From positions 1 to 42,757 of the forward strand of contig JAUCBJ010001615.1 of the NCBI GenBank assembly GCA_032718475.1: a DNA stretch of 42,757 nt, in the 5' to 3' direction. The notes under the pieces are model-generated. The model did not search any database. It was given only the letters and a program-made list of their open reading frames with translations, and was not told where the DNA came from. A program made the translations under genes and the position numbers. Positions 1 to 42,757 of the stretch are shown one piece after another (positions within the stretch are counted from its first letter, which is position 1; each line of letters begins with the position of its first letter). This DNA is from Nemertoderma westbladi (lineage: Eukaryota; Animalia; Xenacoelomorpha).

Positions 1-99
1 CACTCAGTAGCGGGAATGATACAACATTACTAAGTGATTTAAGTCGGCCTACGGGAAGCAACTTGAAGTTGGTTTTTAATTGTACGAATTAGAAACTCG

Positions 100-390
100 C
101 CAACGATGCAGTATACACTAAATCACCAACGATGCAGTATACTAAATCACCAACGACGCAGTATACTAAATCACCAACGATGCAGTATACTAAATCACCA
201 ACGATGCAGTATACTAAATCACCAACGATGCAGAATACTAAATCACCAACGATGCAGTATACTAAATCACCAACGATGCAGTATACTAAGTCGACCAACG
301 ATGCAGTACACTAACTCGCCATCGGTGCAGTACACTAACTCGCCAACGATACAGTATACTAACTCGCCAGCGATGCAGCATCCTAACTCG
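100..390. repeat. 24-bp minisatellite (CCAACGATGCAGTATACTAAATCA), ~11-12 copies, decaying rightwards
   Basis: Tandem unit visible directly; it produces the 8-aa periodic ORFs 89-298, 106-429 and 132-314. Confidence 0.95.
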
Positions 391-1365
391 TTGCACTCAT
401 GTTGTAGTTTATGTGATTTGCGGTTCTGAATTGAAATTCGAGGTGAACTTAAAAATATGAATATAATTATTCATGACATCCACTAATGGTAGGCCTAACT
501 TACCTAAGGTTCACCTAATTATTTATTTAAGAAGCAAAAATTCTGCATAAAGTTCATATTAATGATACTGTATGATGAATCTCGTTCTGGTTGTGTAAGT
601 ATTGGCTACTTTTAGATTCCACATGTAAGATTCGAATAATGGGAACAGCGGGTGGCAGGAAAATGTAATAGCCTCATCTCGTGTTTCTTATTCTTGTGTT
701 CAGGGAAACCCTTGGATTGTGGTAAGGAATGTAAGTGAATATGCCAGGTTTGCAGATTAATTTTTACTGAAAACAAATAGGATTTTTTTCGCTGACTGGA
801 GAAGAACAATTTGTGAGATCGAGCATTATTAGCAAGCGATGTTAAGCATAATAAAATTCCCATGTCTCCTCTGTTTTGAATGCCGATGACTATGACAGAG
901 AAAGTGGAAGCGAAAATGATTTTCCCACGCCCGATGCCCTGGCGACAAGAAGAGCTTACAGGTACAGCAATTCATCGGTATGGTTACTTTCTACCACCGC
1001 ACCAGGTCATTCAACACGCGCCGCTAAGTTGATGTAACTGCTCTATTTTGCCCTCAATTCTGCAGCAAAATCACCCGGTTTGACTTGGATGTAGCTTATA
1101 TATAATAATGTGCCTTAACCTCCTCCACTCTCCTTGTGCACCCAAGGCCAATCCACACCGCTACCACCAGCCTCCCTATTGACGTCTCTGACAAGGAAGG
1201 CGGTGAATTCCTTGAGCAGTTCCTTGATGGACTCTGGTGGCCAGTTGCCTCCTTCTCTGTGAAATTTGGTAACCCGATACAGCGCCTTTGACCGATATGA
1301 CGATCTTCGACCGCCATATGAAAAGCGCCTGATTGTTCCCGATTTTCATGCAATTTGAAGGAGAA

Positions 1366-2081
1366 AATAATGTACGAATTATATTTATTTATTTATCAAG
1401 CACGTCACGTTAAGTGAAAAACCTTACCGGTAGGTGTGTTAGTACCAAAGTATGTAAAAAACTAAAAAGCAACAAGACCTACCTGACAGCAGCCAGCTGG
1501 TCGGTAGGTTTCCCCCGCAGGTGAAGGCATTCTCAGGAGGCCAAGCCAGGAAATGTAGAGATAAATGGTCGGCTGGATGGGAGGACGGGAGGATGGGAGC
1601 GAACAGGGTAAGACTGTGCACAACCACATCATTTGACGTACCGCCGCGAGCCCAATACACTTTGGCTGATTGACTGGCGTGAACTGTTTAAACATTTCAA
1701 AGTGATTGCTAGACACCCATTGCGGCCAGTCTTGCAAAAGATTGAAATGTATCACATTCAAACACGCAAGCCCGCTATCAACAAGCAGAAACGTGATTGG
1801 CGTAAGTTTGTGGTGCTGCTTCCCAGTGGTTATAGTTACCTACAGACCTCTCCCTTCGTTCTGTCCCCCTTTGGGAATCTCTTTCTACATTTCCTGGCTT
1901 GGCCTCCTGAGAATGCCTTCAGCTGCGGGGCGAAACCTACCGATCAGCTGGCTGCTGTCAGCTGATCACTGATTGCCTTGTTGCTTTTTAGTTTTTTACA
2001 TACTTTGGTACTAATACACCTACCGGTAGGGTTTTTTACTTAACGTGCTTGATAAATAAATATATATAATTCGTAATTATT
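1366..2081. mobile_element. Non-autonomous foldback/MITE-like element with ~200-bp imperfect terminal inverted repeats
   Basis: 1373-1560 (TACGAATT...TAGTACCAAAGTATGTAAAAAACTAAAAAGCAACAAG...GAAGGCATTCTCAGGAGGCCAAGCCAGGAAATGTAGA) is the reverse complement of ~1885-2075, with a ~320 bp spacer. No transposase ORF. Confidence 0.7.
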
Positions 2082-3599
2082 GGTTACTCAAGCTTCTACT
2101 TCAATCAGAAAATAATGTATTGCGACAATTTGACCTCCTTATATGTGTAGGTGAGTTATAATTTCATGTTCAGCCTTTTCTGAAAAGGTCTTTATATCTG
2201 TTCCAGTGTGACGTCACTAAAACAATGATGAAACACGAATGGCTATCGACACCCGTGGCGGTGGCGAGTAGCCGTTTTTCCATGCTATTTTCACAATTAT
2301 TCTGAAGAATTTCATATATAGGCCTTCTAATTGTACGGGTATATCTATAAACGGTTAATATTATTTGTATACGTTTAGGTTTTATGACGACATCTCTTGG
2401 TTGTGGTTATCCCAAGTAGGGAATGACAGAATGTCTAGCGATGAACTCGAATTTACGGAAATTGTAACAGAACTCGTACAAAATTGATACATATTGACAA
2501 TCAAAATAATCATACGGATGTTATCGCACACTAATTACGTGCAAATAGTTAGGCAAAGGAAATCAGTGGTATCCCTCAATAGTATTCCCTAAACTTGCTA
2601 AAAGGATAATATATGAATAGATATTTCATAATTTCATTACACATTTTATAGTAACAAAATTGATATTACTTTGTACTGTTAGTTTGAATAAATTAGTTAG
2701 TTACCTTAGTTTGTAGGTTGAATATGTTAGTTATCCACAAATTATTTTAATTCGTAATTAATATCGTAAGCACAATATTTATTTAATGTAGGCCAATGTA
2801 TTTATTTAATGTTATTGATGTTTACTTTTCCATATTTTATCATGATTAAGCACCATCTACAATTACCACATTTCTCAGCGCAGAAATGCTAGGGTTTCTA
2901 TTCTGTGACTACTCTGGGTGGAATTTTCACACATATTATTGAAACCATTTCCTACTTCAAAAGGAAAAAAACTGTACTTTTTTACTTAAAATTCCCGCAG
3001 TAATGAGGGATACTGAAACTTAAAATGGTACTTAAAAGGATTGAATTTTATTTTACATTTTGCTCACCGTTGAAGTAGGGCCTACAGTAGGTATATTGAG
3101 AATATGTAAATGTTGGCTGATTATTGCTTTGTAGTTGTTAGATCCGGTTTAGTTTTGAACTTGGGTGGTTCTCAAAATTATAAATTTTCCAACTTTTTAT
3201 TTTAAAATCATATATTTTCTCATGATATTTTAACGTTAATATCAGACATAGACGCTCCTGGTGTGGTTTGCAACTTTGACACCGGCTGTAGGCCTACTGT
3301 TCCCACACTACCATGGGGAATTGGGTAGCAATTTATTTCGTATTATCGATAATTATTCTTGGAAGTTTAGCTCAATGGGACACCAATGCTTACTGCAAGG
3401 GACGGAACTCGTAAGTAATTTATTAAAATATGAATTGGTCGCATACATATATTTAGTATGTCACCACACGATACTTTTTACAGTTTACCGGTGTCATACT
3501 ACTAGCGAATTTCATGAGTTATTTATAATCATATTAATAATTCAATTAGTCGTTATGATAAATTAGTAAATTTAATTTAGTTTAATTTAATTGTGAGAA

Positions 3600-3835
3600 A
3601 CAAGAAATACCGGAGGCAAACCGAAAGCGCAACTCTCCTTACTGTAAGGCATGGAGTGCGCCACATTAACTTCCAAGGTTAAACACTCTGCAATTACCCA
3701 AACCTTTTCTTTATTCTTGCACCAGATTCCAGGCACCATAGCGCTGGGTAGGGGCACCATTTACGAAGTTCCAATGGGATCGATTCCGAGGCTTCCCAGC
3801 TAGAGGCGAAGGTGAAGACTTCAACTAGCTAGTCG
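3600..3835 (-). mobile_element. Possible decayed tRNA-derived SINE
   Basis: GC-richer block within AT-rich DNA. Minus strand has a degenerate B-box-like GGAATCGATCCC (~3776-3787) and leads toward a simple AT-rich (TAAAT-like) tract at ~3560-3590. Confidence 0.3.
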
Positions 3836-4124
3836 GTGAAAATACATTGATAAAGTCCATTTAATCAAATAAGAGCGAAATATTAAAATATATCAATTTA
3901 ATTTCTTGCAAAAACAAAAAGTCAGGCAGAACTAAAACAATATAATCAATCAAATATTAATAATTACAAATTAATTATTCAATTGTTTTATGCTCAATTC
4001 CTCGTGGTTTATTCTACATTTATCTAGGGGCCTACAGTTCTACCGTCTCTTTCTCTATGCCTCAAGTTCTAAACATACAGTATTTCCAGTAGGTAAGTCA
4101 TACTTTATGTCCCTACATTTATAG

Positions 4125-4345
4125 GGAGGGCGAAATTATTGACATTTGTTGCCGAGGATACAACAGGACCACGGAGAGCGGGAGGGCGCGGTGTGTTCCG
4201 ATCTGCGACCCGCAGTGTCAGAGGGGCCGATGCGTGGCACCCAATGACTGCCAGTGTAGTCTGGGATGGGACGGACTACAATGCGATCGTTTAAATAGGA
4301 CAATCATTGAGAACGAGAGACAAACCGCCAGTATACTGCATTCCG
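4125..4345 (+). CDS. Internal exon of an extracellular EGF-like protein with CCxGY motif + NIM-type EGF repeat (Nimrod/Draper/MEGF10-like module)
   Basis: tttatag|G acceptor and G|gtgagt donor. Translation EGEIIDICCRGYNRTTESGRARCVPICDPQCQRGRCVAPNDCQCSLGWDGLQCDRLNRTIIENERQTASILHS matches CCxGY...CxPxCxxxCxxGxCxAPxxCxCxxGWxGxxC. Confidence 0.8.
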
Positions 4346-4670
4346 GTGAGTTACCTATATACAGTATCCCTATATCCCAGCTGGCACCCGGTGAATATTT
4401 AAATTATTATTATCAGGGAAGACATTGAGAAAATAAAATTGCGCGATGACCCAAGTTCACGGTCCTCCCTTGAGGTCTATTGAGCGTCTACTGGAGTAAT
4501 ATTACTGTACGTATGTATCTCCAGTATACTGCTCTCCGGTGAGATACCTACAGTACTGTACATATCTCCAATATACGGCATTCGGGTGAAGTACCTACAC
4601 TCCGGTATATAAATTTACCACTCGAACCCAAAATAATAAATTTCTATGAGTTACGGTACATAATGTGCAG

Positions 4671-4705
4671 ATTACCAGTTAAATAAATCGCGTTTAGAAT
4701 TATAA
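4671..4705 (+). CDS. Candidate terminal coding exon of the NIM/EGF gene ((D)YQLNKSRLEL*)
   Basis: tgcag acceptor at 4669-4670 is phase-compatible with the phase-1 donor at 4346; TAA at 4703-4705; AATAAA at ~4805. Short, so could be chance. Confidence 0.3.
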
Positions 4706-4974
4706 TTATTATTATTTTGAAGCAGTCCATTTCGTTCGTAAAAAAACTGTATGAAAACAAGGGTTGATTTTAGCAAATAGTATTCAATTTATATTTCAAT
4801 TAGAAATAAAAACTTACAACTAAACACGTGGAGCGTCAAATATTTTATATTATTTTTAAAAAGTCATGGCGCCAAGCAACAACCTCAGTTCAGTGTGTAG
4901 GCATATCTGGGTAATGGCAACTGTAGGAGACCTAGGGCCAAGTTCTGTGAGATACTGTAGTTTGTGGTATTTAG

Positions 4975-5100
4975 CTAAAGTCCTCCACCGATATCCAATG
5001 ATTCCAGTTCATCAACAAGAAAATCAACTAGATTATCGATCTCAATAACTCGGTCTCTGTTACGTTTCACCTCTTCGTCGTAATGTATTTTATCCAATAA
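4975..5100 (-). CDS. DRC3: DRC3/LRRC48 last coding exon (LLDKIHYDEEVKRNRDRVIEIDNLVDFLVDELESLDIGGGL*)
   Basis: tttcag acceptor at 5101-5102, phase 0, TAG stop; resembles the DRC3 C-terminus (IHxDExxRNRxRVxEI). Confidence 0.9.
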   Translation of the reverse strand, partial: LLDKIHYDEEVKRNRDRVIEIDNLVDFLVDELESLDIGGGL

Positions 5101-5256
5101 CTGAAAACATATTAAAAAGTAAAGTTCAATAGATTTTTGACGTGTATAAGAAATTAGCATAATTTTTTGGCCTGCTATACACATTATTATACAGTTAGTA
5201 AGTCGTGTCCGTTTCTTTCCTATTCACTAGTTGCTAACCGTAAATATCGGACGAAC

Positions 5257-5409
5257 CTTAGTCATCCACGAGTTGATTCTTTGTACAATAGAATCCTCTC
5301 GGTTGTCGATCTTTAGTAAGTGTATATCATGGGAAGCACTGAGGGCATTCTGTACAGTATCCTTGTCAACAAAGAGTTCGCGAACCTCATCAGCAACCTC
5401 CTCCTCCAC
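5257..5409 (-). CDS. DRC3: DRC3/LRRC48 exon (VEEEVADEVRELFVDKDTVQNALSASHDIHLLKIDNREDSIVQRINSWMTK)
   Basis: AG/GT boundaries, 153 nt, phase 0-0; contains the conserved DRC3 segment LFVDKDT..NA..ASHDIHLLKIDNRED...RINSW. Confidence 0.95.
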
Positions 5410-5693
5410 CTAAAGTATTCGAAAACCTTAGTAAATATACACAAATTGTATTACCGTTGATATTACGGTTGTTATAATAATGCTGCATTGTTCCTCCATA
5501 GGAATAACATATATAGGAATTCGCATATAATTTACCGGCGCCTTCACAGGATAATTTTGCCATTATTATGATTATATATATTATATATTCCATGACCCGT
5601 AATATAGTGTCATTTTCTGATAAAACACTTCTATAAAACACTTAAACGAAATACCAAGAAGAATAAAAAATACAAATACAAATCGTCATAAAT

Positions 5694-5968
5694 GAATGGG
5701 AGAATCTTTTAGGCTCGTTAAGCCAAGGAATACCTGTTCACCACCATGGGTGATCTTCTACAGGAAACCCTTCCACTCTGTTTCCCAAGTTGCCTTGGTT
5801 CCCATTTATCGACCACTGAAGGATGAAAGCCGGGGTTGGGCTAGGCTGCAGCATTTAAAGCACTGTGCCCAAACAGTGCTGCCCCATCTAGGGATCGAAC
5901 CCGGGCTCCCTAATCGGAAGCACAGTAATGTCACCACTAGACCAAGCTGCTGCTTGGTCTAGTGATAT
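5694..5968 (-). mobile_element. tRNA-derived SINE with 14-bp target-site duplication
   Basis: Minus strand shows A-box-like TGGTCTAGTGG, B-box GGTTCGATCCC and a central TTTCATCCTTCAGTGGTCGATAAATG motif similar to conserved metazoan SINE bodies. Direct repeat AAATCGTCATAAAT at 5680-5693 and 5969-5982. Confidence 0.8.
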
Positions 5969-7072
5969 AAATCGTCATAAATAAAAATGCAATAAAATTT
6001 CGACCGAAAGGTAAAAACCTGGTTTCTTCACATGGCGTGCGATTTATATAATAAATACACAACATTCTATAACGCGATGTTATTCTCATGAGTAGCTGGT
6101 AGGTATGCCTTTATAATGTAGCAATTGCGTACCCTAATCCAGGGAACGATAATTCTTCCAATCTTTGAAAGCAATTATATCAGCTGTTTCTCAACGAAAT
6201 TAAGACATTATTACATATTTAAAATCCTTGCAACGCAATTTTCTAATGGTATAAGTTTATATTGAGGTTTAATATTACGGCTAATACTACTTTCGTTCGA
6301 TACGAAGTGTGCGATTTCAATTTCTCGAAAGACAAGTGTCGTGCAAGAACGCGGGATGTAAATCTTCTAAAGATATAATATTGAGGTAATGTGGAGAATG
6401 GCACTGTCGATACGAAGTGTGGGATTTCACGACAGATAATTTAAAATAATTGCTTATAACGAAATTTAAAGGCTAACTCTAAAATTATCGCTCTGTATGG
6501 TAATCGACGGTGTGTATAAATAATAGTGTTGGTCCGTGTCATCAGAAAATGGCACTAAATTCCAGGTCAAGGATTTTTGTGTTTTCAAAACACATTTCCA
6601 GATTAATTGTCATACATTACTGAGTCTGGGGATTCTGAGTCATTGCGTGTTACATATTCATTCCAACATAAAGTCTAAAAAAGTGAAGCTTTACAGTCCA
6701 TTTAAAAGTCTAACACTGACTTTCACTGTCCAAAATTTGAAAAGATGCCTAGTATACTTCAGGATGAAATTCTATGTTTGAGTGCGATTTGTAGAGAAAG
6801 GATCGGGATTATGTGGGAATTTCAAGTTAGGTTCGGTTTTTTATTCAGACGTATGCTGAAGCACGGTTAAAGCGAGAGACTTTCACAGAGTGTAAGGCTT
6901 GCAATCACTGTTGCCTAACCTATTACCTATTATATCATCACAATCACTACAGTATGTAAATGTACTGTGTAGAGTAAGTCACTAGTCACAGATATAAATT
7001 ATAAAACCGTTACATAAAAATGTATATTTATAAGTTATATAGGTTAGCATGTTGATTATTATTGAAACTGAC

Positions 7073-7222
7073 CTCGTTCTTTACAAACTTCTCCAACATG
7101 TTAGTGGAAAGCTCCATAAGGAACTCGTTGTGATTATTCTGAAGGTCACGCAGTTGAGACATATAGCCCTGACAATTCTCAACGAATGTTGAAACCAAGT
7201 CCGCCAAGTTGCGTTCAAATTC
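7073..7222 (-). CDS. DRC3: DRC3/LRRC48 exon (EFERNLADLVSTFVENCQGYMSQLRDLQNNHNEFLMELSTNMLEKFVKNE)
   Basis: ttgttag| acceptor, |gtcagt donor, 150 nt, phase 0-0; matches DRC3 FERN..D.V..F.EN.Q..M.Q.RDL.N.H.E. Confidence 0.92.
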
Positions 7223-7247
7223 CTAACAATAAGATAGATATCACATA

Positions 7248-9890
7248 TTATTGTGTCCTAACGAATAATGAAGGTTAACTAACTTTTATTGTGTCCTAAC
7301 GAATAAAGAAGGTTAACTAACTTTTATTGTGTCCTAACGAATAAAGAAGGTTAACTAACTTTTATTGTGTCCTAACGAATGAAGTAGGTTATCTAACTTT
7401 TATTGTGTCCTACCAAATAAAGAAGGTTAACTAACTTTTATTGTGTCCTAACGAATAAAGAAGGTTAACTAACTTTTATTGTGTCCTAACGAATGAAGTA
7501 GGTTATCTAACTTTTATTGTGTCCTACCAAATAAAGAAGGTTAACTAACTTTTATTGTGTCCTAACGAATGAAGTAGGTTATCTAACTTTTATTGTGTCC
7601 TACCAAATAAAGAAGGTTAACTAACTTTTATTGTGTCCTAACGAATAAAGAAAGTTAACTAACTTTTATTGTGTCCTAACGAATAAATAGTGTATATTAA
7701 CTGATTAAGTGTTATTGTGTTATCTAACTTTTATTGTGTCCTACCAAATAAAGAAGGTTTAAACTAACATTTATTGTGTCCTAACGAATAAAGAAAGTTA
7801 ACTAATTTTTATTGTGTCCTAACGAATAAAGAAGGTTAACTAACTTTTATTGTGTCCTAACGAATAAAGAGGGTGAATTAACTGACTAAGTGTTATTGTG
7901 TTAACTAACTTGTATTGTGTCCTAACGAATAAAGAAGGTTAACTAACTTTTATTGTGTCCTAACGAATAAAGAGGGTGAATTAACTGACTAAGTGTTATT
8001 GTGTTAACTAACTTGTATTGTGTCCTAACGAATAAAGAAGGATAACTAACTTTTATTGTGTCCTAACGAATAAAGAGGGTGAATTAACTGACTAAGTGTT
8101 ATTGTGTTAACTAACTTTTATTGTGTCCTAACGAATAAAGAAGGTTAACTAACTTTTATTGTGTCCTAACGAATGAAGTAGGTTATCTAACTTTTATTGT
8201 GTCCTACCAAATAAAGAAGGTTAACTAACTTTTATTGTGTCCTAACGAATAAAGAAAGTTAACTAACTTTTATTGTGTCCTAACGAATAAATAGTGTATA
8301 TTAACTGATTAAGTGTTATTGTGTTATCTAACTTTTATTGTGTCCTACCAAATAAAGAAGGTTAACTAACATTTATTGTGTCCTAACGAATAAAGAAAGT
8401 TAACTAATTTTTATTGTGTCCTAACGAATAAAGAAGGTTAACTAACTTTTATTGTGTCCTAACGAATAAAGAGGGTGAATTAACTGACTAAGTGTTATTG
8501 TGTTAACTAACTTGCATTGTGTCCTAACGAATAAAGAAGGTTAACTAACTTTTATTGTGTCCTAACGAATAAAGAGGGTGAATTAACTGACTAAGTGTTA
8601 TTGTGTTAACTAACTTGTATTGTGTCCTAACGAATAAAGAAGGATAACTAACTTTTATTGTGTCCTAACGAATAAAGAGGGTGAATTAACTGACTAAGTG
8701 TTATTGTGTTAACTAACTTGTATTGTGTCCTAACGAATAAAGAAGGTTAACTAACTCTTATTGTGTCCTAACGAAAAAAGGGGGAATATTAACTGATTAA
8801 GTGTTATTGTGTTAACTAACTTTTATTGTGTCGTACCAATTAAAGAAGGTTAACTAACTTTTATTGTGTCCTAACGAATAAAGAGGGTGAATCAACTGAC
8901 TAAGTGTTATTGTGTTAACTAGCGTTTATTCTGTCGTAACGAATAAAGAAAGTTAACTAACTTTTATTCTGACCTAACAAATAAAGATGGTTAACTAAAT
9001 TTATTGTGTTCTAACGAATAAAGAGGGTAAATAAACTGACTAAGTGTTATTGTGTTAACTAACCTTTATTCTGTTGTAACGAATAAAGAAAGTTAACTAA
9101 CTTTTATTCTGACCTAACAAATAAAGATGGTTAACTAAATTTATTGTGTCCTAACGAATAAAGTGGGTATATTAACTGATTAAGTGTTATTGTGTTAACT
9201 AACTTTTATTGTGTCGTACCAATTAAAGAAGGTTAACTAACTTTTATTGTGTCCTAACGTATAATGAAGGTTAACTAACGTTTATTCTGTCGTAACGAAT
9301 AAAGAAAGTTAACTAACTTTTATTCTGACCTAACAAATAAAGAGGGTTAACTAACTTTATTGTGTCCTAACGAATAAAGAGGGTATATTAACTGATTAAG
9401 TGTTATTGTGTTAACTAACTTTTATTGTGTCGTAACAAATAAAGAAGGTTAACTAACTTTTATTGTGTCGTAACGAATAAAGAGGGTGAATTAACTGACT
9501 AAGTGTTATTGTGTTAACTACCTTTTATTGTGTCCTAACGAATAAAGAAGGTTAACTAACTTTTATTGTGTCCTAACGAAAAAAGAGGGTATATTAACTG
9601 ATTAAGTGTTATTGTGTTAACTAACTTTTATTGTGTCGTACCAATTAAAGAAGGTTAACTAACTTTTATTGTGTCCTAACGAATAATGAGGGTAAATCAA
9701 CTGACTAAGTGTTATTGTGTTAACTAACGTTTATTCTGTCGTAACGAATAAAGAAAGTTAACTAACTTTATTCTGACCTAACAAATAAAGAGGGTTAACT
9801 AACTTTATTGTGACCTAACAAATAAAGAGGGTTAACTAACTTTATTGTGACCTAACAAATAAAGAAGGTTAACTAACTTTTATTGTGTCC
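7248..9890 (-). repeat. 38-bp (plus ~65-bp variant) intronic satellite; minus-strand unit GACACAATAAAA GTTAGTTAACCTTCTTTATTCGTTAG
   Basis: Period 38 (TCCTAACG at 7256 and 7294); 65-bp variants carry a TAAGTGTTATTGTG insert. Fills nearly all of DRC3 intron 7223-9877 and overlaps the exon end 9878-9889. Confidence 0.97.
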
Positions 9891-10000
9891 TCCAATTGAT
9901 CAACAAGTTCCAATTCGCAACCCATCATCTGCAGGTTCATAGTCCGAACCGCATCTTTGTAATTCTTGCATATTTTATCGATTTCCTTTTGATCAGATGT
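9878..10000 (-). CDS. DRC3: DRC3/LRRC48 exon (TSDQKEIDKICKNYKDAVRTMNLQMMGCELELVDQLEDTIK)
   Basis: ttacag| acceptor, |gttagt donor, 123 nt, phase 0-0; M..E..LV.QLE.TI motif joins in frame to EFERN. Confidence 0.9.
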
Positions 10001-10591
10001 CTGTAATTAGATAATTTCCCATTATTGTACTTCATGTTAGTGAGTATTTTTTAATAACTGCACAACAATAATGATTTCTAATTTAGTTTCATGAGAAATG
10101 CTTAAAAATAATGGGATGTTTGAACAGATAAGAAAACACAGTTTAGAAAAGATTAGGATAGCTAAACCACAAAAATATGACCTGCAGCGGTGTAAAAAAA
10201 ATATATAGAATTGAGGAAAACGTTTGGACAATTGTAGAACCACCCTAGCGGCGACTACCGTAATTGAACATATAAGCACATAGCGTGGGACAACTTAGGC
10301 TTGTATATATTTTTATTTTTTTAACCTTGTTAATTATTTATAAATAGACGTTTCAAGAATGAACATTGTGAGTTTCTTACAAATTCATGAATTTATAATA
10401 TTTTTTCTCGGAAAATTCACAATGTCAATCACAAATTAAAGGAAAGCAGCAGGTAACAGTGGCACGTTATTCCAATCAAAACAATAAATAAATTGAACAG
10501 GTTTGTTTAATTTTGGGAGTAATCAGCTGTTATTGGTCAGGATTCTCCCCTATGGAGGGGGATGCACTTTGATTGCGTCGAAAGTCCAACA

Positions 10592-10617
10592 CCCCCCCCC
10601 CCCCCCCCCCCCCCCCC
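10592..10617. repeat. Poly-C homopolymer (~26 nt)
   Basis: Direct reading. Confidence 0.9.
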
Positions 10618-11099
10618 ATTACACTAACTGACTGAATACAGATAGAAATATAATTAACGATATAATTAATGTACATAACTCTAATTGACAAATAGTGAAA
10701 ATGTTGTTCAGCTGTTGTGATTCTAGTTTACTGGTTTTACATTGCCTCTATGCTAGGGAAAAAGGATATCAAAGTGTAGTTGTGGATATTTAATTTCGCG
10801 TTCCATAATGTTGATGAAATGCACATATTTCGCACATCGAATCGTTCCCAAAGTTTTTATTGAACAACTTGATAACAATTATTCATAAGTACAGTAGTTG
10901 CGTTACAATTTTCCAAGCCATTTGGTGGTTATACATACATACATAATATACACCCACATAATAAGTATGTATGTAGGCCTAACCGGCAAAAACACGATGG
11001 ATATATTAATATGTCCACCGTGTTTTTGCCTGCCTCAACTTTAGACAAAAACCACCAGTCTAAAGACAGGTTTGTTATAATTATGCAGAAATCGCAATG

Positions 11100-12250
11100 T
11101 CAGGTAGATGGCGGCGGGTGTTTGAAAAAGGTGGACTGGACACAGAAAACATGGACAACGGACAGACCAATCAGAAACGTATTATGCAAAGCAGTTTGTA
11201 GCAATTGGTCTGTCCACCTTTTTCAAGTTTTCACTTTCTTAGTTACATAATTGGAAATAAGATGTGTTTTTGAAAAAGGTGGACTGGACACATGCACAAA
11301 AAACATAGATAATAGTTTGACCAATCAGAAACGTATTAAAGCAGCTATTTATTAGTGATTGGACTGTCCACCTTTTTCAGGTTTCAATTATCTACAGTAT
11401 CTATAATGGGCATGCTGGAAGCAGCTGCCATAAGAATGCTATGCCCCCCCCCCCCCCACCCCCGCGCGGATTGCCCCCCTATAGACTTACAGTATAATAA
11501 TAGTAGGTCTAGCGTACCGTACAGCACTTTAACTTGGATTATTGGTTTATTTTTGTGGTTGGGTTAGTTGGTCAGGCCCAAAACCTAATTAAAACTGTCA
11601 TTAGCCTTAAAGTCATAACCTTAAAGTCCCGATGCTCTAATCTAAGAAATTTTGTGGAATTTAGGATCCAAAATATTTAAGGTTGGGGTTACATGACAGT
11701 TTTAATTAAGGTTTTGGGCCTCCATTTCCACTTTGAATTAGGGTTTCGGAAAGCCACTCCCAAAATATGGGGACTTATTTACCTCCCTCGCTGCGCTCGG
11801 TCGTTTAATAACAGATCTCGGGATGATTATATTTCCCTCACAGTAAAATAGGTAGTTATTATAATTAACGTTCCAATATTGATGCTAAGGCTTTGTAAGG
11901 CTCAGCTCACAGACTTCGTGTCTTGCCCCATATTATTGAACTATGCCTATTTCGACAACTTCGGTTGGTCACAGTAAGTATGGGATAATAATAACAATAA
12001 TAATCCATAAAAACCTTCTGAAATTTTTCGAAAAACGTGGACAGAGCTGCTATAATGTGCATATTAATCTCTGATTGGTCAATTCATTGCCTGTTCTTTC
12101 TCAAACCAGTCCACCTTATTCAAATTTGAAAAAGGAAAAAGGTGGACAACAAAGCTGAAAACGGCGGACATGCTGTGTGACGCAAATCGCCCGTGATTGG
12201 TCAGTCCATTGTCCTGTGTCCAGTCCACACACCTGATGGTGGCGGCGGGA
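11100..12250. mobile_element. Cluster of four ~100-bp TIR units (TGAAAAAGGTGGAC...GTCCACCTTTTTCA) arranged as two direct + two inverted copies, MITE/foldback-like
   Basis: Units at ~11122-11227 and 11270-11380, and in reverse orientation at ~12028-12125 and 12135-12230. Each has an internal GACCAATCA / TGATTGGTC. Confidence 0.6.
11574..11721. mobile_element. Small MITE-like inverted repeat
   Basis: AGGCCCAAAACCTAATTAAAACTGTCA (11574-11600) vs TGACAGTTTTAATTAAGGTTTTGGGCCT (11694-11721). Confidence 0.55.
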
Positions 12251-12939
12251 AATACAAACGACCTGTACATAAACAGTAGGCCTAAGAAAACAAACATTGC
12301 TTTCGGCTGTTATACCTTTCAGTCCAGTCTTTCTGTCTTTCGGTCAGCAGTCAGCGGAGTCAGGGTCTGGGACTCAGAGTGTTGGCGATTGCATCACCTC
12401 CGCATTGTTGGAGAAGACAGACGATCGAGATGTTGACGTTGAGGCGTCCACATATACGTACGTAGGTCAGTAGGTGGTAGGCCAGGCCCTACAGTCAGAC
12501 AGTAGGCCTATACAGACACATACGTTGTCTGTCAGTCTGCTGGTCTGTGTTACAGTGTAAGCAGGTAAGGGCGGCACGGGGGCTTGGTGCCTGTAGCTTT
12601 ACTCCTGTACTTTACAGCTTTAGTAGAAACAGTAAAAACTATTAAGTCTGAACAGCTGAAAGTCCGGGTCAGACAGTACCGTTACGTCTGTTTGTCTGTC
12701 AGCACGTACCGGTATTGAGGTTGTAAAGTTGAGGTGCAAGGTGCCAATGCCAAGCATGGCCTACTATATACAGATATGAGATATAATTATATACATATAG
12801 TAGGCCATGTGCCAAGGTACCGGTCCGGTCTGCCGGTAGGCCTCGTATCATTACCGGTACACTTTACTGCTTTACCGTATTCGTTGTCACTTCTGCACTT
12901 GTTTTTTTGTCACTGTCAGTGGTCAGACTATTCAGACTT

Positions 12940-13197
12940 GTCGCAGTGTCCGAGTGGATACGGCGCCTGAACTGCTTACACAATAGTGTTTGGTGGCGCA
13001 GGTTCGAATCCGACTAAAGGCTGTAGAAATTTCGCACTGTTGTGTCCCTAGGCAAGACACTTTAGACATTAGTGCCTACGTCAACCCAGCGGTATAATGG
13101 GAACCTGGCTTTGCTGGGGTAATGATAATAAAAGCGCTTTGAGTATGCTGAGCGTAGAAAAGCGCCATATAAATAACCAATATTATATTATTATTAT
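12940..13197 (+). mobile_element. tRNA-derived SINE with CORE-like centre and LINE2-like 3' tail
   Basis: A-box-like GTGTCCGAGTGG, B-box GGTTCGAATCC, TTGTGTCCCTAGGCAAGACACTT (CORE-SINE-like), tail AAAGCGCTTTGAG...GAAAAGCGCCATATAAAT followed by (TTA)n. Confidence 0.8.
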
Positions 13198-13369
13198 AGA
13201 CTGTCAGATTACAGCATTTCCTGAATTTACTGCATACTGTTAGATTTCGATTTCGTAAGTTTACAGATTACCGGTACGCGGTACGTCAGTAGGTACGGTA
13301 CCGGTACATTAATTTAATATACAACAATCTGACAACTGACACTAAAACTGGAAATCTGCAAATGCTGAA

Positions 13370-15046
13370 ATGGGTAAACCCAAACGCATTTCGGACGGTT
13401 CATCTCCACGGGAGCAAATGTTCCTAGTTGTTGGCGACATCGTAAAGGAGTTGATAGTCGCCCACAAAGAAGGAAAAAACTTAAACTTAAACAAACTAAA
13501 GTGTGAGGCCTCTGCGCGGTACGGGTTGGCTTCGCAACCCAAACTGGTAGAGATAATAGCGGCGGTACCGCGTGAGTACCGTACCGCATTGGTACCGCGA
13601 CTCCGCGCGAAACCAGTACGAACCGCCAGCGGGATCGCCGTAGTCGCGGTTATGTGTAAACCACATCGCTGCCCGCACATCAGTATGACCGGCAACGTGT
13701 GCGTTTACTGTCCGGGGGGGCCGGACTCTGACTTCGAGTACTCCACGCAGTCGTACACAGGCTACGAGCCGACCTCGATGCGAGCCATCCGAGCGCGGTA
13801 CAACCCGTATCTACAGACGCGGAATCGGGTCGACCAACTCCGACAGCTGGGACACTCTGTGGATAAAGTCGAGTTTATTATTATGGGCGGCACTTTTATG
13901 TGTCTCTCCGAGGCCTACCGGGACTACTTTATACGGAATCTACACGACGCCCTTAGCGGGCACACTAGCAACTCAGTGTCCGAAGCAGTTCGCTTCTCAG
14001 AGCGCAGTAACTCTAAGTGTATCGGTATCACCATAGAAACACGACCGGATTACTGTCTACGCAGACACCTATCCGCTATGCTGCAGTACGGATGTACCCG
14101 GTTGGAGATAGGCGTACAGAGTGTCTACGAGGACGTTGCTAGGGATACCAACCGAGGTCACACAGTGCGCGCTACCACCGAGAGCTTCCAACTGAGTAAG
14201 GACGCCGGTTTCAAGGTGGTCTCTCATATGATGCCGGATCTCCCCAACGTGGGTTGGGAACGGGACATCGACGGGTTCATCGAACTATTCGAGAACCCAG
14301 AGTTCCGACCCGACGGGTTGAAGATTTACCCGACGCTGGTGATCCGAGGAACCGGGTTGTACGAACTGTGGAAGACAGGGAGGTATAAAAGCTACCCGCC
14401 AGCTATGCTGGTTGACTTGGTCTCCCGGATACTGTCCCTTGTCCCGCCGTGGACCCGAGTCTACCGGGTACAACGGGACATCCCCATGCCATTAGTGACC
14501 TCGGGCGTGGAGCACGGGAATCTGCGGGAGCTAGCCCTGCAGCGGATGGCGGACCTCGGCTTGCGGTGTCGGGACGTCCGGACACGGGAGGTCGGCATTC
14601 AGGAGATACACAACTCGGTGCGTCCGTACCACACGGAGTTAGTGCGGAGGGAGTATTGGGCGAACGGCGGGTGGGAGACCTTCCTATCCTACGAGGACGC
14701 TGAACAGGACATACTGATTGGTCTACTCAGACTGCGGCAATGCTCACCAGATACATACAGACCCGAGTTGTTACCTAGTGACGGTCGCACGGTCTCTATA
14801 GTTCGGGAACTACACGTCTACGGGTCCGTTGTTCCCGTGAGTTCCCGAGATCCCGGGAAGTTCCAACACCAGGGGTTCGGAACCTTGTTGATGGAGGAGG
14901 CGGAACGCATTGCGTGTGAGGAACACGGTTCTTATAAACTCGCCGTTATATCGGGGGTGGGAACGAGGAATTATTACAAGAAGTTGGGATACTGTCTAGA
15001 TGGAGTTTATATGACCAAATTATTGGATTACCAACAATTTATTTAA
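13370..15046 (+). CDS. ELP3: Elongator complex protein 3 (radical-SAM + KAT tRNA wobble-uridine acetyltransferase), intronless CDS, 558 aa
   Basis: [23 protein letters not shown]...[34 protein letters not shown]; CX9CX2C Fe-S motif; ETRPDYC; RELHVYG; QHQGFG acetyl-CoA motif; [11 protein letters not shown]. Full length and uninterrupted. Confidence 0.99.
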
Positions 15047-15204
15047 TAATTCAGTTTATTCTGTAATTATTTATTTGATTTTTTCGAGGTGTAATTAAAT
15101 ATTAATAGTACTGTTCGAAATAGATTGCGGTTGAGCTTGTTTATATGCACTAACCTGGGTCTGGGCTGGGTTGATGGGTTGGATATAAGAAACACACGTA
15201 CACG

Positions 15205-15332
15205 CACGAACACACTCACATGGGTTAGATCTAAGGAACACATACATATGGCTGTATGGGTTAGATCCTATAGAACACACTCACATGGGCTAGATCCTAT
15301 TGAACACACTCACCTGGGTTAGATCTAAGAAC
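15205..15332 (-). repeat. 3-4 decayed ~30-bp tandem copies of the DRC3 exon end + donor (TAGATCTAACCCAG|GTGAGTGTGTTC)
   Basis: Plus strand GAACACACTCACATGGGTTAGATCTA-like units at ~15208, 15255, 15273 and 15302. Confidence 0.75.
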
Positions 15333-15475
15333 GCTGATTTCTTATATTCCAGAAAGTCGTTTATTGTTTCTGCACATCTGTTAGCGTTTTGTGTTTTGGC
15401 ATCTTGCAGAGAGGCGAAAAAGTCCTGTACCTCTTCGGAACGCTTTTTGTGTTGTTTCAGTCCGTATTCAAAAAG
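15314..15475 (-). CDS. DRC3: DRC3/LRRC48 exon (LFEYGLKQHKKRSEEVQDFFASLQDAKTQNANRCAETINDFLEYKKSAFLDLTQ)
   Basis: ccccttag| acceptor, CAG|gtgagt donor, 162 nt, phase 0-0; FEYGLKQ..KR..E motif of DRC3. Confidence 0.93.
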
Positions 15476-15544
15476 CTAAGGGGAAAATTTTAATTAAACT
15501 TTCCTACAAGAATCACATGTGCGTATTTCATACCTTGGCAAAAG

Positions 15545-17860
15545 AACTTACTGTACGTGTAAAGGGTTAACTTACTGTACGTGTAAAGGGCTAACTTACT
15601 GTACGTGTAAAGGGCTAACTTACTGTACGTGTAAAGGGTTAACTTACTGTACGTGTAAAGGGTTAACTTACTGTACGTGTAAAGGGTTAACTTACTGTAC
15701 GTGTAAAGGGTTAACTTACTGTACGTGTAAAGGGTTAACTTACTGTACGTGTAAAGGGTTAACTTACTGTACGTGTAAAGGGTTAACTTACTGTACTTGT
15801 AAGGGGTTAACTTACTGTACGTGTAAAGGGTTAACTTACTGTACGTGTAAAGGGTTAACTTACTGTACGTGTAAAGGGTTAACTTACTGTACGTGTGAAG
15901 GGTTAACTTACTGTACGTGTAAAGGGTTAACTTACTGTACGTGTAAAGGGTTAACTTACTGTACGTGTAAAGGGTTAACTTACTGTACGTGTAAAGGGTT
16001 AACTTACTGTACGTGTAAAGGGTTAACTTACTGTACGTGTAAAGGGTTAACTTACTGTACGTGTAAAGGGTTAACTTACTGTACGTGTAAAGGGCTAACT
16101 TACTGTACGTGTAAAGGGTTAACTTACTGTACGGAACGTGTAAAGGGTTAACTTACTGTACGTGTAAAGGGTTAACTTACTGTACGTGTAAAGGGTTAAC
16201 TTACTGTACGTGTAAAGGTTAACTTACTGTACGTGTAAAGGGTTAACTTACTGTACGTGTAAAGGGTTAGTGTAAAGGGTTAACTTACTATACGTGTAAA
16301 GGGTTAACTTACTGTACGTGTAAAGGGTTAACTTACTGTACGTGTAAAGGGTTAACTTACTGTACGTGGAAAGGGTTAACTTACTGTACGTGTAAAGGGT
16401 TAACTTACTGTACGTGTAAATGGTTAACTTACTGTACATGTAAAGGGTTAACTTACTGTACCTGTAAAGGGTTAACTTACTGTACGTGTAAAGGGTTAAC
16501 TTACTGTACGTGTAAAGGGTTAAATTACTGTACGTGTAAAGGGTTAACTTACTGTACGTGTAAAGGGTTAACTTACTGTACGTGTAAAGGGTTAACTTAC
16601 TGTACGTGTAAAGGGTTAACTTACTGTACGTGTAAAGGGTTAACTTACTGTAAGTGTAAAGGGTTAACTTACCGTACGTGTAAAGGGTTAACTTACTGTA
16701 CTTGTTGTAAAGGGTTAACTTACTGTACGTGTAAAGGGTTAACTTACTGTACGTGTAAAGGGTTAACTTACTGTACGTGTAAAGGGTTACCTTACTGTAC
16801 GTGTAAAGGGTTAACTTACTGTACGTGTAAGGGTTAACTTACTGTACGTGTAAAGGGTTAACTTACTGTACGTGTAAAGGGTTAACTTACTGTACGTGTA
16901 AAGGGTTAACTTACTGTACTTGTAAAGGGTTAACTTACTGTACGTGTAAAGGGTTAACTTACTGTACGTATTAAGGGTTAACTTACTGTAAAGGGCTAAC
17001 TTACTGTACGTGTAAAGGGTTAACTTACTGTACGTGTAAAGGGTTAGTGTAAAGGGTTAACTTACTGTACTTGTAAAGGGTTAACTTACTGTACGTGTAA
17101 AGGGCTAACTTACTGTACGTGTAAAGGGTTAACTTACTGTACGTGTAAAGGGTTAACTTACTGTACGTGTAAAGGGTCAACTTACTGTGCGTGCAAAGGG
17201 TTAGTGTAAAGGGTTAACTTACTGTACGTGTAAAGGGTTAACTTACTGTACGTGTAAAGGGTTAACTTACTGTACGTGTAAAGGGTTAACTTACTGTACG
17301 TGTAAAGGGTTAACTTACTGTGCTTGCAAAGGGTTAGTGTAAAGGGTTAACTTATTGTACGTGTAAAGGGCTAACTTACTGTACGTGTAAGGGTTAACTT
17401 ACTGTACGTGTAAAGGGTTAACTTACTGTACGTGTAAAGGGTTAACTTACTGTACGTGTAAAGGGTTAACTTACTGTACGTGTAAAGGGTTAGTGTAAAG
17501 GGTTAACTTACTGTACTTGTAAAGGGTTAACTTACTGTACGTGTAAAGGGCTAACTTACTGTACGTGTAAAGGGTTAACTTACTGTACGTGTACAGGGTT
17601 AACTTACTGTACGTGTAAAGGGTTAACTTACTGTACGTGTAAAGGGTTAGTGTAAAGGGTTAACTTACTGTACGTGTAAAGGGTTAACTTACTGTACGTG
17701 TAAAGGGTTAACTTACTGTACGCGTAAAGGGCTAACTTACTGTACGTGTAAAGGGTTAACTTACTGTACGTGTAAAGGGTTAACTTACTGTACGTGTAAA
17801 GGGTTAACTTACTGTACGTGTAAAGGGTTAACGTACTGTACGTGTAAATGGTTAACTTAC
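15545..17860 (-). repeat. 24-bp satellite (plus: CTTACTGTACGTGTAAAGGGTTAA; minus: GTAAGTTAACCCTTTACACGTACA), ~95 copies
   Basis: Highly homogeneous tandem array; gives the (LTYCTCKG)n pseudo-ORF 15519-16151. Confidence 0.98.
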
Positions 17861-17984
17861 AGGCGGCAATGTGAATGAAAATGTCGGAGTTACAATCTTG
17901 ATACATAATTAAGTAAAATGATTTACTGAATTTAAGTACTTGTGTAGGCCTATAGATACTAGATTACTTCTTGAATTCCTACTC

Positions 17985-20900
17985 TTTGAACACCTCCAGT
18001 GGTTCCTCCCTACCTGTATAGATATCCTATTACGCATTTCATTGTTTGAACTCCTCCAATGTGGTTCCTCCCTACCTGTATAGATATACTAGTACACTTT
18101 TCTTTGAACTCCTCCTGTGTAGTTCCTCCCTACCTGTATAGATACTAGTACACTTTTCTTTGAAGGCCTCCAGTGGTTCCTCCCTACCGGTATAGATATA
18201 CTAGTACACTTTTCTTTGATCTCCTCCAGTGGTTCCTCCCTACATGTATAGATATACTAGTACACTTTTCTTTGACCTCCTCCAGTGGTTCCTCCCTACC
18301 TGTATAGATATACTAGTACACTTTTCTTTGATCTCCTCCAGTGGTTCCTCCCTACCTGTATAGATATACTAGTACACTTTTCTTTGAACTCCTCCTGTGT
18401 AGTTCCTCCCTACCTGTATAGATACTAGTACACTTTTCTTTGAAGGCCTCCAGTGGTTCCTCCCTACCGGTATAGATATACTAGTACACTTTTCTTTGAC
18501 CTCCTCCAGTGGTCCCTCCCTACCTGTATATATATACTAGTACACTTTTCTTTGATCTCCTCCAGTGGTTCCTCCCTACCTGTATAGATATACTAGTACA
18601 CTTTTCTTTGACCTCCTCCAGTGGTTCCTCCCTACCTGTATAGATATACTAGTACACTTTTCTTTGAACTCCTCCAGTGGTTCCTCCCTACCTGTATAGA
18701 TATACTAGTACACTTTTCTTTGAACTCCTCCTGTGTAGTTCCTCCCTACCTGTATAGATACTAGTACACTTTTCTTTGAAGGCCTCCAGTGGTTGCTCCC
18801 TACCGGTATAGATATACTAGTACACTTTTCTTTGATCTCCTCCAGTGGTTCCTCCCTACCTGTATAGATATACTAGTACACTTTTCTTTGACCTCCTCCA
18901 GTGGTCCCTCCCTACCTGTATAGATATACTAGTACACTTTTCTTTGATCTCCTCCAGTGGTTCCTCCCTACCTGTATAGATATACTAGTACACTTTTCTT
19001 TGAACTCCTCCAGTGGTTGCTCCCTACCGGTATAGATATACTAGTAGTGTGGATGAGTTTCTTTGAACTCATCCAGTGGTTCCTTCCTACCTGTATAGAT
19101 ATACTAGTACACTTTTCTTTGAAGGCCTCCAGTGGTTCCTCCCTACCGGTATAGATATACTAGTACACTTTTCTTTGAACTCCTCCAGTGGTTCCTCCCT
19201 ACCTGTATAGATATACTAGTACACTTTTCTTTGAACTCCTCCAGTGGTTCCTCCCTATCGGTATAGATATACTAGTACACTTTTCTTTGACCGCCTCCAG
19301 TGGTTCCTCCCTACCGGTATAGATATACTAGTACACTTTTCTTTGACCTCCTCCAGTGGTCCCTCCCTACCTGTATAGATATACTAGTACACTTTTCTTT
19401 GATCTCCTCCAGTGGTTCCTCCCTACCTGTATAGATATACTAGTACACTTTTCTTTGAACTCCTCCAGTGGTCCCTCCCTACCTGTATAGATATACTAGT
19501 ACACTTTTCTTTGAACTCCTCCAGTGGTTGCTCCCTACCGGTATAGATATACTAGTAGTGTGGATGAGTTTCTTTGAACTCATCCAGTGGTTCCTTCCTA
19601 CCTGTATAGATATACTAGTACACTTTTCTTTGAAGGCCTCCAGTGGTTCCTCCCTACCGGTATAGATATACTAGTACACTTTTCTTTGAACTCCTCCAGT
19701 GGTTCCTTCCTACCTGTATAGATATACTAGTACACTTTTCTTTGAAGGCCTCCAGTGGTTCCTCCCTACCGGTATAGATATACTAGTACACTTTTCTTTG
19801 AACTCCTCCAGTGGTTCCTCCCTATCGGTATAGATATACTAGTACACTTTTCTTTGAACTCATCCAGTGGTTCCTTCCTACCTGTATAGATATACTAGTA
19901 CACTTTTCTTTGAAGGCCTCCAGTGGTTCCTCCCTACCGGTATAGATATACTAGTACACTTTTCTTTGACCGCCTCCAGTGGTTCCTCCCTACCGGTATA
20001 GATATACTAGTACACTTTTCTTTGACCTCCTCCAGTGGTCCCTCCCTACCTGTATAGATATACTAGTACACTTTTCTTTGACCTCCTCCAGTGGTTCTTC
20101 CCTACCGGTATAGATATCCTAGTACACTTTTCTTTGACCTCCTCCAGTGGTTCCTCCCTACCTGTATAGATATACTAGTACACTTTTCTTTGACTTCCTC
20201 CAGTGGTTCCTCCCTACCGGTATAGATATACTAGTACACTTTTCTTTGAACTCCTCCAGTGGTTCCTCCCTACCTGTATAGATACTAGTACACATTTCTT
20301 TGAACTCCTCCAGTGGTTCCTCCCTACCGGTATAGATATACTAGTACACTTTTCTTTGAACTCCTCCAGTGGTTCCTCCCTACCTGTATAGATACTTGTA
20401 CACCTTTCTTTGAACTCCTCCAGTGGTTCCTTCCTACCTGTATAGATATACTAGTACACTTTTCTTTGACCTCCTCCAGTGGTTCCTCCCTACCTGTATA
20501 GATATACTATTACACTTTTCTTTGAAGGCCTCCAGTGGTTCCTCCCTACCTGTATAGATATACTAGTACACTTTTCTTTGACCTGCTCCAGTGGTTCCTC
20601 CCTACCTGTATAGATACTAGTACACTTTTCTTTGAACTCCTCCAGTGGTCCCTCCCTACCTGTATAGATATACTAGTACATTTTTCTTTGACCTCCTCCA
20701 GTGGTTCTTCCCTACCGGTATAGATATCCTAGTACACCTTTCTTTGAACTCCTCCAGTGGTTCCTCCCTACCTGTATAGATATACTAGTACACTTTTCTT
20801 TGACCTTCTCCAGTGGTTTCTCCCTACCTGTATACACTAGATATACTAGTACACTTTTCTTTGATCTCCTCCAGTGGTTCCTCCCACCTGTATAGATATA

Positions 20901-23900
20901 CTAGTGCACTTTTCTTTGACCTCCTCCAGTGGTTTCTCCCTACCTGTATAGATATACTAGTACACTTTTCTTTGACCTCCTCCAGTGGTTTCTCCCTACC
21001 TGTATAGATAGATATACTAGTACACTTTTCTTTGACCTGCTCCAGTGGTTCCTCCCTACCTGTATAGATACTAGTACACTTTTCTTTGAACTCCTCCAGT
21101 GGTCCCTCCCTACCGGTATAGATATACTAGTACACTTTTCTTTGAACTCCTCCAGTGGTTTCTCCCTACCTGTATAGATATACTAGTACACTTTTCTTTG
21201 AACTCCTCCAGTGGTTTCTCCCTACCTGTATAGATATACTAGTACACTTTTCTTTGAACTCCTCCAGTGGTTTCTCCCTACCTGTATAGATATACTAGTA
21301 CACTTTTCTTTGAACTCCTCCAGTGGTTTCTCCCTACCTGTATAGATATACTAGTACACTTTTCTTTGAAGGCCTCCAGTGGTTCCTCCCTACCTGTACA
21401 CTTTTCTTTGATCTCCTCCAGTGGTTTCTCCCTACCTGTATAGATAGATATACTAAGTACACTTTTCTTTGACCTCCTCCAGTGGTTTCTCCCTACCTGT
21501 ATAGATATACTAGTACACTTTTCTTTGAACTCCTCCAGTGGTTCCTCCCTACCTGTATAGATATACTACAGTGTTACACTTTTCTTTGAAGGCCTCCAGT
21601 GGTTCCTCCATGCCTGTATAGATATACTAGTACACTTTTCTTTGACCTCCTCCAGTGGTTTCTCCCTACCTGTATAGATATACTAGTACACTTTTCTTTG
21701 ACCTCCTCCAGTGGTTTCTCCCTACCTGTATAGATATACTAGTACACTTTTCTTTGAAGGCCTCCAGTGGTTCCTCCCTACCTGTATAGATATACTAGTA
21801 CACTTTTCTTTGACCTCCTCCAGTGGTTTCTCCCTACCTGTATAGATAGTACACTTTTCTTTGACCTCCTCCAGTGGTTTCTCCCTACCTGTATATATAT
21901 ACTAGTACACTTTTCTTTGACCTCCTCCAGTGGTTTCTCCCTACCTGTATAGATATACTAGTACACTTTTTTTGACCTCCTCCAGTGGTTTCTCCCTACC
22001 TGTATAGATATACTAGTACACTTTTCTTTGAAGGCCTCCAGTGGTTCCTCCCTACCTGTATAGATATACTAGTACACTTTTCTTTGACCTCCTCCAGTGG
22101 TTTCTCCCTACCTGTATAGATAGTACACTTTTCTTTGACCTCCTCCAGTGGTTTCTCCCTACCTGTATAGATATACTAGTACACTTTTCTTTGAACTCCT
22201 CCAGTGGTTTCTCCCTACCTGTATAGATAGATATACTAAGTACACTTTTCTTTGACCTCCTCCAGTGGTTTCTCCCTACCTGTATAGATATACTAGTACA
22301 CTTTTCTTTGATCTCCTCCAGTGGTTCCTCCCACCTGTATAGATATACTAGTACACTTTTCTTTGAACTCCTCCAGTGGTTCCTCCCTACCTGTATATAT
22401 ATACTACAGTATTACACTTTTCTTTGAAGGCCTCCAGTGGTTCCTCCATGCCTGTATAGATATACTAGTACACTTTTCGTTGACCTCCTCCAGTGGTTTC
22501 TCCCTACCTGTATAGATATACTAGTACACTTTTCTTTGACCTCCTCCAGTGGTTTCTCCCTACCTGTATAGATATACTAGTACACTTTTCTTTGACCTCC
22601 TCCAGTGGTTTCTCCCTACCTGTATAGATATACTAGTACACTTTTCTTTGACCTGCTCCAGTGGTTCCTCCCTACCTGTATAGATATACTAGTACACTTT
22701 TCTTTGACCTCCTCCAGTGGTTTCTCCCTACCTGTATAGATATACTAGTACACTTTTCTTTGACCTCCTCCAGTGGTTTCTCCCTACCTGTATAGATAGA
22801 TATACTAGTACACTTTTCTTTGAACTCATCCAGTGGTTCCTTCCTACCTGTATAGATAGATATACTAAGTACACTTTTCTTTGACCTCCTCCAGTGGTCC
22901 CTCCCTACCTGTATAGATATACTAGTACACTTTTCTTTGAAGGCCTCCAGTGGTTCCTCCCTACCGGTATAGATATACTAGTACACTTTTCTTTGACCTC
23001 CTCCAGTGGTTCCTCCCTACCTGTATAGATATACTATTACACTTTTCTTTGACCTCCTCCAGTGGTTTCTCCCTACCTGTATAGATATACTAGTACACTT
23101 TTCTTTGACCTCCTCCAGTGGTTTCTCCCTACCTGTATAGATAGATATACTAGTACACTTTTCTTTGAACTCATCCAGTGGTTCCTTCCTACCTGTATAG
23201 ATAGATGTACTAGTACACTTTTCTTTGACCTCCTCCAGTGGTTCCTCCCTACCTGTATAGATATACTATTACACTTTTCTTTGACCTCCTCCAGTGGTTT
23301 CTCCCTACCTGTATAGATATACTAGTACACTTTTCTTTGACCTCCTCCAGTGGTTTCTCCCTACCTGTATAGATATACTAGTACACTTTTCTTTGACCTC
23401 CTCCAGTGGTTTCTCCCTACCTGTATAGATATACTAGTACACTTTTCTTTGACCTCCTCCAGTGGTTTCTCCCTACCTGTATAGATATACTAGTACACTT
23501 TTCTTTGAAGGCCTCCAGTGGTTCCTCCCTACCTGTATAGATATACTAGTACACTTTTCTTTGACCTCCTCCAGTGGTTTCTCCCTACCTGTATAGATAT
23601 ACTAGTACACTTTTCTTTGACCTCCTCCAGTGGTTTCTCCCTACCTGTATAGATATACTAGTACACTTTTCTTTGACCTCCTCCAGTGGTTTCTCCCTAC
23701 CTGTATAGATATACTAGTACACTTTTCTTTGAAGGCCTCCAGTGGTTCCTCCCTACCTGTATAGATATACTAGTACACTTTTCTTTGACCTCCTCCAGTG
23801 GTTTCTCCCTACCTGTATAGATATACTAGTACACTTTTCTTTGACCTCCTCCAGTGGTTCCTCCCTACCTGTATAGATATACTAGTGCACTTTTCTTTGA

Positions 23901-26900
23901 AGGCCTCCAGTGGTTTCTCCCTACCTGTATAGATAGTACACTTTTCTTTGACCTCCTCCAGTGGTTTCTCCCTACCTGTATAGATATACTAGTACACTTT
24001 TCTTTGACCTCCTCCAGTGGTTCCTCCCTACCTGTATAGATATACTAGTGCACTTTTCTTTGAAGGCCTCCAGTGGTTTCTCCCTACCTGTATAGATAGT
24101 ACACTTTTCTTTGACCTCCTCCAGTGGTTTCTCCCTACCTGTATAGATATACTAGTACACTTTTCTTTGACCTCCTCCAGTGGTTCCTCCCTACCTGTAT
24201 AGATATACTAGTGCACTTTTCTTTGAAGGCCTCCAGTGGTTTCTCCCTACCTGTATAGATAGTACACTTTTCTTTGACCTCCTCCAGTGGTTTCTCCCTA
24301 CCTGTATAGATATACTAGTACACTTTTCTTTGACCTCCTCCAGTGGTTCCTCCCTACCTGTATAGATATACTAGTGCACTTTTCTTTGAAGGCCTCCAGT
24401 GGTTCCTCCCTACCTGTATAGATATACTAGTACACTTTTCTTTGAACTCCTCTAGTGGTTCCTCCCTACCTGTATAGATATACTAGTACACTTTTCTTTG
24501 ACCTGCTCCAGTGGTTCCTCCCTACCTGTATAGATATACTAGTACACTTTTCTTTGAACTCATCCAGTGGTTCCTTCCTGCCTGTATAGATAGATATACT
24601 AGTACACTTTTCTTTGAATTCTTCCAGTGGTTCCTCCCTACCTGTATAGATACTAGTACACTTTTCTTTGAACTCCTCCAGTGGTTCCTTCCTACCTGTA
24701 TAGATAGATATACTAGTACACATTTCTTTGACCTCCTCCAGTGGTTTCTCCCTACCTGTATAGATACTAGTACACTTTTCTTTGAACTCCTCCAGTGGTT
24801 GCTCCCTACCGGTATAGATATAGTAGTAGTGTGGATGAGTTTCTTTGAACTCATCCAGTGGTTCCTTCCTACCTGTATAGATAGATATACTAGTACACTT
24901 TTCTTTGAAGGCCTCCAGTGGTTCCTCCCTACCGGTATAGATATACTAGTACACTTTTCTTTGACCTCCTCCAGTGGTTTCTCCCTACCGGTATAGATAT
25001 ACTAGTACACTTTTCTTTGAAGGCCTCTAGTGGTTCCTCCCTACCTGTATAGATATACTAGTACACCTTTCTTTGAACTCATCCAGTGGTTCCTCCCTAC
25101 CTGTATAGATATACTAGTACACTTTTCTTTGAAGGCCTCTAGTGGTTCCTCCCTACCTGTATAGATATACTAGTACACCTTTCTTTGAACTCATCCAGTG
25201 GTTCCTCCCTACCTGTATAGATAGATATACTAGTACACTTTTCTTTGAACTCCTCCAGTGGTTGCTCCCTACCGGTATAGATATACTAGTAGTGTGGATG
25301 AGTTTCTTTGAACTCATCCAGTGGTTCCTTCCTACCTGTATAGATAGATATACTAGTACACTTTTCTTTGAAGGCCTCCAGTGGTTCCTCCCTACCTGTA
25401 TAGATATACTAGTACACTTTTCTTTGATCTCCTCCAGTGGTTCCTCCCTACCTGTATAGATATACTAGTACACTTTTCTTTGATCTCCTCCAGTGGTTCC
25501 TCCCTACCTGTATAGATATACTAGTACACTTTTCTTTGACCTCCTCCAGTGGTTTCTCCCTACCGGTATAGATATACTAGTACACTTTTCTTTGAAGGCC
25601 TCTAGTGGTTCCTCCCTACCTGTATAGATATACTAGTACACCTTTCTTTGAACTCATCCAGTGGTTCCTCCCTACCTGTATAGATATACTAGTACACTTT
25701 TCTTTGAAGGCCTCTAGTGGTTCCTCCCTACCTGTATAGATATACTAGTACACCTTTCTTTGAACTCATCCAGTGGTTCCTCCCTACCTGTATAGATAGA
25801 TATACTAGTACACTTTTCTTTGAACTCCTCCAGTGGTTGCTCCCTACCGGTATAGATATACTAGTAGTGTGGATGAGTTTCTTTGAACTCATCCAGTGGT
25901 TCCTTCCTACCTGTATAGATAGATATACTAGTACACTTTTCTTTGAAGGCCTCCAGTGGTTCCTCCCTACCTGTATAGATATACTAGTACACTTTTCTTT
26001 GACCTCCTCCAGTGGTTCCTCCTTACCTGTATAGATATACTAGTACACTTTTCTTTGAAGGCCTCCAGTGGTTCCTCCCTACCTGTATAGATATACTAGT
26101 ACACTTTTCTTTGAAGGTCTCCAGTGGTTCCTCCCTACCTGTATAGATATACTAGTACACTTTTCTTTGACCTCCTCCAGTGGTTCCTCCCTACCGGTAT
26201 AGATATACTAGTACACTTTTCTTTGAAGGCCTCCAGTGGTTCCTCCTTACCTGTATAGATATACTAGTACACTTTTCTTTGAACTCCTCCAGTGGTTCCT
26301 CCCTACCGATATAGATATACTAGTACACTTTTCTTTGAAGGCCTCCAGTGGTTCCTCCCTACCTGTATAGATATACTAGTACACTTTTCTTTGACCTCCT
26401 CCAGTGGTTCCTCCCTACCTGTATAGATACTAGTACACTTTTCTTTGAACTCATCCAGTGGTTCCTTCCTGCCTGTATAGATATACTAGTACACGTTTCT
26501 TTGACCTCCTCAAGTGGTTCCTTCCTGCCTGTATAGATATACTAGTACACGTTTCTTTGACCTCCTCAAGTGGTTCCTTCCTGCCTGTATAGATATACTA
26601 GTACACTTTTCTTTGAAGGCCTCCAGTGGTTCCTCCCTACCGGTATAGATATACTAGTACACGTTTCTTTGACCTCCTCAAGTGGTTCCTTCCTGCCTGT
26701 ATAGATATACTAGTACACTTTTCTTTGAAGGCCTCCAGTGGTTCCTCCCTACCGGTATAGATATACTAGTACACGTTTCTTTGACCTCCTCAAGTGGTTC
26801 CTTCCTGCCTGTATAGATATACTAGTACACTTTTCTTTGAATTCCTCCAGTGGTTCCTCCCTACCTGTATAGATATACTAGTACACTTTTCTTTGACCTC

Positions 26901-29900
26901 CTCCAGTGGTTTCTCCCTACCTGTATAGATATACTAGTACACTTTTCTTTGAAGGCCTCCAGTGGTTCCTCCCTACCGGTATAGATATACTAGTACACGT
27001 TTCTTTGACCTCCTCAAGTGGTTCCTTCCTGCCTGTATAGATATACTAGTACACGTTTCTTTGAGCTCCTCAAGTGGTTCCTTCCTGCCTGTATAGATAT
27101 ACTAGTACACTTTTCTTTGAAGGCCTCCAGTGGTTCCTCCCTACCTGTATAGATATACTAGTACACGTTTCTTTGACCTCCTCAAGTGGTTCCTCCCTAC
27201 CGGTATAGATATACTAGTACACTTTTCTTTGACCTCCTCCAGTGGTTCCTCCCTACCGGTATAGATATACTAGTACACGTTTCTTTGACCTCCTCAAGTG
27301 GTTCCTTCCTGCCTGTATAGATATACTAGTACACGTTTCTTTGACCTCCTCAAGTGGTTCCTTCCTGCCTGTATAGATATACTAGTACACTTTTCTTTGA
27401 ACTCATCCAGTGGTTCCTTCCTACCTGTATAGATACTAGTACACTTTTCTTTGAACTCCTCCAGTGGTCCCTCCCTACCTGTATAGATAGATGTACTAGT
27501 ACACTTTTCTTTGAACTCCTCCAGTGGTTCCTCCCTACCTGTATAGATACTTGTACACTTTTCTTAGAACTCCTCCAGTGGTTCCTTCCTACCTGTATAG
27601 ATATACTAGTACACTTTTCTTTGACCTCCTCTAGTGGTTCCTCCGTACCTGTATAGATATACTAGTACACTTTTCTTTGACCTCCTCCAGTGGTTCCTCC
27701 CTACCTGTATAGATATACTCGTACACTTTTCTTTGAAGGCCTCCAGTGGTTCCTCCTTACCTGTATAGATATACTAGTACACTTTTCTTTGAACTCATCC
27801 AGTGGTTCCTTCCTACCTGTATAGATACTAGTACACTTTTCTTAGAACTCCTCCAGTGGTTCCTCCCTACCGGTATAGATATACTAGTACACTTTTCTTT
27901 GAACTCATCCAGTGGTTCCTTCCTACCTGTATAGATACTAGTACACTTTTCTTTGACCTCCTCCAGTGGTCCCTCCCTACCTGTATAGATAGATGTACTA
28001 GTACACTTTTCTTTGAACTCCTCCAGTGGTTCCTCCCTACCTGTATAGATACTTGTACACTTTTCTTAGAACTCCTCCAGTGGTTCCTTCCTACCTGTAT
28101 AGATATACTAGTACACTTTTCTTTGAACTCCTCCAGTGGTTCCTCCCTACCTATATAGATATACTAGTACACTTTTCTTTGACCTCCTCCAGTGGTTTCT
28201 CCCTACCTGTATAGATATACTAGTACACTTTTCTTTGACCTCCTCCAGTGGTTCCTCCCTACCTATATAGATATACTAAGTACACTTTTCTTTGACCTCC
28301 TCCAGTGGTTCCTCCCTACCTGTATAGATACCAGTACACTTTTCTTTGAACTCCTCTAGTGGTTCCTCCCTACCTGTATAGATATACTAGTACACTTTTC
28401 TTAGAACTCCTCCAGTGGTTCCTCCCTACCGGTATAGATATACTAGTACACTTTTCTTTGAACTCCTCCAGTGGTTCCTCCCTACCTATATAGATATACT
28501 AAGTACACTTTTCTTTGACCTCCTCCAGTGGTTCCTCCCTACCTGTATAGATACCAGTACACTTTTCTTTGAACTCCTCTAGTGGTTCCTCCCTACCTGT
28601 ATAGATATACTAGTACACTTTTCTTTGAACTCCTCCAGTGGTTCCTCCCTATCGGTATAGATATACTAGTACACTTTTCTTTGACCTCCTCCAGTGGTTT
28701 CTCCCTACCTGTATAGATACTAGTACACTTTTCTTTGAATTCCTCCAGTGGTTCCTCCCTACCTGTATAGATATACTAGTACACTTTTCTTTGAACTCCT
28801 CCAGTGGTTCCTCCCTATCGGTATAGATATACTAGTACACTTTTCTTTGAACTCCTCCAGTGGTTCCTCCCTACCTGTATAGATACTTGTACACTTCTTA
28901 GAACTCCTCCAGTGGTTCCTCCCTACCTATATAGATATACTAGTACACTTTTCTTTGACCTGCTCCAGTGGTTCCTCCCTACCTGTATAGATACCAGTAC
29001 ACTTTTCTTTGAACTCCTCTAGTGGTTCCTCCCTACCTGTATAGATATACTAGTACACTTTTCTTTGAACTCCTCCAGTGGTTCCTCCCTATCGGTATAG
29101 ATATACTAGTACACTTTTCTTTGAACTCCTCCAGTGGTTCCTCCCTACCTGTATAGATACTTGTACACTTTTCTTAGAACTCCTCCAGTGGTTCCTTCCT
29201 ACCTGTATAGATATACTAGTACACTTTTCTTTGAACTCCTCCAGTGGTTCCTCCCTACCTATATAGATATACTAGTACACATTTCTTTGATCTCCTCCAG
29301 TGGTTCCTCCCTCCCTGTATAGATATACTAGTACACTTTTCTTTGATCTCCTCCAGTGGTTCCTCCCTACCTGTATAGATACTTGTACACTTTTCTTTGA
29401 ACTCCTCCAGTGGTTCCTCCCTACCTGTATAGATATACTACAGTATTACACTTTTCTTTGAAGGCCTCCAGTGGTTCCTCCCTACCTGTATAGATATACT
29501 AGTACACTTTTCTTTGAACTCATCCAGTGGTTCCTTCCTGCCTGTATAGATAGATATACTAGTACACTTTTCTTTGAATTCTTCCAGTGGTTCCTCCCTA
29601 CCTGTATAGATACTAGTACACTTTTCTTTGAACTCCTCCAGTGGTTCCTTCCTACCTGTATAGATAGATATACTAGTACACATTTCTTTGACCTCCTCCA
29701 GTGGTTTCTCCCTACCTGTATAGATACTAGTACACTTTTCTTTGAACTCCTCCAGTGGTTGCTCCCTACCGGTATAGATATAGTAGTAGTGTGGATGAGT
29801 TTCTTTGAACTCATCCAGTGGTTCCTTCCTACCTGTATAGATAGATATACTAGTACACTTTTCTTTGAAGGCCTCCAGTGGTTCCTCCCTACCGGTATAG

Positions 29901-32900
29901 ATATACTAGTACACTTTTCTTTGACCTCCTCCAGTGGTTTCTCCCTACCGGTATAGATATACTAGTACACTTTTCTTTGAAGGCCTCTAGTGGTTCCTCC
30001 CTACCTGTATAGATATACTAGTACACCTTTCTTTGAACTCATCCAGTGGTTCCTCCCTACCTGTATAGATATACTAGTACACTTTTCTTTGAAGGCCTCT
30101 AGTGGTTCCTCCCTACCTGTATAGATATACTAGTACACCTTTCTTTGAACTCATCCAGTGGTTCCTCCCTACCTGTATAGATAGATATACTAGTACACTT
30201 TTCTTTGAACTCCTCCAGTGGTTGCTCCCTACCGGTATAGATATACTAGTAGTGTGGATGAGTTTCTTTGAACTCATCCAGTGGTTCCTTCCTACCTGTA
30301 TAGATAGATATACTAGTACACTTTTCTTTGAAGGCCTCCAGTGGTTCCTCCCTACCTGTATAGATATACTAGTACACTTTTCTTTGATCTCCTCCAGTGG
30401 TTCCTCCCTACCTGTATAGATATACTAGTACACTTTTCTTTGATCTCCTCCAGTGGTTCCTCCCTACCTGTATAGATATACTAGTACACTTTTCTTTGAC
30501 CTCCTCCAGTGGTTTCTCCCTACCGGTATAGATATACTAGTACACTTTTCTTTGAAGGCCTCTAGTGGTTCCTCCCTACCTGTATAGATATACTAGTACA
30601 CCTTTCTTTGAACTCATCCAGTGGTTCCTCCCTACCTGTATAGATATACTAGTACACTTTTCTTTGAAGGCCTCTAGTGGTTCCTCCCTACCTGTATAGA
30701 TATACTAGTACACCTTTCTTTGAACTCATCCAGTGGTTCCTCCCTACCTGTATAGATAGATATACTAGTACACTTTTCTTTGAACTCCTCCAGTGGTTGC
30801 TCCCTACCGGTATAGATATACTAGTAGTGTGGATGAGTTTCTTTGAACTCATCCAGTGGTTCCTTCCTACCTGTATAGATAGATATACTAGTACACTTTT
30901 CTTTGAAGGCCTCCAGTGGTTCCTCCCTACCTGTATAGATATACTAGTACACTTTTCTTTGACCTCCTCCAGTGGTTCCTCCTTACCTGTATAGATATAC
31001 TAGTACACTTTTCTTTGAAGGCCTCCAGTGGTTCCTCCCTACCTGTATAGATATACTAGTACACTTTTCTTTGAAGGTCTCCAGTGGTTCCTCCCTACCT
31101 GTATAGATATACTAGTACACTTTTCTTTGACCTCCTCCAGTGGTTCCTCCCTACCGGTATAGATATACTAGTACACTTTTCTTTGAAGGCCTCCAGTGGT
31201 TCCTCCTTACCTGTATAGATATACTAGTACACTTTTCTTTGAACTCCTCCAGTGGTTCCTCCCTACCGATATAGATATACTAGTACACTTTTCTTTGAAG
31301 GCCTCCAGTGGTTCCTCCCTACCTGTATAGATATACTAGTACACTTTTCTTTGACCTCCTCCAGTGGTTCCTCCCTACCTGTATAGATACTAGTACACTT
31401 TTCTTTGAACTCATCCAGTGGTTCCTTCCTGCCTGTATAGATATACTAGTACACGTTTCTTTGACCTCCTCAAGTGGTTCCTTCCTGCCTGTATAGATAT
31501 ACTAGTACACGTTTCTTTGACCTCCTCAAGTGGTTCCTTCCTGCCTGTATAGATATACTAGTACACTTTTCTTTGAAGGCCTCCAGTGGTTCCTCCCTAC
31601 CGGTATAGATATACTAGTACACGTTTCTTTGACCTCCTCAAGTGGTTCCTTCCTGCCTGTATAGATATACTAGTACACTTTTCTTTGAAGGCCTCCAGTG
31701 GTTCCTCCCTACCGGTATAGATATACTAGTACACGTTTCTTTGACCTCCTCAAGTGGTTCCTTCCTGCCTGTATAGATATACTAGTACACTTTTCTTTGA
31801 ATTCCTCCAGTGGTTCCTCCCTACCTGTATAGATATACTAGTACACTTTTCTTTGACCTCCTCCAGTGGTTTCTCCCTACCTGTATAGATATACTAGTAC
31901 ACTTTTCTTTGAAGGCCTCCAGTGGTTCCTCCCTACCGGTATAGATATACTAGTACACGTTTCTTTGACCTCCTCAAGTGGTTCCTTCCTGCCTGTATAG
32001 ATATACTAGTACACGTTTCTTTGACCTCCTCAAGTGGTTCCTTCCTGCCTGTATAGATATACTAGTACACTTTTCTTTGAAGGCCTCCAGTGGTTCCTCC
32101 CTACCTGTATAGATATACTAGTACACGTTTCTTTGACCTCCTCAAGTGGTTCCTCCCTACCGGTATAGATATACTAGTACACTTTTCTTTGACCTCCTCC
32201 AGTGGTTCCTCCCTACCGGTATAGATATACTAGTACACGTTTCTTTGACCTCCTCAAGTGGTTCCTTCCTGCCTGTATAGATATACTAGTACACTTTTCT
32301 TTGACCTCCTCAAGTGGTTCCTCCCTACCTGTATAGATACCAGTACACTTTTCTTTGAACTCCTCTAGTGGTTCCTCCCTACCTGTATAGATATACTAGT
32401 ACACTTTTCTTTGAACTCATCCAGTGGTTCCTTCCTACCTGTATAGATACTAGTACACTTTTCTTTGAACTCCTCCAGTGGTCCCTCCCTACCTGTATAG
32501 ATAGATGTACTAGTACACTTTTCTTTGAACTCCTCCAGTGGTTCCTCCCTACCTGTATAGATACTTGTACACTTTTCTTAGAACTCCTCCAGTGGTTCCT
32601 TCCTACCTGTATAGATATACTAGTACACTTTTCTTTGACCTCCTCTAGTGGTTCCTCCGTACCTGTATAGATATACTAGTACACTTTTCTTTGACCTCCT
32701 CCAGTGGTTCCTCCCTACCTGTATAGATATACTCGTACACTTTTCTTTGAAGGCCTCCAGTGGTTCCTCCTTACCTGTATAGATATACTAGTACACTTTT
32801 CTTTGAACTCATCCAGTGGTTCCTTCCTACCTGTATAGATACTAGTACACTTTTCTTAGAACTCCTCCAGTGGTTCCTCCCTACCGGTATAGATATACTA

Positions 32901-35900
32901 GTACACTTTTCTTTGAACTCATCCAGTGGTTCCTTCCTACCTGTATAGATACTAGTACACTTTTCTTTGACCTCCTCCAGTGGTCCCTCCCTACCTGTAT
33001 AGATAGATGTACTAGTACACTTTTCTTTGAACTCCTCCAGTGGTTCCTCCCTACCTGTATAGATACTTGTACACTTTTCTTAGAACTCCTCCAGTGGTTC
33101 CTTCCTACCTGTATAGATATACTAGTACACTTTTCTTTGAACTCCTCCAGTGGTTCCTCCCTACCTGTATAGATATACTAGTACACTTTTCTTTGACCTC
33201 CTCCAGTGGTTTCTCCCTACCTGTATAGATATACTAGTACACTTTTCTTTGACCTCCTCCAGTGGTTCCTCCCTACCTATATAGATATACTAAGTACACT
33301 TTTCTTTGACCTCCTCCAGTGGTTCCTCCCTACCTGTATAGATACCAGTACACTTTTCTTTGAACTCCTCTAGTGGTTCCTCCCTACCTGTATAGATATA
33401 CTAGTACACTTTTCTTAGAACTCCTCCAGTGGTTCCTCCCTACCGGTATAGATATACTAGTACACTTTTCTTTGAACTCCTCCAGTGGTTCCTCCCTACC
33501 TATATAGATATACTAAGTACACTTTTCTTTGACCTCCTCCAGTGGTTCCTCCCTACCTGTATAGATACCAGTACACTTTTCTTTGAACTCCTCTAGTGGT
33601 TCCTCCCTACCTGTATAGATATACTAGTACACTTTTCTTTGAACTCCTCCAGTGGTTCCTCCCTATCGGTATAGATATACTAGTACACTTTTCTTTGACC
33701 TCCTCCAGTGGTTTCTCCCTACCTGTATAGATACTAGTACACTTTTCTTTGAATTCCTCCAGTGGTTCCTCCCTACCTGTATAGATATACTAGTACACTT
33801 TTCTTTGAACTCCTCCAGTGGTTCCTCCCTATCGGTATAGATATACTAGTACACTTTTCTTTGAACTCCTCCAGTGGTTCCTCCCTACCTGTATAGATAC
33901 TTGTACACTTCTTAGAACTCCTCCAGTGGTTCCTCCCTACCTATATAGATATACTAGTACACTTTTCTTTGACCTGCTCCAGTGGTTCCTCCCTACCTGT
34001 ATAGATACCAGTACACTTTTCTTTGAACTCCTCTAGTGGTTCCTCCCTACCTGTATAGATATACTAGTACACTTTTCTTTGAACTCCTCCAGTGGTTCCT
34101 CCCTATCGGTATAGATATACTAGTACACTTTTCTTTGAACTCCTCCAGTGGTTCCTCCCTACCTGTATAGATACTTGTACACTTTTCTTAGAACTCCTCC
34201 AGTGGTTCCTTCCTACCTGTATAGATATACTAGTACACTTTTCTTTGAACTCCTCCAGTGGTTCCTCCCTACCTATATAGATATACTAGTACACATTTCT
34301 TTGATCTCCTCCAGTGGTTCCTCCCTCCCTGTATAGATTTACTAGTACACTTTTCTTTGATCTCCTCCAGTGGTTCCTCCCTACCTGTATAGATACTTGT
34401 ACACTTTTCTTTGAACTCCTCCAGTGGTTCCTCCCTACCTGTATAGATATACTACAGTATTACACTTTTCTTTGAAGGCCTCCAGTGGTTCCTCCCTACC
34501 TGTATAGATATACTAAGTACACTTTTCTTTGACCTCCTCGAGTGGTTCCTCCCTACCTGTATAGATATACTAGTACACTTTTCTTTGAAGGCCTCCAGTG
34601 GTTCCTCCATGCCTGTATAGATATACTAGTACACTTTTCTTTGAAGGCCTCCAGTGGTTCCTCCCTACCTGTATAGATATACTACAGTATTACACTTTTC
34701 TTTGAAGGCCTCCAGTGGTTCCTCCCTACCTGTATAGATATACTAAGTACACTTTTCTTTGACCTCCTCAAGTGGTTCCTCCCTACCTGTATAGATATAC
34801 TAGTACACTTTTTTTTGAAGGCCTCCAGTGGTTCCTCCCTAGCTGTATAGATATACTAGTACACTTTTCTTTGACCTCCTCAAGTGGTTCCTCCCTACCT
34901 GTATAGATATACTAGTACACTTTTCTTTGACCTCCTCAAGTGGTTCCTCCCTACCTGTATAGATACTAGTACACTTTTCTTTGACTTCCTCAAGTGGTTC
35001 CTCCCTACCTGTATAGATATACTAAGTACACTTTTCTTTGAAGGCCTCCAGTGGTTCCTCCCTACCTGTATAGATATACTAGTACACTTTTCTTTGAAGG
35101 CCTCCAGTGGTTCCTCCCTACCTGTATAGATATACTAGTACACTTTTCTTTGAAGGCCTCCTGTGTAGTTCCTCCCTACCTGTATAGATATACTAGTACA
35201 CTTTTCTTTGAAGGCCTCCAGTGGTTCCTCCATGCCTGTATAGATATACTAAGTACACTTTTCTTTGACCTCCTCAAGTGGTTCCTCCCTACCTGTATAG
35301 ATATACTAGTACACTTTTCTTTGACCTCCTCAAGTGGTTCCTCCCTACCTGTATAGATATACTAGTACACTTTTCTTTGACCTCCTCAAGTGGTTCCTCC
35401 CTACCTGTATAGATACTAGTACACTTTTCTTTGACTTCCTCAAGTAGTTCCTCCCTACCTGTATAGATATACTAGTACACTTTTCTTTGACCTCCTCAAG
35501 TGGTTCCTCCCTACCTGTATAGATACTAGTACACTTTTCTTTGACTTCCTCAAGTGGTCCCTCCCTACCTGTATAGATATACTTGTACACTTTTCTTTGA
35601 ACTCCTCCAGTGGTTCCTCCCTACCTGTATAGATACTAGTACACTTTTCTTTGACTTCCTCAAGTGGTTCCTCCCTACCTGTATAGATATACTAAGTACA
35701 CTTTTCTTTGAAGGCCTCCAGTGGTTCCTCCCTACCTGTATAGATATACTAGTACACTTTTCTTTGAAGGCCTCCAGTGGTTCCTCCCTACCTGTATAGA
35801 TATACTACAGTATTACACTTTTCTTTGAAGGCCTCCAGTGGTTCCTCCCTACCTGTATAGATATACTAAGTACACTTTTCTTTGACCTCCTCAAGTGGTT

Positions 35901-38900
35901 CCTCCCTACCTGTATAGATATACTAGTACACTTTTCTTTGAAGGCCTCCAGTGGTTCCTCCCTAGCTGTATAGATATACTAGTACACTTTTCTTTGACCT
36001 CCTCAAGTGGTTCCTCCCTACCTGTATAGATATACTAGTACACTTTTCTTTGACCTCCTCAAGTGGTTCCTCCCTACCTGTATAGATACTAGTACACTTT
36101 TCTTTGACTTCCTCAAGTGGTTCCTCCCTACCTGTATAGATATACTAAGTACACTTTTCTTTGAAGGCCTCCAGTGGTTCCTCCCTACCTGTATAGATAT
36201 ACTAGTACACTTTTCTTTGAAGGCCTCCAGTGGTTCCTCCCTACCTGTATAGATATACTAAGTACACTTTTCTTTGACCTCCTCAAGTGGTTCCTCCCTA
36301 CCTGTATAGATATACTAGTACACTTTTCTTTGAAGGCCTCCAGTGGTTCCTCCCTACCTGTATAGATATACTAGTACACTTTTCTTTGACCTCCTCAAGT
36401 GGTTCCTCCCTACCTGTATAGATATACTAGTACACTTTTCTTTGACCTCCTCAAGTGGTTCCTCCCTACCTGTATAGATACTAGTACACTTTTCTTTGAC
36501 TTCCTCAAGTGGTTCCTCCCTACCTGTATAGATATACTAGTACACTTTTCTTTGAAGGCCTCCAGTGGTTCCTCCCTACCTGTATAGATATACTAGTACA
36601 CTTTTCTTTGAAGGCCTCCAGTGGTTCCTCCCTACCTGTATAGATATACTAGTACACTTTTCTTTGAAGGCCTCCAGTGGTTCCTCCCTACCTGTATAGA
36701 TATACTAGTACACTTTTCTTTGAAGGCCTCCAGTGGTTCCTCCCTACCTGTATAGATATACTAGTACACTTTTCTTTGAAGGCCTCCAGTGGTTCCTCCC
36801 TACCTGTATAGATATACTAGTACACTTTTCTTTGAAGGCCTCCAGTGGTTCCTCCCTACCTGTATAGATATACTAGTACACTTTTCTTTGAAGGCCTCCA
36901 GTGGTTCCTCCCTACCTGTATAGATATACTAGTACACTTTTCTTTGAAGGCCTCCAGTGGTTCCTCCCTACCTGTATAGATATACTAGTACACTTTTCTT
37001 TGAAGGCCTCCAGTGGTTCCTCCCTACCTGTATAGATATACTAGTACACTTTTCTTTGAAGGCCTCCAGTGGTTCCTCCCTACCTGTATAGATATACTAG
37101 TACACTTTTCTTTGAAGGCCTCCAGTGGTTCCTCCCTACCTGTATAGATATACTAGTACACTTTTCTTTGACCTCCTCAAGTGGTTCCTCCCTACCTGTA
37201 TAGATACTAGTACACTTTTCTTTGACTTCCTCAAGTGGTTCCTCCCTACCTGTATAGATATACTAGTACACTTTTCTTTGAAGGCCTCCAGTGGTTCCTC
37301 CCTACCTGTATAGATATACTAGTACACTTTTCTTTGAAGGCCTCCAGTGGTTCCTCCCTACCTGTATAGATATACTAGTACACTTTTCTTTGACCTCCTC
37401 AAGTGGTTCCTCCCTACCTGTATAGATATACTAGTACACTTTTCTTTGAAGGCCTCCAGTGGTTCCTCCCTACCTGTATAGATATACTAGTACACTTTTC
37501 TTTGACCTCCTCAAGTGGTTCCTCCCTACCTGTATAGATATACTAGTACACTTTTCTTTGACCTCCTCAAGTGGTTCCTCCCTACCTGTATAGATACTAG
37601 TACACTTTTCTTTGACTTCCTCAAGTGGTTCCTCCCTACCTGTATAGATATACTAAGTACACTTTTCTTTGAAGGCCTCCAGTGGTTCCTCCCTACCTGT
37701 ATAGATATACTAGTACACTTTTCTTTGAAGGCCTCCAGTGGTTCCTCCCTACCTGTATAGATATACTAGTACACTTTTCTTTGAAGGCCTCCAGTGGTTC
37801 CTCCCTACCTGTATAGATATACTAGTACACTTTTCTTTGAAGGCCTCCAGTGGTTCCTCCCTACCTGTATAGATATACTAGTACACTTTTCTTTGAAGGC
37901 CTCCAGTGGTTCCTCCCTACCTGTATAGATATACTAGTACACTTTTCTTTGAAGGCCTCCAGTGGTTCCTCCCTACCTGTATAGATATACTAGTACACTT
38001 TTCTTTGAAGGCCTCCAGTGGTTCCTCCCTACCTGTATAGATATACTAGTACACTTTTCTTTGAAGGCCTCCAGTGGTTCCTCCCTACCTGTATAGATAT
38101 ACTAGTACACTTTTCTTTGAAGGCCTCCAGTGGTTCCTCCCTACCTGTATAGATATACTAGTACACTTTTCTTTGAAGGCCTCCAGTGGTTCCTCCCTAC
38201 CTGTATAGATATACTAGTACACTTTTCTTTGAAGGCCTCCAGTGGTTCCTCCCTACCTGTATAGATATACTAGTACACTTTTCTTTGAAGGCCTCCAGTG
38301 GTTCCTCCCTACCTGTATAGATATACTAGTACACTTTTCTTTGAAGGCCTCCAGTGGTTCCTCCCTACCTGTATAGATATACTAGTACACTTTTCTTTGA
38401 AGGCCTCCAGTGGTTCCTCCCTACCTGTATAGATATACTAGTACACTTTTCTTTGAAGGCCTCCAGTGGTTCCTCCCTACCTGTATAGATATACTAGTAC
38501 ACTTTTCTTTGACCGGCCTCCAGTGGTTCCTCCCTACCTGTATAGATATACTAGTACACTTTTCTTTGAAGGCCTCCAGTGGTTCCTCCCTACCTGTATA
38601 GATATACTAGTACACTTTTCTTTGAAGGCCTCCAGTGGTTCCTCCCTACCTGTATAGATATACTAGTACACTTTTCTTTGAAGGCCTCCAGTGGTTCCTC
38701 CCTACCTGTATAGATATACTAGTACACTTTTCTTTGAAGGCCTCCAGTGGTTCCTCCCTACCTGTATAGATATACTAGTACACTTTTCTTTGAAGGCCTC
38801 CAGTGGTTCCTCCCTACCTGTATAGATATACTAGTACACTTTTCTTTGAAGGCCTCCAGTGGTTCCTCCCTACCTGTATAGATATACTAGTACACTTTTC

Positions 38901-40889
38901 TTTGACTTCCTCAAGTGGTTCCTCCCTACCTGTATAGATATACTAGTACACTTTTCTTTGAAGGCCTCCAGTGGTTCCTCCCTACCTGTATAGATATACT
39001 AGTACACTTTTCTTTGACTCCTCAAGTGGTTCCTCCCTACCTGTATAGATATACTAGTACACTTTTCTTTGAAGGCCTCCAGTGGTTCCTCCCTACCTGT
39101 ATAGATATACTAGTACACTTTTCTTTGAAGGCCTCCAGTGGTTCCTCCCTACCTGTATAGATATACTAGTACACTTTTCTTTGAAGGCCTCCAGTGGTTC
39201 CTCCCTACCTGTATAGATATACTAGTACACTTTTCTTTGAAGGCCTCCAGTGGTTCCTCCCTACCTGTATAGATATACTAGTACACTTTTCTTTGAAGGC
39301 CTCCAGTGGTTCCTCCCTACCTGTATAGATATACTAGTACACTTTTCTTTGAACTCCTCCAGTGGTTCCTCCCTACCTGTATAGATATACTAGTACACTT
39401 TTCTTTGACCTCCTCCAGTGGTTCCTCCCTACCTGTATAGATATACTAGTACACTTTTCTTTGAACTCCTCCAGTGGTTCCTCCCTACCTGTATAGATAT
39501 ACTAGTACACTTTTCTTTGACGTCCTCCAGTGGTTCCTCCCTACCTGTATAGATATACTAGTACACTTTTCTTTGAAGGCCTCCAGTGGTTCCTCCCTAC
39601 CTGTATAGATATACTAGTACACTTTTCTTTGAAGGCCTCCAGTGGTTCCTCCCTACCTGTATAGATATACTAGTACACTTTTCTTTGAAGGCCTCCAGTG
39701 GTTCCTCCCTACCTGTATAGATATACTAGTACACTTTTCTTTGAAGGCCTCCAGTGGTTCCTCCCTACCTGTATAGATATACTAGTACACTTTTCTTTGA
39801 AGGCCTCCAGTGGTTCCTCCCTACCTGTATAGATATACTAGTACACTTTTCTTTGAAGGCCTCCAGTGGTTCCTCCCTACCTGTATAGATATACTAGTAC
39901 ACTTTTCTTTGAAGGCCTCCAGTGGTTCCTCCCTACCTGTATAGATATACTAGTACACTTTTCTTTGAAGGCCTCCAGTGGTTCCTCCCTACCTGTATAG
40001 ATATACTAGTACACTTTTCTTTGAAGGCCTCCAGTGGTTCCTCCCTACCTGTATAGATATACTAGTACACTTTTCTTTGAAGGCCTCCAGTGGTTCCTCC
40101 CTACCTGTATAGATATACTAGTACACTTTTCTTTGAAGGCCTCCAGTGGTTCCTCCCTACCTGTATAGATATACTAGTACACTTTTCTTTGAAGGCCTCC
40201 AGTGGTTCCTCCCTACCTGTATAGATATACTAGTACACTTTTCTTTGAAGGCCTCCAGTGGTTCCTCCCTACCTGTATAGATATACTAGTACACTTTTCT
40301 TTGAAGGCCTCCAGTGGTTCCTCCCTACCTGTATAGATATACTAGTACACTTTTCTTTGAAGGCCTCCAGTGGTTCCTCCCTACCTGTATAGATATACTA
40401 GTACACTTTTCTTTGAACTCCTCCAGTGGTTCCTCCCTACCTGTATAGATATACTAGTACACTTTTCTTTGAAGGCCTCCAGTGGTTCCTCCCTACCTGT
40501 ATAGATATACTAGTACACTTTTCTTTGAAGGCCTCCAGTGGTTCCTCCCTACCTGTATAGATATACTAGTACACTTTTCTTTGAAGGCCTCCAGTGGTTC
40601 CTCCCTACCTGTATAGATATACTAGTACACTTTTCTTTGAAGGCCTCCAGTGGTTCCTCCCTACCTGTATAGATATACTAGTACACTTTTCTTTGAAGGC
40701 CTCCAGTGGTTCCTCCCTACCTGTATAGATATACTAGTACACTTTTCTTTGAAGGCCTCCAGTGGTTCCTCCCTACCTGTATAGATATACTAGTACACTT
40801 TTCTTTGAAGGCCTCCAGTGGTTCCTCCCTACCTGTATAGATATACTAGTACACTTTTCTTTGAAGGCCTCCAGTGGTTCCTCCATGCC
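17985..40889 (-). repeat. 56-bp satellite, ~400 copies (~22.9 kb); minus-strand unit GTAGG + GAGGAACCACTGGAGGCCTTCAAAGAAAAGTGTACTAGTATATCTATACAG
   Basis: Period 56 with 52/54/57/60-bp indel variants; the terminal copy is the coding end of DRC3 exon 40833-41012. Confidence 0.99.
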
Positions 40890-41012
40890 TGGTAACTGGT
40901 TGAATTTCCTCCCATCTGCATCCTCGCTATACAGCTCGTCATAAACATACGATCCGTTTAGTTTTTCAACGTAAGCTTCGATGTAAAGCTCCTGTTGTTT
41001 CGTATATTCATC
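40833..41012 (-). CDS. DRC3: DRC3/LRRC48 exon (DEYTKQQELYIEAYVEKLNGSYVYDELYSEDADGRKFNQLPGMEEPLEAFKEKCTSISIQ)
   Basis: tttctag| acceptor, CAG|gtaggg donor, 180 nt, phase 0-0; A.VE.LNGS...D..Y.ED..G.....LPG motif; joins in frame to LFEYGLKQ. Confidence 0.92.
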
Positions 41013-41329
41013 CTAGAAAACAAAAAATACACAATGATAGGCCTAGTGTAAAAACGGCGTTTAAGTAGGCCTACGTTAAAAATGGAAGGGAGTTGTTATG
41101 TAGTACATTATTAAATTATATTATGACATTGTACAGTAGTATTGATTGCAGATAGGGGTTGATGGGGGGGGGGTCTATTTTCTACGTTTTACGATGTATC
41201 GCGCAACAGAATACAAGCGATACAACAACGCGATACTCATTATAACGGTTGCCGGCAGCGATGTAAATTCAATAATATCTGATCTAACCTTTACCAAATG
41301 TTACCGATCATAGCTCGGCTCCAACTAAC

Positions 41330-41483
41330 CATTTCCGCCCGGCGGCGATCCTCCGCTCTCTCATCCTCCCGAAGTTCTTCAATCGACGAACTATAAATCT
41401 TCTCTGCGGCTTCACGGGACGCCTCATCGACAAGTCGGAAATCAAAGAAAACTAGATACGGAAGATGAGCGATAGTGTAGTTC
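41330..41483 (-). CDS. DRC3: DRC3/LRRC48 exon (NYTIAHLPYLVFFDFRLVDEASREAAEKIYSSSIEELREDERAEDRRRAEM), LRR-cap region
   Basis: tttccag| acceptor phase 2, ATG|gttagt donor phase 0, 154 nt; LRRcap Y..Y.IA.LP.L...D motif. Confidence 0.88.
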
Positions 41484-41711
41484 CTGGAAATATAATATAC
41501 AAACTACAGTATAGGTACGGAGGATGTGGTGCTATAGTGTAGTTCCTGTATTCGGCCAATATCGGCCGAAGAAATATTTACTTTTTTCCATAGTGGAATT
41601 GATGTAAAAAGAAAAAAAAAAGAGTAATTTAACAGGCAATGGGGTTTGGCATAATCATACTGCAAATATCATATATTGCAACAGAAGCTGAGCAAAAATT
41701 GGTTAGGGCTA

Positions 41712-42241
41712 CCGGTAGTCCATAAACGACGTCCGAGTAAATCCCGGATTTTCGGACCCACCCCCCCCCCCCCCCCTGTCCAAGCTCGTCCGGTTTTTGC
41801 CAACACCCCACCCCAAAAAAAACTTCGAACATCCGAATATACAAACGAAGACTGGTAACATTATTATTATTTATTATAATAATATTATATTAACACTCAT
41901 CCCAAATTGCAGCCCTGGGATATTTTATAGCCGGATAAGGGCATCACGTCTTCATCTACATCTTAAGATATGCCCCTAACTAATATCTACATCCCGTCAG
42001 CAAACTGACCAAGTTATGTACTGTATTCCGGACTCTGCCTGTATGGTATTGCGAATCTGATAACCCGTTTGTTGCAGTATTAATTTATTACTATAAGATA
42101 TTATGCTAAACATAAAAAAGCAAAAAATGGACGTCCTATTTTAACTACCCCTCTCCACCTGTCCGAAGATGTCCGGATTTTGAAGACCCCCATCCCCCAC
42201 CCTCCGCTCTGACCTCGGACGTCCTTTATATGGGCGACCCC
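41712..42241. mobile_element. MITE-like element(s) with C-rich internal repeats
   Basis: Left GGTAGTCCATAAACGACGTCCG vs right CGGACGTCCTTTATATGGGCGACC (imperfect TIR); internal TGTCC..GTCCGGATTTT..ACCCC blocks at 41730-41830 and 42130-42220. Confidence 0.45.
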
Positions 42242-42382
42242 TGAAGGTGAAGATTTTATGTGTAGATAGGGTGTTAAAATTATATGCTTTGGTAAAAATA
42301 AAAACTTTGAATAAACATAACTATAGATGGAGGTGGTATTTTGGGCTATTTGCAGTTCCCAATAATTAATTTGTTAACCTAC

Positions 42383-42504
42383 CAATATTCTTGTTTTTCA
42401 CAGAATGGGTTCTCTCTCAAGTTCACTGTTTGAAGGTTTCTAAATTGTCTCAGGTATATCAATTGGTCCAATTCTTCCAATCGATTTGCTCCAACAGAGA
42501 AAAC
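42383..42504 (-). CDS. DRC3: DRC3/LRRC48 leucine-rich-repeat exon (VFSVGANRLEELDQLIYLRQFRNLQTVNLRENPFCEKQEYW); gene continues beyond the window
   Basis: ccttag| acceptor, TG|gtaggt donor phase 2 (compatible with the next exon); LRR consensus L..L.L..NP. Confidence 0.9.
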
Positions 42505-42757
42505 CTAAGGAAGTTCATATAACATTATTAGATTGAATAAATATAATTTAAACTGGGCTTTTAGAAGAAATATCAATTTTAATTTTTTCGCTATTGCTTA
42601 TATTAAGGTTGTTCATCATATAAGAACATTGATTATTTTGCTTTGATGTAAGTCGATATAACTGTAATATAAAATTATACGATTATTAAAAAGCTCTGGC
42701 AATTTTTTGTTGAGCAAGTAGGTACCATTAGAGCTAAGTCGGGAATTTAAACCTGAC

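Follow-up and report, generated by a model that had tools for sequence, protein, structure and literature searches.

The DRC3 gene of Nemertoderma westbladi carries tandem repeats that span its exon/intron junctions at three of seven donors (a 56-mer, a 38-mer and a 29-mer) and at one acceptor, and satellite arrays occupy 99% of two of its introns, B-C and D-E. These arrays belong to a known class of junction-spanning minisatellites, in which they stand out for their density and great size. We observed their anatomy directly, together with first-site splicing at a single donor and a single acceptor, stop codons behind later donors and a gradient along the 56-mer array. The splice-junction repeat pattern that a first-pass annotation had described in the window (the whole 42,757-nt stretch analyzed, contig JAUCBJ010001615.1 of assembly GCA_032718475.1) is real, and its description was confirmed in part. 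We consider it likely that the arrays are 'mirage'-type minisatellites, born by slippage, amplified by exchange and tolerated by exon-side splicing, with the exon copy acting as a lasting source.

Table. Features of the window, with strand and the evidence that places each of them
Feature	Position	Strand	Evidence and remarks
DRC3 exon Z, first in window	42383..42504	-	open frame, homology, spliced X4 contig
DRC3 exon A	41330..41483	-	open frame, homology, spliced X4 contig
DRC3 exon B	40833..41012	-	open frame, homology, X4; last 51-56 nt are 56-mer copy 1
DRC3 exon C (predicted)	15314..15475	-	open frame and homology
DRC3 exon D (predicted)	9878..10000	-	open frame and homology; last 12 nt belong to 38-mer
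DRC3 exon E	7073..7222	-	open frame and homology; without junction repeat
DRC3 exon F	5257..5409	-	open frame; without junction repeat
DRC3 exon G, last coding exon, stop codon	4975..5100	-	open frame and homology
Decayed copy of exon A start, last 62 nt of intron Z-A	41484..41545	-	alignment, X4
56-mer satellite, ~400 intronic units	17983..40832	-	TRF, unit analysis
24-mer array, ~99 copies, donor-like core, adjoins no identified exon	15545..17860	-	TRF
29-mer at exon C donor	15174..15333	-	TRF and reading
ELP3, intronless, antisense, nested in DRC3 intron C-D	13370..15046	+	homology
38-mer array, intron D-E	7248..9877 (7248-9891 including exon part)	-	TRF, segment analysis
EGF-domain exon, putative donor 4345/4346	4125..4345	+	PF23301, E 2.4e-9
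Putative EGF donor-region copies, 3-5, degenerate, dispersed	4326..4610	+	alignment, reading
24-mer array, 11.8 copies, no exon identified	100..386	unspecified	TRF

DRC3 lies on the minus strand, where its eight exons join into a single 389-aa open frame with GT-AG introns. The protein was 40-48% identical to all 12 of the 12 named DRC3 proteins in the alignment, and no gap in its row against these proteins coincides with an exon junction. In a tree of 20 rows (the window itself, 15 of 80 loci and 4 of the 12 named proteins), it grouped with animal-like sequences, sitting on a long branch for which no sister received support. The nested ELP3 gene, a bystander, likewise has an animal-like placement, with 80-81% identity in most of the matches listed. 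RNA support came from a single assembled contig of run X4, which covers two introns and one further donor and in which rare isoforms would be hidden. This contig has introns of 317 and 899 nt removed, uses the exon-side acceptor at 41483, and exits the window through a plain junction at the end of exon B, position 40833, which is the first 56-mer donor. It continues for 921 letters past that point, compared with 714 predicted coding letters, a length that is compatible with the gene model but does not discriminate. In runs X2 and X3 most of exon B is uncovered, a hole that proves nothing. Donors 15314 and 9878 are predicted from reading frame and homology.

The junction at donor 40833 is reiterated into the intron, as the first-pass annotation had claimed, and forms the largest of the arrays (17983-40891 with the exon copy; 407.6 copies by TRF, ∼23 kb). 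Its unit comprises 51 exon nt and 5 intron nt; the last 56 nt of exon B differ from the first intronic unit at two positions and have CAG-G borders on both sides. Similarity to the exon declines with distance: 23 of the 25 nearest units (the exon copy counted) are identical to the exon copy versus 8 of 273 past unit 125, and the exon-type variable site is present in 42 of the first 50 units versus 17 of the last 102. Thus, the 56-mer is near-uniform close to the exon edge and diverged farther off, and for this array the proposal that introns grow from the exon edge is supported; the 38-mer array, to which the same proposal had been applied, shows no such gradient. Four units deep in the array have the exon-only head, all four with the exon-type variable site; they are arranged as two pairs and may reflect only one or two events. 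The proximal exon-like block might also be a recent local expansion that borders the exon by chance, a counterpoint to the view of the exon as source.

The array also contains a duplicated block with a period of 4960 nt and 99.3% identity across ∼2.9 kb. This block may be a mis-join, which makes the copy number uncertain, and none of the contigs compared spans the exon-array border, so that the arrays or their junction contacts could in principle be assembly artefacts. We give this explanation almost no credence, however, because the array holds 127 distinct unit types in structured order, the 56-mer unit and its main variant stand far above flank depth in X1, X2 and X3 (two samples; a summed contig depth, not a copy number), and the acceptor duplicate is covered by contigs from both samples. 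With regard to copy-number variation between alleles or cells, unit variants not present in the window occur in X1-X3, whose contigs carry no array-length information.

At predicted donor 9878, where reiteration had also been reported correctly, the array has a higher-order structure (38/19/46 nt) and is bounded by AG-G. Exactly the last 12 nt of exon D open 37 of its 75 segments, AG precedes 50 of the 75 and GT follows 52, and many units read as AG, 12 exon nt and GT, with the 12-nt cassette in-frame. In the three copies nearest the exon, the match to it is poorer than in distal copies. Two sources for the intronic 26 nt were rejected: the upstream exon (match p 0.08) and specifically the acceptor of exon E, to which two other acceptors are equally similar. 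The reiteration claimed at predicted donor 15314 was likewise present, as a 29-mer that TRF scored at 2.7 copies and that has three intronic copies by reading; it comprises ∼20 exon nt and the donor hexamer, with T replacing G at -1 in all three intronic copies. For acceptor 41483, the reported upstream junction copy was found at an offset of 62 nt with its own CAG before it (distal-part alignment p 0.005), but it is decayed and makes two copies only. The working acceptor sits at the junction between this copy and the exon.

The remaining repeats in the window are less clearly tied to exons. The intronic 24-mer carries the splice-signal-like motif attributed to it, GTAAGT, on the DRC3 sense strand. 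The sense strand had been remarked on for all the repeats, but any copied junction automatically keeps its strand and the observation therefore has no weight. At the EGF-domain exon, the predicted reiteration amounts to three to five degenerate copies with spacings of 47, 193 and 240 nt and does not appear as an array in the TRF output; the donor has a strong consensus but is putative, because the frame stays open past 4345 to 4428 and neither of two candidates was supported in a homologue search for this exon. The claim that the units are unrelated held for the four DRC3 junction units but failed for 2 of the 21 pairs compared. A donor-like core is common to the 38-mer and the intronic 24-mer (empirical p 0.0025), and a stretch of 12 identical nt, matched by 0 of 2000 controls, is shared on opposite strands by the EGF repeat and the 24-mer at 100-386.

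The first-pass annotation had also suggested that duplications spanning a junction are tolerated because the first donor preserves the mRNA. This suggestion is supported: X4 uses the first 56-mer donor and, at exon A, the exon-side acceptor, and donor copies 2-5 each lead to an early stop. We considered the alternative that the arrays are functional, with AG-GT composites serving as points of stepwise (recursive) splicing or the 38-mer contributing its 12-nt cassettes as micro-exons. AGGT is intact in 313 of 396 56-mer units, and the AG and GT flanking many 38-mer segments would suit such a role. However, the splice dinucleotides are no better conserved than other positions of the 56-mer (variability ranks 6, 33, 19 and 12 of 56), the 29-mer decoys lack the -1 G, and the X4 junction at the end of exon B is plain, making a functional role highly improbable. 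That the decoy bases are not specially conserved counts for tolerance, as do published lancelet and human genes with like anatomy and first-site use.

The sequence of events that we favor would begin with slippage between short AG/CAGG-type homologies, which would duplicate the exon edge together with its splice site. Unequal exchange, of which the duplicated block and the higher-order repeats bear the marks, would then lengthen the array. Splicing would stay with the exon-side site. Selection would preserve the exon, which is copy 1, and the array would keep being renewed from this lasting source as its far end decayed. In the case of the 56-mer and the 38-mer, the exon was the template and the intron the recipient, since the exon parts that are repeated can be aligned with DRC3 homologues. 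Longer survival of exon-anchored arrays, rather than a dedicated machine, would yield an excess of repeats at junctions.

Such an excess was seen in the window. Five of 18 local duplication events fell on junctions versus 0.87 expected (event test, P 0.0009), P ranged from 0.001 to 0.07 over six all-event nulls (loosest null, 2.43 expected, P 0.07), and for arrays with at least three copies the count was 4 of 6 versus 0.25 expected (P 3e-5); the 18 events were grouped by hand and 8 extra junctions are guesses. A position-based junction test was dropped because large arrays were left out of its background, which overstated the excess. The P values themselves overstate the case, since the window was picked after the fact for its pattern. 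Accordingly, there is a small but appreciable chance that no true excess exists and that this is a multi-hit window from a minisatellite-rich genome; 13 of the 18 events lie off junctions and 12 of 17 junctions are repeat-free, but the P values, above all that for multi-copy arrays, speak against chance. We assign a small chance to a lineage-wide mutational process aimed at splice junctions, by which arrays would originate there more often than elsewhere; breaks coupled to transcription or splicing and repaired through local duplication would be one example. Such a process could account for the junction counts, for the repeats at 4 of 8 donors versus 1 of 9 acceptors and for a homologous gene (locus L014) in which 0 of 16 junctions are duplicated, and the lancelet authors, who find the mechanism unclear, suspect a clade-wide trait (PMC3087553, PMC3902484). 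Nevertheless, the evidence is one window chosen post hoc, with P up to 0.07 under the loosest null, and the short homologies that border the units are enough to explain how the arrays arose.

A further question is whether duplication created introns, as the AGGT model invoked in the first-pass annotation would have it. None of the 7 window introns falls at the 7 aligned intron positions of L014, a distant genomic homologue and the one locus, of 13 listed from a set of 80, that was mapped for introns, and 5 of the L014 positions coincide with gaps in vertebrate isoforms; the window introns therefore look lineage-specific. On these sequence comparisons, intron gain by duplication is possible. 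In its specific form, duplications would have given rise to introns B-C and D-E or shifted them, a 56-nt exon piece between CAG-G sites being doubled and a GC-to-GT change turning the copy junction into the donor. The 56-mer is indeed the last 56 nt of the exon with two changes, four units retain the exon head, B-C and D-E are almost entirely array, and the working acceptor of exon A ends a decayed exon copy. Against this, the B-C acceptor is no unit copy and is separated from the array by 2.5 kb of other sequence, GT does not open any of the downstream exons, and the 26 intronic nt in the 38-mer do not match upstream exon sequence (p 0.08) and are no closer to the E acceptor than to two other acceptors. 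The footprint of the AGGT model, with both intron ends exon-derived, is thus incomplete (B-C at its 5′ end only, Z-A at its 3′ end only, D-E p 0.08), and the relation to that model holds only in part. In addition, three of the lineage-specific introns are free of junction repeats at both ends, so that a different route is required for most gains. We therefore regard this origin of B-C and D-E as distinctly improbable. Also improbable is a broader reading, in which this lineage has replaced its ancestral DRC3 introns and exon-edge duplications drive the birth of introns, the replacement of splice sites and intron gigantism throughout the genome. On this reading intron B-C, 25 kb long, grew from a doubled 56-nt piece whose copy junction became the donor, the exon is still re-seeding its array, and the arrays are dated exon records.

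The class is not new, yet the DRC3 locus lends itself well to testing. Some 400 near-perfect donors behind one exon are a test of first-donor selection on a scale well beyond F7, the exon-side gradient is a measurable signature for whether exon selection keeps a satellite alive, and junction arrays can mislead gene predictors and assemblers. If a genome-wide junction excess and lineage-specific introns prove true, the lancelet model of intron gain becomes directly testable. Our literature search, which worked from titles and the start of abstracts and lay largely outside subscription papers, found no genome-wide enrichment test or exon-side gradient.

The closest known systems are the 'mirages' of lancelets, found at Adh3, troponin C, PGBD5 and two globins, BflGb6 and BflGb9. 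They have been put forward as a trait of the whole clade and as a way in which introns are gained (PMC3087553, PMC3902484); the idea that the pattern is undescribed is therefore not supported. According to those reports, mirage units span the boundary on the donor or the acceptor side, one gene can have several of them (PGBD5 has two), splicing remains normal and evolution is concerted. The DRC3 repeats share this anatomy: the unit includes the exon edge and splice site (56-mer, 38-mer, 29-mer; two copies for the acceptor duplicate), the edge monomer overlaps the used boundary (40833 and 41483 by X4; 15314 and 9878 as predicted by frame and homology), and the extra copies are intronic with normal splicing kept (X4, one contig). 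Unlike the lancelet cases, the exon B donor and exon A acceptor units consist almost wholly of exon sequence, homogeneity of the 56-mer peaks next to the exon, the DRC3 intron positions are lineage-specific, and the largest array has ∼400 copies over 23 kb compared with 2-7 copies for the globins and PGBD5.

Human donor VNTRs provide a second parallel: F7 IVS7 (37 bp, 5-9 copies), CBS IVS13 (15-20), 6-16 (25 pseudo-sites), LMNB2 (100 bp, 10-15) and PDGF intron 4 (81 bp, 16-18) (PMC1557585). In these VNTRs, as in DRC3, the boundary lies within the first monomer and splicing takes the donor farthest upstream, and the LMNB2 repeat, going by a title cited there, covers most of its intron like the DRC3 arrays. 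However, these human genes have one array each, whereas DRC3 has three donors and one acceptor repeated and a copy number more than 10-fold higher. Pseudo-sites farther downstream are also spliced in CBS and 6-16, and no such use was seen for DRC3 in one contig. Exon-intron boundary repeats are reported to form new human introns (PMC2812944), and intron gain by tandem duplication is the Rogers model (PMC3296678). DRC3 resembles that model in its duplicated exon sequence between AG-G proto-splice sites and in its lineage-specific introns, but differs from it in that the full footprint, with both intron ends from the duplicated exon piece, is absent.

The contig carries eight minus-strand exons, Z and A to G, which join into a single 389-aa DRC3 frame with introns that are all GT-AG (coordinates are in the table). 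A query with exon F returned 12 proteins, named DRC3, LRRC48-like or unnamed; the joined protein is 40–48% identical to all 12, and its row in their alignment has no gaps located at junctions. The exons are of even size (122–180 nt), and six of the seven introns are in phase 0. GC reaches ~56% at 14001–15000, in the nested ELP3 region. By eye, a possible small exon plus an intron of only ~32–36 nt (4030–4124) lies upstream of the EGF-domain exon, with more candidate exons at ~3245–3815. The window DNA is animal-like, and neither ELP3 matches nor the DRC3 tree revealed a close relative.

DRC3 exons, neighbouring genes and tandem arrays called by TRF across the window (forward-strand coordinates)
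Feature	Position	Strand	Remarks
DRC3 exon Z	42383-42504	minus	
DRC3 exon A	41330-41483	minus	
DRC3 exon B	40833-41012	minus	
DRC3 exon C	15314-15475	minus	
DRC3 exon D	9878-10000	minus	
DRC3 exon E	7073-7222	minus	
DRC3 exon F	5257-5409	minus	
DRC3 exon G	4975-5100	minus	
ELP3	13370-15046	plus, antisense to DRC3	intronless, intact; nested in intron C-D
EGF-domain exon	4125-4345	plus	
56-mer	17983-40891		407.6 copies; overlaps exon B donor
38-mer family	7248-9891		overlaps exon D donor
29-mer	15256-15332		overlaps exon C donor
24-mer	15545-17860		
24-mer	100-386		

The first-pass annotation had proposed that tandem repeats are seeded at exon/intron junctions throughout the window. This pattern stands at three donors (exons B, D and C) and at the acceptor of exon A, where intron Z-A ends in a 62-nt decayed duplicate of the exon start that still matches past the first 15 nt (p 0.005). 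The EGF-exon donor, accompanied by 3–5 degenerate, dispersed copies, is only putative, because the frame remains open past it, to 4428, and a homologue search with this exon found none. Introns B-C and D-E are 99% array sequence, and the share across all DRC3 intron sequence within the window is 77%. The four DRC3 junction units are mutually unrelated, as had been claimed of all units, but a relationship exists in 2 of 21 unit pairs; the sense-strand orientation lends no support, since strand is automatic for any copied junction. The 24-mer at 15545–17860, with a core similar to the exon D donor, lies just past the far end of the 56-mer, speculatively the site to which an earlier donor of exon B would have been displaced. 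Two-copy local duplications also occur in introns off any junction (11115–11387, 12071–12213 and 6237–6431, with periods of 148–154, 122 and 110–124 nt).

The last 56 nt of exon B are bordered on both sides by CAG-G and match the first intronic unit except at two positions, both within the first five letters. DRC3 homologues align across this part of exon B, so the 56-mer satellite derives from coding sequence. Units resemble the exon most closely near it: 23 of the first 25 (exon copy counted) are identical to the exon copy vs 8 of 273 beyond unit 125, and the exon-type variable site falls from 42/50 in the first units to 17/102 in the last. The exon-only head recurs deep in the array in four units, each of which also has the exon-type variable site (55/303 among others beyond unit 95); as two pairs, they may represent one or two events. 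A block repeated at a period of 4960 nt with 99.3% identity reflects either internal array growth as well or a mis-join. Within the 56-mer, decoy AG and GT bases are conserved no better than other positions. The 38-mer has no exon-side gradient, its three proximal copies fitting the exon worse than distal ones, and its intronic part does not match the upstream exon (p 0.08).

Five sequencing runs, none recorded as RNA, contain all or part of the test stretch. Against 40760–42757, run X4 gave one 2004-nt contig with an exon-only match that omits 317 and 899 nt and departs from the window at 40833, so splicing in this contig joined exon A at its exon-side acceptor and left exon B from its first donor. 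An early stop lies behind every one of exon B donor copies 2 to 5. Both results favour the alternative raised in the first-pass annotation, that junction-spanning duplications are tolerated because the first donor preserves the mRNA. The 56-mer and its main variant lie far above flank depth in runs X1, X2 and X3 (two samples), summed contig depth not being copy number, and the acceptor duplicate of exon A is covered in both samples. An 856-nt X3 contig matches 60 nt of exon B (40855–40914) and then departs from the window, and X1 holds 56-mer variants not present in the window; another allele or dispersed unit copies may lie behind both. The stretch at 41700–42240 holds fragments of dispersed repeats, where each of the four runs X1 to X4 shows high contig depth and many loose ends; in X2 and X3, 118 nt between 41747 and 41866 are missing.

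Local duplicates at at least 16/18 matches occur at 4/8 donors and 1/9 acceptors, vs 2.8% of background positions, the background being taken without large arrays. When each local duplication is counted as one event, 5 of the 18 fall on a junction vs 0.87 expected (P 0.0009); P is 0.019 when either copy may count, 0.004–0.044 minus the EGF event and 0.004–0.073 with eight guessed junctions added. Among arrays of at least three copies, 4/6 lie on junctions (0.25 expected). The homologous gene on locus L014 had duplications at 0/16 junctions. The excess is probably real within the window, but the window was selected for the pattern; pure chance is an unlikely source. Tolerance alone would give parity with intronic sites and no excess. 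A mutational process directed at junctions would account for the excess, and we think it improbable. The best explanation, and a probable one, combines short-homology duplication, unequal exchange and survival of exon-anchored arrays. A second copy would arise by slippage between short AG/CAGG homologies, the mRNA would be unchanged as the exon-side site stays in use, and unequal exchange would amplify the unit. With copy 1 fixed by selection, the array would never be wholly lost and would be renewed from the exon side, and such longer-lived arrays, together with frequent AG-G words at junctions, could supply the excess. These readings are not fully exclusive.

None of the seven window introns shares a position with the seven aligned L014 positions, the nearest offsets being 12, 14, 21, 33, 33, 67 and 80 nt; five L014 positions coincide with gaps among vertebrate isoforms, as judged from proteins rather than genomes. 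On this evidence the window introns look specific to the lineage, and intron gain by these duplications stays in play. However, the full tandem-duplication footprint is absent at B-C, Z-A and the 38-mer, intron B-C being exon-derived at its 5′ end only and Z-A at its 3′ end only, and we regard such gain as very improbable. At exon A, splice-site replacement through exon duplication appears a better reading. That exon-edge duplications form a genome-wide engine of intron birth, splice-site replacement and intron gigantism is likewise quite doubtful. Unshared, mostly phase 0 introns, even exons and the intronless ELP3 suggest extensive loss and regain of introns in this lineage. The exon-derived parts of the 38-mer (12 nt, 9878–9889) and 29-mer (~19–21 nt, 15314–15334) start at or within 2 nt of a position where L014 has an intron (offsets 12 and 21), a match noticed post hoc that the 56-mer does not share and that may reflect either chance or past sliding of the intron.

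For F7, CBS, 6-16, LMNB2 and PDGF, Borensztajn et al. (PMC1557585) describe minisatellites that straddle an exon-intron boundary with their first monomer; splicing there relies solely or mainly on the most upstream donor. A lancelet globin paper (PMC3087553) names such repeats ‘mirages’, describes donor-side and acceptor-side cases with normal splicing, suspects a clade-wide trait and proposes intron gain from them; PMC3902484 adds two mirages in PGBD5 and cites troponin C. Intron formation by tandem duplication is treated in PMC2812944 and PMC3296678. A literature search of incomplete coverage yielded, going by titles and abstract openings, no genome-wide enrichment test or exon-side gradient. 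The DRC3 locus is a real, dense and very large case of this known repeat class, notable for its scale, its exon-side gradient with exon-head units, its two nearly pure-exon units and its fully shifted intron set.

Follow-up and report, generated by a model that had tools for sequence, protein, structure and literature searches.

A minisatellite of exon-tail and mini-intron units fills one intron of a DRC3 gene in a likely acoelomorph

The intron between exons E and F of the DRC3 gene on this contig is built of tandem units which each carry a donor-like word, an acceptor-like word and a short in-frame piece of the preceding exon, and it raises the question of how such a unit came to be amplified, and whether its many apparent splice sites are used or are simply removed with the rest of the intron. 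The preliminary description of this DNA offered three readings of the repeat: the expansion of a tiny ancestral intron together with 12 nucleotides of exon, an intermediate in the sliding of an intron, or a source of isoforms with an inserted DTIK.

The DRC3 gene and the array in its E-F intron

The window, which is the whole stretch of 42,757 nt that was analysed, holds the 3' part of a cilia gene, that for DRC3 (LRRC48, dynein regulatory complex subunit 3) on the minus strand, from 42504 to 4975. Its eight exons, A to H, are even in size (122, 154, 180, 162, 123, 150, 153 and 126 nt, a range of 122-180 nt), seven of the eight junctions are in phase 0, and the joined exons form a single open frame of 389 codons and a stop. 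The seven GT-AG introns, from A-B to G-H, measure 899, 317, 25,357, 5,313, 2,655, 1,663 and 156 nt, the last being the shortest. Exon E (9878..10000, minus strand, 123 nt, TSDQK...QLEDTIK) is an open frame with GT-AG junctions which aligns to residues 341-381 of the homologous protein P0001, and exon F (7073..7222, minus strand, 150 nt, EFERN...KFVKNE), identified as DRC3 by homologue search, aligns to residues 382-431; joined directly, the two exons give an open frame that is colinear with the homologues. Gene names are based on named homologues, with named DRC3 proteins returned by the searches with exons F and G, and on solved DRC3 structures which match P0001. A tree of 31 rows places the protein as sister group to four acoel-like ones, Symsagittifera included, with support of 98/98, and lends no support to a ctenophore as host; the placement of the host as an acoelomorph is only likely, because the branch is fairly long and the rows include no named nemertodermatid, Xenoturbella, flatworm or tunicate.

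The 2,655-nt E-F intron (7223..9877, minus strand) is occupied from donor to acceptor by an array of 58 units, known from one haplotype. The intron begins at 9877 with the donor GTTAGT and finishes at 7223 with the acceptor TTATTGTTAG, after which exon F opens directly with EFERN. As had been noted at the outset, the basic 38-mer consists of the last 12 nt of exon E (9889-9878, encoding DTIK) followed by the first 26 nt of the intron, which run from GT to AG; this reading is borne out by the full array, in which the exact 38-mer occurs nine times. Tandem Repeats Finder scores range from several hundred to more than 1,000, which excludes chance, and three motifs of the unit are confined to the array when the whole window is searched. 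The unit measures 38 nt in 37 cases, 37 nt in three, 40 nt in one, 65 nt in 13 and 64 nt in three, so that 16 units have a longer, 64-65-nt form, and the last unit measures 61 nt; the GT..AG-like part is correspondingly 26 nt long in most units (41), but 53 nt in 16 and 28 nt in one. The dozens of frame-preserving 12-nt pseudo-microexons that the preliminary description had expected are present: 39 of the 57 internal exon-like pieces have AG, 12 nt and GT intact and in frame, and these encode DTIK (28), DTIQ (four), VRIK (three), DTIN (two), DTIR (one) and DTMQ (one). The branch-like motif TTAAC occupies positions 6-10 of the 26-mer, immediately next to the donor, which puts its putative branch A at a distance of only 8 nt from the unit's start; at such close range donor recognition and branch recognition would overlap at the spliceosome.

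There are 30 distinct unit sequences, arranged in higher-order blocks, and the intact pieces are unevenly distributed among them. The 5' part of the array (units 1-22, 8859..9877, minus strand) is more diverged, and its acceptors have often changed from AG to AC; only seven intact pieces fall within units 1-23, where identity to the consensus 38-mer is mostly 0.87-0.95. In the 3' part (units 24-57, 7284..8820, minus strand), which contains the higher-order repeats, 32 of 34 pseudo-microexons are intact and identity is 0.92-1.0. In units 1-4 (9877-9729), which adjoin the real donor, no usable in-frame acceptor is present, and the first intact unit lies 202 nt downstream; this could reflect selection against their use by intron definition, or they could simply be the older end of the array. 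In six units (1, 2, 3, 12, 17 and 20) the acceptor-like AG stands directly before GT, and four of these read GTCAG, as in the real donor of exon F, GTCAGT. The last unit (7223..7283, minus strand, 61 nt) combines a mini-intron of 26 nt with a stretch that matches the exon tail over 10 nt but has no donor in register, followed by 25 nt that end in the real acceptor; it is likely a diverged unit. The splice sites of the units show no sign of being spared, with the reservation that the copies are not independent: the acceptor G is altered in 9 of 57 units, which places it with the most variable positions, and six units have a change in the G or T of the donor.

Origin of the unit and the position of the intron

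The word AGGA is found at position -14 of exon E, where it is one of only two in the 123 nt of the exon, and it recurs across the boundary at the real acceptor. A duplication between the AGGA at -14 and the one at the acceptor would copy exactly the exon tail and the whole intron. Such an event predicts that the real acceptor should resemble the unit, a likeness claimed in the preliminary description, and here the result depends on how the comparison is made. In a global alignment of the last 25 nt of the intron to the unit, the observed score is reached by 746 and 250 of 5,000 shuffles, so that the likeness is weak. It is clearer when the alignment is anchored at the 3' end, a test chosen after the weak first one, in which all 14 variants of the 26-mer were used for scoring and the comparison 26-mers were taken from the non-repeat part of the window: the score of the last 26 nt of the intron is reached by only three (mean score) or six (best score) of 1,411 AG-ending 26-mers, and by one or three of 170 AT-rich 26-mers ending in YAG. 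The real E-F acceptor also outscores the seven other acceptors of DRC3 in its likeness to the unit (with the acceptor of exon B set 2 nt off). With AGGA at both ends of the unit and a real acceptor that resembles a diverged unit, it is likely that the exon tail and the whole intron were duplicated together.

Two other sources for the 26-nt part were rejected. It could be decayed exon E sequence, as in a plain donor-side repeat, but the exon E sequence upstream of the tail resembles it no better than chance (174-186 of 1,411 comparison 26-mers reach the score). Intron gain by tandem exon duplication (the Rogers model) fails as well, because the 26-nt part resembles neither the upstream exon nor the start of exon F, for which 300 of 300 shuffles reach the score. 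The 53-nt form is also unlikely to be the ancestral intron, since the insert that distinguishes the 65-nt unit corresponds to the exon-donor junction (in each of 10 variants the match is reached by 0-3 of 1,000 shuffles), which makes the 65-nt form a likely fusion of two units. Its second half reads as a 33-34-nt version of the mini-intron, and the 53-nt form may thus keep a longer form of it.

These results leave the proposed expansion of a tiny intron together with 12 exon nucleotides, by way of AG-G microhomology, standing in part: AGGA is present at both ends and the acceptor resembles the unit, but an ancestral size of 26 nt does not follow, because unit length is fluid and the starting intron need not have measured 26 nt. 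Among 51 animal genomes, introns below 30 nt are reported only from myxobolids and Dicyema, in a paper whose main text makes no mention of acoels (PMC13644364). A starting intron of 26 nt would thus lie below the size spliced in known free-living animals, and shrinkage after the duplication must be assumed.

The position of the intron in other animals was obtained from a scan of metagenome contigs, which yielded 41 homologous loci. Eight of these, which match only from residue 21 of exon F and several of which have an intron at codon 401-402, were left out of the count for the E-F junction. In the 33 loci counted, some of which are near-duplicates (L008/L009, L016/L018 and L038/L039), an acceptor AG lies exactly 12 nt upstream of the EFERN codons in 20, the sequence is uninterrupted in 13, and no intron ends at EFERN. 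Between the two positions weighed in the preliminary description, QLE|DTIK and DTIK|EFE, all 20 intron-bearing loci thus have the first. Where both sides are resolved (13 loci), the intron lies at codon 377, phase 0, of P0001, in every case after GAG or GAA, and this position is supported by read-through ORFs and by vertebrate skip isoforms. The E-F intron of the window lies at codon 381, phase 0, and the acceptor of its repeat unit, AG|GAC, reproduces the conserved boundary to the base.

The homologous loci have conserved introns at codons 53, 92, 148, 197, 237, about 275 (poorly resolved), 333, 377, about 401 and 442, with a further one at 468 in four loci, while the junctions of the window's gene lie at 134, 174, 226, 286, 340, 381, 431 and 482. 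None of the seven junctions resolved by script is common to the window and the 41 loci, and the same holds for the junction at 134. The offsets from the nearest conserved site are -14, -22, -11, +11, +7, +4, -11 and +14 codons, and for eight randomly placed positions at least one within four codons of a conserved site would be expected with P of 0.76-0.85. In the acoel-like relatives, P0214 diverges from P0215 right after residue 134, and P0002 joins P0215 at 135 and runs for 390 residues to the end, 378 of them identical, with no break at 377 or 381. P0214 and P0002, which come from contigs of equal length, look like ORF calls that flank one intron at codon 134; if this is what they are, then the acoel-like genes have the window's intron at 134 and none at 377 or 381. 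These protein sequences suggest an acoel-like DRC3 with a single intron, at codon 134, which is common to the window and absent from the other animals sampled. Ancestral introns have apparently been lost, and regained at new sites, in the lineage of the window.

An account by intron sliding would hold that the old QLE|DTIK intron and the next four codons were duplicated, and that the first copy of the intron and the last exon piece were then lost, which moves the intron 12 nt downstream. Its strongest point is the exact agreement between AG|GAC in the unit and the conserved boundary, combined with a shift (377+0 to 381+0) which is a multiple of three and shorter than 32 nt; the acceptor lies 12 nt upstream in all 20 intron-bearing loci, with codon 377, phase 0, in the 13 resolved on both sides, and the cases described in Drosophila include one slide of 12 nt (PMC2891723). 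However, the conserved introns of codons 148-442 are all missing from the window's gene, whose eight junctions are scattered around them; the acoel-like ORFs, unbroken from residue 135 to the end, suggest an intron-less sister state at both sites, which would run against the first of the Lehmann 2010 criteria for sliding (PMC2891723); three steps are needed where one would do; and the boundary match is accounted for by the nearest AGGA. The agreement with the orthologues at 12 nt upstream thus falls short of establishing sliding, because all eight junctions are non-conserved and the relatives apparently lack an intron at either site, and we regard this part of the preliminary description as distinctly improbable. 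Similar offsets of intron positions have been taken as loss and gain in PMC3902484. It is also conceivable, and in our estimate still unlikely, that in this acoelomorph-like lineage the ancestral introns were wiped out and replaced by newborn introns of 25-35 nt which grow, and sometimes move, by tandem boundary amplification, the array being a fossil of one such newborn intron. Introns of the 25-35-nt class are so far known only in parasitic animals; were this account true, the register of the array on the ancestral site would show arrays moving introns by whole codons.

The explanation we prefer, and hold to be probable, is that the array is a 58-unit minisatellite of exon tail plus mini-intron, likely founded by one slippage or crossover event at AGGA, enlarged by unequal exchange and likely still spliced out whole. 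An intron at DTIK|EFE that was short and specific to the lineage would have been duplicated with its exon tail by slippage or unequal crossover through the two AGGA words, one near the end of exon E and one at the acceptor, and further unequal exchange would have enlarged the array. Once the intron was long, its internal copies would have been free to shrink, to fuse (the 65-nt form being a fusion of two units) and to be homogenised. The 39 in-frame pseudo-microexons would be a by-product, because the duplicated exon piece happens to consist of four whole codons between phase-0 boundaries. Introns favour AG|G sites (PMC3488318), so that the nearest microhomology available is likewise found at the old intron site, and the acceptor of the unit would fall on the ancestral animal site because this is the nearest upstream AG|GA, not because an old intron slid. 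In favour of this explanation are the filling of the E-F intron from end to end, the AGGA words, and the copies of exon boundaries in four introns of the gene; against it are the base-for-base agreement of the unit's acceptor with the conserved intron site, which sliding predicts likewise, and the weakness of the acceptor likeness in the first test.

Known boundary minisatellites and the splicing of the array

The array is a splice-boundary minisatellite, or “mirage”, with three of the features that define the class: its unit spans a real boundary, many units keep the splice dinucleotides (39 of 57), and the terminal units are diverged while the internal ones are homogenised. Mirages have been described in amphioxus, in the globins BflGb6 and BflGb9, Adh3, troponin C and PGBD5, where RT-PCR suggests normal splicing (PMC3087553, PMC3902484). 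The amphioxus arrays described there likewise consist of tandem copies of an exon-intron boundary inside an intron, with diverged terminal units and unit lengths (10-160 nt) that include those found here; several arrays can occur in one gene, and they have been proposed as a route to new intron positions. However, each unit described in amphioxus spans one boundary, whereas the E-F unit holds a donor and an acceptor together with 12 nt of exon in frame, and the E-F array fills its whole intron and sits in a likely acoelomorph. Human genes provide donor-spanning VNTRs, in F7 IVS7 (37 bp, 5-9 copies), 6-16, CBS IVS13, LMNB2 and PDGF intron 4 (PMC1557585). These have a similar unit length, a first copy that spans the donor and many identical pseudo-donors, but they have fewer copies, and their donors are described as competing for a single acceptor, while the E-F array repeats acceptors too.

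Three further systems resemble parts of the array. The near intron pairs of Drosophila (PMC2891723) share with it an ancient and a novel position less than 32 nt apart and in frame (here 12 nt), but here an intron-less state seems to be present in relatives, and the tandem-duplication route calls for an intron made up wholly of exon sequence, which the E-F intron is not. The ultra-short introns of myxobolid myxozoans and Dicyema, with medians of 22-27 nt (PMC13644364), are like the 26-nt GT-AG part of the unit, but belong to compact genomes of parasites, while the seven DRC3 introns of the window range from 156 to 25,357 nt. SRRM3/4-dependent (eMIC) microexons (10.1101/2024.09.17.613571) can be compared with the 12-nt, frame-preserving, GT-AG-flanked pieces; unlike these microexons, the pieces have no UGC before their acceptors, where a UGC between branch point and AG is usual although not strictly needed, are not conserved in homologues and occur in dozens of identical copies. 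No published description of a unit holding a whole intron together with an exon tail was found in a search of titles and the beginnings of abstracts that covered few subscription journals. What is new in comparison with known boundary minisatellites is that a single unit holds both splice sites along with an exon piece that preserves the frame.

That the array is neutral and spliced as one intron, between its first donor and its last acceptor, is most likely, judging by these analogies. By comparison with the lancelet mirages and the human F7 repeat, the outermost sites would be expected to win, possibly with leakage at a low level. The analogy is imperfect, because no described precedent has both splice sites of one intron inside the unit, and the human cases do not all agree: only the first donor is used in F7, LMNB2 and PDGF, but in 6-16 and CBS one or two downstream pseudo-donors are used as well, which counts against our explanation (PMC1557585).

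Alternatively, the array could serve as a working source of isoforms with an inserted DTIK: the donor of exon E would join an internal acceptor, an internal donor would join exon F, and the C-terminal region of DRC3 would gain four residues. There are 39 in-frame candidates for such use, 28 of them exact, and the donor after each is the same as the real one or almost so. Coiled coils tolerate an insertion of four residues as a stutter. Because the flanking introns could extend over several units, no excision of 26 nt would be required, and a low level of DTIK insertion is conceivable. We nevertheless think the alternative quite improbable. A pattern spanning the E-F junction matched 24 of 106 non-ELP3 proteins, and neither these nor the 13 continuous loci have an insertion at the junction, the spacing being the same in all 24 proteins and all 13 loci; the splice sites are not visibly spared (the acceptor G is altered in 9 of 57 units, the copies not being independent); and the precedents mostly splice normally. 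The 2,655-nt intron contains only one TGC, which lies inside an exon-like piece, whereas 74-79% of SRRM3/4 microexons have one, although UGC is not strictly required for their inclusion (10.1101/2024.09.17.613571). Removal of the intron piece by piece, with the six TTAG|GTCA units near the donor acting as recursive (ratchet) sites, is very improbable: an acceptor directly before a donor-like word, in four cases so like the real donor of exon F, is what such sites would show, but a single A>T change copied by the array accounts for all six, unit 1 would still need an excision of 26 nt, and recursive sites are superfluous for an intron of 2.7 kb in a gene which also has one of 25 kb. It is scarcely credible, finally, that the array was inflated or stitched together by the assembler. 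Its copy number does come from one assembly, but the 30 distinct unit sequences, the polarity of their divergence, the higher-order blocks and the clean open exons on both sides all speak against an artefact.

On its most likely reading, the array provides a clean natural test case for the choice of splice sites, in which an in-frame 12-nt piece is flanked by dozens of acceptors and by 58 donors that are nearly identical, and it extends boundary minisatellites to a unit with both splice sites and to a likely acoelomorph.

Boundary duplications elsewhere in the gene, and neighbouring features

Copies of exon boundaries are found in four of the seven DRC3 introns, namely A-B, C-D, D-E and E-F, at scores reached by none of 300 shuffles. 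The B-C intron is borderline (8 and 14 of 300 shuffles), and the same shuffle test found no boundary copies in the F-G and G-H introns. The largest case lies at the start of the C-D intron, where a donor-spanning array (17983..40891, minus strand, 23 kb) repeats a 56-nt unit about 408 times; the unit consists of the last ~51 nt of exon C plus GTAGG, and 304 copies keep the donor word. At the start of the D-E intron there are three to four decayed copies of a donor-spanning ~29-nt repeat made of the end of exon D and its donor (15215..15332, minus strand). In the A-B intron the duplicate is on the acceptor side (41484..41550, minus strand): the first ~31 nt of exon B follow a CAG about 60 nt upstream of the real acceptor (0 of 300 shuffles). 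That all DRC3 introns were slid downstream by the lengths of their repeats was considered and rejected, because the offsets go both ways.

This wider pattern, with eight junctions at positions absent from the animals sampled and boundary duplications in four of seven introns, may outweigh the array itself in importance. If relatives were to have a single intron of 25-35 nt, or the intron 12 nt upstream, this would inform ideas about the gain, lengthening and movement of introns.

Several other features of the window were recorded. In the 56-nt array of the C-D intron, the exon word CAGGCATGGAGG is similar to the junction word CAGGTAGGGAGG, which is likely a breakpoint homology. The same intron contains, at 15545-17860, about 99 copies of a 24-nt unit which is not derived from any DRC3 exon; its consensus has a donor-like GTAAGT on the gene strand, and the word CAGTAAGT occurs 87 times. 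Nested antisense in the D-E intron is an intact, intron-less ELP3 gene (13370-15046, plus strand, 558 aa), about 80% identical to fish ELP3, the best matches in the homologue search being at ~80-81% and mostly from fishes, which says little about the host. Two stretches, at ~5800-5950 and ~12950-13150, resemble tRNA-derived SINEs by eye; ARAGORN reports no tRNA gene. Downstream of DRC3, a 24-nt tandem repeat of about 12 copies (100-386) carries a repetitive plus-strand ORF of 107 aa which is probably non-coding, and the region at ~1370-2060 contains, as seen by eye, two diverged copies of a ~200-nt stretch in opposite orientations (~1400-1600 and ~1850-2060), which are possibly the ends of a DNA element.

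Follow-up and report, generated by a model that had tools for sequence, protein, structure and literature searches.

The third intron of the DRC3 (LRRC48) gene of Nemertoderma westbladi carries a 22.9-kb tandem array whose 56-bp unit consists of the end of the preceding exon plus its 5' splice site, and the assembled DRC3 transcript uses the first of these donors (one contig, one run). The window analysed is a 42,757-nt stretch (contig JAUCBJ010001615.1, positions 1 to 42,757), on the minus strand of which the gene lies. In our preferred explanation, to which we give a probability of about 0.78, the array arose from the exon end and donor, the first donor is used, probably through commitment to the upstream donor, and the roughly 400 later copies are, we infer, likely neutral passengers.

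The host gene

By homology of its predicted exons, the host gene of the array is DRC3. The spliced model stays open for 389 aa and is identical to sloth DRC3 in 171 of 392 columns; 8 of 8 window exons are collinear with it, and the array junction is crossed without a gap. Exon 7 gave 12 protein matches, of which 10 are DRC3 or LRRC48-like by name and 2 are unnamed. A HMMER search with exon 3 gave 27 matches, and the 10 examined comprised 5 named DRC3 or LRRC48, 1 other protein and 4 unnamed; a word-index search with the same exon found nothing (0/11 candidates). The gene features are as follows.

42383..42504, minus strand: DRC3 window exon 1, leucine-rich repeat region, earlier exons lying outside the window (homology and transcript contig)
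41330..41483, minus strand: window exon 2 (homology and transcript contig)
40833..41012, minus strand: window exon 3, 180 nt, 60 codons, open, its 3' end being array unit 1 (homology and transcript contig)
40827..40835, minus strand: authentic exon-3 5' splice site CAG|GTAGGG, 7/9 consensus match (used in the X4 contig)
15476..40832, minus strand: intron 3, 25,357 nt, phase 0, GT..AG, 90% 56-bp array and 9% 24-bp array (gene model)
15314..15475, minus strand: exon 4 (homology; joined straight to 40833 in the X4 contig)
9878..10000, minus strand: window exon 5 (homology and X4 contig)
4975..7222, minus strand: window exons 6-8, 7222-7073, 5409-5257 and 5100-4975 with stop (homology model only)

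A bat-like DRC3 (P0045), from another 2004-nt contig, was rejected as a transcript of the present gene. We also rejected the idea that repeats relocated the DRC3 introns, which lie here at residues 92, 152, 206 and 247; the unspliced ORFs of other animals frequently begin near 105 and leave the homology near 142, 199 and 243. Because intron 2 has no donor repeat yet also differs, no specific link between repeats and intron position emerges from this comparison of proteins only.

Structure of the array

Tandem Repeats Finder located the 56-bp array at 17983-40891 on the minus strand (407.6 copies, period 56, 91% matches), and a wrap-around parse resolved it into 408 units with 123 distinct sequences, 292 of the 408 units being exactly 56 nt long.

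17983..40891, minus strand: 56-bp tandem array, 408 units (Tandem Repeats Finder and wrap-around parse)
24576..32267, minus strand: higher-order duplication within the array, with a lag of about 4.96 kb or 88-89 units (unit comparison)

Unit 1 is exactly the last 51 nt (17 codons) of exon 40833-41012, EEPLEAFKEKCTSISIQ, followed by GTAGG, giving an exonic share of 51/56 nt (91%). A sequence-only reading of this DNA had described about 400 copies of a DRC3 exon end with its 5' splice site, with precisely this monomer, in a 25.4-kb intron, and the parse and gene model bear it out on each point. Its view that the first monomer is protein coding also holds, unit 1 being present in the spliced X4 contig and in frame with DRC3 homology. 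Its statement that every junction is identical was too broad: the unit end CAGGTAGG (CAG|GTAGG) is kept in 305 of 408 units, but the 17-mer it gave for the junction closes 226/408, and identity to the exon copy over all 56 nt is found in 82/408, the exon copy counted.

The drift is uneven along the array. All of the first 87 junctions keep CAGGTAGG, and 63 of the first 80 units are identical to the exon copy, while distal units carry about 4-5 changes each; in total, 103 of 408 junctions have drifted, 55 of these through loss of the A of AG. Beyond the authentic site, the array presents 304 later CAG|GTAGG donors, 277 sharing the real donor's 9-mer and 81 having at least 51 identical upstream bases. 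The exon-3 donor 17-mer occurs 404 times within its own intron and 0 times elsewhere in the window. Inside the array, two copies of a 2,787-nt block differ by 1 substitution; so close a match over 2.8 kb could have been produced by duplication during assembly.

Folding of 4 array units was not clearly stronger than that of shuffled sequences (z -1.87; 10/200 shuffles as good), so structural masking of the later donors is unsupported. Palindromes came near significance in 2 of 5 repeat units (7 and 16 of 300 shuffles), and the 56-mer was not among them (47/300). The possibility that the array rewrote the coding copy was rejected: two thirds of the array units have another codon at a Glu-Ala site where the exon matches sloth DRC3, and unit 1 is the same in X4.

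The array in DNA runs

The unit was found at very high depth in DNA runs of two samples, and the array is thus not an invention of assembly. Summed contig depth on the unit, which is no copy number, was 13,420 in X1, 11,354 in X2 and 1,500 in X3, against unique-flank depths of about 2.5-3.8, 24-26 and 8.4-9.7, respectively. The resulting ratios, likewise not copy numbers, differ widely among the runs, even within one sample, and that of X1 lies in the thousands, far above 408. In X2, the tandem junction of the unit was present as a loose end. An 856-nt X3 contig matches 40855-40914 and then diverges; together with the high X1 ratio, it leaves room for copies of the unit elsewhere in the genome. 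Positions 40932-41129 are uncovered in X2 and X3, and such a hole proves nothing. A search of metagenome contigs with 32 nt of the unit gave 0 matches, which is uninformative on the animal's own genome. On the question of an assembly artefact raised by the sequence-only reading, the presence of the unit at high depth is confirmed, and the array length of 22.9 kb is that of the assembly.

That the unit belongs to a more widely dispersed satellite family, or that assembly inflated an array which is much shorter in the animal, is very improbable: the X1 ratio, the X3 contig leaving the exon at 40914, the uncovered interval and the almost unchanged 2,787-nt block would suit such a reading, but the unit translates in frame and without a gap into conserved DRC3 residues, which argues that it began at DRC3, the high depth is seen in two samples, and 123 distinct units with a divergence gradient are hard to obtain by simple assembly error.

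Donor use in the DRC3 transcript

Spliced, polyadenylated contigs were found in run X4 (labelled 'DNA?'), which was examined as assembled contigs. A transcript-like contig of 2004 nt (depth 269.4) skips introns 1, 2 and 4 at GT..AG; its letters 922-1100 correspond to 40833-41011, with 1 differing letter, and letters 760-923 to 15314-15477, the two alignments being taken as one contig on their equal length and depth. Exon 3 is therein joined from donor 1 directly to exon 4, with 2 shared letters and 0 added units. The results showed that donor 1 is used in the assembled DRC3 transcript (one contig, one run) and that the mRNA contains the exon-end sequence of unit 1, as had been predicted. Positions 40800-40832 are covered by no X4 contig (bin depth 134.7, half of 269.4). 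No extended, later-donor form occurs among the X4 contigs, although rare forms are lost in contigs and mis-spliced RNA would escape notice through decay.

The expectation that later donors would shift the frame or meet a stop proved correct for all 304 later CAG|GTAGG sites: the premature stop falls inside the added sequence for 303 and in the next exon for 1 (donor 2), in every case more than 50 nt upstream of the last junction. Transcripts spliced from a later donor are predicted to be cleared by nonsense-mediated decay.

These stops, together with the intact CAGGTAGG at the first 87 junctions and the partial use of the next donors in human 6-16 and CBS (cited in PMC1557585), would fit an array that tunes DRC3 output, a share of transcripts using donor 2 or later, acquiring a premature stop and being destroyed, with array length or sequence setting the mRNA level. 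We give this little credence: the extended form is absent among the X4 contigs, a recent expansion from the exon copy would equally give identity of the proximal units, and nothing shows selection on the array.

Comparably slim is the chance of recursive splicing, in which the exon is joined to an array AG|GT, the donor is regenerated and the intron is removed stepwise, the units acting as cryptic RS-exons of about 56 nt. AG|GT is present at the 304 later sites of the intron, and the 56-nt donor spacing resembles the cryptic RS-exons of about 50 nt described in Drosophila (PMC8605326). The final mRNA would be the same as after one-step splicing (PMC6110457), and the X4 contig joins are therefore compatible with recursion. 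However, no strong 3' splice site was found at the unit AG. Pyrimidines make up 53% of the preceding 17 nt, which is also the median for 374 background AGs; by this crude measure, with 7 real acceptors for comparison, 5 are higher than 0.53, 1 is equal and 1 falls below it (0.41). At the unit, 11 nt are free of AG, as opposed to at least 15 nt in 7/7 real acceptors; a branch motif did not discriminate, being missing in 4/7 real acceptors too. Strong joined motifs are the rule at fly recursive sites (PMC6110457), the AG|GT here needs no special cause, as the exon happens to end in CAG, and 103/408 junctions have drifted from CAGGTAGG, 55 through loss of the A of AG. Of the two routes proposed in the sequence-only reading, exon definition or stepwise removal, the first is consistent with the X4 contig and the second is weakened by an AG acceptor no better than background. 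By analogy with human F7, where it has been tested (PMC1557585), the first donor is likely chosen through exon definition or on a first-come basis.

Proposed origin of the array

In the preferred explanation, the donor region of an existing intron would have been duplicated between two similar 8-mers 56 nt apart; such 8-mers flank unit 1, with CAGGCATG in the exon and CAGGTAGG at the donor. The duplicated pair may then have expanded through slippage or unequal crossing-over, with the units near the exon becoming homogenised and a block of 5 kb being duplicated recently. The spliceosome would commit to the most upstream donor behind a defined exon, and clearance of later-donor transcripts by nonsense-mediated decay would lower the cost of the array further. 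An origin by intron gain, in which an exonic proto-splice site is tandemly duplicated, was rejected: exon 4 does not begin with the GTAGG of the unit, and the array stops 2.5 kb short of the acceptor.

Other repeats in the same gene

15545..17860, minus strand: unrelated 24-bp array in intron 3, about 99 copies, with 90 GTAAGT donor-like hexamers (Tandem Repeats Finder)
15206..15332, minus strand: intron 4 donor-spanning repeats, 29-bp unit, with 2 degenerate copies of exon-4 end plus donor at +29 and +94
7248..9891, minus strand: intron 5 donor-spanning array, 38-bp unit, 99% of the intron (Tandem Repeats Finder)

Donor-spanning repeats thus lie at 3 of 7 DRC3 donors (introns 3, 4 and 5), and the two donor-spanning arrays account for about 68% of the gene's 37.5 kb within the window. 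The intron 5 unit consists of the last 12 nt of exon 5 and 26 nt running from the donor to an acceptor-like end, and its donor 17-mer is present in 61 copies. Since the same kind of event is seen in introns 4 and 5, such duplications are likely frequent in the genome, as in lancelets. A bias of repeats towards donors over acceptors was not demonstrated (4/8 donors vs 1/8 acceptors, Fisher p 0.28).

Significance

That three introns of a single gene are affected suggests that satellites and intron growth in this genome may commonly arise from exon-intron junctions. A broader proposal, that splice donors are a main birthplace of satellite DNA in this animal lineage, with donor-spanning duplications that are frequent, tolerated as the first donor always wins, and growing to multi-kilobase arrays that drive intron expansion, is more probably wrong than right, but has a real chance. 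If it were true, nature would have set up at the DRC3 locus a trial of first-come donor choice against more than 300 equal or stronger donors, and 28 in-frame micro-exons of 12 nt would lie stacked and latent in the 38-bp sister array. Nothing points to a new mechanism or element. The locus stretches a known oddity more than 10-fold, a donor facing more than 300 copies as good or better, spread over 23 kb, with the transcript still clean. It lends itself as a natural test of whether 5' splice sites are chosen by position, of how much mis-splicing is hidden by decay and of whether AG|GT arrays permit recursive splicing.

Comparison with known systems

In Drosophila, ratchet points share with DRC3 an AG|GT in a long intron and a further donor about 50 nt downstream, but they are few conserved sites bounding segments of more than 1 kb, whereas DRC3 has hundreds 56 nt apart (PMC8605326, PMC6110457). 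Unlike a Drosophila recursive site, the DRC3 unit AG is preceded by no better-than-background acceptor. The Drosophila genes kl-3 and kl-5 are, like DRC3, genes of the ciliary axoneme. Their satellite-filled introns likewise owe most of their length to tandem repeats but are megabase-sized, and the 25-kb DRC3 intron is built of the gene's own exon end (PMC6508621). The human polyubiquitin gene UBC likewise has tandem AGGT motifs acting as dual-specific splice sites, one per unit, in in-frame coding monomers with stochastic splicing, whereas the 56-nt DRC3 units are out-of-frame and intronic, and none is retained in the DRC3 contig (PMC10809524).

Lancelet 'mirages', known from globin, Adh3, troponin C and PGBD5 genes, are invertebrate tandem copies of exon-intron boundaries in several genes or introns; they evolve in concert, and splicing is apparently unaffected by them (PMC3087553, PMC3902484). 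The globin gene BflGb6 has 3-6 units of 150-160 bp and Adh3 has 10-72 bp units, compared with hundreds of units in DRC3; the BflGb6 boundary units are excluded from homogenisation, while the exon-proximal DRC3 units are the most uniform (PMC3087553).

Intron 7 of human F7 contains a 37-bp VNTR of 5-9 units, and mutation tests showed that the most upstream of identical donors alone is used (Borensztajn et al. 2006, PMC1557585). The minisatellites of 6-16, CBS, LMNB2 and PDGF have 10-26 units, and in human 6-16 and CBS the next two donors are used too (as cited in PMC1557585). As in these five genes, unit 1 of DRC3 spans the exon-intron boundary, donors are reiterated in the intron and mature RNA is made on the first donor. 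DRC3 differs in its 408 units and 22.9 kb against 5-9 units in F7 (10-26 in the other four), in an exonic share of 51/56 against 4 of 37 nt in F7, in its higher-order structure, and in that donor choice is read from a transcript contig, in F7 from mutation. Three features of a donor-spanning minisatellite, a first unit over a real boundary, reiterated donors and use of the upstream donor (one contig, one run), were found in DRC3. Our literature search, which covered few subscription papers, found no larger or exon-born donor-spanning arrays. These results indicate that the layout of the DRC3 array is already known from human minisatellites and lancelet mirages, and that what is unusual is its scale (3-26 units in the published cases found) and the clustering at introns 3, 4 and 5.

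DRC3 gene model and anatomy of the array

The eight minus-strand DRC3 exons together encoded 389 residues in a frame closed by a stop, and the seven introns between them (899, 317, 25,357, 5,313, 2,655, 1,663 and 156 nt) were all GT..AG.

DRC3 exons in the spliced gene model (minus strand)
42504-42383, exon 1
41483-41330, exon 2
41012-40833, exon 3; its 3' end is unit 1 of the array
15475-15314, exon 4
10000-9878, exon 5
7222-7073, exon 6
5409-5257, exon 7
5100-4975, exon 8; the frame closes with a stop

The alignment to sloth DRC3 was identical at 171/392 columns and crossed the array intron without a gap, and 10 of the 12 protein matches to exon 7 were named DRC3 or LRRC48-like. The sequence-only reading had called the gene DRC3 and the first unit protein coding, and both assignments held. 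By these comparisons, unit 1 is conserved coding sequence and the array started at the DRC3 locus. The intron positions (92, 152, 206 and 247) were unlike those inferred for other animals. Twelve of the 27 exon 3 homology matches were short ORFs of other organisms (P0016, P0018-P0021, P0023, P0026, P0030, P0033, P0034, P0037 and P0039) with Tyr-Pro at one shared place (window ~40858-40868), where DRC3 here has no intron. Given the U12-type donor consensus, the shared Tyr-Pro would be consistent with ORFs that continue into the donor of a minor (U12-type) intron.

Tandem Repeats Finder reported a single array at 17983-40891 (period 56, 407.6 copies). Parsed against unit 1, which comprises the final 51 nt of the open 180-nt exon (41012-40833, minus strand) followed by GTAGG, the array contained 408 units, 82 of which are identical to unit 1, with 123 distinct sequences in all. 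The earlier description, a 22.9-kb satellite of about 400 copies of the exon end plus donor, was right, except that the junctions are not all the same: 305/408 units end in CAGGTAGG, 226/408 in the exact 17-mer originally quoted, and four junctions read CAGGCATG, the exon form. With at most 3 mismatches, intron 3 held 404 copies of the donor 17-mer (12 exon plus 5 intron bases). Divergence followed a gradient, with 63 of the first 80 units equal to the exon copy and 0-4 in every 40 from unit 121 onward. A 2,787-nt block was repeated ~4.96 kb away with one substitution between copies, which may reflect recent duplication or an assembly effect.

Support for the array in sequencing runs

Contig depth in three DNA runs (X1, X2 and X3, representing two samples) spoke against an assembly artefact. 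Summed contig depth on the 56-bp unit, which is not a copy number, was 13,420, 11,354 and 1,500, far above the unique flanks (about 2.5-3.8, 24-26 and 8.4-9.7, respectively), and in X2 a unit-to-unit junction was visible as a loose end. X1 may be the source sample; X2 and X3 represent another individual, because their flanks mismatch the window at many positions. The unit may also have copies elsewhere in the genome. An 856-nt X3 contig (record 18) matched 60 bases (40855-40914) perfectly before continuing into unlike sequence, and the rest of exon 3 had no cover in X2 and X3; this could reflect filtering, a further partial copy or an allele with an insertion.

Donor choice in intron 3

Among the four runs found, none was recorded as RNA; X4 contigs were nevertheless spliced. 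One X4 contig (2004 nt, depth 269.4) lacked introns 1 and 2 and carried 40833-41011 as letters 922-1100, so unit 1 is included in the mRNA as proposed. A contig of equal length and depth, assumed on that basis to be the same one, lacked intron 4 and carried 15314-15477 as letters 760-923. Because the two pieces have only the two letters of AG in common, 40833 is joined straight to 15475 with no added unit. No X4 contig covered 40800-40832. Thus, the first donor copy was picked, as had been suggested, in one contig from one run, a form of evidence from which rare forms drop out.

All 304 later CAG|GTAGG donors, spliced in silico to the real acceptor, brought a stop into frame over 50 nt ahead of the final exon junction (303 in added sequence, 1 in exon 4), in line with the expectation that extension would meet a stop or shift the frame. 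Under the usual rule, nonsense-mediated decay would remove such RNA, and steady-state levels therefore underestimate leakage to later donors.

The choice cannot be put down to donor strength: the authentic site matched the consensus at 7/9 places, as did 308 later sites, while 6 matched at 8. Predicted RNA folds gave no clear masking of later donors. Position is therefore the explanation that remains. Our best reading, at a probability of just under 0.8, is that a first-come choice of donor would make the array a tolerated passenger.

Recursive, stepwise removal of intron 3 through the AG|GT of the units is unlikely. The AG|GT form is present as noted earlier, but it follows simply from the exon ending in CAG. 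Recursive sites place an acceptor motif directly against a donor motif, both strong as a rule (passages in PMC8605326 and PMC6110457), whereas the unit AG has an average context, its preceding pyrimidine fraction of 0.53 equalling the median of 374 background AGs. A second AG lies 11 nt upstream, whereas the seven real acceptors have at least 15 AG-free bases, although one of them is less pyrimidine-rich than the unit. We give no stronger verdict because recursion would yield the identical mRNA.

Donor repeats and neighbouring genes

Other features of the window
41484-41550, minus, lone 62-nt degenerate copy of the acceptor and start of exon 2, immediately 5' of the real site
7248-9891, minus, 38-bp array forming 99% of intron 5 and touching both exons
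100-386, 24-bp array that has 12 letters in common with the 4345 donor region
15545-17860, 24-bp array in which the DRC3 sense strand reads GTAAGT 90 times
13367-15046, plus, intact ELP3, coding region intron-free, 559 aa (Pfam ELP3_N and radical SAM)
12856-13280, 425 nt missing from the X4 ELP3 contig
4093-4345, plus, exon with a PEAR1/MEGF-like EGF domain (PF23301, E 2.4e-09) of a gene converging on DRC3

Each donor's 17-mer was searched at the same threshold. Intron 5 held 61 copies and intron 4 two; introns 1, 2, 6 and 7 held none at ≤3 mismatches. The donor at 4345 in the neighbouring plus-strand gene had 2 copies within 300 nt, which may be repeat-derived, and the exon 2 acceptor had 1 nearby; the X4 contig uses the downstream of these two acceptor copies. 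Such a copy occurred for only 1.3-1.4% of 4,772 sampled 17-mers per strand, large arrays excluded. The excess at splice sites, set against a background without arrays in a window chosen for one case, is suggestive only. None of the 90 GTAAGT hexamers was used in the X4 contig.

The intron 5 unit consists of 12 exon bases and a further 26 that lead from a donor to a pyrimidine-rich, acceptor-like end. It looks like a 12-nt in-frame micro-exon with a 26-nt mini-intron (branch-like TTAAC, pyrimidine tract), and the array contained 28 exact in-frame pseudo-exons AG|12 nt|GT. The real intron 5 acceptor looks like a final 38-bp unit that has decayed.

ELP3 lies antisense within DRC3 intron 4 (transcript 12323-15122) and was represented by a 2443-nt polyadenylated X4 contig. 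Its 5' loose end matched 4324-4340 exactly and uniquely; a GT donor adjoins the match at 4346, and an AG acceptor lies at 12322. From ~22 letters of one contig, the transcript likely starts in the EGF-domain gene exon and runs antisense across DRC3 exons 5-8; it may be read-through or a two-ORF mRNA. The 425-nt segment is flanked by a short direct repeat, not by GT..AG, and is therefore likely a polymorphic insertion in the 5' UTR.

Origin of the array

In exon 3, CAGGCATG immediately precedes unit 1 and CAGGTAGG ends it, 56 nt apart; this pair was likely the template for the slippage or crossover that would have produced the array. Intron gain by exon duplication, a mechanism summarised in a section of PMC2891723, was rejected: the unit's intron bases do not equal the exon 4 start and 2.5 kb separate the array from the acceptor, which makes the intron older than the array.

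Comparison with known systems

No published array of comparable size was found in the literature searched, mostly outside subscription journals. A catalogue exists of human paralogs whose exon-intron boundaries carry variable repeats (passages in PMC2812944), and lancelet gene 'mirages' are described as leaving splicing undisturbed (passages in PMC3087553 and PMC3902484). In human F7 intron 7, according to sections of PMC1557585, the first unit of a 37-bp repeat spans the boundary as in DRC3, and mutation tests showed the later donors to be functional, yet only the most upstream is used, again as in the DRC3 contig; 6-16, CBS, LMNB2 and PDGF are cited there as similar. The boundary-spanning donor repeat is thus an already described layout, of which the DRC3 array is a real, transcript-supported and unusually large case, of interest for its scale, its clustering in one gene and its use as a natural test.
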